Positions 1 to 29,163 of a stretch of DNA of 29,163 nt are shown one piece after another. Each line of letters begins with the position of its first letter. Position 1 is the stretch's first letter. The notes under the pieces are model-generated. The model was not told the origin of the DNA, did not search any database, and saw only the letters and a list, made by a program, of their open reading frames with translations. The stretch is taken from NCBI GenBank assembly GCA_964579455.1, contig CAZOHQ010000001.1, positions 1 through 29,163 of the forward strand, in the 5' to 3' direction. This stretch comes from an uncultured Syntrophaceae bacterium. GTDB lineage: Bacteria > Desulfobacterota > Syntrophia > Syntrophales > UBA2210. The translations under genes and the position numbers were made by a program.

Positions 1-567
1 GGTCATGGTCTTGTAGTAGTCGAAGCTCAGGATCGCCATGTCTCCCAATGTCCCCAGCTTCTTCCCCTGGTAGCTGCCGCCGCAGGCCTGCGCGTTGTCC
101 TCGAGGACGAGGAGATTGTGCTTTTTCGCCACCTCGATGATCTTATCAATGCGAGCGGCCGCCCCGCACATGTGGACGGGAATCACACACTTCGTGGAAG
201 GGGTTATCTTTGCCTCCATATCGTCGGGATCAAGGTTCAGTGAATCATCGATGTCCGTCATGATCGGGATGGCCCCCACCTCAAGCACCGACTCATAGGT
301 GGCGATAAAGTCGAACGCGGGGACGAGGACCTCGTCTCCCGGTCCCACATCCAGGGCGGTCAGGGCGACCTTCAGGGCCGCGGACCCGGATGTCACGCCC
401 AGGGCATAGCCGACACCCATGTACTTGGCGAATGCCTTTTCGAATTCCTTGACCTTGAAGACCCCTTTGCGCTCTGCATCAAATCCGTACCGCATGAAGA
501 CACCTGTCTCCAGTATATCCATTACTTCCTTTGCTTCTTCTTTTCCTATAAGTTCAGATCCAGCCAT
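1..567 (-). CDS. DegT/DnrJ/EryC1/StrS-family PLP aminotransferase, KdnA-like N-terminus (partial; 3' end runs off the window)
   Basis: Manual translation from ATG at 567 (GGAGG upstream): MAGSELIGKEEAKEVMDILETGVFMRYGFD...VTSGSAALKVAL...GPGDEVLVPAFDFIAT...IPVHMCG...LEDNAQACG...SFDYYKTMT. The frame is open to base 1. The SFxxxK PLP-lysine motif is present. Absent from the ORF track because it is truncated. Confidence 0.9.
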   Translation of the reverse strand, partial: MAGSELIGKEEAKEVMDILETGVFMRYGFDAERKGVFKVKEFEKAFAKYMGVGYALGVTSGSAALKVALTALDVGPGDEVLVPAFDFIATYESVLEVGAIPIMTDIDDSLNLDPDDMEAKITPSTKCVIPVHMCGAAARIDKIIEVAKKHNLLVLEDNAQACGGSYQGKKLGTLGDMAILSFDYYKTMT

Positions 568-590
568 TCTATTGCCTCCGTTTTTGTCTA

Positions 591-1748
591 TTAATACGCG
601 TCACTGTATATCTCTATGGCGTCTCCCGCCGTCACCCTGCGGGGGTTGTTTGCCAGTGGTCTGGCCACCGTCATGGCAGCCTCTGCCAGCTTCGGAAAGT
701 CTTCCTCCGGGATACCGAGCGTCTCCAAGGTGTCGTAGATGCCGCAATCATCGATCAGGTTCTCTACCGCACCAACGGCCAGACCCGCGGCCTCGTTCAG
801 AGAGAGGTCATCAATGGGTTCACCCATGACTTCGGCGATTATGGCGAACTTTTCCAGCGCCCCGGGCAGATTGAAGTTCATAACCGCCGGGAGAAGGAGT
901 GTATTCGCCAGACCATGGGGGATTCCGTACATGCCTCCAAGCGGGTAAGAGAGGGAATGTACGGCGGTAACCCCGGCATTTGCCAGGCCCAACCCGGCGT
1001 ACAGGCTTCCCAGGAGCATCTGCCCCCGTGCTTCCAGATCGGTACCGTTGTGGACGCAGGTCCGCAGGCTCTCGGAGATCAGGGCTATCGCCTCCAGCGA
1101 CACCATCTCACTCATGGGGCTTGCCGTGATCGATGTATATGATTCTATGGCATGGCACAGAGCGTCGACGCCGGTGGTCGCGGTGACCTTTGATGGAATG
1201 CTCAGGGTCAGTTCGGGGTCGAGAAGGGCGATATCGGGATAGAGGTAGGGACTGTTCATCCCCTCCTTCTTGTTCAGATCCTTTCGAATGAAGACGGAGG
1301 TGAAGGTCACTTCACTCCCCGTTCCGGCAGTTGTCGGAATCATGATGGTAGGAAGTCCCGGTCCCGGAACCTTGTTCAGCCCCAGGTAGTCTTCGGCCTT
1401 TCCCTTGTTAGCGGTTATCACGGCCACGGCCTTTGCCATGTCCATGGTGCTCCCACCACCGATTCCCACGACTATGTCACATTTCCCATCCGCGGCTGCC
1501 TTGGCACCTTCATCGGCCAGTTCCAGAGGGGGTTCCCCCTCCACCTTGTCAAAGATGACGATGTCCATGCCGGCTTTTTTGAAATAGTCGGACACCTTGT
1601 CTTTGAGCCCTGAGAGGGAGAGGTTGTTGTCGAGGACTATCAGCGGCTTATTGCCGCCAAGAGCCCCTATATGTTCGCCCAATTGCTCAAATGACCCGTT
1701 CCCAAAAACTATCTTTCCCGCACCGGTAAAAGAAAATATCGTATTCAT
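591..1748 (-). CDS. Iron-containing alcohol dehydrogenase family protein
   Basis: GGGSTMD, PTTAGTGSE, and metal ligands in DALCHAIE, AVHSLSY and HGLAN. Start placed at ATG 1748 (MNTIF), with AAAGGA upstream. Confidence 0.92.
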   Translation of the reverse strand: MNTIFSFTGAGKIVFGNGSFEQLGEHIGALGGNKPLIVLDNNLSLSGLKDKVSDYFKKAGMDIVIFDKVEGEPPLELADEGAKAAADGKCDIVVGIGGGSTMDMAKAVAVITANKGKAEDYLGLNKVPGPGLPTIMIPTTAGTGSEVTFTSVFIRKDLNKKEGMNSPYLYPDIALLDPELTLSIPSKVTATTGVDALCHAIESYTSITASPMSEMVSLEAIALISESLRTCVHNGTDLEARGQMLLGSLYAGLGLANAGVTAVHSLSYPLGGMYGIPHGLANTLLLPAVMNFNLPGALEKFAIIAEVMGEPIDDLSLNEAAGLAVGAVENLIDDCGIYDTLETLGIPEEDFPKLAEAAMTVARPLANNPRRVTAGDAIEIYSDAY

Positions 1749-1809
1749 ATCGAATCCTTTCAAATTCTCTGTTTTTGTAAATCCGCGAGACGGTTATGAC
1801 CGTCCCCCA

Positions 1810-2643
1810 TTATATTGTTATTCTGCCCTCATAGACAAACTCGACCTTTCCTTTGAGCCATACTTCCTCAAAGGAATTGCCCTTGTTTTTGAAATCAACG
1901 GTGAGGGTTCCGCCGGGCACCTCAACCTGGATCGGAGGTTCTCCCACTCCCATAAACCTGCTGCTGATAATGGCCGATGCCACCGCCCCTGTTCCGCACG
2001 CCAGGGTTTCTTCCTCAACACCCCGTTCGTAGGTACGCACACGTATACGGCCCGGTTCGATAATCTCCACAAAATCGACATTTGTTCCCGCAGGTTCAAA
2101 TGCCTGGTGGAACCTGACCACGCGCCCTGTCTTTGCCACTTCATCCGCCGGCATTTCTGCAACTCCGTCTCTGAATATGATGGTATGCGGGACCCCCGAA
2201 TTTGTGAAATAATAAGGAGTACGCATCCCGTCTATGTCCAAAAATTCTTTATCTTCCGGAGAAGAGGGGTCTGTAAGCTGGATGGCAACCACTTCGTCTT
2301 TTACGAAGGCACCGACCATCCCCGCCATCGTCTCCATACCCATCCGAGATTTCGCAAAACCCCTTTTTACGGCAAATGCGGCTGCGCATCGCGCGCCGTT
2401 GCCGCACATCTCCGCTTCGCTTCCATCAGCCTGGAATATCCTCAGCCTGAAATCGCCAACCGCGCACGCATCGATTATGAGAAGACCGTCAGCACCGACA
2501 GATGTGCGGCGCCTGCACCACACAGAGGCTCGTTCGCTCCAGTTTGTGATGATATCCTCAGAGCGGTTATCTATGATGATAAAATCATTTCCATGGCCGG
2601 ACATTTTTGAAAATTCAATGAATCTGTTTCTCTTTTCAGTCAA
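1810..2643 (-). CDS. dapF: Diaminopimelate epimerase
   Basis: GHGNDF, MCGNGARC, GTNVDFV and ERGVEEETLACGTGAVA (both catalytic Cys present). TTG start at 2643 follows an AGGAGGTG RBS; the longer ORF-track N-terminus is judged spurious. Confidence 0.95.
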   Translation of the reverse strand: MTEKRNRFIEFSKMSGHGNDFIIIDNRSEDIITNWSERASVWCRRRTSVGADGLLIIDACAVGDFRLRIFQADGSEAEMCGNGARCAAAFAVKRGFAKSRMGMETMAGMVGAFVKDEVVAIQLTDPSSPEDKEFLDIDGMRTPYYFTNSGVPHTIIFRDGVAEMPADEVAKTGRVVRFHQAFEPAGTNVDFVEIIEPGRIRVRTYERGVEEETLACGTGAVASAIISSRFMGVGEPPIQVEVPGGTLTVDFKNKGNSFEEVWLKGKVEFVYEGRITI

Positions 2644-2954
2644 ATCTGATTCACCTCCTGAAAGAAGGGGGTAGTATGGCAGGATTAATTGCAGATTTAA
2701 AGTACTTTTTTTATACAGTAGAAAACATTTCTGAGGATTGACAGTCCCTCTCTGCCTTCGAGAAGACCCTCGCCTGTCCAGCCTGGTATGTCTCAAACCG
2801 TATATGCCGGGGGATGTCTTTATATCAACGTGAGCATGTACTTATTGCTATTTTCACATCATGTATATTCTGAGCATCAAGCTTGATCGTAAAGATTTTT
2901 GACGTTTTTACGTCAGAAACACGGAAAACACGAGGAGATCGAGTGCCTGCTTTC

Positions 2955-2998
2955 GCACATATCCGTAGATATCACCATGCAATCCTACGAAAATGTCG
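2955..2998. promoter_or_regulatory. Tandem putative enhancer (UAS) sites for a sigma54 activator
   Basis: GCACA-TATC-CGTAG (2955-2968) and CTACG-AAAA-TGTCG (2985-2998), 30 bp apart and ~90-135 bp upstream of the -24 element at 3089. Same motif and spacing at 17973/18003 and 19701/19731. Confidence 0.7.
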
Positions 2999-3087
2999 AT
3001 TATGGCAACGCCATAGTTAATTAAAGCTTGTGTTATTTAGACAATAATTACCGTTAGATCGGCATTATTTCTTTGCGGTGGTGTATA

Positions 3088-3102
3088 TGGCACCATAATT
3101 GC
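3088..3102 (+). promoter_or_regulatory. sigma54 (-24/-12) promoter
   Basis: TGGCAC-CATAA-TTGC, a consensus match with GG-N10-GC spacing. Confidence 0.85.
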
Positions 3103-3174
3103 GGTAGTGGTGCGAAAGGGCTTCTGCGCCCACGGGCCAATAGATCCGAATAATACAAGGTGAATGATACAAAT

Positions 3175-3591
3175 ATGAAACTGACTTCGAAGGGGGACAA
3201 GCCCATTGTTCTTTCCAGGATGCCTGTATATTGTAATGACCGCATTCTGATAGACGACAGTGAGTGGAAAACTGCTTTAGACTGGCAAAGCATCCATCGA
3301 GGTGATATAATTTTTGGTTCGTTCGATAAAAATCGAACGGTCTGCGGGCAATAATGCATATGTCAGTTTGATGATATGTAATGCGGCCGAAAGCTCTGTT
3401 AAGATCTGCGGATGCCGGGTCGGTTATGACGTTGGATATAGAGAGGTTATCTCTTCCCACCCAAAGGTAAAACCGAATCTGAATGCGGAAATCAGGGTGA
3501 GGGTTTCGTGAGAATGAGCCTGGCCGCGCCGGATGAGATGCCTGAAGAAGCAATTCAAAGCTTGAAAGATGTAATTAAAGACTGGTCTTAA
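3175..3591 (+). pseudogene. Degraded class I/II PLP aminotransferase remnant (LL-diaminopimelate aminotransferase DapL-like)
   Basis: Fragments in different frames. GCRVGYDVGYREVISSHPKVKPNL (from 3410) resembles DapL-type GWRxGFAVGNxEVIxxLGKVKSNxD. GNQGEGFVRMSLAAPDEMPEEAIQSLKDVIKDWS* (3487-3591) resembles the C-terminal GEGYxRxSL...EAxxR motif. About 420 bp versus ~1.2 kb for a full gene; PLP-lysine motif not found. The 5' boundary is uncertain. Confidence 0.55.
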
Positions 3592-3605
3592 AAAGGAGTC
3601 ATCTC

Positions 3606-5048
3606 GTGCAGTGTGATGGCAGTATTATAGAAGAATTGGAAGATCATCCCCGTGAATTTTGCGGTGTCTTCGGGATCTTTGGGGATCCCGATGCCGCGGA
3701 AAAAACCTACCTGGGACTGTACGCACTTCAGCATCGAGGACAGGAGAGCGCGGGAATCGCGGCGTCGGATGGGAAACAGATATCGCTCCACAGGGGAATG
3801 GGCCTTGTCTGGTCGGTTTTCCAGGATCCCAATATCATGCCGACACTTCGCGGTGCGTCTGCCATCGGGCACAATCGATACTCGACAACGGGCTCCTCGG
3901 ATCTTATGAATGCGCAACCTATTCTCATACGTTCCAGGGGCGAACAGATTGCCGCCGCCCACAACGGGAACCTGGTCAATTCCCGGGAACTTCACACCAT
4001 GCTTGAGGAACAGGGGGCAATATTTCAGACCACATCGGATAGCGAGATAGCCCTTCATCTCATTGCGAGATCGAAGAAGGCGACTATCGAGGAAAAGATC
4101 GAGGACGCCCTCTCACAACTGGAGGGTGCATACTGCTTCATCTTTCTTACCAATTCAAAATTAATCGCCGTACGGGACCCTCGGGGCTTCAGGCCGCTCT
4201 GTATCGGTAAGTTAGAAAATGCTTACGTTGTCGCCTCCGAATCATGTGCCTGCGATATCATAGGTGCCGAATACATTCGAAGCGTCGAGCCGGGAGAGAT
4301 CGTCGTCATCGATGAAAGCGGCATCTCTTCACGTTTCCTTAAAACAAAACCCAAACAATCTTCTTGTGTTTTTGAATATATATACTTTTCACGGCCCGAC
4401 AGTATCATCTTTGGCGAGAAGGTGGATAAGGCGAGGCGTATGCTGGGTAAAAGACTGGCCCAAGAGTCTCCCTGTGAAGCCGATATCGTAATCCCCATTC
4501 CCGATTCGGCCAATACCGCCGCCCTCGGGTATGCACAAGAATCGGGATTGCGCTTTGAAATCGGGCTGATACGAAACCACTACGTAGGTCGTACCTTTAT
4601 CGCACCCCACCAGAAGGCGAGAGATATGGACGTCAAGGTGAAATTTAATCCCGTGACCGGTGTATTGAAAGGGAAACGAGTTGTGGTAATAGAGGATTCC
4701 ATCGTTCGCGGTACCACCTTGAAGCAACTGATTCATCTCATCAGAAGTGCGGGTGCCGTGAAGGTTCATGTGCGTGTAAGTTCTCCGCCGATCATTTCTC
4801 CCTGCTTTTACGGGATTGACATATCGAGCCGTGGTGAGCTTATCGCTTCTTCTCACTGCGTGGAAGAAACGTGCCGCTATCTCGAGGCCGATTCCCTTGC
4901 CTATCTCTCGGTTGAAGGAATGCTGAGTGCCGTTCCCGAGGGAGAGCTTCAATGTACCGCATGCTTCACGGGAGAGTATCCGACAGAGGTTCCTCAAAAC
5001 TTCAGCAAGGATCTCTTCTCCGCTGATTGCGGGGAGATAGAAAAATAA
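3606..5048 (+). CDS. purF: Amidophosphoribosyltransferase (propeptide-bearing, Fe-S type)
   Basis: GTG start after AAGGAG; 18-aa propeptide then CGVFG; LQHRGQESAG, GHNRYST, AHNGNLVN, CVFEYIYFSRPDS, DSIVRGTT, SPCFYGID, CTACFTGEYP. Confidence 0.97.
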   Translation: MQCDGSIIEELEDHPREFCGVFGIFGDPDAAEKTYLGLYALQHRGQESAGIAASDGKQISLHRGMGLVWSVFQDPNIMPTLRGASAIGHNRYSTTGSSDLMNAQPILIRSRGEQIAAAHNGNLVNSRELHTMLEEQGAIFQTTSDSEIALHLIARSKKATIEEKIEDALSQLEGAYCFIFLTNSKLIAVRDPRGFRPLCIGKLENAYVVASESCACDIIGAEYIRSVEPGEIVVIDESGISSRFLKTKPKQSSCVFEYIYFSRPDSIIFGEKVDKARRMLGKRLAQESPCEADIVIPIPDSANTAALGYAQESGLRFEIGLIRNHYVGRTFIAPHQKARDMDVKVKFNPVTGVLKGKRVVVIEDSIVRGTTLKQLIHLIRSAGAVKVHVRVSSPPIISPCFYGIDISSRGELIASSHCVEETCRYLEADSLAYLSVEGMLSAVPEGELQCTACFTGEYPTEVPQNFSKDLFSADCGEIEK

Positions 5049-5068
5049 TTATTGATGGAAAAAGTATT

Positions 5069-6913
5069 ATGACAGTCGTAAAGCGTTCATACTGCGGGAA
5101 GCTGAGGCTTACCGATAAAGGCACTGAGGTACATCTGAAGGGATGGGTGGATGCCTTAAGGGATCATGGAGAGGTTCTTTTTATACATCTCCGAGACAGA
5201 AGCGGTATCGTGCAGGTAGTATTCAATCCCGAAGACACCCCTGCGAAGACATGCAGACAGGCCCAGTCGCTGAGAAGTGAATTCTGTATTTCAGTGAGAG
5301 GCTTTGTGAAAAAAAGGAATAAGGGAACGGAAAACCCGAATATCGAGACGGGCAAGATCGAGGTGGTTGTCTCTGATCTGGAAATTCTTAACCAATCCAA
5401 GCCACTGCCCTTTCCTATTTCGGAAAAGGCAATGGTCGCCGGTGCTGCCGTCGGGGATATCGGTTCGATAGCTGAAGATACGCGGCTACAATATCGCTAC
5501 CTCGACCTGAGACGCCCTACCATGCAGCGCAATCTCGTTATGAGGCACCGCATCACCAAATGTGTCCGCGATTATCTGGATGAGCATAGTTTTGTTGAAG
5601 TGGAAACGCCGATGCTGACAAAGAGTACTCCGGAAGGTGCCCGCGATTATCTTGTTCCCAGCCGCATCCACCCGAAACGATTTTATGCGCTCCCCCAGTC
5701 TCCCCAGCTTTTCAAACAGCTTCTCATGGTAAGCGGTATTGAACGTTATTTTCAGATCGCACGGTGCTTTCGTGATGAGGATCTGAGACCGAACAGACAG
5801 CCTGAATTCACCCAGCTTGACCTTGAGGCATCCTTCATCGAGGAGGAAACTATATATAACCTGATGGAAGAGCTTGTGGTGCGCATGTTTGCCGTGGGTG
5901 GCATTACCATCACCCTTCCCTTTCCACGAATGACCTGGGATGAAGCCATGGATTCGATGGGAACGGACCGGCCCGATGCCCGCTTTGGTCTCCGCTTTAC
6001 TGATGCCACCGATATCTTCAAAGATACCTCCTACGGCATATTCAGTCGAATAGTGCAAAAGGGCGGTTTTATAAAGGGGATTAACGTCAAGGGGCAGTCT
6101 GACAAGCTGAGCAAAAATGTCCTGCAGAATGAGTATGCGGGCAAGATCGTTCCCTCCTTCGGTGCAAAGGGTATGACCTGGATGCGGGCTATAGGGGAAA
6201 CACTGGAATCCAATATCGTTCAGTTTTTCAGCGAGGAAGAGAAGAAAAACATCAGAGAGCGTTTCAATGCCGAAGAAGGTGATGTTATCATACTCATCGC
6301 CGATACCTCTTACAAGGTTGTTTCATCGGTCCTGGGACAGTTGAGGATGCATCTGGCTCATCGGCTTGACTTAATTCCGAAAGATGAAGTATGTCCATTA
6401 TGGATCACGGAATTTCCGCTTTTTACTACGACAGGAAGAAGAATAACATCGAATCACCACCCCTTTACCGCACCGGACAGTTCCGATTTCGATCCGAATA
6501 ATCGAGAGGAACTCCTTGCCCTTAAGTCACGTGCCTATGATCTGGTTGTCAACGGCGAGGAACTCGGGGGTGGAAGCATTCGAATACATGACAGTTCCCT
6601 TCAGCAGAAAATATTTCAGGCCCTCGGTTTGTCCGATCGTGAGGTGAAGAAAAAGTTCGGATTTTTCCTGAAGGCCCTTGATTACGGAGCTCCGCCTCAC
6701 GGAGGCATCGCCCTCGGCATGGACAGGGTTATTTCCATGATACTGGGAACGGAAACCATTCGTGAAGTCATCGCCTTCCCGAAGAACCGAAGTGCCCATT
6801 GCCCCCTCAGTGAAGCGCCTTCTTCCGTCGCGCGCAAACAGCTATCCGACCTGGGTCTGCTCGATCTCGATAGCGGCAAATGGGTTGAGGGGAAAAAAAT
6901 TATAACGGGTTAG
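5069..6913 (+). CDS. aspS: Aspartate--tRNA(Asp/Asn) ligase, non-discriminating type
   Basis: OB-fold (GWV..LRDHG..FIHLRD), RYRYLDLRR-like motif, STPEGARDY, PQSPQLFKQ, FRDEDLR, GAPPHGG. His in RDHG and Gly in KGTENP are the non-discriminating signatures. Start ATG 5069. Confidence 0.95.
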   Translation: MTVVKRSYCGKLRLTDKGTEVHLKGWVDALRDHGEVLFIHLRDRSGIVQVVFNPEDTPAKTCRQAQSLRSEFCISVRGFVKKRNKGTENPNIETGKIEVVVSDLEILNQSKPLPFPISEKAMVAGAAVGDIGSIAEDTRLQYRYLDLRRPTMQRNLVMRHRITKCVRDYLDEHSFVEVETPMLTKSTPEGARDYLVPSRIHPKRFYALPQSPQLFKQLLMVSGIERYFQIARCFRDEDLRPNRQPEFTQLDLEASFIEEETIYNLMEELVVRMFAVGGITITLPFPRMTWDEAMDSMGTDRPDARFGLRFTDATDIFKDTSYGIFSRIVQKGGFIKGINVKGQSDKLSKNVLQNEYAGKIVPSFGAKGMTWMRAIGETLESNIVQFFSEEEKKNIRERFNAEEGDVIILIADTSYKVVSSVLGQLRMHLAHRLDLIPKDEVCPLWITEFPLFTTTGRRITSNHHPFTAPDSSDFDPNNREELLALKSRAYDLVVNGEELGGGSIRIHDSSLQQKIFQALGLSDREVKKKFGFFLKALDYGAPPHGGIALGMDRVISMILGTETIREVIAFPKNRSAHCPLSEAPSSVARKQLSDLGLLDLDSGKWVEGKKIITG

Positions 6914-6926
6914 GATCTGGTCCTGA

Positions 6927-8018
6927 ATGATGAAAGCATTACTTGTATTGGAAGATGGAAGATTTTTTGAGGGAACATCCTTTGGCGCCTCCGGGGAACG
7001 CTTCGGCGAGGTGGTGTTCAACACGGGGATGACGGGCTATCAGGAAGTCCTGACAGATCCGTCCTATAAAGGTCAGATCGTCGTAATGACCTGTCCCCTT
7101 ATCGGAAATTACGGAATCAATGAAGAGGATTCGGAATCACGATCCCTCTGGCTCGAAGGTTTCGTCATCAGGGAGCTGAGCGGCATAACCAGCAACTGGC
7201 GATCGCAAAAGGACCTTGCCACCTACCTCGAAGAACACAATATCATAGGCATCCAGGGTATCGATACCCGCGCACTGACAAAACACATCAGAACCAGGGG
7301 TGCCATGAGGGCCGTTATATCCACCGCCGACGATAACATCGATTCTCTCGTTGAAAAGGCATGCGCATCGCCCGGACTTGAGGGGATAGACCTCGTGGCG
7401 AGCGTGACCTGTGAAAAACCCTCTGTGTTGAACGGACAGGACGGACCGCGGGTCGTTGTCATGGATTTCGGCGTCAAACAGAGCATTTTGAATCAGCTCC
7501 GGAATGAGGGCTGCAATGTGACCGTTCTTCCCGCCCATACCTCGATTGATGAGATTATGGAGAGGGAGCCCGGCGGCATACTTCTCTCAAACGGTCCTGG
7601 AGATCCCGATGCCGTGAAATATGCGGTAGCCACGACAAAGAGACTTCTCGAGATGGGAACGATTCCGATCTTCGGTATCTGCCTGGGTCAACAGATTCTG
7701 GGCCTGGCACTGGGGGGGAGGACATATAAACTAAAATTCGGACATCACGGATCAAACCAGCCTGTCAAGGACCTGAAAACGGGGAAAATCGATATTACCG
7801 TTCAAAACCACGGGTTTTGTGTCGATATCGATTCTCTTGACAAAAAATTGATAGAGATGACCCATATTAACCTCAACGATAATACACTGGAAGGCTTTGA
7901 GCATAAAGAATTGCCTGCATTTTCAGTTCAGTTTCATCCGGAGGCTGGTCCCGGTCCTCATGATGCGCGATATCTGTTCCACCGGTTTGTCGAAATGATA
8001 ACAAGTTATGAAAAGTAG
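6927..8018 (+). CDS. carA: Carbamoyl-phosphate synthase small (glutaminase) subunit
   Basis: GEVVFNTGMTGYQE, LSNGPGDP, GICLGQQ (catalytic Cys), QNHGF, QFHPEA. Start may be 6927 or 6930. Confidence 0.97.
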   Translation: MMKALLVLEDGRFFEGTSFGASGERFGEVVFNTGMTGYQEVLTDPSYKGQIVVMTCPLIGNYGINEEDSESRSLWLEGFVIRELSGITSNWRSQKDLATYLEEHNIIGIQGIDTRALTKHIRTRGAMRAVISTADDNIDSLVEKACASPGLEGIDLVASVTCEKPSVLNGQDGPRVVVMDFGVKQSILNQLRNEGCNVTVLPAHTSIDEIMEREPGGILLSNGPGDPDAVKYAVATTKRLLEMGTIPIFGICLGQQILGLALGGRTYKLKFGHHGSNQPVKDLKTGKIDITVQNHGFCVDIDSLDKKLIEMTHINLNDNTLEGFEHKELPAFSVQFHPEAGPGPHDARYLFHRFVEMITSYEK

Positions 8019-8029
8019 GAGTGTGAGAA

Positions 8030-9568
8030 GTGAAAGAGACAGTTGCCGTATTTGATTTCGGATCACAGTACTCCCAGCTCATCGCCCGACGTATCAGGGA
8101 GATGGGTGTCTACTGTGAGATTGTCAGGCATGATATATCGAAAGATAAGCTGGCAGAGCTTGCTCCTGTAGCAGTGGTTCTTTCGGGAGGCCCCGCCTCA
8201 GTTCTCGACCCGGATTCGCCCTCCATGGACCGTGAGATACTCTCTCTCGATATACCCATACTGGGCATATGCTACGGTATGCAACTCATGGCACAGCTTC
8301 TCGGTGGTGTGGTGGAAAAGGGGAGGGGCGGAGAATACGGTCCCGCCTTGATTGAGACCTCAGGATCGACGGGTATATTTCAGGGAATGGAATCTCCTCT
8401 CCATGTCTGGATGAGTCATGGGGATCATGTAGAGACAGTTCCCGAAGGCTTTCTCGTGCTGGCGAGCACACATGATTGCCCGATCGCAGCTATGATGGAT
8501 ACAGCAGGGAGAATGTTTGGCATTCAGTTCCATCCCGAAGTGGTTCACACACCGAAGGGGGTCGAAATTATCAGAAACTTTCTCTTTCATGTGGCGGGAT
8601 GTGCGGGCGATTGGACCATGGGTCGATTCGCCGAAGAATCGGTGAAAAAAATCAGGGATACCGTGGGCGATTCCAATGTAATCTGCGGCCTTTCGGGCGG
8701 TGTCGATTCATCCGTTGCTGCCGCACTCATAAACAGGGCGATAGGTGGCCAGATGAAGGCCATCTTTGTGGATAACGGTCTCCTGCGGAAAGGGGAAGTG
8801 GATGAAATCCGCACCCTCTTTACCGAAGATTATAAGCTCAACTTCCGCATTGCTGACGCAAGGGTGAGGTTTGTCGATGCGCTGAGAGGGGTGATTGATC
8901 CCGAAAGAAAGAGGAAGATCATCGGCGAGACCTTTATCGATGTCTTTAGAGACGAGGCAGCGGGTGTCGAATCCGCCCGGTTTCTTGCCCAGGGAACGCT
9001 CTATCCCGACGTGGTGGAAAGCCAATCGGCCCATGGCGGACCCTCTTCAATGATCAAGAGTCATCATAATGTTGGAGGCCTGCCCGCTGATCTCCCTTTT
9101 GAACTCCTGGAACCGCTCAGGGAGCTATTTAAAGATGAGGTACGGGTGCTTGGGAGAGAGTTGGGATTACCGGAAAGGCTCCTGATGAGACAACCCTTTC
9201 CGGGTCCGGGCCTGGGTGTACGCATCGTAGGTGAGGTGACTGAAGAGTCCCTTGCCATACTTCGAGATGCCGATGTAATTGTTCAGGAAGAGTTGAAGGC
9301 CTATGAGGGATATGGAGATATCTGGCAGTCCTTTGCCGTTCTCCTCCCCGTTAAAAGTGTGGGTGTGATGGGTGATGAGCGGACCTATGACAACGTGGTG
9401 GCCCTGAGAATTGTCACAAGTCTTGATGCGATGACGGCCGACTGGGTCAAACTTCCCTATGAAATTCTGGGAAAGATATCTTCGAGGATCATTAACGAGG
9501 TAACGGGCGTGAATCGTGTCGTCTATGACATAAGTTCAAAACCGCCCAGCACCATCGAGTGGGAATAG
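8030..9568 (+). CDS. guaA: GMP synthase (glutamine-hydrolysing)
   Basis: DFGSQYSQLIARR, GICYGMQ, WMSHGD, QFHPEV, LSGGVDS, IKSHHNVGG, PFPGPGL, SKPPSTIEWE; GTG start after AGGAG. Confidence 0.97.
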   Translation: MKETVAVFDFGSQYSQLIARRIREMGVYCEIVRHDISKDKLAELAPVAVVLSGGPASVLDPDSPSMDREILSLDIPILGICYGMQLMAQLLGGVVEKGRGGEYGPALIETSGSTGIFQGMESPLHVWMSHGDHVETVPEGFLVLASTHDCPIAAMMDTAGRMFGIQFHPEVVHTPKGVEIIRNFLFHVAGCAGDWTMGRFAEESVKKIRDTVGDSNVICGLSGGVDSSVAAALINRAIGGQMKAIFVDNGLLRKGEVDEIRTLFTEDYKLNFRIADARVRFVDALRGVIDPERKRKIIGETFIDVFRDEAAGVESARFLAQGTLYPDVVESQSAHGGPSSMIKSHHNVGGLPADLPFELLEPLRELFKDEVRVLGRELGLPERLLMRQPFPGPGLGVRIVGEVTEESLAILRDADVIVQEELKAYEGYGDIWQSFAVLLPVKSVGVMGDERTYDNVVALRIVTSLDAMTADWVKLPYEILGKISSRIINEVTGVNRVVYDISSKPPSTIEWE

Positions 9569-9577
9569 TTACCGTTT

Positions 9578-12500
9578 ATGCCAAAACGTACTGATATAAA
9601 AAAGATTCTGATTATCGGTTCAGGACCTATCGTCATCGGACAGGCCTGCGAATTCGATTACTCCGGCACTCAGGCCTGCAAGGCTCTCGTCGAAGAGGGA
9701 TACGAGGTGGTACTCCTGAATTCGAACCCGGCCACCATTATGACGGATCCCGAGATGGCCGACAAGACCTATATTGAACCGATAACGGCAGATATAATCG
9801 AGAAAATCATCGAGAAGGAACGTCCCGATGCCGTCCTTGCCACCATTGGCGGTCAGACGGCACTTAATACGGCCGTTGAGGCCGCCGAACGGGGGATCTT
9901 TGAACGATATCATGTGGAGATGATCGGGGCCGATCTGCCGGCCATCAAGAGGGCTGAAAACAGGGATGAATTCAAAGCGGCGATGGCGGAGATCGGACTC
10001 GATGTCCCCAGGAGTGAGGTGGCCCATTCCATGGAGGAGGCCCGAGAGGTCGCGGATGATTTGGGCTTTCCCCTTGTCATCCGTCCCAGCTTTACCCTCG
10101 GTGGTACCGGCGGTGCCCTGGCCTATAATGCCGAGGAGTTTGAAGACTGCGCCTCCTATGGTATCGAACAGAGCATGATAAACGAGATCCTCATAGAGGA
10201 ATCTGTCCTCGGGTGGAAGGAATACGAACTGGAAGTCATGCGTGATCATAAGGACAATGTGGTCATTATCTGTTCCATAGAAAACTTTGACGCCATGGGG
10301 GTTCACACGGGTGATTCCATCACCGTCGCCCCTGCCCAGACACTTACGGACAGGGAATATCAGTATCTTCGCAATGCATCCATTGCAGTCATTCGAAAGG
10401 TGGGAGTTGCCACGGGGGGATCCAATATACAATTTGCCGTAAATCCCGAAACGGGACGTGTGGTGGTTATCGAGATGAATCCCCGGGTTTCGAGATCCTC
10501 TGCCCTGGCATCGAAGGCGACCGGATTCCCCATTGCGAAGATTGCCGCAAAACTTGCCGTCGGTTACACCCTCGATGAAATCCCGAATGATATTACGAAA
10601 CAGACTCCGGCATCCTTTGAGCCAACCATCGACTACTGCGTGGTCAAGATACCCCGTTTCGCCTTTGAAAAATTCCCCGGCGTGGAAGACACCCTCACCA
10701 TATCGATGAAATCGGTGGGGGAAACCATGGCCATCGGCAGGACCTTCAAAGAGGCGCTCCAGAAAGGGCTGAGGGGGCTTGAAACGGGCCTGAACGGGCT
10801 TGACCGAAACAGAGGAGATGCCTGTGAATACAGTGATGCGCTTCTCACCCGTCCTACTGCGGAGCGGCTTTTTCACATACGATGTGCCATAGAAAAAGGC
10901 ATGCCCATCGACCGGATAGCGGAGCTTTCGGGAATCGATCCCTGGTTTCTCCAGAATATCAAAGATATCGTCGATATGGACACAACGATCGGGGGCTTCA
11001 GGGGTGGGGGTACACTCCCTCCGGATATCATGAAAAAGGCTAAGAAATTCGGATTTTCAGACCGACAGATAGGCAACATTATGGGTATGGATGAATCCCG
11101 CATTCGGACCATGAGGGAAAAGGACGGGATAACGCCGGTCTATAAGCTTGTCGATACCTGTGCCGCCGAATTTGAAGCCTATACGCCCTATTATTACTCT
11201 ACCTATGAGGAAGAAGATGAAAGCAGGGGGAGCGAAACCAGAAAAGTAATGATAATAGGCGGCGGCCCGAACAGGATTGGGCAGGGGATAGAATTCGATT
11301 ACTGCTGTGTTCATGCCTCGATGGCACTGAGGGAAGCAGGGTATGAGACGATAATGGTAAATTCCAATCCTGAAACGGTATCCACCGATTACGATATTTC
11401 GGACAGGCTCTATTTTGAACCCTTAACGCTGGAGGATGTTCTCAATATCGCCCGGACGGAAAAGCCCGAAGGCGTCATCGTGCAGCTTGGCGGGCAGACA
11501 CCCCTGAATCTGGCTTTGCCCCTGGCGCAGAACGGAGTGAAAATACTGGGAACGTCTCCGGAGGCCATTGACCGGGCCGAAGACAGAAAACTCTTCAAGG
11601 AAATGGCCGACAAACTGGATATCAGACAACCCGCAAACGGCACGGCGATCTCATTTGAAGAGGCCGAAGAGATAGTGGAAAGAATCGGGTATCCCGTGCT
11701 GATTCGACCTTCCTATGTGCTCGGTGGAAGGGCCATGGTAGTGGTCTGGCATCAGGAAGATCTCAGGGGATTTGTGAAGGAAGCTTTTGAGGCATCACCG
11801 GATCACCCCATACTGATAGACAAATTTCTCGAAGATGCCCTTGAGGTGGACGTCGATGCCGTTTCCGACGGAATCGACGTTATCATAGGCGGCATTATGG
11901 AACATATTGAGCACGCCGGCATTCACTCGGGGGACAGCGCCATGGTTATTCCCTCCTATTCGATCAAACAGGAAATGCTGTCGGAGATAAAGGATGTGAC
12001 GAGGCGTATGGCCCTCGAGCTTGAGGTAAAGGGCCTTATCAACATCCAGTTTGCCGTTAAGGGTGATGAGCTCTATGTGCTTGAAGTAAACCCCCGGGGG
12101 TCGCGCACCGTTCCCTTTGTATCAAAGGCTACCGGCGTGCCTCTGGCCAAGATCGCCACAAGAGTAATGGTCGGTCAGTCCCTCAAGGATCAGGGAATAT
12201 TCAAGGATCCTGAACCCCGGTATTTTTCGGTCAAAGAATCGGTTCTTCCCTTCACGAGATTTTATGGCGCCGATACACTTTTGGGCCCGGAGATGAAATC
12301 CACGGGTGAGGTAATGGGGATCGATCCCGATCTCGGAGTGGCCTTTGCGAAGAGCCAGATTGCCGCCGGGCAGAGCGTCCCAGATTCCGGGAAGGTATTT
12401 ATCAGTGTCAAGGACTATGATAAACGTGAAATTGTAGAAATTGGGAAAAAATTCGAGGATCTTGGGTTTGAGATACTGTCAACACCAGGCACGGCACAAA

Positions 12501-12793
12501 CGCTCAGGGAAAGTGGCGTCTCTGTCACACAGCTCCCCCGCCTTGACGAAGGTCGGCCGAACCTCCTGGACTATATCAAGAACCGGAATGTCGATCTTCT
12601 GATCAACACCCCGAGCGGTCCGAAACCGAGACGAGACGAGATTAAGATTCGAAGCACGGCACTCTCCCGTAATGTGCCACTTGTTTCAACCGTCGCCGGA
12701 GCCAAGGCTATGGTTAACGCCATCGATGCTCTGAGACGTCAGACACTGACGGTACGGTCACTGCAGGAGATATATCGCAGCACGGACCGGTAA
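9578..12793 (+). CDS. carB: Carbamoyl-phosphate synthase large subunit
   Basis: [30 protein letters not shown], two ATP-grasp halves (HTGDS / HSGDS), C-terminal MGS domain; 1071 aa. Confidence 0.98.
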
Positions 12794-12866
12794 TGTAATT
12801 CCCGGATACGGGGATATATACACCACACAAAGGTACCATGTTGTATTGAAAAGGGGGCATGCAGTC

Positions 12867-15800
12867 ATGAGTCAGAAATCAACAACCGCCAGAGGGACCA
12901 AGGAGCTATCGCTCCTGTGGGAGGTCAGTCGGGTTCTGGAACAGGGCAACGATGTGAAAAAAATAGGGATGCCCATCCTCCGTGCCCTCGATAAATTCAT
13001 GGGTATGTCGAGGGGTTTTATTACACTCCTGAACAGGGAAACGGGAGAGATCTTCATCGAGGCCGCTCACGGCCTTTCCAAGGCGCAAAAAGAGAGAGGA
13101 AAATATAAGATAGGGGAAGGTGTTGTCGGTAAGGTGGTTGAAACGGGAAGACCCATGATCGTGCCCAAGATTTCCGATGAGCCATTGTTCCTGGACCGAA
13201 CGGGGGTGCGTAAAAATCTTCCGAAAAAGGATATATCGTTCATCTGTGTCCCCATAAGAAATCAGAACGAGGTAATAGGCACGCTCAGTGCAGACAGGGT
13301 GTTCGATGAATCGATCTCACTGAAAGAAGATCTTCGGCTTCTCACCATTATTGCCTCAATGATCGCCCAGGCGGTCCGTCTCCTTCAGCAGGAAGAAGAG
13401 GATCGTCATCGTGCGGTGGAGGAGAAAGACCGTCTGGACAGAAGGGCCTCCAAAAGCCTGCATCTTGTCAGTACGGGCCATGAATTCCTCGATACTATCA
13501 TCAATGGCTTGAGAATCGGGGATAACGTGGTCTGGCAGGTGGATGATCTCGAAGATTACAGATATGTCGCCGGGCTCTTTGTTGAAAGGTCTCTAAAGGA
13601 AAAAAAGAAGCTCGTCTATATACGATTTGCCGATCACGCGCCCCTTGTAAAACCCGGGCAAGAGGTGGTCACCTATCACCTGAATCCGGCAAGCGGCTTT
13701 GAGACATTCTCGACGGAAGTATACAATATTATTACAAAAGAAGGGACAGGCGTTAATTATGTCTTTGACTGTCTCTCCAACCTCCTTTCGGAATGGTCTA
13801 CCGATCTGATGGTGGGAAATTTCTTTGTTATAACCTGTCCCTATCTCTTTGAATTGGATACCATCGCATATTTTGCCGTCATCAGGGGGAATCATTCCTT
13901 CCAGACGATTGCCCGGATTCGTGAAACAACACAGGTGCTGCTCGATCTTCACAACGACAAGGGGACTCTCTATATTCATCCCCTCAAGGTCTGGAAACGG
14001 TATTCTCCCACCATGTTTCTTCCCCACAAGAAGGAGGGGGATGAATTTGTACCGATAATAGACAGTGTGGATGCCGCAAATTTATTTTCCAACATGTCAA
14101 AAAAGAAATTAGAACATGGCGAGAGGAGTCTTGACTATTGGGACAGGTTGTTCATTGAAGCCGAAGGTCTGCTTGAAAAGCCCTGGGAATCGGAAAAAGA
14201 AGAGGACATGATCGACAGGATATGCAGGATCATGATCACCAGGGAGCCCAGAATGTCTATCCTCGTAAAGGACAATTTTTCTCTCGAAGATCTCTTACGG
14301 ATACGGGAGAGATTGATCGGTACCGGTTTTCTCGGGGGAAAAACGGGAGGAATGCTCCTGGCCAGGAAAATTCTGGAACTCGATAAAAACTTTGACTGGC
14401 CATCAATCCTCGAGGAGCATGATTCCTTCTATATAGGGTCCGATGTCTTCTACACCTATCTGGTTCAGAATAACTGGTGGAAACTGCGAATGGAGCAGAA
14501 GACACAAGGGGGCTACTTCAAGGCGGCCCGCATCCTCCGGGATAAAATGAAGAACGGGACTTTCCCCGATGAAGTGAGGGAACAGTTTTACAGGATGCTG
14601 GAATATTTCGGGCAATCACCCATTATCATACGCTCCAGTAGTCTGCTGGAAGATTCTTTTGGAAATGCCTTTGCCGGCAAATATGAGAGCATCTTTCTCG
14701 TGAATCAGGGGGCTCCTGAGGAACGATACGCCCAGTTTGAGAATGCCGTTCGCACAATATACGCCAGTGCCATGAATGAGAATGCCCTGGCCTATCGAAA
14801 GCAGAGGGGTCTTGAAAAGGCTGATGAACAGATGGCCCTTCTCGTGCAGCGTGTCTCGGGATCACATCATAAGAATTATTATTTCCCAGATCTCGCAGGG
14901 GTAGGTATCTCCCATAACACCTTCGTGTGGAATAAGGAAATGGATCCAGAGGCGGGCATACTGAGGCTCGTATTCGGACTCGGAACAAGGGCGGTGAACA
15001 GGGTTGAAGGAGATTACCCCAGAATCGTCGCATTGGACCTTCCCCTTTTGAAACCCCATGGGGGGATGGAAGATACGAGGAAATTTTCTCAACGCGACGT
15101 GGACCTTCTCGATCTCGATCGAAACGGCTTGACGACGAAGTCGGTTCTTAAGCTGTCGGGCGAAGGCCTTGACATAAAAATGGAAAGAATTGCAACAAGA
15201 GATCACGAAACCGATCGGAAGATACGAGAACTTGGCATAAAAGATCAACAAGCATGGGTGTTGACCTTTGACGATTTTTTATCGGATACTCAATTTACCG
15301 ATGTGATGCACAGGATGCTCAAGAAGCTGGAAACAATCTATGACTATCCGGTTGATATAGAATTCACGATGAATTTTACCGATGAAGATGATTTTAAGAT
15401 CAATCTGGTACAGTGCAGGCCTCTTCAAAGACAGGGAGAAGGGAAGAGGGTTGAATTTCCGAAGAATGTCGATAAGGAAAATATCCTCTTTCAATTTGAA
15501 GGCAATTTCCTCGGCGACGGCATTATGGAGTCTGTTGACAGGATTATTTATGTTGACCCGGCACAATACACACAATTGAGTCAGCAGAACAAATATGAAA
15601 TTGCCAGAATCGTGGGGAGACTGAACCGGCAGATCGAGAACAGAGAAAATCTCCATGTCATGTTGCTTGGCCCGGGCAGATGGGGTTCAACGACACCCTC
15701 GTTAGGAGTTCCAGTGGGATTTTCCGAGATAAACAACATCTCGGTGTTGGGTGAAATTGCCTATTCGGACGGAAATCTTATGCCCGAGCTGTCCTATGGT

Positions 15801-16034
15801 ACCCATTTCTTCCAGGACCTTGTGGAGACAAATATCTTTTATATAGCCATTTTCCCGGGTGAAAAAGATGTGATCTTCAATGTGCCATGGCTGGAAAAAT
15901 TTACCAATAAGATGGATGAATTTGTCCCTGATTTTGTCCAATACCGGGATGTTGTGAAGGTTTTCGATACCAGTGAAGAGAATCTGCAGATACTGGCAGA
16001 CATTGTACAGAGAAAGGTGATTTGCTATTACTAA
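12867..16034 (+). CDS. Multidomain protein: NifA-type GAF + KaiC/RecA-like segment + PEP-synthase/PPDK N-terminal (ATP-grasp) domain + C-terminal GPGRWGS/GTHFF domain; function unknown
   Basis: ATG 12867 after AAGGGGG. Residues 13-172 are a GAF closely similar to that of the activator at 18146. From residue 199, STGHEFLDTIINGLRIGD resembles a KaiC-like N-terminus. PPDK_N motifs: GGKTGG, IRSSSLLED..AFAGKYES, MALLVQ, GLGTRAV, PVDIEF, VQCRPL. No pyruvate-binding barrel. Confidence 0.85.
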   Translation: MSQKSTTARGTKELSLLWEVSRVLEQGNDVKKIGMPILRALDKFMGMSRGFITLLNRETGEIFIEAAHGLSKAQKERGKYKIGEGVVGKVVETGRPMIVPKISDEPLFLDRTGVRKNLPKKDISFICVPIRNQNEVIGTLSADRVFDESISLKEDLRLLTIIASMIAQAVRLLQQEEEDRHRAVEEKDRLDRRASKSLHLVSTGHEFLDTIINGLRIGDNVVWQVDDLEDYRYVAGLFVERSLKEKKKLVYIRFADHAPLVKPGQEVVTYHLNPASGFETFSTEVYNIITKEGTGVNYVFDCLSNLLSEWSTDLMVGNFFVITCPYLFELDTIAYFAVIRGNHSFQTIARIRETTQVLLDLHNDKGTLYIHPLKVWKRYSPTMFLPHKKEGDEFVPIIDSVDAANLFSNMSKKKLEHGERSLDYWDRLFIEAEGLLEKPWESEKEEDMIDRICRIMITREPRMSILVKDNFSLEDLLRIRERLIGTGFLGGKTGGMLLARKILELDKNFDWPSILEEHDSFYIGSDVFYTYLVQNNWWKLRMEQKTQGGYFKAARILRDKMKNGTFPDEVREQFYRMLEYFGQSPIIIRSSSLLEDSFGNAFAGKYESIFLVNQGAPEERYAQFENAVRTIYASAMNENALAYRKQRGLEKADEQMALLVQRVSGSHHKNYYFPDLAGVGISHNTFVWNKEMDPEAGILRLVFGLGTRAVNRVEGDYPRIVALDLPLLKPHGGMEDTRKFSQRDVDLLDLDRNGLTTKSVLKLSGEGLDIKMERIATRDHETDRKIRELGIKDQQAWVLTFDDFLSDTQFTDVMHRMLKKLETIYDYPVDIEFTMNFTDEDDFKINLVQCRPLQRQGEGKRVEFPKNVDKENILFQFEGNFLGDGIMESVDRIIYVDPAQYTQLSQQNKYEIARIVGRLNRQIENRENLHVMLLGPGRWGSTTPSLGVPVGFSEINNISVLGEIAYSDGNLMPELSYGTHFFQDLVETNIFYIAIFPGEKDVIFNVPWLEKFTNKMDEFVPDFVQYRDVVKVFDTSEENLQILADIVQRKVICYY

Positions 16035-16176
16035 ACAATCACTTTTAGACAGGTGATCTCTGGCAGAAAAACCGAAAATTACTCTCTTTCTTACTGCCAC
16101 ACTTGCGGGATCCCGTGATTACGGCGTATGACTGAGGGGATCTGAAACGCTACACAGTATGCTCGAGCTATCGAAC

Positions 16177-16224
16177 CCGATACCCTGGATCATGTGATAT
16201 GTTGCCATAATCCAGGGATATCGG
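16177..16224. terminator. Inverted repeat between convergent genes; possible bidirectional terminator or stabilising hairpin
   Basis: CCGATA-CCCTGGAT (16177-16190) pairs with ATCCAGGG-A-TATCGG (16210-16224): a 14-bp stem with one bulge. No clear poly-U tail. Confidence 0.5.
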
Positions 16225-16252
16225 TGACCTTCTGATTGCTTTAATTCCTTTG

Positions 16253-16591
16253 TTATCCGATTGCCGGCCCGCCCCGCTCGCCGGTTCCGATTCTGACCAC
16301 CTCGTTAAGATCAAGGACAAAAATCTTTCCATCGCCAGGTTTGCCGGTGTGTGCACCTTTTTCAATGGCACCAACGGCGAGTTCCGCAAAATCCTCGTTT
16401 ACGGCAATCTCGATCTTTATTTTTTTGAGGAGACCGATCTCCTGGATACCCCGGTACACTTCGGTGTAGCCCTTTTGTCTTCCTCTTCCCAGAACATTAG
16501 AGACGGTGATTAAATGGACCTCAACGTTTTCAAGTTCCTTTCTTACCTCATCAAGCTTATGCGGTTGTATGATCGCTATGATATATTTCAT
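16253..16591 (-). CDS. glnK: Nitrogen regulatory protein PII
   Basis: GRGRQKG, EVYRG, TGKPGDGKIFV; 112 aa; directly downstream of amtB. Confidence 0.95.
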   Translation of the reverse strand: MKYIIAIIQPHKLDEVRKELENVEVHLITVSNVLGRGRQKGYTEVYRGIQEIGLLKKIKIEIAVNEDFAELAVGAIEKGAHTGKPGDGKIFVLDLNEVVRIGTGERGGPAIG

Positions 16592-16600
16592 GTTTTTCTC

Positions 16601-17827
16601 CTATTCTAAGATGGTGTATGCTGACTCGTGGTGCTGGGTCAGGTCAAGTCCTACCAGTTCATCTTCCCTGTCGACCCTCATACCGAAGATGGCATCTACA
16701 ACCTTATAGAGAATCCATGTCACGATGAGCGCATAAGCAATGCATGCAACGAGGTAAAATCCCTGAATGAGAAAGAGTTCTACATTACCGAAAAGAAGGC
16801 CATTTGCCCCAGCTTCGTTTATAACCTTTTCAGCAAAGAGCCCTGTAGCGAGAGTGCCCCACATTCCCCCTACACCATGGACACCAAAAACGTCAAACGC
16901 ATCATCGTATCCAAATTTTGCTTTTACTGCGGTTACAGCCATATAGCAGATCATGCTGGCTATTATTCCTATCACGATTGCCGAGAGAGGGCTGACGAAT
17001 CCGCAGGCAGGTGTGATGGCAACAAGGCCGGCGAGCGCGCCGGTGACAATACCAAGCGTCGTAGGAGCTCCGTGCCGCTGCCATTCAATCAGTGCCCAGG
17101 TAACACCGGCAGCGGCTGCTGCCGTGTTGGTGGTGACAAAGGCATTCGCGGCGAGGCCTCCTGCCCCCAATGCACTGCCCGCATTAAATCCGAACCATCC
17201 GAACCAGAGGAGCGCGCCTCCCAGAACCGTCAAAGTCAGATTGTGAGGTGCAAAACCATGGCCATTGGTTCGTATTCTTTTCCCGATAAGGATTGCCATC
17301 AGGAGTGCGGAAACCCCGGAACTGACATGGACGACGATTCCCCCGGCGAAATCGAGCGCCCCGAGATTACTCAGCCATCCACCTCCCCATACCCAGTGAG
17401 CGATCGGATCATACACAAAGGTTGTCCATAGAAGCATCATTATTACAAAGGCGGAAAACTTGATTCGCTCGGCAAATGCTCCAACGATCAGGGCCGGTGT
17501 GATAATGGCAAACATGGCCTGAAATATCATAAAGACAAGGTGCGGAATCGTGCCTGAATAATTGCCGTCCGGTTCGAATCCAACCCCTCTCAGCCCCGCC
17601 CACTGGAGACTTCCGATAATTCCGTGCACGTCCGGTCCAAAGGCGAGAGAATAACCGAAAAGGACCCATTGCAGACTCATGAGACACATTATGAAGTAAC
17701 ACTGCATCAGTACAGACAGCATATTCTTCCTTCGGGCCAACCCTCCGTAAAAGAGGGCAACGCCCGGCGTCATGATGAAAACGAGAGCGGCACAGGTCAT
17801 CACCCATGCGGTATCACCAGTATTCAT
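16601..17827 (-). CDS. amtB: Ammonium transporter
   Basis: FQAMFAIIT, AHWVWGGG, DFAGGIVVH, LWFGWFGFNAGS, DVFGVHG (both pore His, Phe gate and Trp retained); GGAGG RBS. Confidence 0.97.
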   Translation of the reverse strand: MNTGDTAWVMTCAALVFIMTPGVALFYGGLARRKNMLSVLMQCYFIMCLMSLQWVLFGYSLAFGPDVHGIIGSLQWAGLRGVGFEPDGNYSGTIPHLVFMIFQAMFAIITPALIVGAFAERIKFSAFVIMMLLWTTFVYDPIAHWVWGGGWLSNLGALDFAGGIVVHVSSGVSALLMAILIGKRIRTNGHGFAPHNLTLTVLGGALLWFGWFGFNAGSALGAGGLAANAFVTTNTAAAAAGVTWALIEWQRHGAPTTLGIVTGALAGLVAITPACGFVSPLSAIVIGIIASMICYMAVTAVKAKFGYDDAFDVFGVHGVGGMWGTLATGLFAEKVINEAGANGLLFGNVELFLIQGFYLVACIAYALIVTWILYKVVDAIFGMRVDREDELVGLDLTQHHESAYTILE

Positions 17828-17879
17828 TGTACGACCTCCAGTATAACAATTTTTAATATTTTCTACGATCCAGTACCTA

Positions 17880-17894
17880 TCAATATCCGTACCA
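17880..17894 (-). promoter_or_regulatory. Putative sigma54 promoter for amtB-glnK
   Basis: Minus strand TGGTAC-GGATA-TTGA: correct GG spacing, with -12 GC changed to GA. About 53 nt from the amtB start; UAS pair 80-125 bp upstream. Confidence 0.6.
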
Positions 17895-17972
17895 AATGAT
17901 ACTGGTATTCATATCTATTTGATAATATAATAAATCTATCAAAATCTCTTTTAATAAACCGCTAAGACAATG

Positions 17973-18016
17973 CTACATTGCCGTAATTAACATTGGATAA
18001 AATAACAATTATGTAG
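17973..18016. promoter_or_regulatory. Tandem putative enhancer (UAS) sites between the divergent amtB and activator genes
   Basis: CTACA-TTGC-CGTAA (17973-17986) and TAACA-ATTA-TGTAG (18003-18016), 30 bp apart. Confidence 0.7.
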
Positions 18017-18145
18017 TATTCTCCATCCTTATCAATGTGACGGTCGAAATGAAGGCAGCAAGTGAAGGTGGTTACTCTGTATTTGCTACAGCCCTGTTAA
18101 TGGGATACAGGGCAGGCTGGTAACTTACACACGAGGAGCATGAGG

Positions 18146-19708
18146 ATGGAGCAGAAGGAAAAGCATAAAGCAACCCGGAAGAGCAGGGAAATGAGTGAAC
18201 TTTCCTTGCTCTACGAAGTCAGCCAGGCCCTTGGTCGAAGCCTGGAAATTCGAGAAGTGACAGGACCCGTATTAAATGCACTGGCGGAGAAAATGGGTAT
18301 GACACGGGGGACACTGACACTCCTCAATAGAAACAGTGGAGAGATGTTTATAGAGATAGCCCACGGATTATCCGAGATGCAGAAAAAGAAGGGACGATAT
18401 CAGATAGGCGAAGGAGTTACCGGCAAGGTAGTGGAAACCGGCCAGCCAGTAATCGTTCCCCACATCTCCGATGAACCCCTTTTTCTGGACAGGACGGGAT
18501 CACGAAAAGATCTTAACAAAACGGACATTTCTTACATCTGTGTCCCCATAAAAATTGGAACGGAGGTCATCGGGGCCCTCAGCGCCGACAGGCTCTTTGA
18601 CGAGACCATATCCCTAAAAGAGGATGTACGACTCCTTTCGATTATTGCATCCATGGTAGCCCAGGCAGTTCGGCTTCGCCAGGAGACACAGGAAGAACGT
18701 GAACTGCTGATTCAGGAAAACCTGCGCCTGCAGAGCGAATTGAAAGAAAAGTTTCGTCCCTCGAATATCATAGGCAAGTCCAAGGGAATACAGGAGGTAT
18801 ATCAACTCATTGCCCAGGTATCCAACAGCACTGCCAACGTATTGATCCGGGGTGAAAGCGGGACAGGCAAAGAGCTTATAGCAAATGCCATTCATTTTAA
18901 CAGTATGAGGGCCAGTAAACCCCTGGTCAAGGTCAATTGTGCCGCACTCCCCGAAACGGTCCTCGAAAGCGAGCTTTTCGGTCATGAAAAGGGAGCTTTT
19001 ACGGGAGCCACTTCCTTGAGAAAGGGGCGATTTGAACTGTCTCATGGGGGGACAATATTTCTCGACGAGGTGGGAGATCTTCCCCCAATGGTACAAATAC
19101 GGCTTTTGAGGGTCCTCCAGGAACGCGAATTTGAGCGGGTGGGCGGAACCCAGACGATGAAAATCGATGTGCGGGTGATTGCAGCGACAAACAGGAATCT
19201 GGAAACATTGATGGAAAAGGGAGATTTCAGGCAGGATCTCTACTATCGGCTCAATGTATTCCCCATCTATGTGCCCCCTCTCAGAGAACGGAAATCTGAC
19301 ATTCTGCTTCTCACCGACTTCTTTGTGGAACGGTACGCCAGGGCAAATAATAAGAGGATTCAGCGAATCTGTACCCATGCCATAGACATGCTTATGAGTT
19401 ATCACTGGCCGGGTAATGTCAGGGAATTGGAAAACAGTATTGAGCGGGCAGTCCTTCTCAGCAATGAGGGTGTGATCTATGGATATCATCTTCCCCCCAC
19501 GCTGCAGACCTCTGCATATTCAGGAACGATTCCCTATGGAACGCTTCAGGGCGAGGTTGACCGATATGAGCGCGATCTCATAATGGATGCCCTGAAGACC
19601 TCAAGGGGAAACATGTCAAGGGCTGCGAAAATTCTCGGTACCACGGAAAGAATCATCGGATTGCGGGCCCAGAAATACGATATAGACTCTAAGCGCTTTC
19701 GTACATAA
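18146..19708 (+). CDS. NifA-type sigma54-dependent transcriptional activator (GAF-AAA+-Fis HTH)
   Basis: N-terminal GAF, GESGTGKE, GAFTGA, FLDEVGDL, WPGNVREL, C-terminal HTH (RGNMSRAAKILG). Start 18146 is preferred to 18140 on RBS spacing (GAGGAG at 18133-18138). Confidence 0.95.
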   Translation: MEQKEKHKATRKSREMSELSLLYEVSQALGRSLEIREVTGPVLNALAEKMGMTRGTLTLLNRNSGEMFIEIAHGLSEMQKKKGRYQIGEGVTGKVVETGQPVIVPHISDEPLFLDRTGSRKDLNKTDISYICVPIKIGTEVIGALSADRLFDETISLKEDVRLLSIIASMVAQAVRLRQETQEERELLIQENLRLQSELKEKFRPSNIIGKSKGIQEVYQLIAQVSNSTANVLIRGESGTGKELIANAIHFNSMRASKPLVKVNCAALPETVLESELFGHEKGAFTGATSLRKGRFELSHGGTIFLDEVGDLPPMVQIRLLRVLQEREFERVGGTQTMKIDVRVIAATNRNLETLMEKGDFRQDLYYRLNVFPIYVPPLRERKSDILLLTDFFVERYARANNKRIQRICTHAIDMLMSYHWPGNVRELENSIERAVLLSNEGVIYGYHLPPTLQTSAYSGTIPYGTLQGEVDRYERDLIMDALKTSRGNMSRAAKILGTTERIIGLRAQKYDIDSKRFRT

Positions 19709-19744
19709 AAGTAATTACCGAAGCATAATCCTACATAATGGTGG
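19701..19744. promoter_or_regulatory. Tandem putative enhancer (UAS) sites upstream of the glnA promoter
   Basis: GTACA-TAAA-AGTAA (19701-19714, overlapping the activator stop codon) and CTACA-TAAT-GGTGG (19731-19744), 30 bp apart. Confidence 0.7.
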
Positions 19745-19841
19745 AATTTTTTAGCATATCCACCGTCATTTTCTCTCGTTACATTGGCAGAACATCAGTT
19801 AATACATGACTATAGATCATGTTTTTTCAAACTGATGACTT

Positions 19842-19856
19842 TGGCACTAAAGTTGC
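19842..19856 (+). promoter_or_regulatory. sigma54 (-24/-12) promoter
   Basis: TGGCAC-TAAAG-TTGC consensus match, 30 nt upstream of the glnA remnant ATG. Confidence 0.88.
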
Positions 19857-19885
19857 TCTTCATAGGAGGAACTGGAGAAGGTGCC

Positions 19886-20409
19886 ATGCCAATAAAACAC
19901 AAATATTCTGTTTTTAAATAGGCAAGAGAGAAGCATGTACAGTTTATCCGCTTGTGGTTCACGGATGTACTCGGTTTTCTCAAGAGCTTTTCCATCTCCC
20001 CCCGGGAGCTGGAACTCGCCTTTGAAGAGGGTATGGGGTTCGACGGTTCGTCCATAGAAGGGTTCGCGCGGATCGAAGAGATCGATATGGTTGCGAAACC
20101 CGATCCCGGCACCTTTGCCATTCTGCCCTGGCGGGTATGAAAGGTATGGAGGAAGGATACCTCCTGGCCGGTTCTATTGAAGAGGATATCTTTGAGATGT
20201 CTGAAAAAGAGCGAGAAGACAGGGATATCGAATCTCTGCCGGGAAGCCTTGGAGAGGCGATACAGATGACGGAAAAAAGCGAACTTGTCAGAGAGGCACT
20301 GGGAGACCACATATTCAATAAATTTAACGAGAACAAGAAGATAGAGTGGGATCACTACCACGTGCACGTAAGCGATTATGAGCTGGGCAAGCACCTGCCT
20401 ATCCTTTGA
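19886..20409 (+). pseudogene. glnA: Glutamine synthetase type I remnant: premature TAG plus large internal deletion and frameshift
   Basis: ATG 19886, TAG at 19919-19921, then ..[30 protein letters not shown] (GS N-terminus). This is joined at ~20134 to a different frame, [32 protein letters not shown] (GS C-terminus). The catalytic core is absent. Confidence 0.92.
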
Positions 20410-21137
20410 TTATAGTGGAAAAGGCACTCATTATCACCCATGTAAACTCCGAGGGACCTGGTACCCTGGGAGATTTTCTTATATCTCAGAATATAGATAT
20501 AGAGAGGGTTAATTTCTCTCAAGGGGAAGTCCTTCCGAAAGACCCTTTGGAGTATGACATCATTATTACCATGGGCGGACCCATGAGTATCCATGATGAG
20601 GACAGATACCCTTTTTTGAGTGAAGAGGTTGGGTTTTTACGAAAAGCAATAGAGGGTAATGTTCCCCTCCTCGGGATATGTCTCGGGGCACAGCTGATCG
20701 CACGGTCGTGTGGTGCGTGGGTTGGGAAGGCGGAAAAACAAGAACTGGGCTGGAAGGACGTCTTTATTACCGAGGCGGGGAAGAAAGACATGCTTTTTCA
20801 GGGAATCTCGAATGTGATGCGTGTCTTTCAGTGGCATGAGGATACCTTTGATATTCCTCAGGGGTCTACATTCCTTGCGACAGGGTGGGACTGTGAAAAT
20901 CAGGCCTTTCGATATCGTAATGCCTTCGGCCTTCAATTCCATATTGAAGTAACGAGGGAAATGCTGTGTCAATGGTTCGAGGGGAGTCCCGAACTCGATA
21001 CAATATTACAAGGCTATGAAGAGATAGAGGTTGATTTGATAACCCGTGCCAGGACACTCTATTCGAACTTTTTGTGGCTTTCCGATATCCGAAAACGTGC
21101 CTGGGCAGGACAGGACGGGCCTGGTTTGCAGGGATAA
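20406..21137 (+). CDS. Class I glutamine amidotransferase (stand-alone, GMP-synthase-like GAT domain)
   Basis: MGGPMS, LGICLGAQL, FQWHEDTF, QFHIE (Cys-His-Glu triad intact). Start uncertain (TTG 20406 or GTG 20415). Confidence 0.88.
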   Translation: MIIVEKALIITHVNSEGPGTLGDFLISQNIDIERVNFSQGEVLPKDPLEYDIIITMGGPMSIHDEDRYPFLSEEVGFLRKAIEGNVPLLGICLGAQLIARSCGAWVGKAEKQELGWKDVFITEAGKKDMLFQGISNVMRVFQWHEDTFDIPQGSTFLATGWDCENQAFRYRNAFGLQFHIEVTREMLCQWFEGSPELDTILQGYEEIEVDLITRARTLYSNFLWLSDIRKRAWAGQDGPGLQG

Positions 21138-21154
21138 ATTAATGGAGGGGCGGT

Positions 21155-22204
21155 ATGTGTGGAATCGTCGGAATAATAAATACTGACGGAACATTAATCG
21201 ACGGAAGTCATATAAGGGAAGCTATCAGGATTCAGCGTGATCGGGGAAACGGTCTCGGTGGCGGCTTTGCCGTCTATGGTTTGTATCCCGAAAACAGAGA
21301 GAAATATGCCTTTCATATCATGTATGAAGGGGGCCGAAATAGTCCCGTTATTTCCATCGTCGAGGATTACCTGGAAACCAAGGCGAACATCTATCAGTCG
21401 GAGCAGATACCGGTATATCCGAATGATCGCATAAGCAAAGGGCCCTATTTTAAACGGTATTTTTTGAAACCTATCGAAGAATTTATCAGCCCGGAACAGA
21501 CGGAAGAGGACTATATCGTTGAGGTGGTGATGGCCATCAACAAGACGGAGGGGGCCTTCGTACTGTCTTCCGGAAAGAATATGGGTGTATTCAAGGGAGT
21601 AGGCTATCCCGAGGATATAGCCGATTATTTCAGGATAGAGAATTATACGGGGTACACATGGACCGCCCACAATCGCTTTCCTACCAATACCCCGGGCTGG
21701 TGGGGAGGGGCACATCCTTTCACCCTTCTCGACAAGGCGGTGGTCCATAATGGCGAAATTACCAGTTACGGGACAAACGTCCGATGGCTCGAGATGTTCG
21801 GGTATTACTGCATGCTCGAGACCGATACGGAGGTCCTATCCTATATATATGACAAACTGACACGGAAGGATAATCTGACAAAAGAAGATGCCTGTTTTGT
21901 AATGGCCCCTTCACTGTGGGAGACAATTGACCGCACACATGACGGGAAGAAGCGGTATCTCAGACAGATTTACGGACCTGCCATAGTAAACGGGCCATTC
22001 GGAATCGTCTTAACCCACAAGAGTGGTGCCATTGTCCTCAATGACAGGAACAAACTCCGCCCCGTGGTCTGCGCACAAGATGGTAACACGTACTATGCAT
22101 CCTCCGAAGAGTGCAGCATCAGGCTCCTTTCGCCAAATGTGGAGCGTATCTGGTCGCCCAAGGGCGGTGAACCGGTGATTATAGATTTCCCCGAGGAATT
22201 CTGA
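21155..22204 (+). CDS. Glutamate synthase amidotransferase subunit (class II/Ntn GATase, GltB1/GlxB-like)
   Basis: MCGIVG N-terminal nucleophile, RGNGLGGGF, SSGKNMGVFKGVG, AHNRFPTNT, AHPF, VHNGEI, NDRNKLRP; GGAGGGG RBS. Confidence 0.9.
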   Translation: MCGIVGIINTDGTLIDGSHIREAIRIQRDRGNGLGGGFAVYGLYPENREKYAFHIMYEGGRNSPVISIVEDYLETKANIYQSEQIPVYPNDRISKGPYFKRYFLKPIEEFISPEQTEEDYIVEVVMAINKTEGAFVLSSGKNMGVFKGVGYPEDIADYFRIENYTGYTWTAHNRFPTNTPGWWGGAHPFTLLDKAVVHNGEITSYGTNVRWLEMFGYYCMLETDTEVLSYIYDKLTRKDNLTKEDACFVMAPSLWETIDRTHDGKKRYLRQIYGPAIVNGPFGIVLTHKSGAIVLNDRNKLRPVVCAQDGNTYYASSEECSIRLLSPNVERIWSPKGGEPVIIDFPEEF

Positions 22205-22206
22205 CC

Positions 22207-23739
22207 GTGAGTGAAAAGATGAGCATGAAAAACAATTGGAAAGTACGACCCTCCTTCCATCCCGAGTTCGACCTCGAAAGGTGTGACTATAAGAACGGCT
22301 GCACCATATGTGTGAAGGAATGTTCGTTCGGGGAGATTTCACTCAAACCCCTCAAGGGGAAAAACGGTGATATTCTGTATCGCCCATGGGCAAACATGCG
22401 GGCGTGCAATTCGTGCCAGCGTTGCGTCAAGATGTGTCCCCAGAGTGCCATCCATATTGTATCGCAGCCGATGCACACCTCCCACGGTTACTGGAAGACG
22501 GCACCGGTAAGCAATATCTGGCGTCAGGCCGGTTCCGAAGGAGGAGTGTTGCTGGTGGGTACGGGTGCGACGGGTCCCCAGAAGCGATATTTTGATCACA
22601 TGATGTTCGATGCCTGCCAGGTTACCAATCCCTCCATTGATCCCCTCCGTGAGCCGATGGAGATCAGGCGTTATCTGGGTCGAAAAGCGGAACGGTACGG
22701 TGGAGAGGTCGGTTCGCAACTCAAACTGGACGTACCGATCATGTTCGGGGCCATGAGCTTCGGCGCCTTGAATCTCAGGGTCCAGGAAGCAGCGGCACGA
22801 GCCACGCGAAAGATGGGCACCTACTGGAATACGGGAGAAGGCGGGTTTCACGAGAGGTTGAGAAATTACGGTGGCAATACGATCGTCCAGGTTGCCTCGG
22901 GAAGATTCGGTGTCAGCGAGGATTACATGAAATCGGCTGCGGCCGTAGAAATAAAGATAGGACAAGGTGCAAAGCCAGGAATCGGAGGTCATCTCCCGGG
23001 CGAAAAGGTCTCCGAAGCCATTTCGAAAACGAGAATGATTCCAGAGGGATCCGATGCCCTTTCGCCGGCGCCGCACCACGATATCTATTCCATAGAGGAC
23101 CTGAGGCAACTCATCTATGCGATAAAAGAGGCGACCGATTACAAACTTCCCGTATCGGTAAAGATTTCGGCCGTTAATAATGTTGCCCCCATTGTCAGTG
23201 GTATCGCACGGGCCGGAGCCGACATCATTGCGATTGACGGGTTTCGCGGAGGCACCGGAGCCACACCGCTTCAGATTCGCCAGAATACGGGTATCCCTAT
23301 AGAACTTGCCATATCCGCCGCAGACAGGAGACTTACGGAAGAGGGTATCAGAAACACGGTCAGCCTTGTGGCATCGGGCGGAATACAGACTTCTTCCGAT
23401 GTGTTGAAGGCCATATGTCTTGGCGCTGATGCGGTCTATTTGGGGACACCGGTTCTCATCTCTCTCGGGTGCAATGTCTGCCAACGCTGTTTTACGGGCC
23501 GCTGTCCCTACGGTATTACCACGAACAGGCCCGGTCTGGCGGAAAGGATTGATGTGGATGAAGCAACCCAGGCCCTTTCCAATCTTCTTCATGCCTGGGG
23601 GGAAGAGATAAAAGAGCTCATGGGATCTATGGGAATAAGCGCTATCGAGGCCTTACGGGGAAACAGGGACAGATTGCGCGGTGTGGGTCTCAATGAAGAA
23701 GAATTGAGCATTCTTGGAATCAAACACGCCGGAGCTTGA
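22207..23739 (+). CDS. Glutamate synthase FMN-binding subunit with N-terminal ferredoxin (archaeal-type GltB2/GlxD-like)
   Basis: Cys clusters C..CTICVKEC and CNSCQRCVKMCP; AMSFGAL, NTGEGG, QVASGRFGV, EIKIGQGAKPGIGGHLPGEKV, SPAPHHDIYSIEDL, CNVCQRCFTGRCP. Start uncertain (22207/22219/22225). Confidence 0.92.
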   Translation: MSEKMSMKNNWKVRPSFHPEFDLERCDYKNGCTICVKECSFGEISLKPLKGKNGDILYRPWANMRACNSCQRCVKMCPQSAIHIVSQPMHTSHGYWKTAPVSNIWRQAGSEGGVLLVGTGATGPQKRYFDHMMFDACQVTNPSIDPLREPMEIRRYLGRKAERYGGEVGSQLKLDVPIMFGAMSFGALNLRVQEAAARATRKMGTYWNTGEGGFHERLRNYGGNTIVQVASGRFGVSEDYMKSAAAVEIKIGQGAKPGIGGHLPGEKVSEAISKTRMIPEGSDALSPAPHHDIYSIEDLRQLIYAIKEATDYKLPVSVKISAVNNVAPIVSGIARAGADIIAIDGFRGGTGATPLQIRQNTGIPIELAISAADRRLTEEGIRNTVSLVASGGIQTSSDVLKAICLGADAVYLGTPVLISLGCNVCQRCFTGRCPYGITTNRPGLAERIDVDEATQALSNLLHAWGEEIKELMGSMGISAIEALRGNRDRLRGVGLNEEELSILGIKHAGA

Positions 23740-23740
23740 T

Positions 23741-25903
23741 ATGCTGACGATAGAGACAAAGGGGCTTTACTACAAGGCCCTCAACAGACAGATCAGAAAA
23801 TCGCTGGCACGGGGAGAAAAAGAGATCGTCCTCAACGATGTTCTGGGACAACGCTACATTGGGGGCGGTCTGGAGAGTACTGCGCACTTTGACATCCACG
23901 GCACACCGGGACAAGATCTGGGCGCCTTTATGAACGGTCCCGAGATCGTCGTTTATGGCAATGCCCAGGATGGTGTGGGTAACACCATGAATAAGGGGAG
24001 AATCATCGTCCACGGCAAGGCAGGTGAAATTCCGGGCCACTCGATGCGAGGGGGGGAATTGTTCATCAAGGGCGATGTGGAGTACCGCGCCGGGATACAC
24101 ATGAAAGAATACCTCGATTCCGTGCCCTGGCTCATCATAGGCGGAACGGCCAAGGATTACTGCGGCGAGTATATGGCGGGCGGCAGGGTTGTGGTACTCA
24201 ACCTGAAAAACAGGAAGGTATCACCTGTGGGAGACAGCGTGGGGACGGGCATTCACGGAGGCTCCATCTTCGTGAGGGGCGAGGTCAAGGAATACCAGCT
24301 GGGGACCGGGGCCATTTTTGCCGAACTCGATGAGTCCGACGAAAAATTCTTATATGAGGTCTTTGCCGAATATTCGGGGTATTTCGATACCGATATGAGC
24401 GGCATAGTACCGGGCAATTTTGTAAAGATCACGAAAAAGGGACACCGACCCTTCGCCAGTCTCTATACGCCGGGGATGAATATCAAGACCGATTTGCCTA
24501 TGCATCTGAATCTTACGCCTCCCTGCACACATGCATGTCCTGCCGGGATCCCTACTCCGGTTTTTTTAAACCTTATCAAGGACGGAAAAGTTGACGAAGC
24601 CCAGCGGTTAATGGACGAATATACCCCCTTTCGGATGTCCGTCTGTGGGACCGCCTGCCCCGCACCTTGCATGGATGCATGCAACCGGGGTATGCTTGAC
24701 GACCCGCTCCATTTGCAGGAGATGGCAAAGGAGTTCTATCCCGATTTCAATCCTGATATTCTGGAAGAGGAAAAGGAGCAGATCATTTCCATTATCGGGG
24801 CAGGGCCCGCGGGCCTTTCGGCCGCCTGGCAGCTTGCGAGACGGGGATATAGAATCAGGGTCTATGATGCCTTGAATGATCTTGGCGGTAAGGTGAGGAA
24901 GGCTATCCCCCGCGAAAGACTTTCAGACAAGGTCCTCGACAGGGATATAGAGAGGATTACCTCGCTTCCCATTGAATTTCACATGGGTAAGAGGGTCGAC
25001 CGGAAGATGTTTGAGAAGATCTATACGAAATCCGATGTCATTCTTGTTGCCACCGGAGCCCATACAGGTAAAAGAATCGAATATCCGGGTGGGGAGAGAA
25101 TCCGGTCAGGTCTGCAGTTTCTTATGGACATCAACGAGGGACGGGATATGGACCTCTCGGGAAAAGAGATCGTGATTATCGGCGCCGGTAACGTGGGCAT
25201 GGATATCGCCTGTGAGTCATGGAGAATGGGCGCAAAGAAAGTGACCGCCCTTGATGTCCAGAAACCTCTTGCCTTCGGGCATGAACTTGAAGCGGCCGTG
25301 GCACTGGGAACGGATATTCTCTGGCCTAAATTTATAGAAAGACTGGATGACGAGAATATCTTCTTCAATGATGGAACGGAGATGAAGGCGGATATGGCGC
25401 TTTTCAGCATAGGAGAGATCCCGGACACCTCTTTTCTTCCCGAATCCGTCTTGATCGACGAAAGGGGATATATTGTAACGGCGGAAAAATCCTTCAGGAG
25501 CAGCGATCTGAAGATTTGCGGCTGCGGTGACATACGCAGGCCGGGCCTCATTACCGACGCCGTGGGATCGGGAAGGCTTGCCGCGCTTGAAATCAATACG
25601 ATCTTCACGGGGACCACATTCATCTATCCCGAAAAAAATCTCGTACCGAAAAGACAAATGAATACGATCTATTTCGGCGATGAGGAGGGTGAGATAGATA
25701 GATGTATGAGCTGCGGCACTTGCATCTTTTGCGATAAATGTATAGAAAACTGTCCTCAAGAGGCAATTACCCGTAACGGAGAGATCTTTACAGTAGATCC
25801 TCTCAAATGTACTTTATGCTATACCTGTGCAAATGTATGTCCGCGCGGGGCGATTCAGACCGAGTTCTTCATTGATATCAGGGAAAGTGCCTTTAATGAA
25901 TGA
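23741..25903 (+). CDS. Fusion of glutamate synthase GXGXG beta-helix domain (GltB3/GlxC-like) with GltD-like FAD/NAD(P) oxidoreductase and C-terminal 2x[4Fe-4S] ferredoxin
   Basis: GQRYIG, GTPGQDLGAFMNG, GNAQDGVGNTM, GEYMAGG; then PPC..ACP, CGTACPAPCMDACNR, IIGAGPAGLSAA, IIGAGNVGMD, CGSCxxC-type C-terminal Cys clusters (CMSCGTCIFCDKC..CP, CTLCYTCANVCP). ATG 23741 after GGAG. Confidence 0.88.
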   Translation: MLTIETKGLYYKALNRQIRKSLARGEKEIVLNDVLGQRYIGGGLESTAHFDIHGTPGQDLGAFMNGPEIVVYGNAQDGVGNTMNKGRIIVHGKAGEIPGHSMRGGELFIKGDVEYRAGIHMKEYLDSVPWLIIGGTAKDYCGEYMAGGRVVVLNLKNRKVSPVGDSVGTGIHGGSIFVRGEVKEYQLGTGAIFAELDESDEKFLYEVFAEYSGYFDTDMSGIVPGNFVKITKKGHRPFASLYTPGMNIKTDLPMHLNLTPPCTHACPAGIPTPVFLNLIKDGKVDEAQRLMDEYTPFRMSVCGTACPAPCMDACNRGMLDDPLHLQEMAKEFYPDFNPDILEEEKEQIISIIGAGPAGLSAAWQLARRGYRIRVYDALNDLGGKVRKAIPRERLSDKVLDRDIERITSLPIEFHMGKRVDRKMFEKIYTKSDVILVATGAHTGKRIEYPGGERIRSGLQFLMDINEGRDMDLSGKEIVIIGAGNVGMDIACESWRMGAKKVTALDVQKPLAFGHELEAAVALGTDILWPKFIERLDDENIFFNDGTEMKADMALFSIGEIPDTSFLPESVLIDERGYIVTAEKSFRSSDLKICGCGDIRRPGLITDAVGSGRLAALEINTIFTGTTFIYPEKNLVPKRQMNTIYFGDEEGEIDRCMSCGTCIFCDKCIENCPQEAITRNGEIFTVDPLKCTLCYTCANVCPRGAIQTEFFIDIRESAFNE

Positions 25904-25971
25904 TTTCCCTTTCAGGTGAAACCGATACGGTGTTATTGTTTCATATGACCAATATAAAAAGTCGAAAGTAG

Positions 25972-27591
<1,620 letters not shown>

Positions 27592-27642
27592 GGCAGGCGG
27601 GTCGACAAAAAACCCTATAACACCAAGAGGTCTGATTCATTC

Positions 27643-29163
27643 ATGATCAGGAAGATTACGAATACGTTACTCGATAGCTTCAGTCGTATGGGCCGGTGGA
27701 GGATTGCAATCGGAAAGGACCCCCGTCAAGTGCCTCCCCGCACGGCAGTGATCTTCCCCCTCGTTGCCGATACCCTCTTTTGTGGTCTTGCGGGGATCAT
27801 GACCATACGAAAGGAAGGGAAAGGCAAAAAAGTTGATATCGTCGAGAATCTGGACCTCCTTTTCGAAAAAAAAATCAAAGAAAAAAGTTTTAAAAAATTG
27901 ATCGGCAGAAAAACCACCTGGGCGAAATACCTTGGCGGTGACGAAGTGCTCGGGCTCGTGGAAAGAGATATCCTCAAGCTCAAGCAGGATTCATGTCTGG
28001 AAGATATCTTCTTTGAGCCCGAAAGATCAGAGAGACTCGAGGGGCTTTTCCGTCAGATGAAATCCTTTCTCGATGAAGAGGAAAAACTGGTGGAGCAGGA
28101 GGCCTATAATTTCTCCACCGGCGATATGGAACATATAAACAATGCCCTCATCCCCTTCAGAGATCATGTCTGGGCCCTCGAGAGGGATATTTTTCCTAAT
28201 ATCGAAATGATTCTCTCTCTGTCGGGAAACTCCGGGAAAGGAACGATATCGAGAGAGGCATTCGGTAAATACAGAAACATCAATCTCCTCCTGAAATCTC
28301 TCGACCGTCTGGAGGTACGGGGGAGGGACTCGGCGGGAATAGAGATAACGTTTGCCCTCAAGGAGGGGGATGCCCTGGACAGGGCAGCACGAGACATTGC
28401 AAAGCAGGGACTCAGCGATGAATGGGAACGAAGACTGAGTCCGGGTGATCTGGTGGACGGTTCCATCCATCTCTCTCCCACCACCGGTGAAAAAGGGCTT
28501 CCGGCCATCTCCTTCACCTACAAAAGAGCTTCCGTCACGGGTGCACTGGGCGCGAACGGAAGATATTTGAGGGAGAGGATACGGTCGGATCGACTGCTCC
28601 GGATATTTACGGGAGAGGCGATAGCCTCGGAGATGTATCTTGGTCATACGAGATGGGCCTCGGTAGGATCTATTACCGAGGAGAACTGCCATCCCGTCAA
28701 TAATTTTACGGTGGGTCCGGACAAGGAATCATCTCTTTCTCCCTCGTACAAGGAATATCCCGCTTACGGGCGGGGGGCATGGACTATTGACGTGGCGCTC
28801 AACGGAGACGTGGACAATTACGGCGAACTCCGGGCTGTCATAGAAAACGGGGGATCCGATGTCATCGATAAGAAGGTGACGACGGATACGAAGATAATCC
28901 CCCTTCAGATCGAAAAATATCTCTATGAAGGACACGAACTGGCCGAGGCATTTCGACTGGCCCTCAATGATTTTGAAGGTTCTCATGCCATTGCCATGGA
29001 GAGTAATCTCGAACCGGACAAGGTATTTCTCGCCCTCAGGGGAAGCGGTCAGTCTCTCTATATCGGGATCTGTGACAATCAGTATATGTTTTCATCGGAA
29101 CTGTACGGTCTCGTGGAGCTGACCCCCTATTTCATAAAGATGGACGGTGAGTCTGAGCGCATC
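27643..29163 (+). CDS. Large GlmS-like (glucosamine-6-phosphate synthase family) Ntn amidotransferase, partial (runs off the window)
   Basis: Manual translation, 507 open codons: FCGLAG (Cys47), LEVRGRDSAG (res ~223), GHTRWASVG..ENCHP (res ~334), LNGDVDNY, TDTKII, EGSHAIA. The SIS domains are outside the window. Absent from the ORF track. Confidence 0.8.
   Translation, partial: MIRKITNTLLDSFSRMGRWRIAIGKDPRQVPPRTAVIFPLVADTLFCGLAGIMTIRKEGKGKKVDIVENLDLLFEKKIKEKSFKKLIGRKTTWAKYLGGDEVLGLVERDILKLKQDSCLEDIFFEPERSERLEGLFRQMKSFLDEEEKLVEQEAYNFSTGDMEHINNALIPFRDHVWALERDIFPNIEMILSLSGNSGKGTISREAFGKYRNINLLLKSLDRLEVRGRDSAGIEITFALKEGDALDRAARDIAKQGLSDEWERRLSPGDLVDGSIHLSPTTGEKGLPAISFTYKRASVTGALGANGRYLRERIRSDRLLRIFTGEAIASEMYLGHTRWASVGSITEENCHPVNNFTVGPDKESSLSPSYKEYPAYGRGAWTIDVALNGDVDNYGELRAVIENGGSDVIDKKVTTDTKIIPLQIEKYLYEGHELAEAFRLALNDFEGSHAIAMESNLEPDKVFLALRGSGQSLYIGICDNQYMFSSELYGLVELTPYFIKMDGESERI

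Follow-up and report, generated by a model that had tools for sequence, protein, structure and literature searches.

In the 29,163-nucleotide stretch of DNA analysed here (the window), which comes from an uncultured Syntrophaceae bacterium, six palindromic sites are arranged as three pairs upstream of sigma-54-type promoters. Judged from sequence, these six sites are quite likely enhancer (upstream activator) sites of a NifA-family protein encoded at 18140..19708, and would drive one nitrogen regulon. The motif is not unprecedented, as a similar palindrome has already been predicted for DVU1949, a GAF activator of Desulfovibrio whose predicted nitrogen regulon overlaps this one.

Site pairs, promoters and downstream genes

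The six 14-mer sites are located at 2955, 2985, 17973, 18003, 19701 and 19731 and match CTACA-N4-TGTAG at 7, 8, 8, 8, 7 and 8 of 10 positions, respectively, with AC-N6-GT invariant in all six. These coordinates and match counts reproduce those of the first-pass annotation, as do the exact 30 bp offset within each pair and the extension to an AATnCTAC(A/G) half-site in four sites (2985, 17973, 19731 and, on the reverse strand, 18003). The window sites are degenerate, and the right half-site is weak in several of them (GTCG, GTAA, GTGG).

At the purF operon, the distal site GCACATATCCGTAG (2955..2968) and the proximal site CTACGAAAATGTCG (2985..2998) score 10.6 and 13.8 bits with a matrix trained on other genomes only. 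Counted from the centre of the proximal site, 96 bp downstream is the first base of the -24/-12 promoter TGGCACCATAATTGCG (3088..3103, + strand; predicted start ~3114), which matches 10 of 11 positions and is the second best in the window. The second pair occupies the spacer that separates amtB from the divergently oriented activator gene. Its proximal site CTACATTGCCGTAA (17973..17986; 11.3 bits) is conserved in the related locus L001, where the distal site TAACAATTATGTAG (18003..18016; 10.1 bits), nearest the activator gene, has the counterpart CGACATTATTGTAG at the equivalent place. The amtB promoter, TGGTACGGATATTGAT (17879..17894, - strand; predicted start ~17868), begins 86 bp from the centre of the proximal site and is sigma-54-like, matching 9 of 11 positions. 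In L001 it differs by one spacer base, and the promoter at the equivalent place in L003 is TGGCACCATATTTGCT. At the glnA operon, the distal site GTACATAAAAGTAA (19701..19714; 11.9 bits) overlaps the 3' end of the activator gene, covering its final codons and TAA stop; because its left half lies in these codons (F-R-T-stop), its conservation could partly reflect coding constraint. The proximal site CTACATAATGGTGG (19731..19744) has the highest score in the window, 15.1 bits, and its counterparts in L001-L008 are CTACATAATAGTAG, CTACATAGATGTAG and similar. It is followed by the best sigma-54 promoter of the window, TGGCACTAAAGTTGCT (19842..19857, + strand; 11 of 11; predicted start ~19868), also conserved in L001-L008.

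The -24/-12 elements that had been proposed at 3088 (+), 17894 (-) and 19842 (+) are thus strong in two cases. Those at 3088 and 19842 have GG and GC ten bases apart (TGGCAC-N5-TTGCW), whereas the amtB element complies only in part: GG is kept, GA replaces GC, and the -12 element reads TTGA instead of the usual TTGC, a change that L001 retains. The stretches that separate the sites from their promoters contain no IHF consensus.

The amtB-glnK operon (16253..17827, - strand) encodes an ammonium transporter (TIGR00836) together with a P-II protein. Shared control had also been proposed for glnA, and a pair and a promoter do stand upstream of it, but glnA itself is a pseudogene remnant here (19886..20409, + strand), interrupted by a TAG at 19919-19921 and shortened by an internal deletion (~880 bp) whose junction lies near 20126-20144, as seen by translation and by alignment to the intact gene of L001. 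The following class-I amidotransferase gene, three glutamate-synthase-like genes and pyrG (20406..27591, + strand; NCBIfam; gaps of -26 to 68 bp) are tightly packed behind the remnant and probably belong to the same transcript; their order is the same in L001-L006 and L008.

In the purF-aspS-carA-guaA-carB-(GAF/PPDK_N protein) operon (3606..16034, + strand; NCBIfam and Pfam), neighbouring genes are -22 to 52 bp apart. Its leader of ~490 nt between promoter and purF contains no known RNA family and leaves room for other control. The first-pass annotation placed purine, pyrimidine, tRNA-charging and cell-wall amidotransferase genes under the shared control. The purF operon does carry the control element, also in related genomes, and a tRNA-charging gene is present as aspS, although this is not an amidotransferase. 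There is no cell-wall amidotransferase gene (glmS) in the window, as the first gene of the operon is purF, which is glmS-like only in its N-terminal domain.

Conservation of the motif and its architecture

The window was compared with 80 loci that carry a gene for this GAF-AAA+-HTH activator (62-93% identity) in about eight phyla, from Syntrophales, Desulfomonilaceae, Desulfarculus, Hydrogenedentota, Nitrospirales, Spirochaetes, Planctomycetes, Latescibacter and Anaerolineales. The motif, with the consensus cCTACa-N4-tGTAGg, is much clearer in the orthologous loci than in the window, and their spacers hold the same pairs nearer to consensus, for example GTACGTAGATGTAG-N16-CTACATAGATGTAG in L002. 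Spacing is narrow: among 106 pairs in the 80 loci, which are mutually related so that counts are not independent events, it is 30 bp in 63, 31 bp in 25, 32 bp in 15 and 29 bp in 3 (a separate tally of the peak gives 48, 23 and 14 at 30, 31 and 32 bp). With the three window pairs counted, 81 of 109 pairs are followed, at 30-140 bp, by a -24/-12 match. Promoters of the form TGGCAC-N5-TTGCT follow the sites at 84-109 bp, with modes at ~84, ~95 and ~105-107 bp, and the three distances in the window (86, 96 and 104 bp) fall on these modes. The gene downstream of a pair is most commonly amtB (23), followed by glnA (18), and others are glnK, asnB, a secreted protein and the activator itself. Functionally, amtB, glnA, glnK, asnB and the activator form a sensible target set. 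Secreted proteins without an assigned family also occur among the pair-associated targets.

Position, spacing and orthologues support the proposal that these are tandem-palindrome upstream activator sites of sigma-54 promoters. The contrary reading, that the pairs are post hoc chance matches in AT-rich intergenic DNA, draws on the fact that the consensus was derived from the same six sites, each of which matches it at only 7-8 of 10 positions. The matrix and the pair lists were likewise seeded from that consensus, and only the dyad search described below is independent of it. Dinucleotide-preserving shuffles speak strongly against chance. By the matching rule of the first-pass annotation, the window holds 22 sites compared with 8.2 in shuffles, and its three pairs at exactly 30 bp compare with none in 300 shuffles of the whole window. 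When the three intergenic regions were shuffled, the mean was 0.0005 exact-30-bp pairs, and 0.01 when every spacing of 15-60 bp was accepted. The first-pass annotation had named frequent occurrence in shuffled DNA and lack of conservation in orthologous loci as grounds for rejection; the pairs are practically absent from the former, and in the latter they are kept and lie closer to consensus than in the window. With the other-genome matrix, the six sites take the first six ranks among ~29,000 window positions (10.1-15.1 bits; next 9.4). An unseeded search of the DNA 30-200 bp ahead of 87 strong sigma-54 promoters from these 80 loci ranked CTAC-N6-GTAG first of 3328 palindromic dyads (25/87 vs 47/4800 in the background, p 2e-29), and the next-ranked dyads, TACA-N4-TGTA, TACC-N4-GGTA and CCTA-N8-TAGG, are other registers of the same motif. 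Shuffles, external ranking and unseeded search together refute a chance origin, to which we assign almost no probability.

The neighbouring activator and known systems

The activator gene (18140..19708, + strand) encodes a GAF domain, a sigma-54-interaction AAA+ domain with a GAFTGA loop (as 'EKGAFTGAT' in the translation) and a Fis-type HTH (Pfam PF01590, PF00158 with E 3.9e-73, PF25601 and PF02954). The closest solved structure is NifA 9qq6_C (E 7.7e-115, full-length alignment), and the structure of the Nlh1 GAF domain, 4g3k, matches residues 20-192. Domain order is the same as in classical NifA, and the TIGR01817 score of 540.1 bits exceeds the cut-off of 528.85, in a match that covers profile positions 3-435 of 534 and leaves the DNA-binding end outside. 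A nif-specific NifA was nevertheless rejected. The motif had been said to differ from the NifA site TGT-N10-ACA, and indeed none of the three upstream regions contains that site, the conserved motif being CTAC-N6-GTAG. No nif genes were found in the window or in the related loci inspected. Whereas classical NifA controls nif genes, the targets here are ammonium assimilation genes and amidotransferases.

Linkage and position suggest that this neighbouring activator binds the sites. The pair lies at or just after the activator stop codon in 43 of 74 loci and within 350 bp upstream of the activator start in 22 of 77. In 33 loci, a pair starts 7 or 13 bp ahead of the stop codon's end. The half-sites of the 14-16 bp palindrome are one helical turn apart, which fits a Fis-type HTH dimer; the activator carries HTH_8 at its C-terminus, a kind of domain with which enhancer-binding proteins recognise palindromes 80-150 bp ahead of a promoter, and its helix TERIxGLR is conserved across related loci. 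It is also conceivable that the sites are real and bound by a protein encoded elsewhere, another enhancer-binding protein or a nitrogen-gene repressor, with the NifA-like gene as a co-regulated neighbour. The assignment is one of guilt by association, about 40% of loci have no pair at the activator stop at the threshold used, and in at least one related genome (L085) an NrpR-like nitrogen repressor gene adjoins the purF operon, so several nitrogen regulators coexist. We regard this possibility as improbable, since the sites are as far from sigma-54 promoters as enhancers usually are, and these promoters require an enhancer-binding protein, and since the motif tracks the activator gene over about eight phyla, often overlapping its stop or preceding its start, and goes with a conserved HTH. 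The NrpR operator, GGAA-N6-TTCC, also differs from the motif.

A comparable arrangement is that of NtrC. At glnAp2 of E. coli, two strong NtrC dimer sites near -140 and -108, about three turns apart and ~100 bp upstream of the sigma-54 promoter, seed the AAA+ oligomer, which activates by looping. NtrC has a phosphorylated receiver domain, binds TGCACC-N5-GGTGCA, and its targets include glnA and amtB-glnK. The window resembles this system in its paired sites about three turns apart, their distance of ~100 bp from a sigma-54 promoter and its nitrogen targets. NtrC itself was rejected as the activator, whose N-terminus by Pfam holds a GAF domain and lacks a receiver domain, and no TGCACC-N5-GGTGCA sites were found here. 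The activator may work like NtrC at the enhancer, though it is not an NtrC member. Nlh1 (AQ_218) of Aquifex aeolicus, a NifA-like GAF activator of a non-diazotroph, reportedly binds ~100 bp upstream of glnBA.

The closest precedent for the motif is the nitrogen regulon of DVU1949, predicted in Desulfovibrio vulgaris and other Desulfovibrionales (Kazakov et al. 2015, BMC Genomics 16:919, PMC4641369). DVU1949 is a single-component GAF-AAA+-HTH activator with the predicted consensus tTACA-N4-TGTAa; its 16-bp palindromes, such as GTTACATTTTTGTAAT and TTTACATTTTCGTAAC, occur as several sites upstream of each sigma-54 promoter, and it is predicted to control amtB-P-II, two glutamine synthetases, glutamate-synthase-like operons and the operon that encodes it (PMC4641369). 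Both regulons are computational predictions, and they share the type of activator, the TACA-N4-TGTA core, sigma-54 promoters and the amtB, glnA and glutamate-synthase target classes. They differ in the outer base, T for DVU1949 and C here (cCTACa...tGTAGg), in spacing (~32, 41, 45 and 52 bp from the published offsets vs a fixed 30-32 bp here) and in purF, carAB and guaA, which are predicted targets here and are not reported for DVU1949. The DNA-binding segment of DVU1949 (…GWIQHKAARELGLTPRQMGYRIRQW) resembles classical NifA, whereas the window protein has …GNMSRAAKILGTTERIIGLRAQKY; over 42 residues, about one third are common by eye, and with such different segments orthology is not established. 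No Desulfovibrio sequences are among the 80 best relatives of the activator. In Leptospira, the sigma-54 activator EbpA of the EbpA-RpoN pathway also contains GAF domains; it is required when nitrogen is limiting and binds upstream of amtB as well as of two lipoprotein genes (PMC12655853). The presence of such an activator at amtB, the Spirochaete loci among the 80 relatives and the secreted-protein targets recall the present system, but EbpA, with its two GAF domains, has been called FhlA-like (PMC12655853), in contrast to the NifA-like activator here.

A candidate nitrogen regulon

The pair before the purF operon might be a relic or duplicate of the activator-glnA junction with little effect, leaving nucleotide synthesis outside nitrogen control while the amtB and glnA pairs function. 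The purF and glnA enhancer regions are identical at 31 of 48 positions, including TTTCG(C/T)ACATA, which is coding at the glnA copy, and this suggests duplication. The long leader described above and the purF of L089, where no such sites were found upstream, point the same way. Against this, pair and promoter are conserved before purF in six of the eight related loci checked (L082-L086 and L088; L081 is listed too), and L087 keeps the pair without a strong promoter match. The conserved promoters match 9-11 of 11 positions and front the purF operon or dapF-purF at 70-90% PurF identity, and in L082-L085 the whole gene order is kept below the same enhancer and promoter. The 2955 site reads TCGCACATA(T/A)C(T/C)GTAG in these four loci, and orthologues of the 2985 site, TCCTACGAAAATGTAG and TCCTACAGAAATGTAGG, reach 18-20 bits and are stronger than that of the window; relics would be expected to decay. 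The gene for another glutamine amidotransferase, asnB in L003, has the same arrangement of pair and promoter. We therefore consider a relic quite unlikely.

Under the preferred reading, in which the sites are enhancers of the NifA-family activator, palindromes 30-32 bp apart (about three turns) would lie on the same helix face, and two activator dimers would sit side by side on each pair and seed the active AAA+ ring. By DNA looping, this ring would reach the sigma-54 RNA polymerase, bound 84-109 bp downstream, and open the promoter at the expense of ATP. Nitrogen status would probably be read by the GAF domain, via 2-oxoglutarate and/or the P-II protein GlnK; we infer this signal, as well as the direction of the response. 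The regulon would comprise amtB-glnK, the transcript from the dead glnA gene with its amidotransferase, glutamate-synthase-like genes and pyrG, and the operon from purF to the GAF/PPDK_N gene. If this is true, a single nitrogen control would cover ammonium uptake, the genes for glutamate synthase and an operon of purine/pyrimidine amidotransferases.

Paired sites and predicted sigma-54 promoters

The first-pass annotation had read six 14-mers as paired enhancer sites, located at 2955 and 2985 upstream of purF, at 17973 and 18003 upstream of amtB, and at 19701 and 19731 upstream of glnA. These coordinates are correct, each site matches CTACA-N4-TGTAG at 7-8 of 10 positions, and AC-N6-GT is present in all. 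By this rule, 22 sites occur in the window compared with 8.2 in dinucleotide-preserving shuffles. Pairs at exactly 30 bp, which could have been frequent in shuffled DNA, occurred three times in the window and never in 300 window shuffles, and in shuffles of the three intergenic regions such pairs averaged 0.0005, or 0.01 when any spacing of 15-60 bp was allowed. A position weight matrix derived from other genomes placed the six sites at ranks 1-6 of all window positions (10.1-15.1 bits; the next scored 9.4). Single sites at 12823, 12833, 3167, 3457, and 17863 (7.8-9.4 bits) were rejected as background; they have no 30-bp partner and are not top sites in orthologues. Canonical NifA sites (TGT-N10-ACA), NtrC-like sites (GCAC...GTGC), and the IHF consensus (WATCAR-N4-TTR) were all absent from the three upstream regions, in line with the earlier statement that the motif is not that of NifA.

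Of the three -24/-12 elements proposed earlier, those at 19842 (11/11) and 3088 (10/11) are the best two matches in the window in a scan for TGGCAC-N5-TTGCW, and the amtB element at 17894 on the minus strand is weaker (9/11). The latter (17879-17894) carries TTGA rather than TTGC at -12 in both the window and L001, the locus with the nearest activator relative, and the L003 counterpart is a perfect TGGCACCATATTTGCT.

The decisive argument for the predicted paired sites is their conservation. To follow them beyond the window, 80 loci encoding relatives of the activator at 62-93% identity were fetched, from Syntrophales, Desulfomonilaceae, Desulfarculus, Hydrogenedentota, Nitrospirales, Spirochaetes, Planctomycetes, Latescibacter, and Anaerolineales. 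The nearest relative (93% amino-acid identity) lies in L001, a Syntrophales metagenome-assembled genome. Comparison of orthologous upstream regions, a check suggested by the first-pass annotation, revealed the same pair in the activator-glnA spacer of all of L001-L007, closer to the consensus than in the window, for example GTACGTAGATGTAG-N16-CTACATAGATGTAG in L002 and GTACATAAAAGTAG-N16-CTACATCTTTGTAG in L004; in L008 the proximal site alone is clearly retained. An 11/11 or 10/11 promoter lies downstream of the pair in these spacers of close relatives.

The matrix was seeded with the earlier consensus and trained on 128 paired sites from the 80 loci, with the window excluded. Its consensus is cCTACa-wwww-tGTAGg, and the information resides mostly in TAC and GTA. 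For sites of at least 8 bits in these loci, the site-to-site distance was 30 bp in 48 cases, 31 bp in 23, and 32 bp in 14, the rest being scattered singles. A -24/-12 match follows 30-140 bp downstream in 81 of 109 pairs, the three of the window included, and the proximal site usually outscores the distal one (50 of 78 pairs, Wilcoxon p 0.005). Distances from the centre of the proximal site to the promoter cluster near 84, 95, and 105-107 bp, and those of the window (86, 96, and 104 bp) fall on these three modes. Helical phasing of this distance is only suggestive because one cluster of related loci dominates the Rayleigh test, which returned a small p. Searches with exact patterns recovered only 2-9 hits in loci with about 110 known pairs, and shorter, more sensitive patterns would yield chance matches for the most part.

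Because the matrix came from the earlier consensus, a seed-free test was also performed. Every dyad of a 4-mer and its reverse complement with a gap of 0-12 was counted in the interval from 30 to 200 bp ahead of 87 strong sigma-54 promoters, and likewise in 4800 random segments. With no motif supplied, CTAC-N6-GTAG ranked first of 3328 dyads (25/87 versus 47/4800, p 2e-29), and the next-ranked dyads, TACA-N4-TGTA, TACC-N4-GGTA, and CCTA-N8-TAGG, are other registers of one palindrome.

The activator and its relation to the sites

The activator gene (18140-19708, plus strand) encodes a GAF domain, a sigma-54 AAA+ domain with a GAFTGA loop, and HTH_8. A pair is located at its stop codon in 43 of the 74 loci with sufficient sequence. 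In 33 of these, the start of the pair precedes the end of the stop codon by 7 or 13 bp. The distal palindrome is thus built into the final codons of the activator gene, which read …F-R-T-stop or …F-R-T-x-x-stop (in the latter, GTAG includes the TAG). The distal site of the window (19701-19714) likewise overlaps the last codons, and the stop TAA or TAG is part of the palindrome in many loci among L001-L063. The helix TERIxGLR of the HTH is conserved throughout the family. The association of the sites with the activator is strong, and the central proposal of the first-pass annotation, that they would be bound by the adjacent activator, is well supported by these comparisons; binding itself is what we infer from the association.

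A pair also lies within 350 bp upstream of the activator start in 22 of 77 loci. Most of these pairs are 50-80 bp from the start with no sigma-54 promoter in between. Pairs spaced at exactly 30 bp, located 30-130 bp ahead of the start codon and again not separated from it by any recognisable sigma-54 promoter, include those in L021 (9910), L043 (9929), L061 (8118), and L066 (4690). This arrangement suggests autoregulation, possibly by repression.

The first long ORF downstream of a pair with promoter was tallied over the loci. It was amtB in 23 cases, glnA in 18, a secreted protein of about 300 aa without a Pfam family in nine, glnK and the activator itself in two each, and asparagine synthase in one (L003). 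The secreted proteins (about 250-320 aa, with a signal peptide and a YVWRG-like motif) are often encoded upstream of amtB, and their gene is the first after the activator in L021, L030, L034, L036, L045, L049, L050, L055, and L057. This family may represent an outer-membrane ammonium channel.

The NCBI model TIGR01817 would label the activator a ‘nif-specific NifA’ (540 bits; cut-off 528.85). It should nevertheless not be filed under this name, because the match does not reach the DNA-binding end, the three upstream regions lack the NifA site, and nif genes were found neither in the window nor among the targets in the loci. All three parts of a NifA-type enhancer-binding protein are present; among solved structures the best match is NifA (9qq6_C, full length, E 7.7e-115), and the GAF domain resembles that of Aquifex Nlh1. 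By analogy with the known workings of NtrC and NifA, the likely mechanism is that dimers would sit on each palindrome, with half-sites one helical turn apart, and that two dimers three turns apart would seed the AAA+ ring. The ring would contact sigma-54 polymerase by DNA looping and open the promoter with ATP, and the GAF domain would gate the activator by 2-oxoglutarate and/or GlnK.

Glutamine genes and the purF operon

Genes were assigned with NCBIfam and Pfam. On the minus strand are an iron alcohol dehydrogenase gene (591-1763), dapF (1810-2796), glnK (16253-16591), and amtB (16601-17827). After an 809-bp gap between dapF and purF (2797-3605), the plus strand carries purF (3606-5048), aspS (5027-6913), carA (6927-8018), guaA (8030-9568), carB (9578-12793), and a gene for a 1062-aa protein (12846-16034). 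The activator gene and a glnA remnant (19886-20409) are followed on the same strand by a class-I amidotransferase gene (20406-21137), three glutamate-synthase-like genes (21155-25903), and pyrG (25972-27591). The spacing between genes, -26 to 68 bp, points to two long plus-strand operons. The cell-wall amidotransferase gene of the first-pass annotation is in fact purF, glmS-like in its N-terminal domain only, and no glmS is present in the window. Nearly all genes near the activator consume or produce glutamine (purF, carA/B, guaA, pyrG, the class-I amidotransferase, the glutamate synthase parts, and glnA), and aspS also fits, as it supplies the Asp-tRNA(Asn) amidation route. The region 3606-27591 is thus an unusually complete ‘glutamine’ gene neighbourhood.

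In the window, glnA is reduced to a pseudogene. Codon 12 is an in-frame TAG (19919-19921), about 880 bp are deleted internally, with a CTGGCGG microhomology at the junction (near 20126-20144), the frame is shifted, and the 5' leader lacks 67 bp relative to L001, where glnA is intact (443 aa). The deletion could be real or an assembly artefact. The predicted promoter and enhancer of this dead gene are intact.

Control of the purF operon was followed in contigs encoding PurF relatives (L081-L089; L082 is the same contig as L001). In L081-L085 (PurF 81-90% identical), a pair and a 9-11/11 promoter precede purF-aspS-carA-(guaA)-carB, with proximal sites of up to 20 bits. In L086 and L088 (70-75% identity), both lie upstream of dapF-aminotransferase-purF-carA-guaA-carB. 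L087 has the pair and no strong promoter match, and in L089 (65% identity) neither was found at purF. The pair claimed earlier is hence kept in L081-L088, with its promoter in all but L087, and the predicted control of this nucleotide amidotransferase operon is a conserved feature of a Syntrophales-level clade and not a one-window accident.

The non-coding distal purF site (gcTTTCGCACATA) resembles the coding end of the activator at 19701-19714, which hints that the purF enhancer may have arisen via duplication of the activator-glnA junction. Two further palindromes lie nearby: the perfect TGACGtttttaCGTCA (2900-2915), 40 bp upstream of the enhancer, is absent from L081-L088, and TATGGCaacGCCATA (3001-3015) is not conserved in L083-L085. 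The leader (3104-3605) runs about 490 nt from the predicted start to the purF GTG; it is similar in L082 and L083 and far shorter (about 250 nt) in L084 and L085. Rfam returned no RNA family in the whole window at gathering thresholds or in 3090-3640 at E up to 1, and 2797-3650 had no match in the 80 loci by tblastx or blastn. A 64-aa ORF (3160-3354) was rejected as a gene because it has no Pfam match and its frame is not kept in L083.

The 1062-aa product of the last gene of the operon, which is conserved in L001, combines an N-terminal GAF domain with a PPDK_N (PEP-synthase-like ATP-binding) domain. Its GAF domain is 63% identical to that of the activator (E 3e-85), and the protein may be a second output of the activator's sensor. 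In L085, an NrpR-like gene (4506-5555; PF08461 and PF01995) and a glutamate dehydrogenase gene are divergent from the purF operon, and an archaeal-type nitrogen repressor may thus coexist with the sigma-54 system.

Known systems and implications

The tandem site design of NtrC at glnAp2 parallels the pairs described here. NifA-like activators of glnBA in Aquifex are reportedly a related precedent, as is Leptospira EbpA at amtB. Geobacter GnfM, which has a receiver domain, belongs to a different system. The closest case was overlooked by the first-pass annotation, which was right to separate its motif from the NifA site. Comparative genomics predicted that the Desulfovibrio vulgaris GAF activator DVU1949 targets amtB-P-II-glnD, two glutamine synthetases, glutamate-synthase-like operons, and its own operon, through sites that include GTTACATTTTTGTAAT, TTTACATTTTCGTAAC, and TTGACATTTCTGTAAG (Kazakov et al. 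2015, PMC4641369). Both motifs share a TACA-N4-TGTA core. However, the outer base is T there and C here, the spacing there is looser (about 32, 41, 45, and 52 bp), and the DNA-binding segment of DVU1949 is of the classical NifA type, unlike that of the window activator. No Desulfovibrio sequence was among the 80 best activator relatives. The two activators may be orthologues or may have converged.

Novelty is limited because the general design, a GAF enhancer-binding protein with a TACA-N4-TGTA-core palindrome and amtB, glnA, and glutamate-synthase targets, is already predicted in Desulfovibrio. What seems new is the C-type motif variant, paired strictly at 30-32 bp, and its occurrence in many phyla together with one activator family. 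An enhancer site that includes the stop codon of the activator itself also seems new, as does the recruitment of the purF-carAB-guaA operon, probably joined by pyrG via the glnA transcript. A joint reading, which we regard as speculative and rather improbable, would make this NifA-family sensor, conserved, like its enhancer, in many phyla, the master regulator of the Syntrophales ‘glutamine economy’. Its control would extend from the uptake and assimilation of ammonium to most enzymes that consume glutamine (purF, carAB, guaA, pyrG, asnB, and glutamate synthase, with aspS for the Asp-tRNA(Asn) route). The second GAF copy, joined to a PEP-synthase-like phosphotransfer enzyme in the last gene of the purF operon, would be a post-translational arm for the same signal, and the activator's last codons would hold one of its own enhancer sites.

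To our knowledge, Syntrophales, Desulfomonilaceae, Hydrogenedentota, and others have no known nitrogen regulator. The predicted system offers a concrete nitrogen regulon for uncultured bacteria, defined by a single motif, a fixed spacing rule, and a single activator family, and the motif and spacing rule can be used to annotate sigma-54 nitrogen control in metagenome genomes. Proteins named ‘nif-specific NifA’ by pipelines in these lineages would be regulators of ammonium assimilation with another DNA site. If a nitrogen-controlled sigma-54 promoter drives the amidotransferase genes of purine and pyrimidine synthesis, nucleotide production would be tied to glutamine supply, which is an unusual wiring.

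Follow-up and report, generated by a model that had tools for sequence, protein, structure and literature searches.

Introduction

In textbook accounts, nitrogen control is concerned with taking up ammonium and making glutamine and glutamate; for the glutamine-consuming enzymes, each pathway has its own regulation. Sigma-54 regulons of the Ntr and NifA type combine -24/-12 promoters and paired upstream sites with a GAF-AAA+-HTH activator bearing a GAFTGA motif, and control ammonium uptake together with GS/GOGAT. In other bacteria of the Desulfobacterota type, genes are organized pathway-wise, as in Geobacter with operons such as pyrRBC-carAB, guaBA and purMN (PMC2700814). A precedent for a glutamine-using enzyme in a nitrogen-limitation cluster comes from Prevotella ruminicola 23, in which amtB, glnK, the GS gene glnN, gltBD and the glutamine-dependent asnB are strongly induced at limiting ammonium and amtB, glnK and asnB are described as clustered; its nitrogen clusters and responses also include dapF, an aminotransferase and a glutamine amidotransferase whose role is unknown (PMC5552732). 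In EI-Ntr (PtsP), the GAF domain binds glutamine, and PTS-Ntr regulates GlmS (PMC4848567, PMC5024086).

Here we describe a gene cluster in a window of 29,163 bp, the whole of one contig from an uncultured Syntrophaceae bacterium. The cluster shares the promoter type, the activator architecture, the paired sites and the uptake and GS/GOGAT genes of Ntr/NifA-type regulons, but adds purF, carAB, guaA, pyrG, aspS, GlmS-like and ATP-grasp genes; its upstream site reads xTAC-N6-GTAG instead of TGT-N10-ACA, and the window contains neither nif genes, in all 29 kb, nor an NtrB/NtrC pair. The same enzymes are found in Geobacter, where each gene lies with its own pathway, whereas here they are split from their pathways and joined to other glutamine users. 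P. ruminicola differs in having only one or two amidotransferases in such a cluster, scattered nucleotide genes, another type of regulator and no ATP-grasp or GlmS-like partner.

Results

Gene Content and Layout of the Cluster

Genes were called by Pfam and NCBIfam profile scans of the ORFs of the window, which assigned the following features to positions 3606-29163.

3606..5048, plus strand: purF, amidophosphoribosyltransferase (TIGR01134, 530 against a cut-off of 350)
5069..6913, plus strand: aspS, bacterial-type aspartyl-tRNA synthetase (Pfam/NCBIfam)
6927..8018, plus strand: carA, glutaminase subunit of carbamoyl-phosphate synthase (Pfam/NCBIfam, motif)
8030..9568, plus strand: guaA, glutamine-hydrolysing GMP synthase, between carA and carB (Pfam/NCBIfam, motif)
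9578..12793, plus strand: carB, carbamoyl-phosphate synthase large subunit (Pfam/NCBIfam)
12867..16034, plus strand: uncharacterised 1055-aa protein, last gene of the purF operon (Pfam PPDK_N and GAF, fold search)
16253..16591, minus strand: glnK, PII signal protein with the T-loop Tyr present (Pfam/NCBIfam)
16601..17827, minus strand: amtB, ammonium transporter (Pfam/NCBIfam)
18140..19708, plus strand: NifA-like sigma-54 enhancer-binding protein with GAF, AAA+ with GAFTGA, and HTH_8 (Pfam/NCBIfam, motif)
19885..20409, plus strand: glnA remnant, pseudogene (early stop and internal deletion of about 800 bp)
20406..21137, plus strand: orphan class-I glutamine amidotransferase, PRK07053-like (Pfam/NCBIfam, motif)
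21155..22204, plus strand: glutamate synthase class-II glutaminase domain, starting MCGIVG (Pfam/NCBIfam)
22207..23739, plus strand: glutamate synthase 2x[4Fe-4S] and FMN domain (Pfam/NCBIfam)
23741..25903, plus strand: GXGXG part of glutamate synthase, with a GltD-like flavoprotein and a ferredoxin domain in fusion (Pfam/NCBIfam)
25981..27591, plus strand: pyrG, CTP synthase (Pfam/NCBIfam, motif)
27643..29163, plus strand: giant GlmS-like protein, N-terminal 507 residues, cut by the window end (Pfam/NCBIfam, relatives)

This content agrees largely with the gene list of an initial annotation, as does the layout it described, with two co-oriented plus-strand runs on either side of the minus-strand glnK-amtB pair and the activator gene. 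Its glutamine synthetase, by contrast, holds as a locus and not as a functional gene: of a 443-aa GS, the remnant retains only codons 1-84, the twelfth being an in-frame TAG, and codons 352-443; glnA is intact in the related loci L002, L085 and L165. The 1055-aa gene had been overlooked. Gaps within the runs measure -4 to 77 bp, some genes overlap, and no terminators were found between genes within the window.

The amidotransferases of the cluster carry either the class I Cys-His-Glu triad or the class II N-terminal Cys, and motif inspection bore out the claim that the catalytic Cys motifs are whole in every glutaminase. The class I motifs read GICLGQQ (CarA), GICYGMQ (GuaA), GICLGMQ (PyrG) and GICLGAQ (orphan amidotransferase, GATase), and the class II motifs MCGIVG (GltB-N), EFCGVFG (PurF) and FCGLAGI (GlmS-like protein). 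PurF has an N-terminal propeptide ahead of the catalytic Cys, and its Fe-S cysteines are C-terminal. The Cys of the GlmS-like protein lies behind about 45 conserved residues and, judged from its sequence, would require processing. In its relatives, which are about 1260 aa long, the class-II glutaminase carries a leader and an insertion and is accompanied by two SIS domains and a C-terminal stretch of some 330 residues, and Pfam searches at E<=1 assigned no family to the N- and C-terminal extensions. An assignment as GlmS proper (an equivalog of about 600 aa) was rejected on this length, the N-terminal insertion, the 330-aa C-terminal extension and a TIGR01135 score of 219 against a cut-off of 418. 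For AspS, which the initial annotation took to be of the non-discriminating type, the one hint in that direction is its best-scoring model, AspS-GatC fusion family NF009460, at 1076 bits under its cut-off of 1379, and the GatC part is absent. The glutamate synthase resembles the archaeal-type split enzyme in having its glutaminase, FMN and GXGXG domains on separate ORFs, but here a GltD-like flavoprotein and a ferredoxin domain form a fusion with the GXGXG ORF, and an extra class-I GATase gene precedes. In those close relatives that were examined (L002/L003, L085, L092, L165), this orphan GATase gene has glnA on one side and gltB-N on the other. In L090, tblastn showed that the GATase and gltB-N genes are present and that an antisense 457-aa ORF there is spurious.

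Seven of the 16 genes have a GATase domain, for which the hypergeometric P is ~1e-12 to 1e-13 if a genome holds 15-20 such genes per 2500-3000 genes, and no pur, pyr, gua or his gene without glutamine use lies inside the cluster. The term island, used in the initial annotation, does not fit: no tRNA gene lies in the window, Pfam scans of its called ORFs, two short ones of which had no match at all, revealed no integrase or transposase family, and the GC content of the cluster (0.44-0.54) is like that of the flank (0.48-0.57).

The GAF/KaiC-like/ATP-grasp Protein

The 12867-16034 protein has a NifA-like GAF domain and a KaiC-like domain that lacks a P-loop; its ATP-grasp domain is of the PPDK_N type, and its C-terminal domain carries an invariant His980. 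Pfam searches at E<=1 gave no family for the KaiC-like and C-terminal parts, and a fold search matched only the ATP-grasp domain of rifampin phosphotransferase, plus KaiC. We rejected membership among PEP synthases, PPDK or EI, as Pfam detected PPDK_N only, with neither a phospho-histidine swivel (PEP-utilisers) nor a PEP/pyruvate TIM-barrel, and the NCBIfam PEP synthase score was 62 against a cut-off of 883. Like EI-Ntr, the protein joins an N-terminal GAF domain to an enzyme of phosphotransfer type with a tie to nitrogen status, and a further likeness may be drawn between the regulation of GlmS by PTS-Ntr and the Smithella-type loci, in which the ATP-grasp gene adjoins the GlmS-like gene. 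It differs in that PPDK_N ATP-grasp, absent in EI, forms its catalytic part, in its extra KaiC-like domain and in the lack of the swivel and barrel domains, and no NPr or EIIA-Ntr gene is nearby.

Of 80 species-level loci of the KaiC-like/ATP-grasp family (about 860 aa), 51 have gdhA, gltBD, glnA, amtB or NrpR next to the gene, and amidotransferase genes occur in 15 of the 80. A 1472-aa Geobacter homologue neighbours alpha-amylase and PGI genes, so the nitrogen linkage is not universal in the family. No published account of the family was found in the literature searched, which was thin on subscription journals.

Predicted Promoters and Tandem Dyads

Elements of the -24 GG/-12 GC type are predicted 5' of all three transcription units, each accompanied by a pair of dyads.

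2955..2998, plus strand: tandem dyads GCACATATCCGTAG and CTACGAAAATGTCG, 30 bp apart, candidate enhancer of the purF operon, centres at about -152 and -122
3088..3103, plus strand: sigma-54-type promoter TGGCACCATAATTGCG, about 490 nt 5' of purF
17879..17894, minus strand: sigma-54-like promoter of amtB-glnK, TGGTACGGATATTGAT here and TGGCACGGATATTGAT in L165 and L090
17973..18016, unstranded: tandem dyads CTACATTGCCGTAA and TAACAATTATGTAG, 30 bp apart, in the gap that separates amtB from the activator gene
19701..19744, plus strand: tandem dyads GTACATAAAAGTAA and CTACATAATGGTGG, 30 bp apart, centres at about -160 and -130
19842..19857, plus strand: consensus sigma-54 promoter TGGCACTAAAGTTGCT, glnA site, perfect match

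The purF promoter has one mismatch in its -12 element; its counterpart matches TGGCAC-N5-TTGCA perfectly in L165 and L166 and is also kept in L002 and L004. The -12 element of the amtB promoter reads TTGA. Counterparts of the three predicted promoters are conserved across L002, L004, L085, L090-L092, L165 and L166. An Rfam scan of the whole window at E<=1 returned nothing, and thus no known riboswitch accounts for the 490-nt purF leader.

The dyad pattern consists of two xTAC-N6-GTAG sites of 14 bp each, exactly 30 bp apart, with the promoters about 110-160 bp downstream. It occurs three times in the window, each time at one of the three promoter regions, against 0.2 expected, and none of 100 shuffles reached three; a first motif guess, TCCTACNNAATG, was no commoner than chance and was abandoned for this dyad pair. 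The spacing of 30 bp and the promoter distance are identical in 10 promoter regions from 7 loci. The purF dyads are kept in L002, L165 and L166 and sit ahead of a dapF-purF operon in L004, and the glnA dyads are kept in L002, L085, L090, L091, L092 and L165. The predicted dyads are candidate upstream activator sites shared by the member promoters, and their common pattern at three units, together with its conservation in relatives, suggests one regulon.

The adjoining activator gene encodes an AAA+ domain with GAFTGA at residue 285 and an HTH domain. Its GAF domain is about 60% identical to that of the 12867-16034 protein and is related to the GAF domains of NifA and Nlh1. Although the activator scored 540 with TIGR01817, barely over the cut-off of 529, an assignment as NifA proper is ruled against by the absence of nif genes and by the lack, at the window promoters, of TGT-N10-ACA, the canonical site of NifA.

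Recurrence in Relatives and Other Phyla

The cluster layout is common to L002, L003, L165, L166 and L085, and the same layout on independent JGI, NCBI, ENA and Logan contigs answers the question, raised at the outset, of whether the clustering is unique to this assembly. Directly past the equivalent of the window end lie further amidotransferase genes, purQ-purSL in L085 and L090 and hisH-hisF in L086 and L092, the hisH gene being one that the initial annotation had proposed to look for there. In Omnitrophota, Planctomycetota and Syntrophomonadaceae, amtB-glnK-glnA-gltBD is independently joined to carAB, purF, purQL and pyrG around the same ATP-grasp protein. The order in L028 is amtB-glnK-glnA-gltB-gltD-ATPgrasp-carA-carB-purF-pyrG, and L035 has a similar cluster plus purQ and purL. 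Gene order differs between phyla, and linkage to amtB, glnK, glnA and gltBD recurs in at least four of them.

Discussion

On balance, we favour a reading of the locus as a chromosomal nitrogen (glutamine) regulon of three sigma-54-type units and not as a mobile island. Unit 1 would comprise purF-aspS-carA-guaA-carB and the GAF/KaiC-like/ATP-grasp gene, unit 2 amtB-glnK, and unit 3 the broken glnA, the GATase gene, the split GOGAT, pyrG and the GlmS-like gene. That the genes are grouped by co-substrate and not by pathway, as first proposed from the DNA alone, is supported by the lack of non-glutamine pathway genes, by purQ-purSL and hisH-hisF in relatives and by the same mix across phyla. We infer the dyad-binding protein, the signal sensed and the direction of regulation as follows: the dyads would be bound by the NifA-like GAF activator encoded mid-cluster, which at scarce nitrogen would jointly induce the genes for taking up ammonium and for making glutamine and glutamate, along with the main amidotransferases that spend glutamine. 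The supply of and the demand for amide nitrogen would then rise in step, and the amidotransferases would hold flux at low glutamine. As the dyad differs from the NifA site, the identity of its binding protein is only assumed; the inducibility suggested in the initial annotation is plausible in view of the sigma-54-type promoters, the tandem dyads and the adjoining GAF-domain activator. The arrangement may have come about when an older Syntrophales operon (purF to carB with the ATP-grasp gene) was joined to a nitrogen-assimilation module, and the same logic may have arisen, or been retained, in other phyla. Against the regulon reading count the losses of glnA and guaA, which fit redundancy better than an indispensable housekeeping role, and the oddity of sole copies of essential genes under strict sigma-54 dependence. 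A sigma-70-like site inside the purF leader also counts against it, as do the mismatched -12 element of the purF promoter, the distance of about 490 nt between that promoter and its gene, and the left operons of L004 and L167, to which no nitrogen module is attached.

A bolder extension, possible but doubtful in our view, is that an undescribed control of "glutamine economy" is widespread in anaerobes, with a transcriptional arm that co-induces supply and amidotransferases and a post-translational arm in which the KaiC-like/ATP-grasp protein is a nitrogen-status phosphotransferase. The ATP-grasp protein, which here is fused to the same GAF sensor that the activator has, may then work with the GlmS-like protein and the orphan GATase, and would fill the place of EI-Ntr, GlnD or GlnE of Proteobacteria, with GDH, GOGAT, GS, PII or the amidotransferases as its targets.

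The initial annotation suggested that the cluster may be an inducible kit in which glutamine-dependent isoenzymes back up housekeeping copies that use NH3; purF, carAB, guaA, pyrG and glnA would then have such copies elsewhere in the genome. This we consider unlikely, even though activator-requiring sigma-54 promoters suit conditionally expressed copies and several lineages have altered the gene set: guaA is cleanly deleted from the cluster of the closest relative (L165 and L166, seen on 5 contigs), pyrG is missing in L090, L021 has two tandem carB genes, and glnA is a pseudogene here, yet all cluster enzymes still need glutamine. Some lineages can therefore do without the cluster copies of glnA and guaA, a hint at second copies or at salvage, and salvage could by itself explain the loss of guaA. 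However, the enzymes score well over equivalog cut-offs and resemble normal working copies rather than a special set of NH3-sparing isoenzymes, the left operon exists in L004 and L167 apart from any nitrogen module, and the same clustering is found in small-genome Omnitrophota. Furthermore, aspS, pyrG and guaA are usually single-copy, and we know of no NH3-only families of PurF, GuaA or PyrG.

Quite unlikely is a nucleotide-biosynthesis or growth-rate operon that lies by chance beside a nitrogen-assimilation operon, with glutamine not the organising principle. Nucleotide synthesis does involve all of purF, carAB, guaA and pyrG, and L004 and L167 have the left operon but lack the nitrogen module beside it; yet only glutamine-dependent steps are represented and none of about 17 others (exactly these 5 of about 22 enzymes, odds ~4e-5). 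GOGAT, the orphan GATase, the GlmS-like protein and, in relatives, hisHF also belong to the cluster, the linkage with nitrogen genes recurs across phyla, and the same dyad pattern precedes the nucleotide unit and the nitrogen units. Tight gene packing with overlaps, and a conserved protein of several domains, including a KaiC-like fold of the oligomer type, would suit a glutamine-channelling complex in which GS, GOGAT and the amidotransferases are made side by side on an ATP-grasp/KaiC-like scaffold; we find this very improbable, since the assembly is purely hypothetical, gene order varies among phyla and GS is broken in the window. An assembly or binning artefact, or chance juxtaposition, could be imagined for a single 29-kb metagenomic contig but can be dismissed, the former being refuted by the independent contigs and the latter opposed by a hypergeometric P of ~1e-12.

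The initial annotation knew of no regulon of this kind, and one that groups glutamine supply with glutamine spending is apparently undescribed in the literature that we searched. The regulon reading makes concrete predictions, with three promoters, one 14-bp dyad, one activator and candidate ligands, and the locus gives a nitrogen context to two large, widespread families of unknown function, the KaiC-like/ATP-grasp proteins and the GlmS-like proteins. If the reading is true, PurF, CarAB, GuaA and PyrG, and PurLQ and HisHF in relatives, would share a switch with Amt, PII, GS and GOGAT, which would amount to a different way of budgeting amide nitrogen.

Results and Discussion

Gene Content and Organization of the Cluster

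The window is one complete metagenomic contig of 29,163 bp, and its protein hits indicate a bacterium of the Syntrophales (Desulfobacterota). Pfam and NCBIfam scans together with inspection of open reading frames gave the gene order listed below.

Genes of the window
<589, minus strand: DegT-like aminotransferase
591-1763, minus strand: Fe-ADH
1810-2796, minus strand: dapF
3606-5048, plus strand: purF
5069-6913, plus strand: aspS
6927-8018, plus strand: carA
8030-9568, plus strand: guaA
9578-12793, plus strand: carB
12867-16034, plus strand: 1055-aa GAF + PPDK_N protein (ATP-grasp protein)
16253-16591, minus strand: glnK
16601-17827, minus strand: amtB
18140-19708, plus strand: NifA-like sigma-54 activator
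19885-20409, plus strand: glnA remnant
20406-21137, plus strand: orphan class-I GATase
21155-25903, plus strand: three-ORF glutamate synthase
25981-27591, plus strand: pyrG
27643 to end, plus strand: GlmS-like gene, truncated by the window end

Domain scans and motif inspection bore out the initial annotation in its list of genes, its two co-oriented runs and its intact glutaminase motifs. The GS that it counted is, however, a remnant only, and the large GAF + PPDK_N gene (12867-16034) had been overlooked. The best NCBIfam model for aspS is the AspS-GatC fusion family, with a score under the model cut-off, and a domain scan found no GatC part; the label "non-discriminating" must be considered unproven for this gene. 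Within both runs, gaps measure -4 to 77 bp and an intergenic scan found no terminator-like sites, so the runs are likely two long operons. GATase-domain genes make up 7 of 16, far past chance (hypergeometric P ~1e-12 to 1e-13, presupposing 15-20 such genes per 2500-3000). A scan of the window found no tRNA gene, Pfam scans of its ORFs found no mobility genes in the cluster, and window composition gave no GC anomaly there.

Measured against the 443-aa GS of relatives, the glnA remnant (19885-20409) retains codons 1-84 and 352-443, carries a TAG at codon 12 and has lost ~800 bp in a deletion that shifts the frame. It reads as a pseudogene; the genes 3' of it and the predicted sigma-54 promoter ahead of it are intact. 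The decay is known from one contig only, and may be a population variant or an assembly collapse.

Recurrence across Phyla

An alignment of the ATP-grasp protein served to scan species-representative genomes, and the loci recovered were then searched by tblastn with the window proteins. Nitrogen-assimilation genes lie within ~10 kb in 51 of the 80 ATP-grasp loci, and amidotransferase genes occur in 15.

Gene orders in compared loci
L028, Omnitrophota: amtB-glnK-glnA-gltB-gltD-ATPgrasp-carA-carB-purF-pyrG
L035, Omnitrophota SAG: ...ATPgrasp-pyrG-carA-carB-(82-aa ORF)-purQ-purL-purF
L022, Planctomycetia: carB-purF-pyrG-gltB-gltD-ATPgrasp
L021, Omnitrophota: carA-carB-carB-ATPgrasp-gltB-gltD
L060, Syntrophomonas: gltB-carA-carB-glnK-amtB-ATPgrasp
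L048, Syntrophothermus: glnA-split GOGAT-carA-ATPgrasp-gdhA
L087: glnA-carA-guaA-carB-GlmS-like-purF
L010 and L130, Smithella type: glnK-amtB <> ATPgrasp-GlmS-like, beside pyrG and gdhA (L130: also NrpR)

Gene orders differ among phyla, so the association has been maintained and is not merely one inherited block. The clustering is real, conserved and not random. In nucleotide synthesis five steps depend on glutamine (PurF, PurL/Q, GuaA, CarAB, PyrG); all of them are represented across the clusters and no other step was found there; the odds of choosing exactly those five are ~4e-5. Grouping by the co-substrate glutamine rather than by pathway, as initially proposed, is thus well supported. In contrast, Geobacter operons follow the usual pathway-wise arrangement, with pyrRBC-carAB, guaBA and purMN (PMC2700814).

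Metagenomes scanned with the GlmS-like N-terminus as anchor extended the comparison past position 29163, where the initial annotation had envisaged more amidotransferases. Relatives carry either purQ-purSL or hisH-hisF there: in L085 (88%) and L090 the GlmS-like gene (~1260 aa) is followed by convergent purQ and purS-purL, and in L086 (78%) and L092 by hisH-hisF, the identities being backed by Pfam and NCBIfam. These are further glutamine amidotransferases separated from their own pathways.

Several loci showed additional features. L021 (1426-7947) has two full-length carB genes in tandem between carA and the ATP-grasp gene. A small ORF lies between glnA and gltB in Omnitrophota clusters (L028 3710-4006, 98 aa; L035 3791-4057, 88 aa), the L028 product being a stand-alone HTH_8 protein of the Fis type. 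Beside the ATP-grasp gene and gdhA, several bacterial phyla encode homologues of the archaeal nitrogen repressor NrpR (L044 8959-9975; also L005, L013 and L018-L020). An AT-rich motif different from the dyads described below, ACAAATTTGTAT with variants, recurs in loci of the Smithella type and in NrpR-linked loci, close to NrpR, amtB and the ATP-grasp gene (L010 9666-9705; L017 9814-9853; L027 4274-4313; L103 4289-4328; L152 13775-13814); it could serve as operator for the bacterial NrpR homologue of these loci.

Two Protein Families at the Cluster Core

Two uncharacterised, widely distributed protein families are at the core of the cluster. The ATP-grasp protein shares 50-70% identity across phyla over a core of 860 aa, and mean pLDDT is 82 in its AlphaFold model. 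A fold search matched a KaiC/FlaH-like domain, which reads VDDIxDY at the P-loop position and thus has no Walker A motif, as well as the ATP-grasp of rifampin phosphotransferase and PEP synthase; Pfam scans detected neither a swivel-His nor a TIM-barrel domain. The C-terminal motif PELS(F/Y)GTHFFQD contains the invariant His980. In the window's lineage a GAF domain is fused to the protein, and its gene directly follows a NifA-like gene in loci of Phycisphaerae and Pirellulales. The nearest analogy is EI-Ntr, although the catalytic domains are not alike. A 1472-aa homologue in Geobacter sp. OR-1 (L168 6500-16052), between an alpha-amylase-family gene and pgi, probably belongs to a glucan-related subfamily not linked to nitrogen.

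Both SIS domains and the glutaminase motifs of GlmS are preserved in the GlmS-like protein, which is twice as long as GlmS and scores under the GlmS cut-offs. In 36 of 80 loci, no more than 400 bp separate its gene from pyrG.

Predicted Sigma-54 Promoters and Tandem Dyads

Directly 5' of the glnA remnant is a consensus sigma-54 promoter, TGGCACTAAAGTTGCT (19842-19857), which is kept in L002, L085, L090, L091, L092 and L165. A second sigma-54-type promoter (3088-3103), ~490 nt 5' of purF, is conserved in L002 amid a diverged background and matches the consensus perfectly in L165 and L166; the more distant L004 has a similar one ahead of a dapF-aminotransferase-purF-carA-guaA-carB operon. The third, TGG(C/T)ACGGATATTGAT, is conserved 5' of amtB.

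All three promoters are preceded by a pair of 14-bp dyads (xTAC-N6-GTAG) with an exact spacing of 30 bp; the dyads are centred at about -152/-122 for purF in close relatives (-160/-130 in L004), -160/-130 to -162/-132 for glnA and about -140/-110 for amtB. Searching with AC-N6-GTA-N18-TAC-N6-GT (at most one mismatch) gave three matches in the window, all at the three promoter regions, against 0.2 expected; none of 100 shuffled windows reached three. Zero-mismatch pairs were found at regulatory regions of cluster-bearing relatives, and the sole other one lies just past the 3' end of the glnK-amtB pair in L007. The dyad differs from the canonical NifA site, TGT-N10-ACA.

The purF leader of ~490 nt (3104-3605) has conserved blocks, one of which, GACTTCRAAGG, could pair with the purF Shine-Dalgarno region, and a sigma-70-like site (3282-3311). 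It gave no Rfam match and no clear covariation among only three sequences.

Close Relatives and History of the Locus

L002 and L003, from the Syntrophales MAG GCA_035405565.1 (ATP-grasp protein 88% identical), have the window order with glnA intact. L165 and L166, the closest relative (93% identical), share the window layout, with guaA deleted between carA and carB; the lost part corresponds to window 8005-9353, leaving ~70 decaying 3' codons (L165 5698-5907; L166 5177-5386), and the deletion is present on five contigs from different samples. The amtB-glnK pairs of the window (16253-17827) and L165 (12753-14338) are 71-73% identical and the flanking genes 88-94%; recombination has apparently exchanged this uptake module. 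L090 is without pyrG between GOGAT and the GlmS-like gene. The order purF-(aspS)-carA-guaA-carB-ATPgrasp recurs in L004, L084 and L167; the nitrogen module is absent beside it in L004 and L167, and L084 has no nitrogen gene in the sequence covered. The locus is modular and changing, and the cluster thus joins two older modules.

In L167, genes for Fe-ADH and the DegT-like aminotransferase lie 3' of the ATP-grasp gene (1-608 and 12701-15076), and in the window (1-2796) they lie in reverse orientation on the opposite side, along with dapF; the locus is rearranged between the two. Genes of L167 are broken by frameshifts typical of long-read assembly errors.

A Putative Nitrogen/Glutamine Regulon

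The activator encoded between the units has a GAFTGA motif and a GAF domain related to those of NifA and Nlh1. The GAF domain of the ATP-grasp protein (12867-13440) is ~60% identical to it (18140-18730), a similarity suggestive of a duplicated or shuffled domain and of a ligand common to both proteins. Most simply, the units read as one regulon under this activator, which would bind the predicted dyads and sense nitrogen status; it is the promoter architecture that supports inducibility of the cluster.

Inducibility had initially been tied to Gln-dependent isoenzymes with housekeeping copies elsewhere in the genome. The predicted sigma-54 dependence would fit such a role, as would the fact that the nearest relative has lost guaA and the window glnA, though all cluster enzymes still require glutamine. 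These enzymes are, however, ordinary equivalog-level sequences, this clustering is shared by Omnitrophota with small genomes and the left operon exists without the nitrogen module. In addition, aspS, pyrG and guaA are usually single-copy, and we know of no NH3-only PurF, GuaA or PyrG families. We consider the isoenzyme explanation unlikely; the cluster is best explained as a nitrogen/glutamine regulon coupling glutamine supply to use.

The nearest precedent found is in Prevotella ruminicola, where low ammonium induces the clustered amtB, glnK and asnB as well as glnN and gltBD (PMC5552732). Our literature search, of incomplete coverage and thus no proof of novelty, found no description of the clustering or of the ATP-grasp family.

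Nitrogen regulons under sigma-54 activators are classic; the reach of such control to glutamine-spending enzymes is not. If the regulon reading is true, the cluster would extend known sigma-54 nitrogen regulons to the enzymes that spend glutamine.

What the first reader, a model, noticed from the sequence alone, without database searches (positions are those of the whole stretch)
12867..16034. GAF / RecA-like / PPDK-ATP-grasp fusion: candidate nitrogen-signalling dikinase
Seen: architecture GAF (13-172), charged linker, KaiC-like segment from 199 with no Walker A (VVWQVDD where a P-loop would be expected), ATP-grasp (~485-853) and a C-terminal domain with GPGRWGS and SYGTHFF (His980). The PEP/pyruvate-binding barrel and the classical TSH phospho-His motif are absent. 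Established: rifampicin phosphotransferase and glucan water dikinases combine the same ATP-grasp with a phospho-His domain to phosphorylate non-pyruvate acceptors. Inference: it is not a PEP synthase. His980 may be a phospho-carrier, and the protein may be a GAF-gated phosphotransferase acting on a nitrogen-pathway target (PII, GS, GOGAT or the activator).
Basis: partly seen in the sequence, partly recalled or inferred. Interest (0 to 1): 0.82.

Follow-up and report, generated by a model that had tools for sequence, protein, structure and literature searches.

The report
Nitrogen-linked GAF-gated dikinase-like enzyme
This gene encodes a member of a large, unstudied enzyme family (an ATP-binding domain of the PEP-synthase type joined to a new histidine-bearing domain) that in many bacterial phyla sits next to glutamate dehydrogenase and other ammonium-assimilation genes; here it has also gained a sensor domain copied from the neighbouring nitrogen regulator, so it is probably an unknown layer of nitrogen control.

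Summary
ORF 12867-16034 is a real 1055-aa protein with four domains:
- a NifA-type GAF sensor;
- a KaiC/FlaH-like RecA fold without a P-loop (Foldseek E 9e-13);
- an intact PEP-synthase-type ATP-grasp (PPDK_N, E 2e-49);
- a 185-aa C-terminal domain (CTD) with GPGRWG and invariant His980.

It is not a PEP synthase. The CTD is not a recognisable His-swivel domain: Pfam, hhalign (0.35%, same as controls) and Foldseek against PDB and BFVD all found nothing. Its fold has no detectable relative.

ATP-grasp plus CTD is the constant core of a large uncharacterised family (1878 50%-identity clusters, at least 596 species). His980 is present in 151 of 151 representatives.

The nitrogen link is strong. 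NADP-glutamate dehydrogenase lies within 2 kb in 33 of 80 species loci, and a core nitrogen gene does in 48 of 80. GAF-bearing members always end a purF-carA-guaA-carB operon, here behind an exact sigma-54 promoter. The GAF is 63% identical to that of the adjacent NifA-like activator.

Best reading (inferred): an ATP-dependent, His980-dependent phosphotransferase acting on the ammonium-assimilation node, gated by a nitrogen-status ligand. The chemistry, acceptor and ligand are untested.

The parts
12867..16034 (+). Complete ORF, 1055 aa plus stop: GAF / KaiC-like / ATP-grasp / CTD protein, called 'T' in this report
   Evidence: Homologues of exactly 1055 aa at 80-93% identity. Shine-Dalgarno AAGGGGG lies upstream of the ATG.
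12903..13436 (+). NifA-type GAF sensor domain plus its C-terminal linker helix (residues 13-190)
   Evidence: Pfam GAF E 4e-16. NCBIfam nifA N-terminal region E 1e-34. PDB 4g3k Nlh1 GAF E 2e-26. 63% identical over 183 residues to the GAF of the activator at 18140-19708.
13380..13463 (+). Charged linker (residues 172-199). The fusion junction lies at about residues 191-199.
   Evidence: The alignment to the activator ends at T residue 190 / activator residue 197, just before the activator's AAA+ domain, which starts at 210.
13461..14216 (+). KaiC/FlaH-like RecA-fold domain without a P-loop (residues 199-450)
   Evidence: AF2 model pLDDT 86.5, pTM 0.81. Foldseek hits KaiC 7s65_B E 9e-13 and FlaH 4yds E 7e-12. 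No Pfam or PDB sequence hit.
13518..13547 (+). GDNVVWQVDD (218-227), at the position of the missing Walker A
   Evidence: Strand 220-225 and helix 228-244 in the model.
13755..13778 (+). NYVFDCLS (297-304): Walker-B-like strand with invariant Asp301 and Ser304
14331..15476 (+). PEP-synthase-type ATP-grasp nucleotide-binding domain (PPDK_N, residues 489-870)
   Evidence: Pfam PF01326 E 2e-49. Profile hits to PEPS and rifampin phosphotransferase ATP-grasp domains 8a8e, 5hv6, 5fbs. Motifs GGK 14334-14342, RSSSLLED 14631-14654, DIEFT 15354-15368 and VQCRP 15408-15422 are invariant or nearly so.
15477..16031 (+). Family-specific C-terminal alpha/beta domain (CTD, residues 871-1055)
   Evidence: AF2 model pLDDT 81.9, pTM 0.84. 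No Pfam, PDB-sequence, hhalign or Foldseek relative. Always follows PPDK_N in 1878 clusters.
15669..15686 (+). GPGRWG loop (935-940). Gly937 and Arg938 are 99% conserved.
15792..15806 (+). SYGTH (976-980). The His980 codon is 15804-15806. His is 100% conserved, Ser976 and Gly978 98%. Glu963 (15753-15755) and Gly947 are also 100%.
   Evidence: 151 representatives. His lies at the N-terminus of helix 979-988, after a low-confidence loop at 969-978.
3088..3102 (+). Exact sigma-54 promoter consensus TGGCACCATAATTGC at the head of the purF-aspS-carA-guaA-carB-T gene string
   Evidence: 2 exact matches in the window against 0.05 expected. The same position, about 519 nt before purF, carries TGGCATTATAATTGC in relative L090, and a similar site heads the operon in L001.
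3606..12793 (+). purF, aspS, carA, guaA and carB, co-oriented with T and directly upstream. There is a 73-nt gap and no terminator before T.
   Evidence: The same string precedes T in all GAF-bearing loci (L001, L002, L090/L091, L092) and in GAF-less L003.
18182..18730 (+). Paralogous GAF domain of the NifA-like sigma-54 activator (gene 18140-19708)
   Evidence: 63% identity, E 9e-81. The activator scores 540 bits on TIGR01817 nifA, cut-off 528.85.
16253..17827 (-). glnK (PII, 16253-16591) and amtB (16601-17827), convergent with T
   Evidence: A sigma-54-like site with 2 mismatches lies at 17880-17894 (-). PII/AmtB lie near T homologues in 8 of 80 loci within 10 kb.

Best explanation
T is a four-domain member of a large, uncharacterised enzyme family. 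The family's constant core is a PEP-synthase-type ATP-grasp followed by a family-specific C-terminal domain (CTD) that carries invariant Arg938, Gly947, Glu963, Ser976 and His980.

Most likely it is an ATP-driven phosphotransferase of the dikinase kind. ATP would bind in the ATP-grasp. A phosphoryl (or pyrophosphoryl) group would be taken up or handled by His980 of the CTD and passed to an acceptor that is selected or scaffolded by the N-terminal KaiC-like pseudo-ATPase domain.

The acceptor probably belongs to the ammonium-assimilation node. In most lineages the best candidate is NADP-glutamate dehydrogenase. In this Syntrophales lineage it could instead be an enzyme of the co-transcribed glutamine-using operon (carbamoyl-phosphate synthetase) or of the GS/GOGAT/PII set.

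In this lineage the enzyme also acquired the GAF sensor and linker helix of the NifA-like sigma-54 activator lineage. The same nitrogen-status ligand (of the 2-oxoglutarate or glutamine type) would then control both transcription of the operon, through the activator and the sigma-54 promoter at 3088, and the activity of the enzyme, through its own GAF. The GAF may act by controlling oligomerisation of the ring-type KaiC-like domain, as GAF does for the AAA+ ring in Aquifex NifA-like activators.

Shown here: the architecture, the intact ATP-grasp motifs, the invariant CTD residues, the family size, the gene neighbourhoods, the GAF paralogy and the sigma-54 motif. Inferred: the phosphotransfer chemistry, the role of His980, the acceptor, the ligand and the role of the KaiC-like domain.
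For: - Architecture and intact ATP-binding motifs.
- In every characterised enzyme with this ATP-grasp type (PEPS, PPDK, rifampin phosphotransferase, VadK), the ATP-grasp hands phosphate to a histidine on a separate domain (established knowledge; PMC4844700, PMC13400623). Here the domain after the ATP-grasp has a 100%-conserved His at a helix N-terminus behind a flexible loop.
- ATP-grasp plus CTD is the invariant unit. N-terminal modules are swapped: KaiC-like, none, or unrelated modules of about 160 or 315 aa. Some members add a C-terminal nucleotidyltransferase. This is how dikinases vary their acceptor modules.
- Neighbourhoods: GDH within 2 kb in 33 of 80 species loci from at least 8 phyla, and in 23 of 46 loci with good flanks. 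NrpR, GOGAT, AmtB, PII and CPS also recur. Any core nitrogen gene lies within 2 kb in 48 of 80 loci.
- In 5 loci the GAF-sigma-54 activator gene lies directly next to GAF-less T: upstream on the same strand in the three Planctomycetota loci L009, L020 and L028 and in L059, and on the opposite strand in L044.
- T-GAF is 63% identical to the neighbouring activator's GAF.
- Exact sigma-54 promoters head the T operon and the GS/GOGAT operon, and the site is conserved in relatives.
- Precedents: EI-Ntr is a GAF-gated His-autophosphorylating enzyme whose GAF binds glutamine (PMC4848567). VadK is a truncated PPDK relative that autophosphorylates on His and binds metabolic enzymes (PMC13400623).
Against: - The CTD shows no detectable similarity in sequence, profile or fold to the phospho-His swivel domain. 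The His-carrier role rests only on position and conservation.
- No acceptor has been identified, and adjacency to GDH is equally compatible with a metabolic role.
- In Bacillota and some other lineages the neighbours show no nitrogen theme. The tandem members have inconsistent contexts.
- The window holds no GDH gene.
- The AF2 models rest on shallow alignments of 23-24 sequences.
- No paper on the family was found, so there is no experimental support at all.
Confidence: 0.5

Rival explanations
1. T is a metabolic enzyme, not a regulator. The ATP-grasp/CTD core would phosphorylate or ligate a small molecule of the glutamate / 2-oxoglutarate / ammonia node, for example an ATP->AMP-driven activation step feeding or draining GDH. 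The KaiC-like domain would be the substrate-binding module and the GAF an allosteric feedback site.
For: - Tight adjacency to gdhA, often co-directional with gaps of 40-240 bp, is typical of pathway partners.
- T sits in an operon of biosynthetic, glutamine-using enzymes.
- Most characterised non-PEPS relatives act on small molecules (rifampin phosphotransferase, PigC/HapC, Hpe kinase, MarK; titles).
- One tandem member lies next to alpha-amylase and PGI genes and another next to PFK.
Against: - No known reaction at this node needs such an enzyme.
- GAF fusion, NrpR or sigma-54 activator adjacency and swapped N-terminal modules (including a nucleotidyltransferase) look more like signalling or regulatory proteins.
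- The putative substrate module is a degenerate ring-ATPase fold, which usually mediates protein-protein assembly.
Confidence: 0.25
2. One reading: the CTD is an extremely diverged PEP-utilizers His-swivel domain, and T is a classical three-step swivel dikinase like rifampin phosphotransferase.
For: - The order of secondary-structure elements in the model resembles the swivel domain as I recall it (not tested): hairpin, helix, strand, loop, strand, loop-His-helix, strand, terminal sheet.
- The domain position after the ATP-grasp and the invariant His fit.
Against: - No PF00391 hit in 24 members at E<=10.
- hhalign of a 176-sequence CTD profile against 13 genuine swivel domains gave 0.35%, equal to the controls.
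- Foldseek of a confident model (pTM 0.84) put no PEPS, PPDK, EI or RPH chain among the 50 listed PDB matches, and the best E was 0.21.
- The CTD, at about 185 aa, is nearly twice the size of a swivel domain.
Confidence: 0.12
3. T is a non-catalytic sensor or scaffold. It would bind ATP/ADP (energy charge) in the ATP-grasp and a nitrogen metabolite in the GAF, and regulate a partner such as GDH or PII purely by binding, through a KaiC-like ring.
For: - A degenerate KaiC-like domain and a sensor GAF are present.
- KaiC and FlaH homologues act through assembly states (established knowledge).
Against: - All catalytic ATP-grasp motifs, including the Mg-binding E832 and Q849/R851, and five CTD residues are invariant across clusters at 50% identity or less. 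That argues for chemistry rather than mere binding.
Confidence: 0.08
4. It is an ordinary PEP synthase or pyruvate phosphate dikinase, as database names of relatives suggest ('phosphoenolpyruvate synthase', 'PEP/pyruvate-binding domain-containing protein').
For: Names given by sources to homologues. PPDK_N hit.
Against: - Scores are 62 bits or less against PEPS equivalog cut-offs of 600-1000.
- There is no His-swivel domain and no PEP/pyruvate TIM barrel.
- The protein ends 185 residues after the ATP-grasp.
Confidence: 0.01

Closest known systems
PEP synthase / PPDK superfamily dikinases without the pyruvate barrel: rifampin phosphotransferase (RPH, 5FBS/5HV1) and M. tuberculosis VadK (Rv1127c)
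   Same: - Same ATP-grasp type (PPDK_N), with conserved nucleotide and Mg motifs.
- No PEP/pyruvate barrel.
- A separate domain with a conserved His follows the ATP-grasp.
- A third, variable domain is expected to hold the acceptor.
- VadK shows that such truncated relatives can be regulatory autokinases bound to metabolic enzymes (PMC13400623).
   Different: - The His-bearing domain is not the PEP-utilizers swivel domain by any test run here, and it is about twice as large.
- The third domain is a P-loop-less KaiC-like fold.
- A GAF sensor is added.
- The genomic theme is nitrogen assimilation.
[quoted passage not shown]
   Same: - An N-terminal GAF is fused to a His-autophosphorylating phosphotransfer enzyme that reports nitrogen status.
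- The GAF binds glutamine (PMC4848567).
- There is a weak GAF-level hit to the PtsP model, E 0.002.
   Different: - EI-Ntr uses PEP, not ATP.
- It has the PEP-utilizers swivel domain and TIM barrel, and no ATP-grasp or KaiC-like domain.
- Its targets are NPr and EIIA-Ntr.
NifA / Aquifex Nlh1-type GAF-regulated sigma-54 activators
   Same: - The GAF plus linker helix is of this type (E 1e-34 to nifA; 4g3k E 2e-26) and is 63% identical to the activator encoded 2 kb away.
- In both proteins the GAF precedes a ring-forming ASCE-type domain.
   Different: There is no AAA+ sigma-54 interaction domain and no HTH. The output is an enzyme rather than transcription.
KaiC / FlaH (ArlH) RecA-superfamily proteins
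   Same: Same fold for residues 199-450 (TM 0.62-0.69, probability 1.00). The STG...LD N-terminal signature and a Walker-B-like Asp are present.
   Different: - No Walker A.
- FADH replaces the catalytic Glu pair.
- A single domain, not tandem.
- No PF06745 hit, so it is presumably a pseudo-ATPase.
Regulators encoded next to the enzyme they modify (PpsR next to ppsA; GlnE acting on GS)
   Same: The logic is similar: a dedicated modifying enzyme tied to a central metabolic enzyme and responsive to metabolic state. The adjacency resembles ppsR-ppsA.
   Different: There is no sequence or fold relationship, and modification of GDH by T is only a hypothesis.

Membership tests
PEP synthase / PPDK (pyruvate, water/phosphate dikinase) | PPDK_N ATP-grasp nucleotide-binding domain with its conserved motifs | tested here: met
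   PF01326 E 2e-49 at 489-870. GGK, RSSxxxED, FAG, DIEF and QxRP are invariant.
PEP synthase / PPDK (pyruvate, water/phosphate dikinase) | PEP-utilizers mobile (swivel) phospho-His domain with the T-S/C-H motif | tested here: not met
   No PF00391 hit. hhalign 0.35%, equal to controls. Foldseek found no hit.
PEP synthase / PPDK (pyruvate, water/phosphate dikinase) | C-terminal PEP/pyruvate-binding TIM barrel (PF02896) | tested here: not met
   No hit, and the protein ends at residue 1055 after the 185-aa CTD. NCBIfam PEPS scores are 62 bits or less against cut-offs of 600-1063.
Rifampin phosphotransferase / VadK-type barrel-less dikinases | ATP-grasp plus His-swivel domain, without the pyruvate barrel | tested here: inconclusive
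   ATP-grasp is met and barrel absence is met. The His-bearing domain is present but is not a recognisable swivel fold. The RPH model scores 36 bits against a cut-off of 999.
Rifampin phosphotransferase / VadK-type barrel-less dikinases | ATP-dependent autophosphorylation on the conserved His, with AMP + Pi as products | not testable with these tools
   Needs biochemistry with [beta/gamma-32P]ATP and an H980A mutant.
KaiC / FlaH (PF06745) RecA-like ATPases | RecA-like alpha/beta core fold | tested here: met
   Foldseek 7s65_B E 9e-13, 4yds E 7e-12, TM 0.62-0.69.
KaiC / FlaH (PF06745) RecA-like ATPases | Walker A GxxxxGK[ST] and catalytic glutamates | tested here: not met
   GDNVVWQVDD stands at the P-loop position and FADH at the catalytic-Glu position. 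No PF06745 hit.
NifA-type sigma-54 activators | N-terminal NifA-type GAF domain | tested here: met
   TIGR01817 region 3-188, E 1e-34. 63% identity to the neighbouring activator.
NifA-type sigma-54 activators | AAA+ sigma-54 interaction domain and C-terminal HTH | tested here: not met
   No PF00158 or PF02954 hit in T. The whole-protein score is 120 bits against a cut-off of 529.
Enzyme I-Ntr (PtsP) | GAF followed by the PEP-utilizers N-terminal, mobile and TIM-barrel domains | tested here: not met
   Only the GAF matches, and weakly (E 0.002, 16 bits against a cut-off of 583).
New family: ATP-grasp(PPDK_N)+CTD 'T' proteins | PPDK_N immediately followed by the CTD with GPGRWG...E...SxGxH | tested here: met
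   1878 clusters. The CTD is always C-terminal to PPDK_N. His is 151/151, Glu 152/152 and Gly-Arg 99%.
New family: ATP-grasp(PPDK_N)+CTD 'T' proteins | Genomic association with ammonium-assimilation genes | tested here: met
   GDH within 2 kb in 33 of 80 loci. Any core nitrogen gene within 2 kb in 48 of 80. The window itself holds carAB, glnK-amtB, the NifA-like activator and GS/GOGAT.

The most novel reading that the evidence does not exclude
T and its GAF-less relatives would be a previously unrecognised, widespread post-translational control system for ammonium assimilation. An ATP-driven kinase or dikinase would use a new kind of phospho-histidine carrier domain (the CTD fold has no known relative) to phosphorylate NADP-glutamate dehydrogenase or another enzyme of the GDH / GS-GOGAT / carbamoyl-phosphate node, docked through a degenerate KaiC-like ring. 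In Syntrophales it would be switched directly by 2-oxoglutarate or glutamine through a GAF domain borrowed from the NifA-like activator.
Probability: 0.22. Interest if true: 0.85.

Novelty: new variant of a known kind. Interest (0 to 1): 0.66.

Why it matters
How bacteria outside the enterobacterial GlnD/GlnE/NtrBC paradigm switch between GDH and GS-GOGAT is poorly understood. This applies especially to anaerobic Desulfobacterota, Planctomycetota, Omnitrophota and Spirochaetota.

A family with at least 1800 sequence clusters lies beside gdhA in about 40-50% of loci and near NrpR, PII/AmtB, GOGAT and sigma-54 activators. That makes it a strong candidate for a missing regulatory or enzymatic step.

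The GAF fusion gives a direct, testable handle: ligand binding, then activity. The C-terminal domain may be a new phosphotransfer fold. The KaiC-like pseudo-ATPase adds a further example of ring-ATPase folds re-used as regulatory modules.

Database names for the family ('phosphoenolpyruvate synthase', 'PEP/pyruvate-binding domain-containing protein') are misleading for metabolic reconstruction of these organisms.

Tried and rejected
- **CTD as a swivel domain.** Five tests were all negative:
  - a Pfam scan of 24 CTDs at E<=10;
  - hhalign against 3 genuine PEP-utilizers domains;
  - hhalign against 13 such domains, taken from E. coli ppsA/ptsI/ptsP and ten plasmid-borne genes, with negative controls;
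  - a PDB profile search;
  - Foldseek against PDB and BFVD.
- **Remote CTD relatives in other architectures.** The representative search returned only family members among the best 150. The weakest hits are not listed, so a transitive link could not be tried.
- **Literature.** Four searches on domain and GDH/NrpR keyword combinations found no paper on this family. Only precedents turned up: RPH, VadK and, from a fifth search, EI-Ntr.
- **Anti-phage defence.** No PADLOC hit, so this was rejected.
- **RNA elements.** The window, including the 500-nt leader before purF, has no Rfam family and no tRNA.
- **Tandem 1460-1650-aa members.** One lies next to alpha-amylase and PGI, one next to PFK, and one has nothing related. 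No consistent theme emerged.
- **Neighbours in Bacillota and some other lineages.** They include transporters, an amidohydrolase, arabinose isomerase and nitrite/sulfite reductase. There is no common theme.
- **Alternative N-terminal modules.** The modules of about 160 and 315 aa are not diverged KaiC-like domains: hhalign below 1%, with a positive control at 100%.
- **Recent gene conversion between T-GAF and activator GAF.** Rejected. Same-genome pairs are 59-61% identical, similar to distant T-GAF pairs at 52-57%. This fits one old fusion.
- **TTG start at 12846.** Considered unlikely. All close homologues are 1055 aa, and the Shine-Dalgarno sequence precedes ATG 12867.

Full report
**1. The observation**

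The finding's coordinates contain one long ORF on the + strand. It runs 12846/12867-16034. ATG 12867 is preceded by AAGGGGG at the right spacing, and it gives 1055 residues, exactly the length of all close homologues.

Pfam finds a GAF domain (35-170, E 4e-16) and a PPDK_N ATP-grasp (489-870, E 2e-49). It finds nothing for residues 171-488 or 871-1055.

NCBIfam shows that the first 200 residues are of the NifA N-terminal type (E 1e-34). All PEP-synthase, PPDK and rifampin-phosphotransferase models match only about 110-145 residues of the ATP-grasp, at 62 bits or less against cut-offs of 600-1700. The best solved relatives of the GAF are Aquifex Nlh1 (4g3k, E 2e-26) and NifA (9qq6, 8jrc).

An alignment of 27 homologues shows the ATP-grasp motifs to be invariant: GGK 490-492, RSSSLLED 589-596, FAGK 602-605, E832, and Q849/R851/P852. 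It also shows G218, D219, V221 and W223 (in GDNVVWQVDD, where a P-loop would sit) and GPGRWG 935-940 / S976 / G978 / H980 to be invariant.

**2. The two unannotated domains**

*KaiC-like domain.* An AlphaFold2 model of residues 195-450 (pLDDT 86.5, pTM 0.81) matches KaiC and FlaH with probability 1.00. The hits are 7s65_B at E 9e-13 and 4yds at E 7e-12, TM 0.62-0.69. The KaiC-like assignment is thus confirmed at fold level.

The Walker A is absent and the catalytic Glu pair is replaced by FADH. A Walker-B-like Asp301 is retained. This is a pseudo-ATPase of the RecA/KaiC class.

*C-terminal domain (CTD).* A model of residues 853-1055 is also confident (pLDDT 81.9, pTM 0.84). It has no structural relative. 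The best Foldseek E is 0.21 in PDB and 0.05 in BFVD, with TM no higher than 0.31.

I tested the His-swivel idea directly and every test was negative:
- No PF00391 hit in any of 24 family CTDs, even at E<=10.
- No PDB sequence hit with the CTD profile.
- hhalign of a 176-sequence CTD profile gave 0.35% probability against an alignment of 13 genuine swivel domains. These came from E. coli PpsA, PtsI and PtsP and from ten plasmid-borne PEPS, RPH-like and EI genes. The negative controls gave 0.1-0.8%.

So the CTD is not a recognisable swivel domain.

What remains is the following. His980 is present in 151 of 151 representatives clustered at 50% identity. Gly947 and Glu963 are also 100% conserved, Gly937/Arg938 99%, and Ser976/Gly978 98%. 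His980 sits at the N-terminus of a helix, directly after a low-confidence Gly-containing loop. That geometry is typical of phospho-His carriers, but this is an inference.

**3. The family**

The CTD profile finds 1878 clusters (E<=1e-3) among 1.84 billion representatives. The CTD always lies immediately C-terminal to a PPDK_N domain. A genome scan found relatives in at least 596 species-level genomes. The 80 loci kept span Desulfobacterota, Planctomycetota, Omnitrophota, Spirochaetota, Bacillota, Gammaproteobacteria, Actinomycetota, Elusimicrobia, Armatimonadota and others.

ATP-grasp plus CTD is the constant core. The commonest form, about 860 aa, has the KaiC-like domain in front. Other forms:
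- no N-terminal module (about 610-640 aa);
- unrelated N-terminal modules of about 160 or 315 aa (hhalign below 1% to the KaiC-like domain, with a positive control at 100%);
- a C-terminal Pol-beta-type nucleotidyltransferase (P0231, P0268, P0149);
- tandem duplications, such as Geobacter sp. OR-1 at 1472 aa.

A constant ATP/His core with exchangeable flanking modules is how known dikinases vary their acceptor. GAF-bearing members (1055-1065 aa) are confined to a Syntrophales / 'Deltaproteobacteria' group.

**4. Genomic context**

*In the window.* T is the last gene of a co-oriented string: purF, aspS, carA, guaA, carB, T. A 73-nt gap with no terminator separates carB from T. Downstream genes are:
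- glnK-amtB, convergent with T;
- a GAF-AAA+-HTH activator that passes the NifA equivalog cut-off (540 bits against 528.85);
- a glnA remnant;
- a class-I amidotransferase;
- a split GOGAT;
- pyrG.

Two exact sigma-54 consensus sites (TGGCAC-N5-TTGC) occur in the window, against 0.05 expected. One lies at 3088, about 518 nt before purF. The other lies at 19842, before the glnA remnant and GOGAT string.

The first site is conserved at the same distance in a relative that is 88% identical at the T-protein level (L090). A similar site lies at the operon head in L001. A GAF-less Smithella homologue has a one-mismatch site about 240 nt upstream of its own start (L007).

*In relatives.* All other GAF-bearing loci examined (L001, L002, L090/L091, L092; T protein 56-88% identical) keep carA-guaA-carB-T. 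So does GAF-less L003.

*Across the 80 species-level loci.* I clustered all flanking ORFs.
- The dominant neighbour is NADP-specific glutamate dehydrogenase (PRK09414, 751 bits).
- It lies within 2 kb in 33 of 80 loci, and in 23 of the 46 loci with at least 3 kb on both sides. It occurs on either side and strand, often co-directional with gaps of 40-240 bp.
- NrpR-like repressors occur in 9-11 loci, GOGAT subunits in 11-16, and AmtB and PII in up to 8 each. CPS and GS also recur.
- A core nitrogen gene lies within 2 kb in 48 of 80 loci.
- In five loci a GAF-sigma-54 activator gene lies directly next to GAF-less T. It is upstream on the same strand in the three Planctomycetota loci (L009, L020, L028) and in L059, and on the opposite strand in L044.

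The association is real, although the main partner is GDH. Bacillota loci and the tandem members show no such theme.

**5. Origin of the GAF**

T residues 8-190 are 63% identical (E 9e-81) to the GAF and linker helix of the activator at 18140-19708. The alignment ends just before the activator's AAA+ domain. Same-genome T-GAF/activator-GAF pairs are 59-61% identical. Distant T-GAFs are 52-57% identical to each other. This points to one old fusion rather than recent conversion.

The 'activator then T' gene order in Planctomycetota suggests the route: fusion of the activator's sensor to the downstream enzyme. This step is inferred.

**6. Mechanism**

*Shown:*
- an intact PEPS-type ATP site;
- an adjacent domain with an invariant Arg/Glu/Ser/His constellation;
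- a degenerate ring-ATPase fold;
- a NifA-type sensor paralogous to the local activator;
- membership of sigma-54/NrpR-associated nitrogen gene clusters.

*From established knowledge:* every characterised enzyme with this ATP-grasp type passes phosphate from ATP to a His on a neighbouring domain and then to an acceptor on a third domain. RPH is one example (PMC4844700). VadK, a truncated PPDK relative, autophosphorylates on His422 and binds methylcitrate-cycle enzymes (PMC13400623, section read). EI-Ntr is a GAF-gated His-autophosphorylating enzyme whose GAF binds glutamine (PMC4848567, abstract). From my own knowledge, Aquifex NifA-like GAF domains control assembly of the downstream ring ATPase.

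*Inferred:* T is an ATP-dependent phosphotransferase with His980 as carrier or catalytic residue. It acts on a component of the ammonium-assimilation node, with GDH the best candidate family-wide. Here its GAF gates it with the same ligand that controls the activator, so transcription and activity answer to one signal. I put this at about 0.5.

The main rival is a small-molecule metabolic enzyme of the glutamate/2-oxoglutarate node, at about 0.25. A pure scaffold or sensor, a classical swivel dikinase, and a true PEP synthase are less likely.

**7. Comparison and novelty**

The protein works most like the barrel-less dikinases (RPH, VadK), and in logic like EI-Ntr. It fails the membership tests of PEPS/PPDK (two of three defining domains are absent), KaiC (no Walker A), NifA (no AAA+ or HTH) and EI-Ntr.

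Databases hold the family only under generic or misleading names. I found no paper on it.

I rate it a new variant of a known kind. The ATP-grasp dikinase lineage is known. The CTD, the KaiC-like module, the GAF fusion and the GDH/nitrogen linkage are new. Caveats: the models rest on shallow alignments, no AFDB-wide fold search was possible, and nothing is experimentally tested.

Noticed in passing
window 19952-20409 (+): glnA (glutamine synthetase) is internally deleted. A 62-aa ORF holds only the Gln-synt_N beta-grasp (profile 7-68 of 82). An adjoining 90-aa ORF holds only the last part of Gln-synt_C (profile 261-342 of 344). In the syntenic locus of a relative whose T protein is 88% identical, an intact 443-aa glnA occupies this position (L090 17131-18462). 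This is either a real pseudogene or an assembly artefact.
   Followed up: partly
window 3088-3102 (+), 19842-19856 (+), 17880-17894 (-): Two exact sigma-54 promoter consensus sites (0.05 expected) head the purF...carB-T string and the glnA-remnant/GATase/GOGAT/pyrG string. A weaker site with 2 mismatches precedes amtB-glnK. Together with the NifA-like activator at 18140-19708, this suggests that nearly the whole window is one sigma-54 nitrogen regulon, although it holds no nif genes.
   Followed up: partly
window 3606-27591: The window is a super-cluster of glutamine-dependent amidotransferases: purF, carA, guaA, a stand-alone class-I GATase (20406-21137), the GOGAT amidotransferase subunit and pyrG. 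All are co-oriented and apparently co-regulated.
   Followed up: no
window 21155-25903 (+): The glutamate synthase is of the split type. It has separate GATase_2 (349 aa) and Fer4+Glu_synthase FMN (510 aa) subunits, plus a 729-aa fusion of the GXGXG domain with a GltD-like NAD(P)H oxidoreductase and a 2x[4Fe-4S] domain.
   Followed up: no
window 28027-28692 (-); L007 about 12.6-13.3 kb: A 221-aa ORF has no Pfam, NCBIfam or PADLOC match and lies next to pyrG. A homologue lies directly downstream of the GAF-less T gene, again near pyrG, in a Smithella genome.
   Followed up: partly
L004 6529-7791 (-); L033: A separate gene encoding a KaiC-type ATPase (PF06745) fused to HTH and cupin domains lies next to GAF-less T, a Glu_synthase-like gene, NrpR and GDH in L004. 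The same gene pair recurs in L033. It may be a functional partner of the KaiC-like domain of T.
   Followed up: no
P0231, P0268, P0149 (family members found): Some family members carry a C-terminal Pol-beta-type nucleotidyltransferase domain (PF01909) after the CTD. This is the domain class used by the nitrogen-signalling enzymes GlnD and GlnE.
   Followed up: partly
L005 (Geobacter sp. OR-1), L103, L104: Tandem members of 1460-1650 aa have the layout [ATP-grasp-CTD]-[KaiC-like-ATP-grasp-CTD]. In the second CTD of P0017 the GPGRWG loop has degenerated to APGRLG, but the His is kept. Neighbours include alpha-amylase plus PGI (L005) and PFK (L103), with no nitrogen theme.
   Followed up: partly
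window 3103-3605 (+): An unusually long leader of about 500 nt lies between the sigma-54 promoter and purF. It contains a short ORF just before purF; L090 has a called 50-aa gene at the same place. No Rfam family matches.
   Followed up: partly

Follow-up and report, generated by a model that had tools for sequence, protein, structure and literature searches.

Two genes in the DNA analyzed here, a stretch of 29,163 nucleotides from an uncultured Syntrophaceae bacterium (hereafter the window), seem to carry the same GAF sensor, one on a NifA-type transcriptional activator and the other on a large protein with nucleotide-binding domains. How did the sensor come to be present twice, and what could it do outside a transcription factor? 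The two genes, their GAF copies, and a loop motif common to both are the following.

12867–16034, plus strand: gene of a 1055-aa protein with GAF, KaiC-like, ATP-grasp, and C-terminal domains (ORF, Pfam, AF2)
12888–13436, plus strand: GAF copy 1 (the fused GAF) with the start of the signaling helix, alignable to the activator (BLASTP, PDB, Foldseek)
13170–13205, plus strand: loop motif ISDEPLFLDRTG in copy 1 (alignment to 9qq6_C)
18140–19708, plus strand: gene of a NifA-type sigma-54 activator, 522 aa, with GAF, AAA+, and Fis-type HTH domains (TIGR01817, Pfam)
18182–18730, plus strand: GAF copy 2, of the activator (BLASTP, direct count)
18464–18499, plus strand: loop motif ISDEPLFLDRTG in copy 2 (sequence identical to copy 1)

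The first-pass annotation had described the GAF sensor as present twice, with 109 identities over 160 residues and ca. 76% identity over the last 120, and direct counting reproduced these figures exactly: positions 12903–13382 and 18197–18676 align without gaps with 109 of the 160 residues identical, and with 91 of the last 120. The BLASTP match between the two GAFs covers 183 aa without gaps (63% identity, 83% positives, E 2e-72). Copy 1 lies in the plus-strand ORF 12846/12867–16034 and copy 2 in the plus-strand ORF 18140–19708. Database orthologues of the 1055-aa protein, which are 80–93% identical to it, begin at the ATG corresponding to 12867; the upstream TTG at 12846 would yield 1062 aa. 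The many synonymous differences mentioned in the same annotation are also there: the two stretches agree at 63.6% of their nucleotides and at 38.8% of third codon positions, and of 116 identical residues just 49 (42%) are encoded by the same codon.

Pfam assigns both stretches to GAF/GAF_2; both also match the N-terminal part of NifA model TIGR01817 (E 1.5e-34 for the fused GAF) and the solved GAF domains of NifA and of Aquifex Nlh1 and Nlh2. For the fused GAF, the top PDB sequence match is the Nlh1 GAF 4g3k (E 1e-27), Foldseek retrieves 4g3v, 4g3w, and 8jrc, and NCBIfam yields a weak PtsP match (PRK11061, E 0.002). Its claimed kinship with the activator holds, as its nearest relatives are GAFs of the window activator's sigma-54 clade (58–66% identity), whereas other activator GAFs adjoining genes of the KaiC-like/ATP-grasp part of the protein (hereafter the body) are just 36–52% identical to it. 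The fused GAF, with activator GAFs as its nearest kin and a common fold and terminal helices, is a member of the NifA-type GAF subfamily. The Phe of the loop ISDEPLFLDRTG aligns to position 119 of NifA chain 9qq6_C; the AF2 model has low confidence across loop residues 102–117 of the fused protein. In A. vinelandii NifA, the F119S substitution abolishes 2-oxoglutarate binding (PMC9866876). The conservation of F119 is an argument from one residue. GAFs of the NifA family are also reported to act via contact with PII, and those of EI-Ntr bind glutamine.

The simplest account of two such copies, and the one proposed initially, is a local domain duplication. The GAF genes are 2.1 kb apart on the same strand, and the equivalent layout recurs in loci L003 and L004, which would suit a recent duplication or gene conversion at this locus. 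However, synonymous sites are saturated (pS 0.755), the longest DNA run shared by the copies is 17 nt, and no gene-conversion tract was found in the DNA comparison. Moreover, more than 120 activators of other genomes, some of them named Desulfobacterales, Desulfomonilaceae, or Planctomycetota, have GAFs 65–98% identical to the GAF of the window activator, and thus closer to it than the fused GAF is. In all genomes holding both copies, the fused and activator GAFs are 60–67% identical. The GAF trees group the fused GAFs in a clade of their own, sister to the entire clade of close activators (SH-aLRT 94 in one tree, 98/94 in another). The backbone of the GAF tree is weak (89/46); an AU test does not reject nesting of the fused GAFs within the Syntrophales-type activators (p 0.097), and neither one fusion nor two is favored (AU p 0.35). 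Because of the saturation, the lack of a conversion tract, the closer activators elsewhere, and the separate fused clade, the duplication was not a recent local one, and we assign such an event a very low probability.

The second account to be dismissed is an error of metagenome assembly that fused the GAF to the KaiC-like/ATP-grasp gene. The window is metagenome-derived, and the likely source run gives low coverage. Nevertheless, contigs from three independent public runs, including one of 15 kb at about 95.6% identity, cross the junction between the GAF and the RecA-like domain (13400–13460) without a joint, which gives this junction the independent support sought for it. The identical GAF-bearing architecture, consistent in its phylogeny, is found in about 16 protein clusters and in six GTDB genome loci that come from different studies. 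A chimera is therefore next to impossible. Both candidates, local duplication or conversion and chimera, were rejected, being contradicted by the saturation, the tree, and the independent contigs.

Retention under selection, which had been part of the original proposal, agrees with the dN/dS values of orthologue pairs, 0.055–0.098 for the fused GAF and 0.052 for the activator GAF (0.05–0.10 overall): both copies are under strong purifying selection. Among the columns that are at least 90% conserved, 57 have the same residue in the fused and activator clades, including columns of both terminal helices (N-terminal ELSLL.EVS, C-terminal RLL.IIASM.AQAVRL), and three are conserved but different (I/V, Q/G, and E/Q). 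Since the conserved positions are almost entirely common to both clades, they fit the suggestion of a second output for the same signal. The fused GAF could instead have been re-tuned to another ligand or to PII binding, in which case the two proteins would read different signals and their likeness would reflect common descent only. GAF domains are known for ligand switching, the split is old, with about 35% of residues differing, and the three differing columns point in the same direction. Against this, conserved columns in common outnumber the different ones 57 to 3, the F119-equivalent loop is identical, and the two copies now evolve at equally low rates; we consider re-tuning rather improbable.

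To the GAF of the 1055-aa protein are joined the following parts.

13320–13448, plus strand: long C-terminal GAF helix or linker, residues 152–194 (DSSP on the AF2 model)
13461–14054, plus strand: KaiC/RecA-fold domain without a P-loop, residues ~199–396 (Foldseek)
14331–15476, plus strand: PPDK_N-type ATP-grasp nucleotide-binding domain (Pfam PF01326, E 2.2e-49)
15477–16031, plus strand: C-terminal domain of 180 aa at the end of the protein (invariant columns, domain-only AF2 model)

Pfam recognizes GAF and PPDK_N in this protein, and its AF2 model has a mean pLDDT of 82.4 and a pTM of 0.75. In the model, helix 152–194 corresponds to the coiled-coil signaling helix of Nlh1-type activators; the helix sequences of the two GAF copies part ways immediately after AQAVRL. 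The middle domain, previously called RecA-like, indeed has this fold: Foldseek matches it to KaiC, FlaH (TMt 0.64), and RecA with probability 1.0, while there is no Pfam match at E ≤ 0.01. The Walker A motif GxxGxGK[ST] is missing from the domain, with GDNVVWQVDD (13518–13547) in its place; the P-loop position reads GDNVVWQVDDLEDY, invariant throughout the family, and Walker A is replaced by VDDLEDY.

The earlier label of a PPDK-like protein is correct for the ATP-grasp nucleotide domain, but not for the swivel His or the PEP/pyruvate domain, which were not detected. The ATP-grasp domain retains the motifs RSSSLLED..FAGKYES and DIEFT..QCRPLQ, aligns to PEP synthase 8a8e, and has rifampin phosphotransferase 5hv3 as its top Foldseek match (E 6e-13). 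No PEP/pyruvate-binding TIM barrel is among the Pfam and NCBIfam matches of the 1055-aa protein. The swivel phosphohistidine domain of PEP-utilizers likewise has no Pfam or NCBIfam match and no fold likeness here, only a loose resemblance to its G-T-H motif. The C-terminal domain carries an invariant GPGRWG (15669–15686) and an invariant His, H980 (15804–15806). Modeled alone by AF2, it reaches a pLDDT of 92.2 and a pTM of 0.90, and the fold search yielded no PDB match (best E 0.068). As this fold is unlike the swivel domain, a dikinase-type phosphotransfer mechanism is not supported. The ATP-grasp module could be a nucleotide sensor only.

The activator scores 540.1 bits against TIGR01817, above the curated cutoff of 528.85, and contains the Pfam domains GAF, Sigma54_activat, AAA_lid_14, and HTH_8, with GAFTGA at residues 285–290 (18992–19009). 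It adjoins amtB-glnK and GOGAT genes in the window, and Pfam confirms amtB, a GATase, and the amidotransferase part of GOGAT as neighbors. When the 29-kb window's ORFs of at least 150 aa were read by eye, none resembled nitrogenase. The relevant features are listed below.

3088–3102, plus strand: perfect −24/−12 sigma-54 promoter match TGGCACCATAATTGC, upstream of purF (pattern search)
16253–16591, minus strand: PII (GlnK-like) gene, downstream of amtB (ORF; tblastn orthologues adjoin amtB in many loci)
16601–17827, minus strand: ammonium transporter gene amtB, divergent from the activator gene (Pfam Ammonium_transp, E 8e-133)
19842–19856, plus strand: second perfect sigma-54 promoter match TGGCACTAAAGTTGC, 3′ of the activator gene and before the GATase/GOGAT genes (pattern search)

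The gene of the 1055-aa protein comes last in the order purF-aspS-carA-guaA-carB, and the gap between carB and it is just 53–73 nt. There is no long plus-strand ORF between the promoter match at 3088–3102 and purF, and this match is likely the promoter of the entire unit, including the GAF protein gene. Sigma-54 promoters directly ahead of the body gene were found in 3 of 76 loci, which is background. As the body gene thus has no sigma-54 promoter of its own, its membership in the regulon rests on operon position. In the window, it and the activator gene belong to different transcription units, with amtB-glnK between them.

The body is far more widespread than the fusion: GAF-less homologues of ~860 aa, 60–70% identical to it, number in the thousands, and GAF-bearing clusters about 16. 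In the body tree, the fused forms make up three subclades within one 35-row clade, each alongside a GAF-less subclade. The GAF-less relatives inside this clade retain charged N-terminal stubs; members outside it have none. The fusion therefore appears to be older than the clade, which would include later losses of the GAF. Judging from these sequence comparisons, the widespread GAF-less family captured an activator-type GAF long ago, and the fused form was then apparently inherited vertically under purifying selection, with the GAF lost again secondarily.

The family is also linked to activators independently of the fusion. Among 65 body loci with 8 kb or more of flanking sequence, 53 have nitrogen-assimilation genes within 10 kb and 29 have a GAF-type sigma-54 activator. 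In 14 Planctomycetota loci, the full activator gene stops 2–3 nt ahead of the body ATG, and the body is thus predicted to be translationally coupled to NifA-type activators in this phylum; a fifteenth locus, L024, has a GAF-HTH ORF lacking AAA+ instead of the full activator. At Syntrophus/Smithella-type loci (Syntrophales), the body is flanked by divergent or downstream activators. Proteins P0243–P0251 are fusions of a body-type KaiC-like domain with GAF, AAA+, and HTH (in P0249, the KaiC-like match has E 1e-20 and the GAF match E 3e-39), and the genes of two of them immediately precede gdhA or gltB plus purF/carA/guaA/pyrG/hisHF/carB operons. In addition, a paralogous module bears a receiver-like N-terminus, as expected for a signaling output. 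Across phyla, the association of the body family with NifA-type activators and nitrogen-assimilation genes is conserved.

Such companionship might mean direct contact. The fused GAF and its helix could pair with the activator GAF in a mixed back-to-back dimer. The 1055-aa protein would then titrate or gate the activator, as a NifL-like anti-activator or as a co-activator, with no parallel sensing. Nlh1-type GAFs dimerize back-to-back through their terminal helices (PMC9866876), and these helices are among the columns identical in both GAF clades. The coupling in Planctomycetota is in line with contact, and the KaiC-like-GAF-AAA+ fusions show that, in some lineages, activator and KaiC-like module function within one complex. 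On the other hand, the paralogues have differed by about 35% for a long time with no co-evolving or converted tract, their helices diverge just past AQAVRL, and the GAF-body loci L002, L005, L021, L081, L082, and L085 have no activator in their 1.7–10 kb flanks. On balance, we think heteromeric contact unlikely.

The reading towards which we lean, as somewhat probable, is that one metabolite cue is wired in parallel to a transcriptional output and to an enzymatic or regulatory one. Both GAFs would read one small-molecule nitrogen/carbon cue, most likely 2-oxoglutarate, and each would relay it through its C-terminal helix to its own output. In the activator, the AAA+ ring would assemble and the amtB, GOGAT, and glutamine-amidotransferase operons would be transcribed with sigma-54; in the fused protein, the KaiC-like module would change its oligomeric state or its orientation and thereby set ATP-grasp activity. 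GAF-less bodies would probably receive the signal by contact with an activator, and the fusion would have substituted a cis sensor for this trans contact. Both halves have precedents: the Nlh1 GAF controls its downstream domain via a coiled-coil helix (PMC9866876), and the GAF of EI-Ntr gates a phosphotransferase according to glutamine (PMC4848567).

A broader and more tentative possibility, to which we give a minor share of our confidence, is that the KaiC-like/ATP-grasp body forms, with NifA-type GAF activators, the core of an unrecognized cross-phylum device for signaling nitrogen status. It might be a NifL-like partner or a GlnD/GlnE-like modifier, in which the KaiC-like pseudo-ATPase would dock the GAF activator, and the ATP-grasp and C-terminal domains would supply an output of a novel, nucleotide-dependent type, for instance by modifying PII, GOGAT, GS, or the activator. 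The GAF-body protein, the activator-body operon, and the KaiC-like-activator fusion would then be three wirings of the same three modules. We know of no NifL- or GlnD/GlnE-like nitrogen regulators characterized in these bacteria.

The GAF common to two proteins acts as a Rosetta stone, tying a very large, highly conserved, unstudied family of thousands of clusters to NifA-type activators and to a nitrogen regulon of ammonium-uptake, GOGAT, and glutamine-amidotransferase genes. The arrangement seems to be a second, so far unstudied, output of nitrogen sensing. To our knowledge, there has been next to no study of nitrogen regulation in Syntrophales, Planctomycetota, Omnitrophota, and related anaerobes; if the body is a regulator or modifier, it may fill the role that NifL, GlnD, or GlnE has in Proteobacteria. 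The scheme of one metabolite, two outputs, and three domain wirings is testable, with the two GAF domains, a GAF-less body, and a KaiC-like-activator fusion as defined constructs for biochemistry.

The 1055-aa protein can be compared with known systems. Its residues ~199–396 resemble KaiC, FlaH, and RecA in fold, but Walker A is replaced, and the domain is a single one in a larger enzyme, with no clock or archaellum context. With PEP synthase, PPDK, and rifampin phosphotransferase (5hv3 by Foldseek) it has in common the ATP-grasp motifs RSS..ED..FAG and DIE...Q.RP, but has no detectable swivel His, TIM barrel, or rifampin-binding domain. NifL-NifA likewise combines a sigma-54 GAF activator with a co-encoded nucleotide-binding partner, and nifL and nifA are, we assume, translationally coupled. 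In contrast to NifL, neither Pfam nor NCBIfam detects PAS, H, or GHKL domains in the 1055-aa protein; the gene order is activator before partner, and an inhibitory complex would be hypothetical. The GAF type itself is that of NifA and of Aquifex aeolicus Nlh1-Nlh2 (solved kin Nlh1, Nlh2, and NifA 9qq6/8jrc), and both window GAFs retain the long C-terminal helix. The context in the window is ammonium uptake, GOGAT, and glutamine amidotransferases, with no nif genes, and the second GAF is on a non-transcriptional protein. A comparable ammonium/GOGAT/amidotransferase role has been speculated for Nlh1 (PMC9866876).

PtsP (EI-Ntr), to which the fused GAF has its weak match, has an N-terminal GAF on a phosphotransferase. 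Enzyme I presumably shares its mobile and PEP-binding domains with PEP synthase and PPDK. In the 1055-aa protein, by contrast, HPr-binding, swivel-His, and PEP-binding domains have no Pfam or NCBIfam match, and their place is taken by a KaiC-like pseudo-ATPase, a PPDK_N ATP-grasp domain absent from EI, and a C-terminal domain without a fold match. By analogy, PtsP is still the best precedent for a GAF-gated phosphotransferase under nitrogen status: glutamine inhibits the autophosphorylation of EI-Ntr, whose GAF is required for glutamine binding (PMC4848567).

The same NifA-type GAF sensor is encoded twice in the window, once at the N-terminus of a 1055-aa protein (the fused GAF) and once on a 522-aa sigma-54 activator, with glnK and amtB between the two genes:

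12846/12867-16034, plus strand, ORF of the GAF-fused protein (two candidate starts, giving 1062 or 1055 aa)
16253-16591, minus strand, glnK
16601-17827, minus strand, amtB
18140-19708, plus strand, ORF of the activator, 522 aa

The segments singled out by the first-pass annotation are in frame within both ORFs and align without gaps, and our recount gave exactly its figures, 109 identities over 160 residues and 91 over the last 120. In BLASTP, the match extends to 183 aa with 63% identity (E 2e-72). Pfam GAF is assigned to both copies, and both match the N-terminal part of the NifA model TIGR01817 as well as the solved GAFs of Aquifex Nlh1 and Nlh2 and of NifA, confirming the core observation that both proteins carry the same sensor. 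The junction of the fused GAF with the next domain is also real and is no assembly artefact: three independent public runs supply contigs that cross the region 13400-13460 without a joint, among them a contig of 15 kb with ∼95.6% identity, and the fused architecture is seen again in ∼16 protein clusters and six genome loci.

The predicted structure of the 1055-aa protein (pLDDT 82, pTM 0.75) comprises five parts. The modelled GAF domain is followed by a 43-residue helix (residues 152-194) and by a domain with the KaiC/FlaH/RecA fold (Foldseek probability 1.0), carrying VVWQVDDLEDY in place of the P-loop. The fourth part is a PPDK_N ATP-grasp with intact nucleotide motifs, best matching the fold of rifampin phosphotransferase, and the fifth is a 180-aa C-terminal domain with an invariant GPGRWG and one invariant histidine. 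A swivel phosphohistidine domain, suggested for the last part by ELSYGTHFFQDLVE and by an order of strands and helices resembling GG-TSH-AAIVARE, was considered and rejected. As a confident model of the C-terminal domain alone (pLDDT 92) found no fold match in a PDB search (best E 0.068), the dikinase reading is not supported. The previously used description “PPDK-like” is too broad; the protein is no PPDK, and “PPDK_N ATP-grasp” is the narrower term to use.

All domains of a NifA-type enhancer-binding protein are present in the 522-aa activator: a GAF, a sigma-54 AAA+ domain containing GAFTGA, and a Fis-type HTH. The protein scores 540 bits with TIGR01817, above the cutoff of 529. It is surrounded by amtB-glnK, a class I GATase, and a split GOGAT, and there are no nif genes among its neighbours in the window. 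Matches to the sigma-54 -24/-12 promoter were found at three positions:

3088-3102, plus strand, perfect match ahead of the purF...carB unit
17880-17894, minus strand, match with two mismatches ahead of amtB-glnK
19842-19856, plus strand, perfect match ahead of the GATase/GOGAT unit

The gene of the 1055-aa protein follows carB after a gap of 53-73 nt, and probably closes the purF-aspS-carA-guaA-carB unit that starts past the perfect match at 3088. Nearly all genes of the window use glutamine or ammonia (purF, carAB, guaA, GATase, GOGAT, pyrG, glmS-like). The interval between the activator and the GATase gene (19886-20409) contains five stop codons in the frame tried.

The first-pass annotation attributed the second GAF to a local duplication. 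At the DNA level, the copies are 63.6% identical, with 38.8% identity at third codon positions; the same codon is used at just 49 of the 116 identical residues, in agreement with the many synonymous differences noted earlier, and the pS of 0.755 is saturated. The longest identical run is 17 nt, and neither a sliding-window scan nor the codon-identity count revealed a tract of gene conversion or recent duplication between the copies. Moreover, a database search limited to the activator GAF region yielded more than 120 activators whose GAFs, at 65-92% identity, are nearer to the activator GAF of the window than the fused GAF is. Some of them are named Syntrophales, Desulfobacterales, Desulfomonilaceae, or Planctomycetota by their sources, and the nearest orthologue among the genome loci (L004) is 98% identical.

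In maximum-likelihood trees of the GAFs (a quick one with 174 rows and a careful one with 80), the fused GAFs form a separate clade (SH-aLRT 94 in one tree and 98/94 in the other), which is sister to the entire clade of close activators. Outside both are the GAFs of planctomycete activators and, further out, those of Smithella/Syntrophus-type activators. The GAFs of two divergent fused proteins, P0030 and P0034, are placed within the activator clade. By the AU test, neither one common origin for all fused GAFs (p 0.35) nor a position of the main fused clade inside the Syntrophales-type activators (p 0.097) is rejected. Wherever both GAFs are seen in one genome (the window, L003, L004, and the protein pair P0016/P0135), they are 60-67% identical, compared to 73-98% for orthologues. 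Given the saturated pS, the tree placement, and these identity levels, the two GAFs are paralogues with an old split, best read as sister clades within a single NifA-type subfamily. A recent local duplication is contradicted by the saturation, the absence of a conversion tract, the closer activator GAFs, and the separate fused clade. The two GAFs of the window are not mutual nearest relatives.

Both copies are retained under selection, as had been proposed: among orthologues, the fused copy has dN/dS values of 0.055-0.098 and the activator copy one of 0.052. Among the columns at least 90% conserved in both clades, 57 have the same residue, and three are conserved but different. The loop ISDEPLFLDRTG is identical in both GAFs and contains the residue aligned to position 119 of the NifA chain 9qq6_C; in A. 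vinelandii NifA, the F119S substitution abolishes binding of 2-oxoglutarate (PMC9866876). The identity of this loop is consistent with a common ligand, while being no proof of one. The original interpretation is partly supported, as regards the same type of sensor, its selection, and a second output, but not as regards a recent local duplication.

The GAF-bearing form is rare, and the GAF-less body of ∼860 aa, that is, the KaiC-like domain, the ATP-grasp, and the C-terminal domain, is very common, with 4582 clusters (E<=0.001, 60-70% identity) among the 8000 candidates scored. In the body tree (198 rows), fused forms make up three subclades of 14, 3, and 3 rows within one 35-row clade (support 99), each adjoining a GAF-less subclade; the same three groups are recovered as one clade in the GAF tree. 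The GAF-less members of the 35-row clade have kept charged N-terminal stubs of 10-35 residues, one reading RDTKELTFFEE versus RGTKELSLLWE in the window, and body members outside this clade start five or six residues ahead of the KaiC-like domain. The simplest history is a single old fusion with two later internal deletions. P0030 and P0034, whose genes have the same position in the purF...carB operon, would stem either from an older branch of this fusion or from a further fusion event. One more body homologue, P0017 (1489 aa), has two PPDK_N stretches and an unusual composition, and could have arisen by tandem duplication of the body or by mis-joining of the gene.

The body family is conserved beside activators across phyla. 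At the 65 loci whose flanking sequence extends to 8 kb or more, we considered genes within 10 kb; nitrogen-assimilation genes (amtB, PII, GOGAT, carAB, guaA, or pyrG) are present at 53 of them, and a GAF-type sigma-54 activator at 29. Syntrophus/Smithella-type genomes have the activator gene either diverging from the body gene or directly downstream of it. At 14 Planctomycetota loci, the activator stop codon is followed by 2-3 nt and the body ATG, and a Shine-Dalgarno-like run lies within the last codons of the activator; this spacing and this run therefore point to translational coupling of the two genes. The nifL and nifA genes are translationally coupled. The junction is strongly conserved at the Planctomycetota loci L026-L078, ...AAGA(A/G)AGGT TGA/TAA TTT ATG ACN GCN TGG GCA AGT ACN GG, the final codons of the activator serving also as the ribosome-binding site of the body. 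At 12 of 15 Planctomycetota loci, the activator and body ORFs share a reading frame; the ∼1370-aa activator-body fusions returned there by the locus search were resolved by ORF analysis into two genes separated by a stop and 2-3 nt. The body gene lacks a sigma-54 promoter of its own: a match precedes it at 3 of 76 loci, which is the background level (2.9%).

Other architectures combine the same modules. A Pirellulales MAG encodes a 274-aa NifA-type activator without AAA+ (L024:622-1446; GAF, linker, Fis-type HTH), with the stop 3 nt ahead of the body ATG; this protein might be a naturally occurring variant that binds DNA without activating, as a repressor or an anti-activator. In the proteins P0243-P0251 (754-787 aa), a body-type KaiC-like domain lacking the P-loop (GDNVVWEVD) is followed by NifA-type GAF-AAA+-HTH; in P0249, the respective matches have E 1e-20 for the KaiC-like domain and E 3e-39 for the GAF. 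Two genes of this type (L083:10001-12334 and L084:10001-12328) are directly upstream of gdhA or gltB, past which lie purF, carA, guaA, pyrG, hisH, hisF, and carB, matching the glutamine-amidotransferase regulon of the window. Finally, a 982-aa paralogue (L082:4262-7210, minus strand; 24% identity to the window protein, E 7e-40) has a weak N-terminal match to a receiver domain, then a PPDK_N ATP-grasp, and ends with the body-type C-terminal domain (GPGRWGS ... G-F-HFF); with its receiver-like N-terminus, it shows that the ATP-grasp and C-terminal module accepts different sensor domains. The link between the body and NifA-type activators is supported by three independent gene architectures: the divergent or downstream activator, the coupled pair, and the fusion of the KaiC-like domain to the activator. 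The GAF of a further NifA-type activator, P0241 (647 aa, on a 2.3-kb contig), shares 57% identity with the fused GAF, and this protein carries a C-terminal Hpt (histidine phosphotransfer) domain past the HTH.

Two paralogous NifA-type GAFs are under selection on two different outputs, and the fusion is old. Both GAFs would sense the same cue, probably 2-oxoglutarate. In Nlh1, whether the downstream domain assembles depends on the GAF dimer and its signalling helix (PMC9866876); similarly, the helix of the fused protein may control the KaiC-like module and hence the ATP-grasp. The GAF-less body would receive the signal through contact with the activator, and the fusion would make this input intramolecular. 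The main rival explanation is that the fused GAF pairs with the GAF of the activator, making the fused protein a putative NifL-like partner; the conserved terminal helices of the fused GAF render such GAF-GAF pairing structurally plausible.

Our literature search found nothing on the KaiC-like/ATP-grasp body family. The designs underlying the finding, GAF-gated enzymes and activator-plus-partner pairs, are known, and the family that carries them here is uncharacterised. For the fused GAF protein, with the helix as the proposed route to the ATP-grasp, the nearest precedent in logic is PtsP/EI-Ntr, in which glutamine acts through a GAF to gate a phosphotransferase (PMC4848567).

Follow-up and report, generated by a model that had tools for sequence, protein, structure and literature searches.

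The stretch from 19886 to 20409 of the contig described here is very probably a pseudogene of glnA, the gene of type I glutamine synthetase (GSI), which arose by deletion between short repeats, was tolerated through a type III glutamine synthetase (GSIII) and has kept its promoter for the genes downstream. The window, that is, the whole stretch of DNA analysed, is the entire contig C1 (29,163 nt) of a MAG of 2.28 Mb that comprises 375 contigs and is 88% complete. In the proposed course of events, the dead copy would once have led the sigma-54-dependent glnA-amidotransferase-glutamate synthase operon of this Syntrophales species, and a single deletion would have taken the whole active site and shifted the frame. 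This is the ordinary decay of a redundant gene, and both phenomena involved, the short-repeat deletion pseudogene and the redundancy of glutamine synthetases (GS), are well known; the glnA case leaves current understanding unchanged. For annotation, it means that glnA should be recorded as a pseudogene and GSIII (GlnN) as the synthetase, and that the species should not be scored as a glutamine auxotroph. Beyond this, it offers a clean natural example of the loss of one of two redundant synthetase classes, both of which belong to one sigma-54 regulon.

The glnA remnants and their operon

What is left of a type I glutamine synthetase gene, two short pieces, lies between the gene of a NifA-like sigma-54 activator (18140-19708) and the amidotransferase/GOGAT genes (20415-25903). 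The same flanks, with the sigma-54 activator on the 5′ side and the class I amidotransferase and GOGAT on the 3′ side, surround the intact gene in the related genome G003, and 19886-20409 is the positional orthologue of the glnA of its relatives. Window and G003 are collinear throughout the 29 kb, at 82-85% nucleotide identity, and the gap in glnA is the only large indel.

The N-terminal remnant (19886-20134, plus strand) consists of 83 codons, from the ATG at 19886 to the CGG at 20132-20134. It matches Gln-synt_N over positions 1-68 of 82 (E 7e-26) and is 93% identical to the G003 protein. The N-terminal beta-grasp domain of GSI is hence recognizable, though it is interrupted at codon 12 by a TAG (19919-19921), where the closest two relatives, G003 and G011, have GAG, and though an ATC at 20081-20083 turns EESDM, the form present in 11/11 aligned relatives, into EEIDM (Ser to Ile). 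The C-terminal remnant (20137-20409, plus strand) is a 90-codon ORF in a shifted frame that matches Gln-synt_C over positions 261-342 of 344 (E 7.5e-17); its frame, of about 91 codons when counted from 20128, ends at the native stop TGA (20407-20409). Between the two, the junction CCCTGGCGGGTATG at 20126-20139 gives P-W-R in the frame of the N-terminal remnant and L-A-G-M in that of the C-terminal one, and the stop TGA of the N-terminal frame (20139-20141) forms an ATGA overlap with the ATG (20137-20139) of the C-terminal frame. The locus is thus laid out as an 11-codon ORF, the TAG, a 71-codon frame, the frame shift and the 90-codon ORF. A complete catalytic domain, with its 344 positions and its metal, ATP and glutamate sites, is absent, as only positions 261-342 are present; the single frame of about 440-470 codons typical of GSI is likewise absent, the relatives having mostly ~436-555 codons. 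The first-pass annotation had described 83 N-terminal codons fused to about 91 C-terminal codons, a junction readable in both frames, a TAG at codon 12 and EEIDM for EESDM. All of these features are real: Pfam matches are found on both sides of the fusion, and the relatives carry GAG and Ser at the two altered codons.

The extent of the loss is defined by aligning the DNA with the glnA genes of G003 and G011, which are intact, syntenic and 443 codons long; a single clean gap of 808 nt (269.3 codons) appears. This agrees with the earlier estimate that roughly 270 codons including the active site are missing. The G003 gene measures 1332 nt, of which the window keeps 524 nt; the deletion takes in the last part of the N-domain and, in the catalytic domain, positions 1-260 out of 344. 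As 808 is not divisible by three, the frame shifts. Amber read-through and programmed frameshifting can be excluded as explanations, since recoding cannot restore 269 missing codons. Thirty related genomes were compared; the N-terminal piece is matched in 25 of them, all 25 having open GS frames (~436-555 codons except for two shorter ones), and a comparable gap is absent from every one of these matching relatives.

The regulatory region upstream is preserved, and so are the genes downstream, in agreement with the earlier observation that promoter and GOGAT are kept. Two paired dyad sites with a spacing of exactly 30 bp (TAC-N6-GTA and TAC-N6-GTG) can be read at 19702-19743 (plus strand) and are kept in G003 and G011; they are presumed to act as enhancer for the adjoining NifA-like activator. 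The sigma-54 promoter of the glnA-amidotransferase-GOGAT operon, TGGCACTAAAGTTGCT at 19842-19857 (plus strand), is intact, and its TTGGCAC-N5-TTGC core is kept in the same two relatives. Genome-wide, 31 sigma-54 sites were found against ~2 expected by chance, and a dyad pair followed by a sigma-54 site occurs at only four genomic places in a regex scan, two of these in the window. The spacing between promoter and coding region varies among the relatives: G003 (L004, G003:C5) has ~67 extra nt between the sigma-54 promoter and the glnA start, before the ribosome-binding site and opposite 19858/19859 of the window, a segment that is absent from the window and from G011.

The first intact gene downstream encodes the class I glutamine amidotransferase (20415-21137, plus strand, identified by Pfam), whose GTG start lies 5 nt past the glnA stop. 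It is called as a protein of 240 aa in the other assemblies; the exact 240-aa sequence gave no record in a look-up meant to find more contigs. Three glutamate synthase genes follow (21155-25903, plus strand, identified by Pfam). These four genes all have their full length, their dN/dS against G003 is 0.04-0.12, and they have as few private changes as their counterparts in G003. On these sequence comparisons, they clearly appear to remain under purifying selection.

Breakpoint repeat and mechanism of the deletion

Bacterial pseudogenes can arise by deletion between short direct repeats, through replication slippage or illegitimate, RecA-independent recombination. In order to locate such a repeat, the 36 nt to the left of the junction were compared with G003's intact gene after the genuine left site had been masked. 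This 36-mer has its best second match exactly at the right breakpoint, and the same holds for the gene of G014. The left repeat copy CCTTTGCCATTCTGCCCTGGCGG (20112-20134), which is followed by GTATG of the right flank (together 20112-20139, plus strand, as defined by alignments to relatives), aligns to CCTTTGCGATTATG--CTGGCGG of G003 with 19/21 identities and a 2-nt gap, giving a score of 14. Among 441 control 36-mers from the G003 gene, only 0.7% reach this score, which was also the maximum seen. The breakpoints therefore lie in an imperfect direct repeat of 21-23 nt that contains CTGGCGG. The score compares the left flank of the window with the right flank of a relative, in place of the ancestral allele; the two sites of the G003 gene itself show no more than average similarity to each other (score 10). 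The resemblance of the sites is due to what they encode, ..TFAILPWR on the left and ..AFAIMLAAG on the right.

The dual reading of the junction finds its explanation in the same repeat. The motif CTGGCGG is read (C)CC-TGG-CGG at the left site and CTG-GCG-G at the right site, one base out of register, and this offset produces both the frameshift and a junction that is readable in both frames. The dual-frame junction is thus a mere footprint of repeat-mediated deletion. A clean exchange between the two CTGGCGG copies predicts the loss of 805 nt, against 808 nt missing, and the conserved LAAGM has also lost one Ala codon. Because of this mismatch and of the lost Ala codon, the crossover is placed only approximately, at about 20134-20136; the perfect microhomology there could be 2-6 nt, depending on the ancestral codons, or else the 7-nt CTGGCGG, combined with a 3-nt loss of separate origin.

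Taken as a class of event, a deletion mediated by short homology is well supported by the alignments. A direct repeat is present at both breakpoints when the left flank of the window is compared with the right site of G003, and the proposal of a microhomology-mediated deletion is more strongly borne out than had been guessed, given breakpoints in a 21-23 nt imperfect repeat. The CTGGCGG repeat suggested in the first-pass annotation was indeed recovered within it on alignment to the closest intact glnA, that of G003. The event would then be one deletion of ~808 nt between copies of the ~21-23 nt imperfect repeat (encoding ..FAILPWR and ..FAIMLAAG), and replication slippage or another short-homology, RecA-independent event would be its likely mechanism. 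The locus resembles known short-repeat deletion pseudogenes in that the internal deletion ends in a short imperfect direct repeat of which one hybrid copy is left, and in that a frameshift is followed by point lesions under relaxed selection. It differs from them in that the repeat is imperfect, with a 2-nt offset and 3 nt more lost than in a clean CTGGCGG exchange, and in that the mechanism is read from relatives rather than from the ancestral allele.

Decay of the remnants and reality of the lesions

Apart from the deletion, and whether before or after it, the remnants would have accumulated the GAG-to-TAG change at codon 12 and the substitutions S>I, P>S, I>N, R>H and Y>H. These five substitutions are private to the window, fall at otherwise invariant columns and are all radical; S>I belongs to the N-terminal remnant and the other four to the C-terminal one. 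At such columns, the closest relatives show 0 and 2 changes of their own, and two more distant genera alone reach 5-6, mostly conservative. When all private amino-acid changes are counted with G011 as outgroup, the ratio of window to G003 to G011 is 15:7:9 in the remnants; four flanking genes give 68:68:173. By Fisher's test, P is 0.003 when the two relatives are pooled and 0.001 for G011, while the comparison with G003 by itself is non-significant (P = 0.17). The remnants thus have a modest excess of private changes, and the nonsense codon, the five radical changes and the 15:7:9 ratio together give a modest signal of relaxed selection after inactivation. Within the N-terminal remnant, strain SNPs comprise five non-synonymous changes and one synonymous change (codons read by hand), including F>C at an invariant Phe.

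The dN/dS of the N-terminal remnant against G003 is 0.04 and is uninformative as a test of decay at a dS of 0.6-0.9, for which reason the counts of private changes were used in its place; the low value reflects the fact that most of the divergence predates the lesion. Judging from these sequence comparisons, the inactivation would be recent relative to the split from G003, yet older than the coalescence of the sampled strains. The strain SNPs themselves are unevenly distributed. They cluster at 19848-20005, from the promoter to the N-terminal remnant, with 9-10 per 300 nt in L015 and L016, while the C-terminal remnant is without them (none within 20130-20470) and few occur in the next 600 nt.

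The earlier view that the locus reflects real decay rather than mis-assembly is upheld by independent assemblies as well as by the excess of private radical substitutions just described. The exact 90-aa C-terminal ORF is found on three contigs assembled separately from SAMN06140901, SAMN06140898 and SAMN06140900. These sister contigs are 98.5-99.2% identical to the window and differ from it by 0.8-1.5% (9-94 SNPs), so that other strains are represented, and in 3/3 of them the junction CCCTGGCGGGTATG, the TAG and the ATC are identical. The recurrence of the same junction, TAG and ATC in three assemblies of three samples makes mis-assembly very unlikely, and the assembly-level comparison indicates a reproducible lesion that is fixed in the sampled population. 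All three supporting assemblies belong to one study, and fixation is shown only for that site or sample series. A separate feature of the strain comparison concerns the 5′ end of the ammonium transporter gene, where 17403-17702 differs from the sister assembly L015 by 42 substitutions in 300 nt, against a rate of 0-10 per 300 nt elsewhere, and resembles a recombined strain segment.

Two alternatives bear on the reality and on the fixation of the lesion. An assembly or binning artefact, in which an intact glnA would have had two of its parts wrongly joined or would have suffered consensus errors, might be suspected in a MAG as fragmented and incomplete as this one (375 contigs, 88% complete), but it is extremely improbable, since all three lesions are the same in three assemblies that are distinguishable by SNPs. 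In addition, the sequence shared at the breakpoints is far below assembler k-mer length, the overlap between contig ends in this assembly being 55 nt; no other GSI fragment is found in the bin, and the remnants have decayed beyond what the deletion alone would entail. Alternatively, the deletion could be real but polymorphic, with an intact glnA allele persisting in part of the population or in sister populations. Strain diversity does exist, at 0.8-1.5% between assemblies, assemblers give majority paths only, and the evidence all comes from samples of one study; even so, such polymorphism is improbable. All four versions of the locus, divergent strains included, have all three lesions, and from the additional substitutions in the remnants it follows that inactivation lies some time back. 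Moreover, a metagenome scan with the nearest intact GS, based on G003-derived peptide patterns that could miss an allele, gave no same-species intact allele closer than G003 itself.

The type III synthetase and the persistence of the remnants

The loss of GSI would have been tolerated because the lineage already had an intact synthetase of type III (GlnN type). In a whole-bin Pfam search, one other glutamine synthetase match was obtained, on C228, where it is cut by the contig end. The end of C321 supplies the missing N-terminus and shares an overlap of exactly 55 nt with the end of C228. The gene joined across this contig break encodes a stop-free protein of 698 aa with the three domains GSIII_N (PF12437), Gln-synt_C (PF00120) and Gln-synt_C-ter (PF18318) in one frame of about 700 aa, as in GSIII, and it matches the Bacteroides fragilis GSIII structure 3O6X over residues 4-696 (E 6e-185). 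The first-pass annotation had held that the glutamine source was lost, a conclusion that is not borne out given this complete type III synthetase on C321 and C228; its proposal to search the genome for another GS proved fruitful, as the GSIII found has its own sigma-54 promoter and 30-bp dyad pair. Orthologues 86-91% identical to it occur in G003, G011 and G013, which also have an intact GSI, so that the ancestor had both enzymes and C321 and C228 belong to the lineage. The transition is complete elsewhere in the order, since 5/5 GSI-less relatives (G015, G020, G022, G027 and G030) have GSIII.

The regulation of the type III gene parallels that of the glnA operon. A sigma-54 site, TGGTACATCTCTTGCT, was located at C321:2378 by genome scan, and a dyad pair, TACAAAATTGTA ... 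AACATAATTGTT, with its members 30 bp apart, at C321:2270 by regex scan. The upstream region spans C321:2270-2393, the gene extends from C321:2474 onward, and the arrangement is like that of the three units in the window. G003 and G011 likewise have a sigma-54 site with a 30-bp dyad pair ahead of their type III genes, and in G013 the sigma-54 site is present. As the architecture in G003 and G011 is alike, GSIII was already in the same nitrogen regulon before GSI was lost. The fourth genomic dyad pair with 30-bp spacing lies at C51:3913-4075, together with a sigma-54 promoter, TGGCACCTAAATTGCT, and is followed by a 455-codon frame from about C51:4179.

Orthology, together with published organisms that have only GSIII, suggests that GSIII compensates functionally for the lost GSI. 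GSIII is the sole glutamine synthetase in Pseudanabaena PCC 6903, which like Synechococcus RS9917 is without glnA, and a glnA-deficient mutant of Synechocystis PCC 6803 grows using GlnN (PMC6316151). The present case is similar to this cyanobacterial redundancy in that two non-orthologous GS classes stand under one nitrogen regulator and one of them is dispensable, some lineages relying on GSIII alone, as the GSI-less relatives do here. It differs in its regulator, which is a sigma-54/NifA-like activator and not NtcA, in its host, an anaerobic Syntrophales MAG known from sequence alone, and in that the loss is visible as a pseudogene and not as a clean absence. Blochmannia vafer has also lost glnA (PMC3017870), by a lineage-specific deletion confirmed, as here, in several independent samples. 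That bacterium, however, is an obligate endosymbiont that has lost all ammonium assimilation and depends on its host (PMC3017870), whereas ammonium assimilation is retained in the present genome, and the likeness is superficial only. The genome keeps GSIII, GOGAT, an ammonium transporter and PII, and thus no host dependency is implied; a search of the bin for glutamate dehydrogenase (PF00208) gave nothing above cut-off. With the MAG at 88% completeness, a further GS gene, or a defect in the unseen part of the nitrogen network, may exist. No claim is made of reciprocal GSIII pseudogenes in G009 and G005, as the fragment in G009 is merely cut by a contig end and the match in G005 is weak. In G013, a genome of the same genus, a second match resembling the GS N-domain (G013:C2:33925-34125; 49% identity) is interrupted by three TGA codons in frame and could represent a further GS paralogue in decay.

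What would keep promoter, enhancer and both remnants in place is that the amidotransferase and glutamate synthase genes continue to be transcribed through them. Retention for downstream transcription is the simplest reading of the locus, with these genes presumably still expressed. A sigma-70 promoter scan found no plus-strand promoter inside the remnants, and a terminator scan found only weak terminator-like hairpins at chance level. An Rfam scan of 19600-20500 gave no match at E <= 1, and a riboswitch or sRNA reading is therefore set aside.

It may be asked whether the remnants owe their retention to some role that they themselves play, either as a translated leader that acts against polarity or as a small protein of 90 aa derived from the C-terminal part. 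The ATGA stop-start overlap (20137-20141) created at the junction would suit such a role, as would the end of the C-terminal ORF at its native stop, 5 nt ahead of the next start, the zero strain SNPs within 20130-20470 and the downstream genes that are clearly still selected. Nevertheless, the C-terminal remnant has 11 private changes in 90 residues, four of them at otherwise invariant positions, and its SNP-free stretch fits its surroundings, 20103-21000, where diversity is low in general. A good Shine-Dalgarno sequence is missing ahead of 20137, most translation from upstream ends at the codon-12 TAG, and neither an Rfam family nor an extra promoter was found. Since the remnant peptide is clearly not conserved, a leader or coupling role has a low probability, and an own function of either kind is very unlikely. 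In a broader version, GSI would have been given up adaptively in favour of GSIII, for instance because it is costly where ammonium is plentiful, and the gutted gene would serve as a translated leader. If it were true, ribosomes would be kept coupled across the remnant by the ATGA overlap and the native stop while the sigma-54 promoter still drives the amidotransferase and GOGAT genes. This version is unlikely too, and the decay of a redundant gene with a promoter retained for its neighbours remains the preferred reading.

A second stretch of the window lies after a sigma-54 promoter, the first of the contig. Neither the window nor G003 has a long ORF in the segment 3088-3606, and the two sequences align there at 67% identity with 48 gap columns, against 84% in the flanks. 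If this segment is a gene remnant, its origin would predate the split from G003, unlike the glnA deletion.
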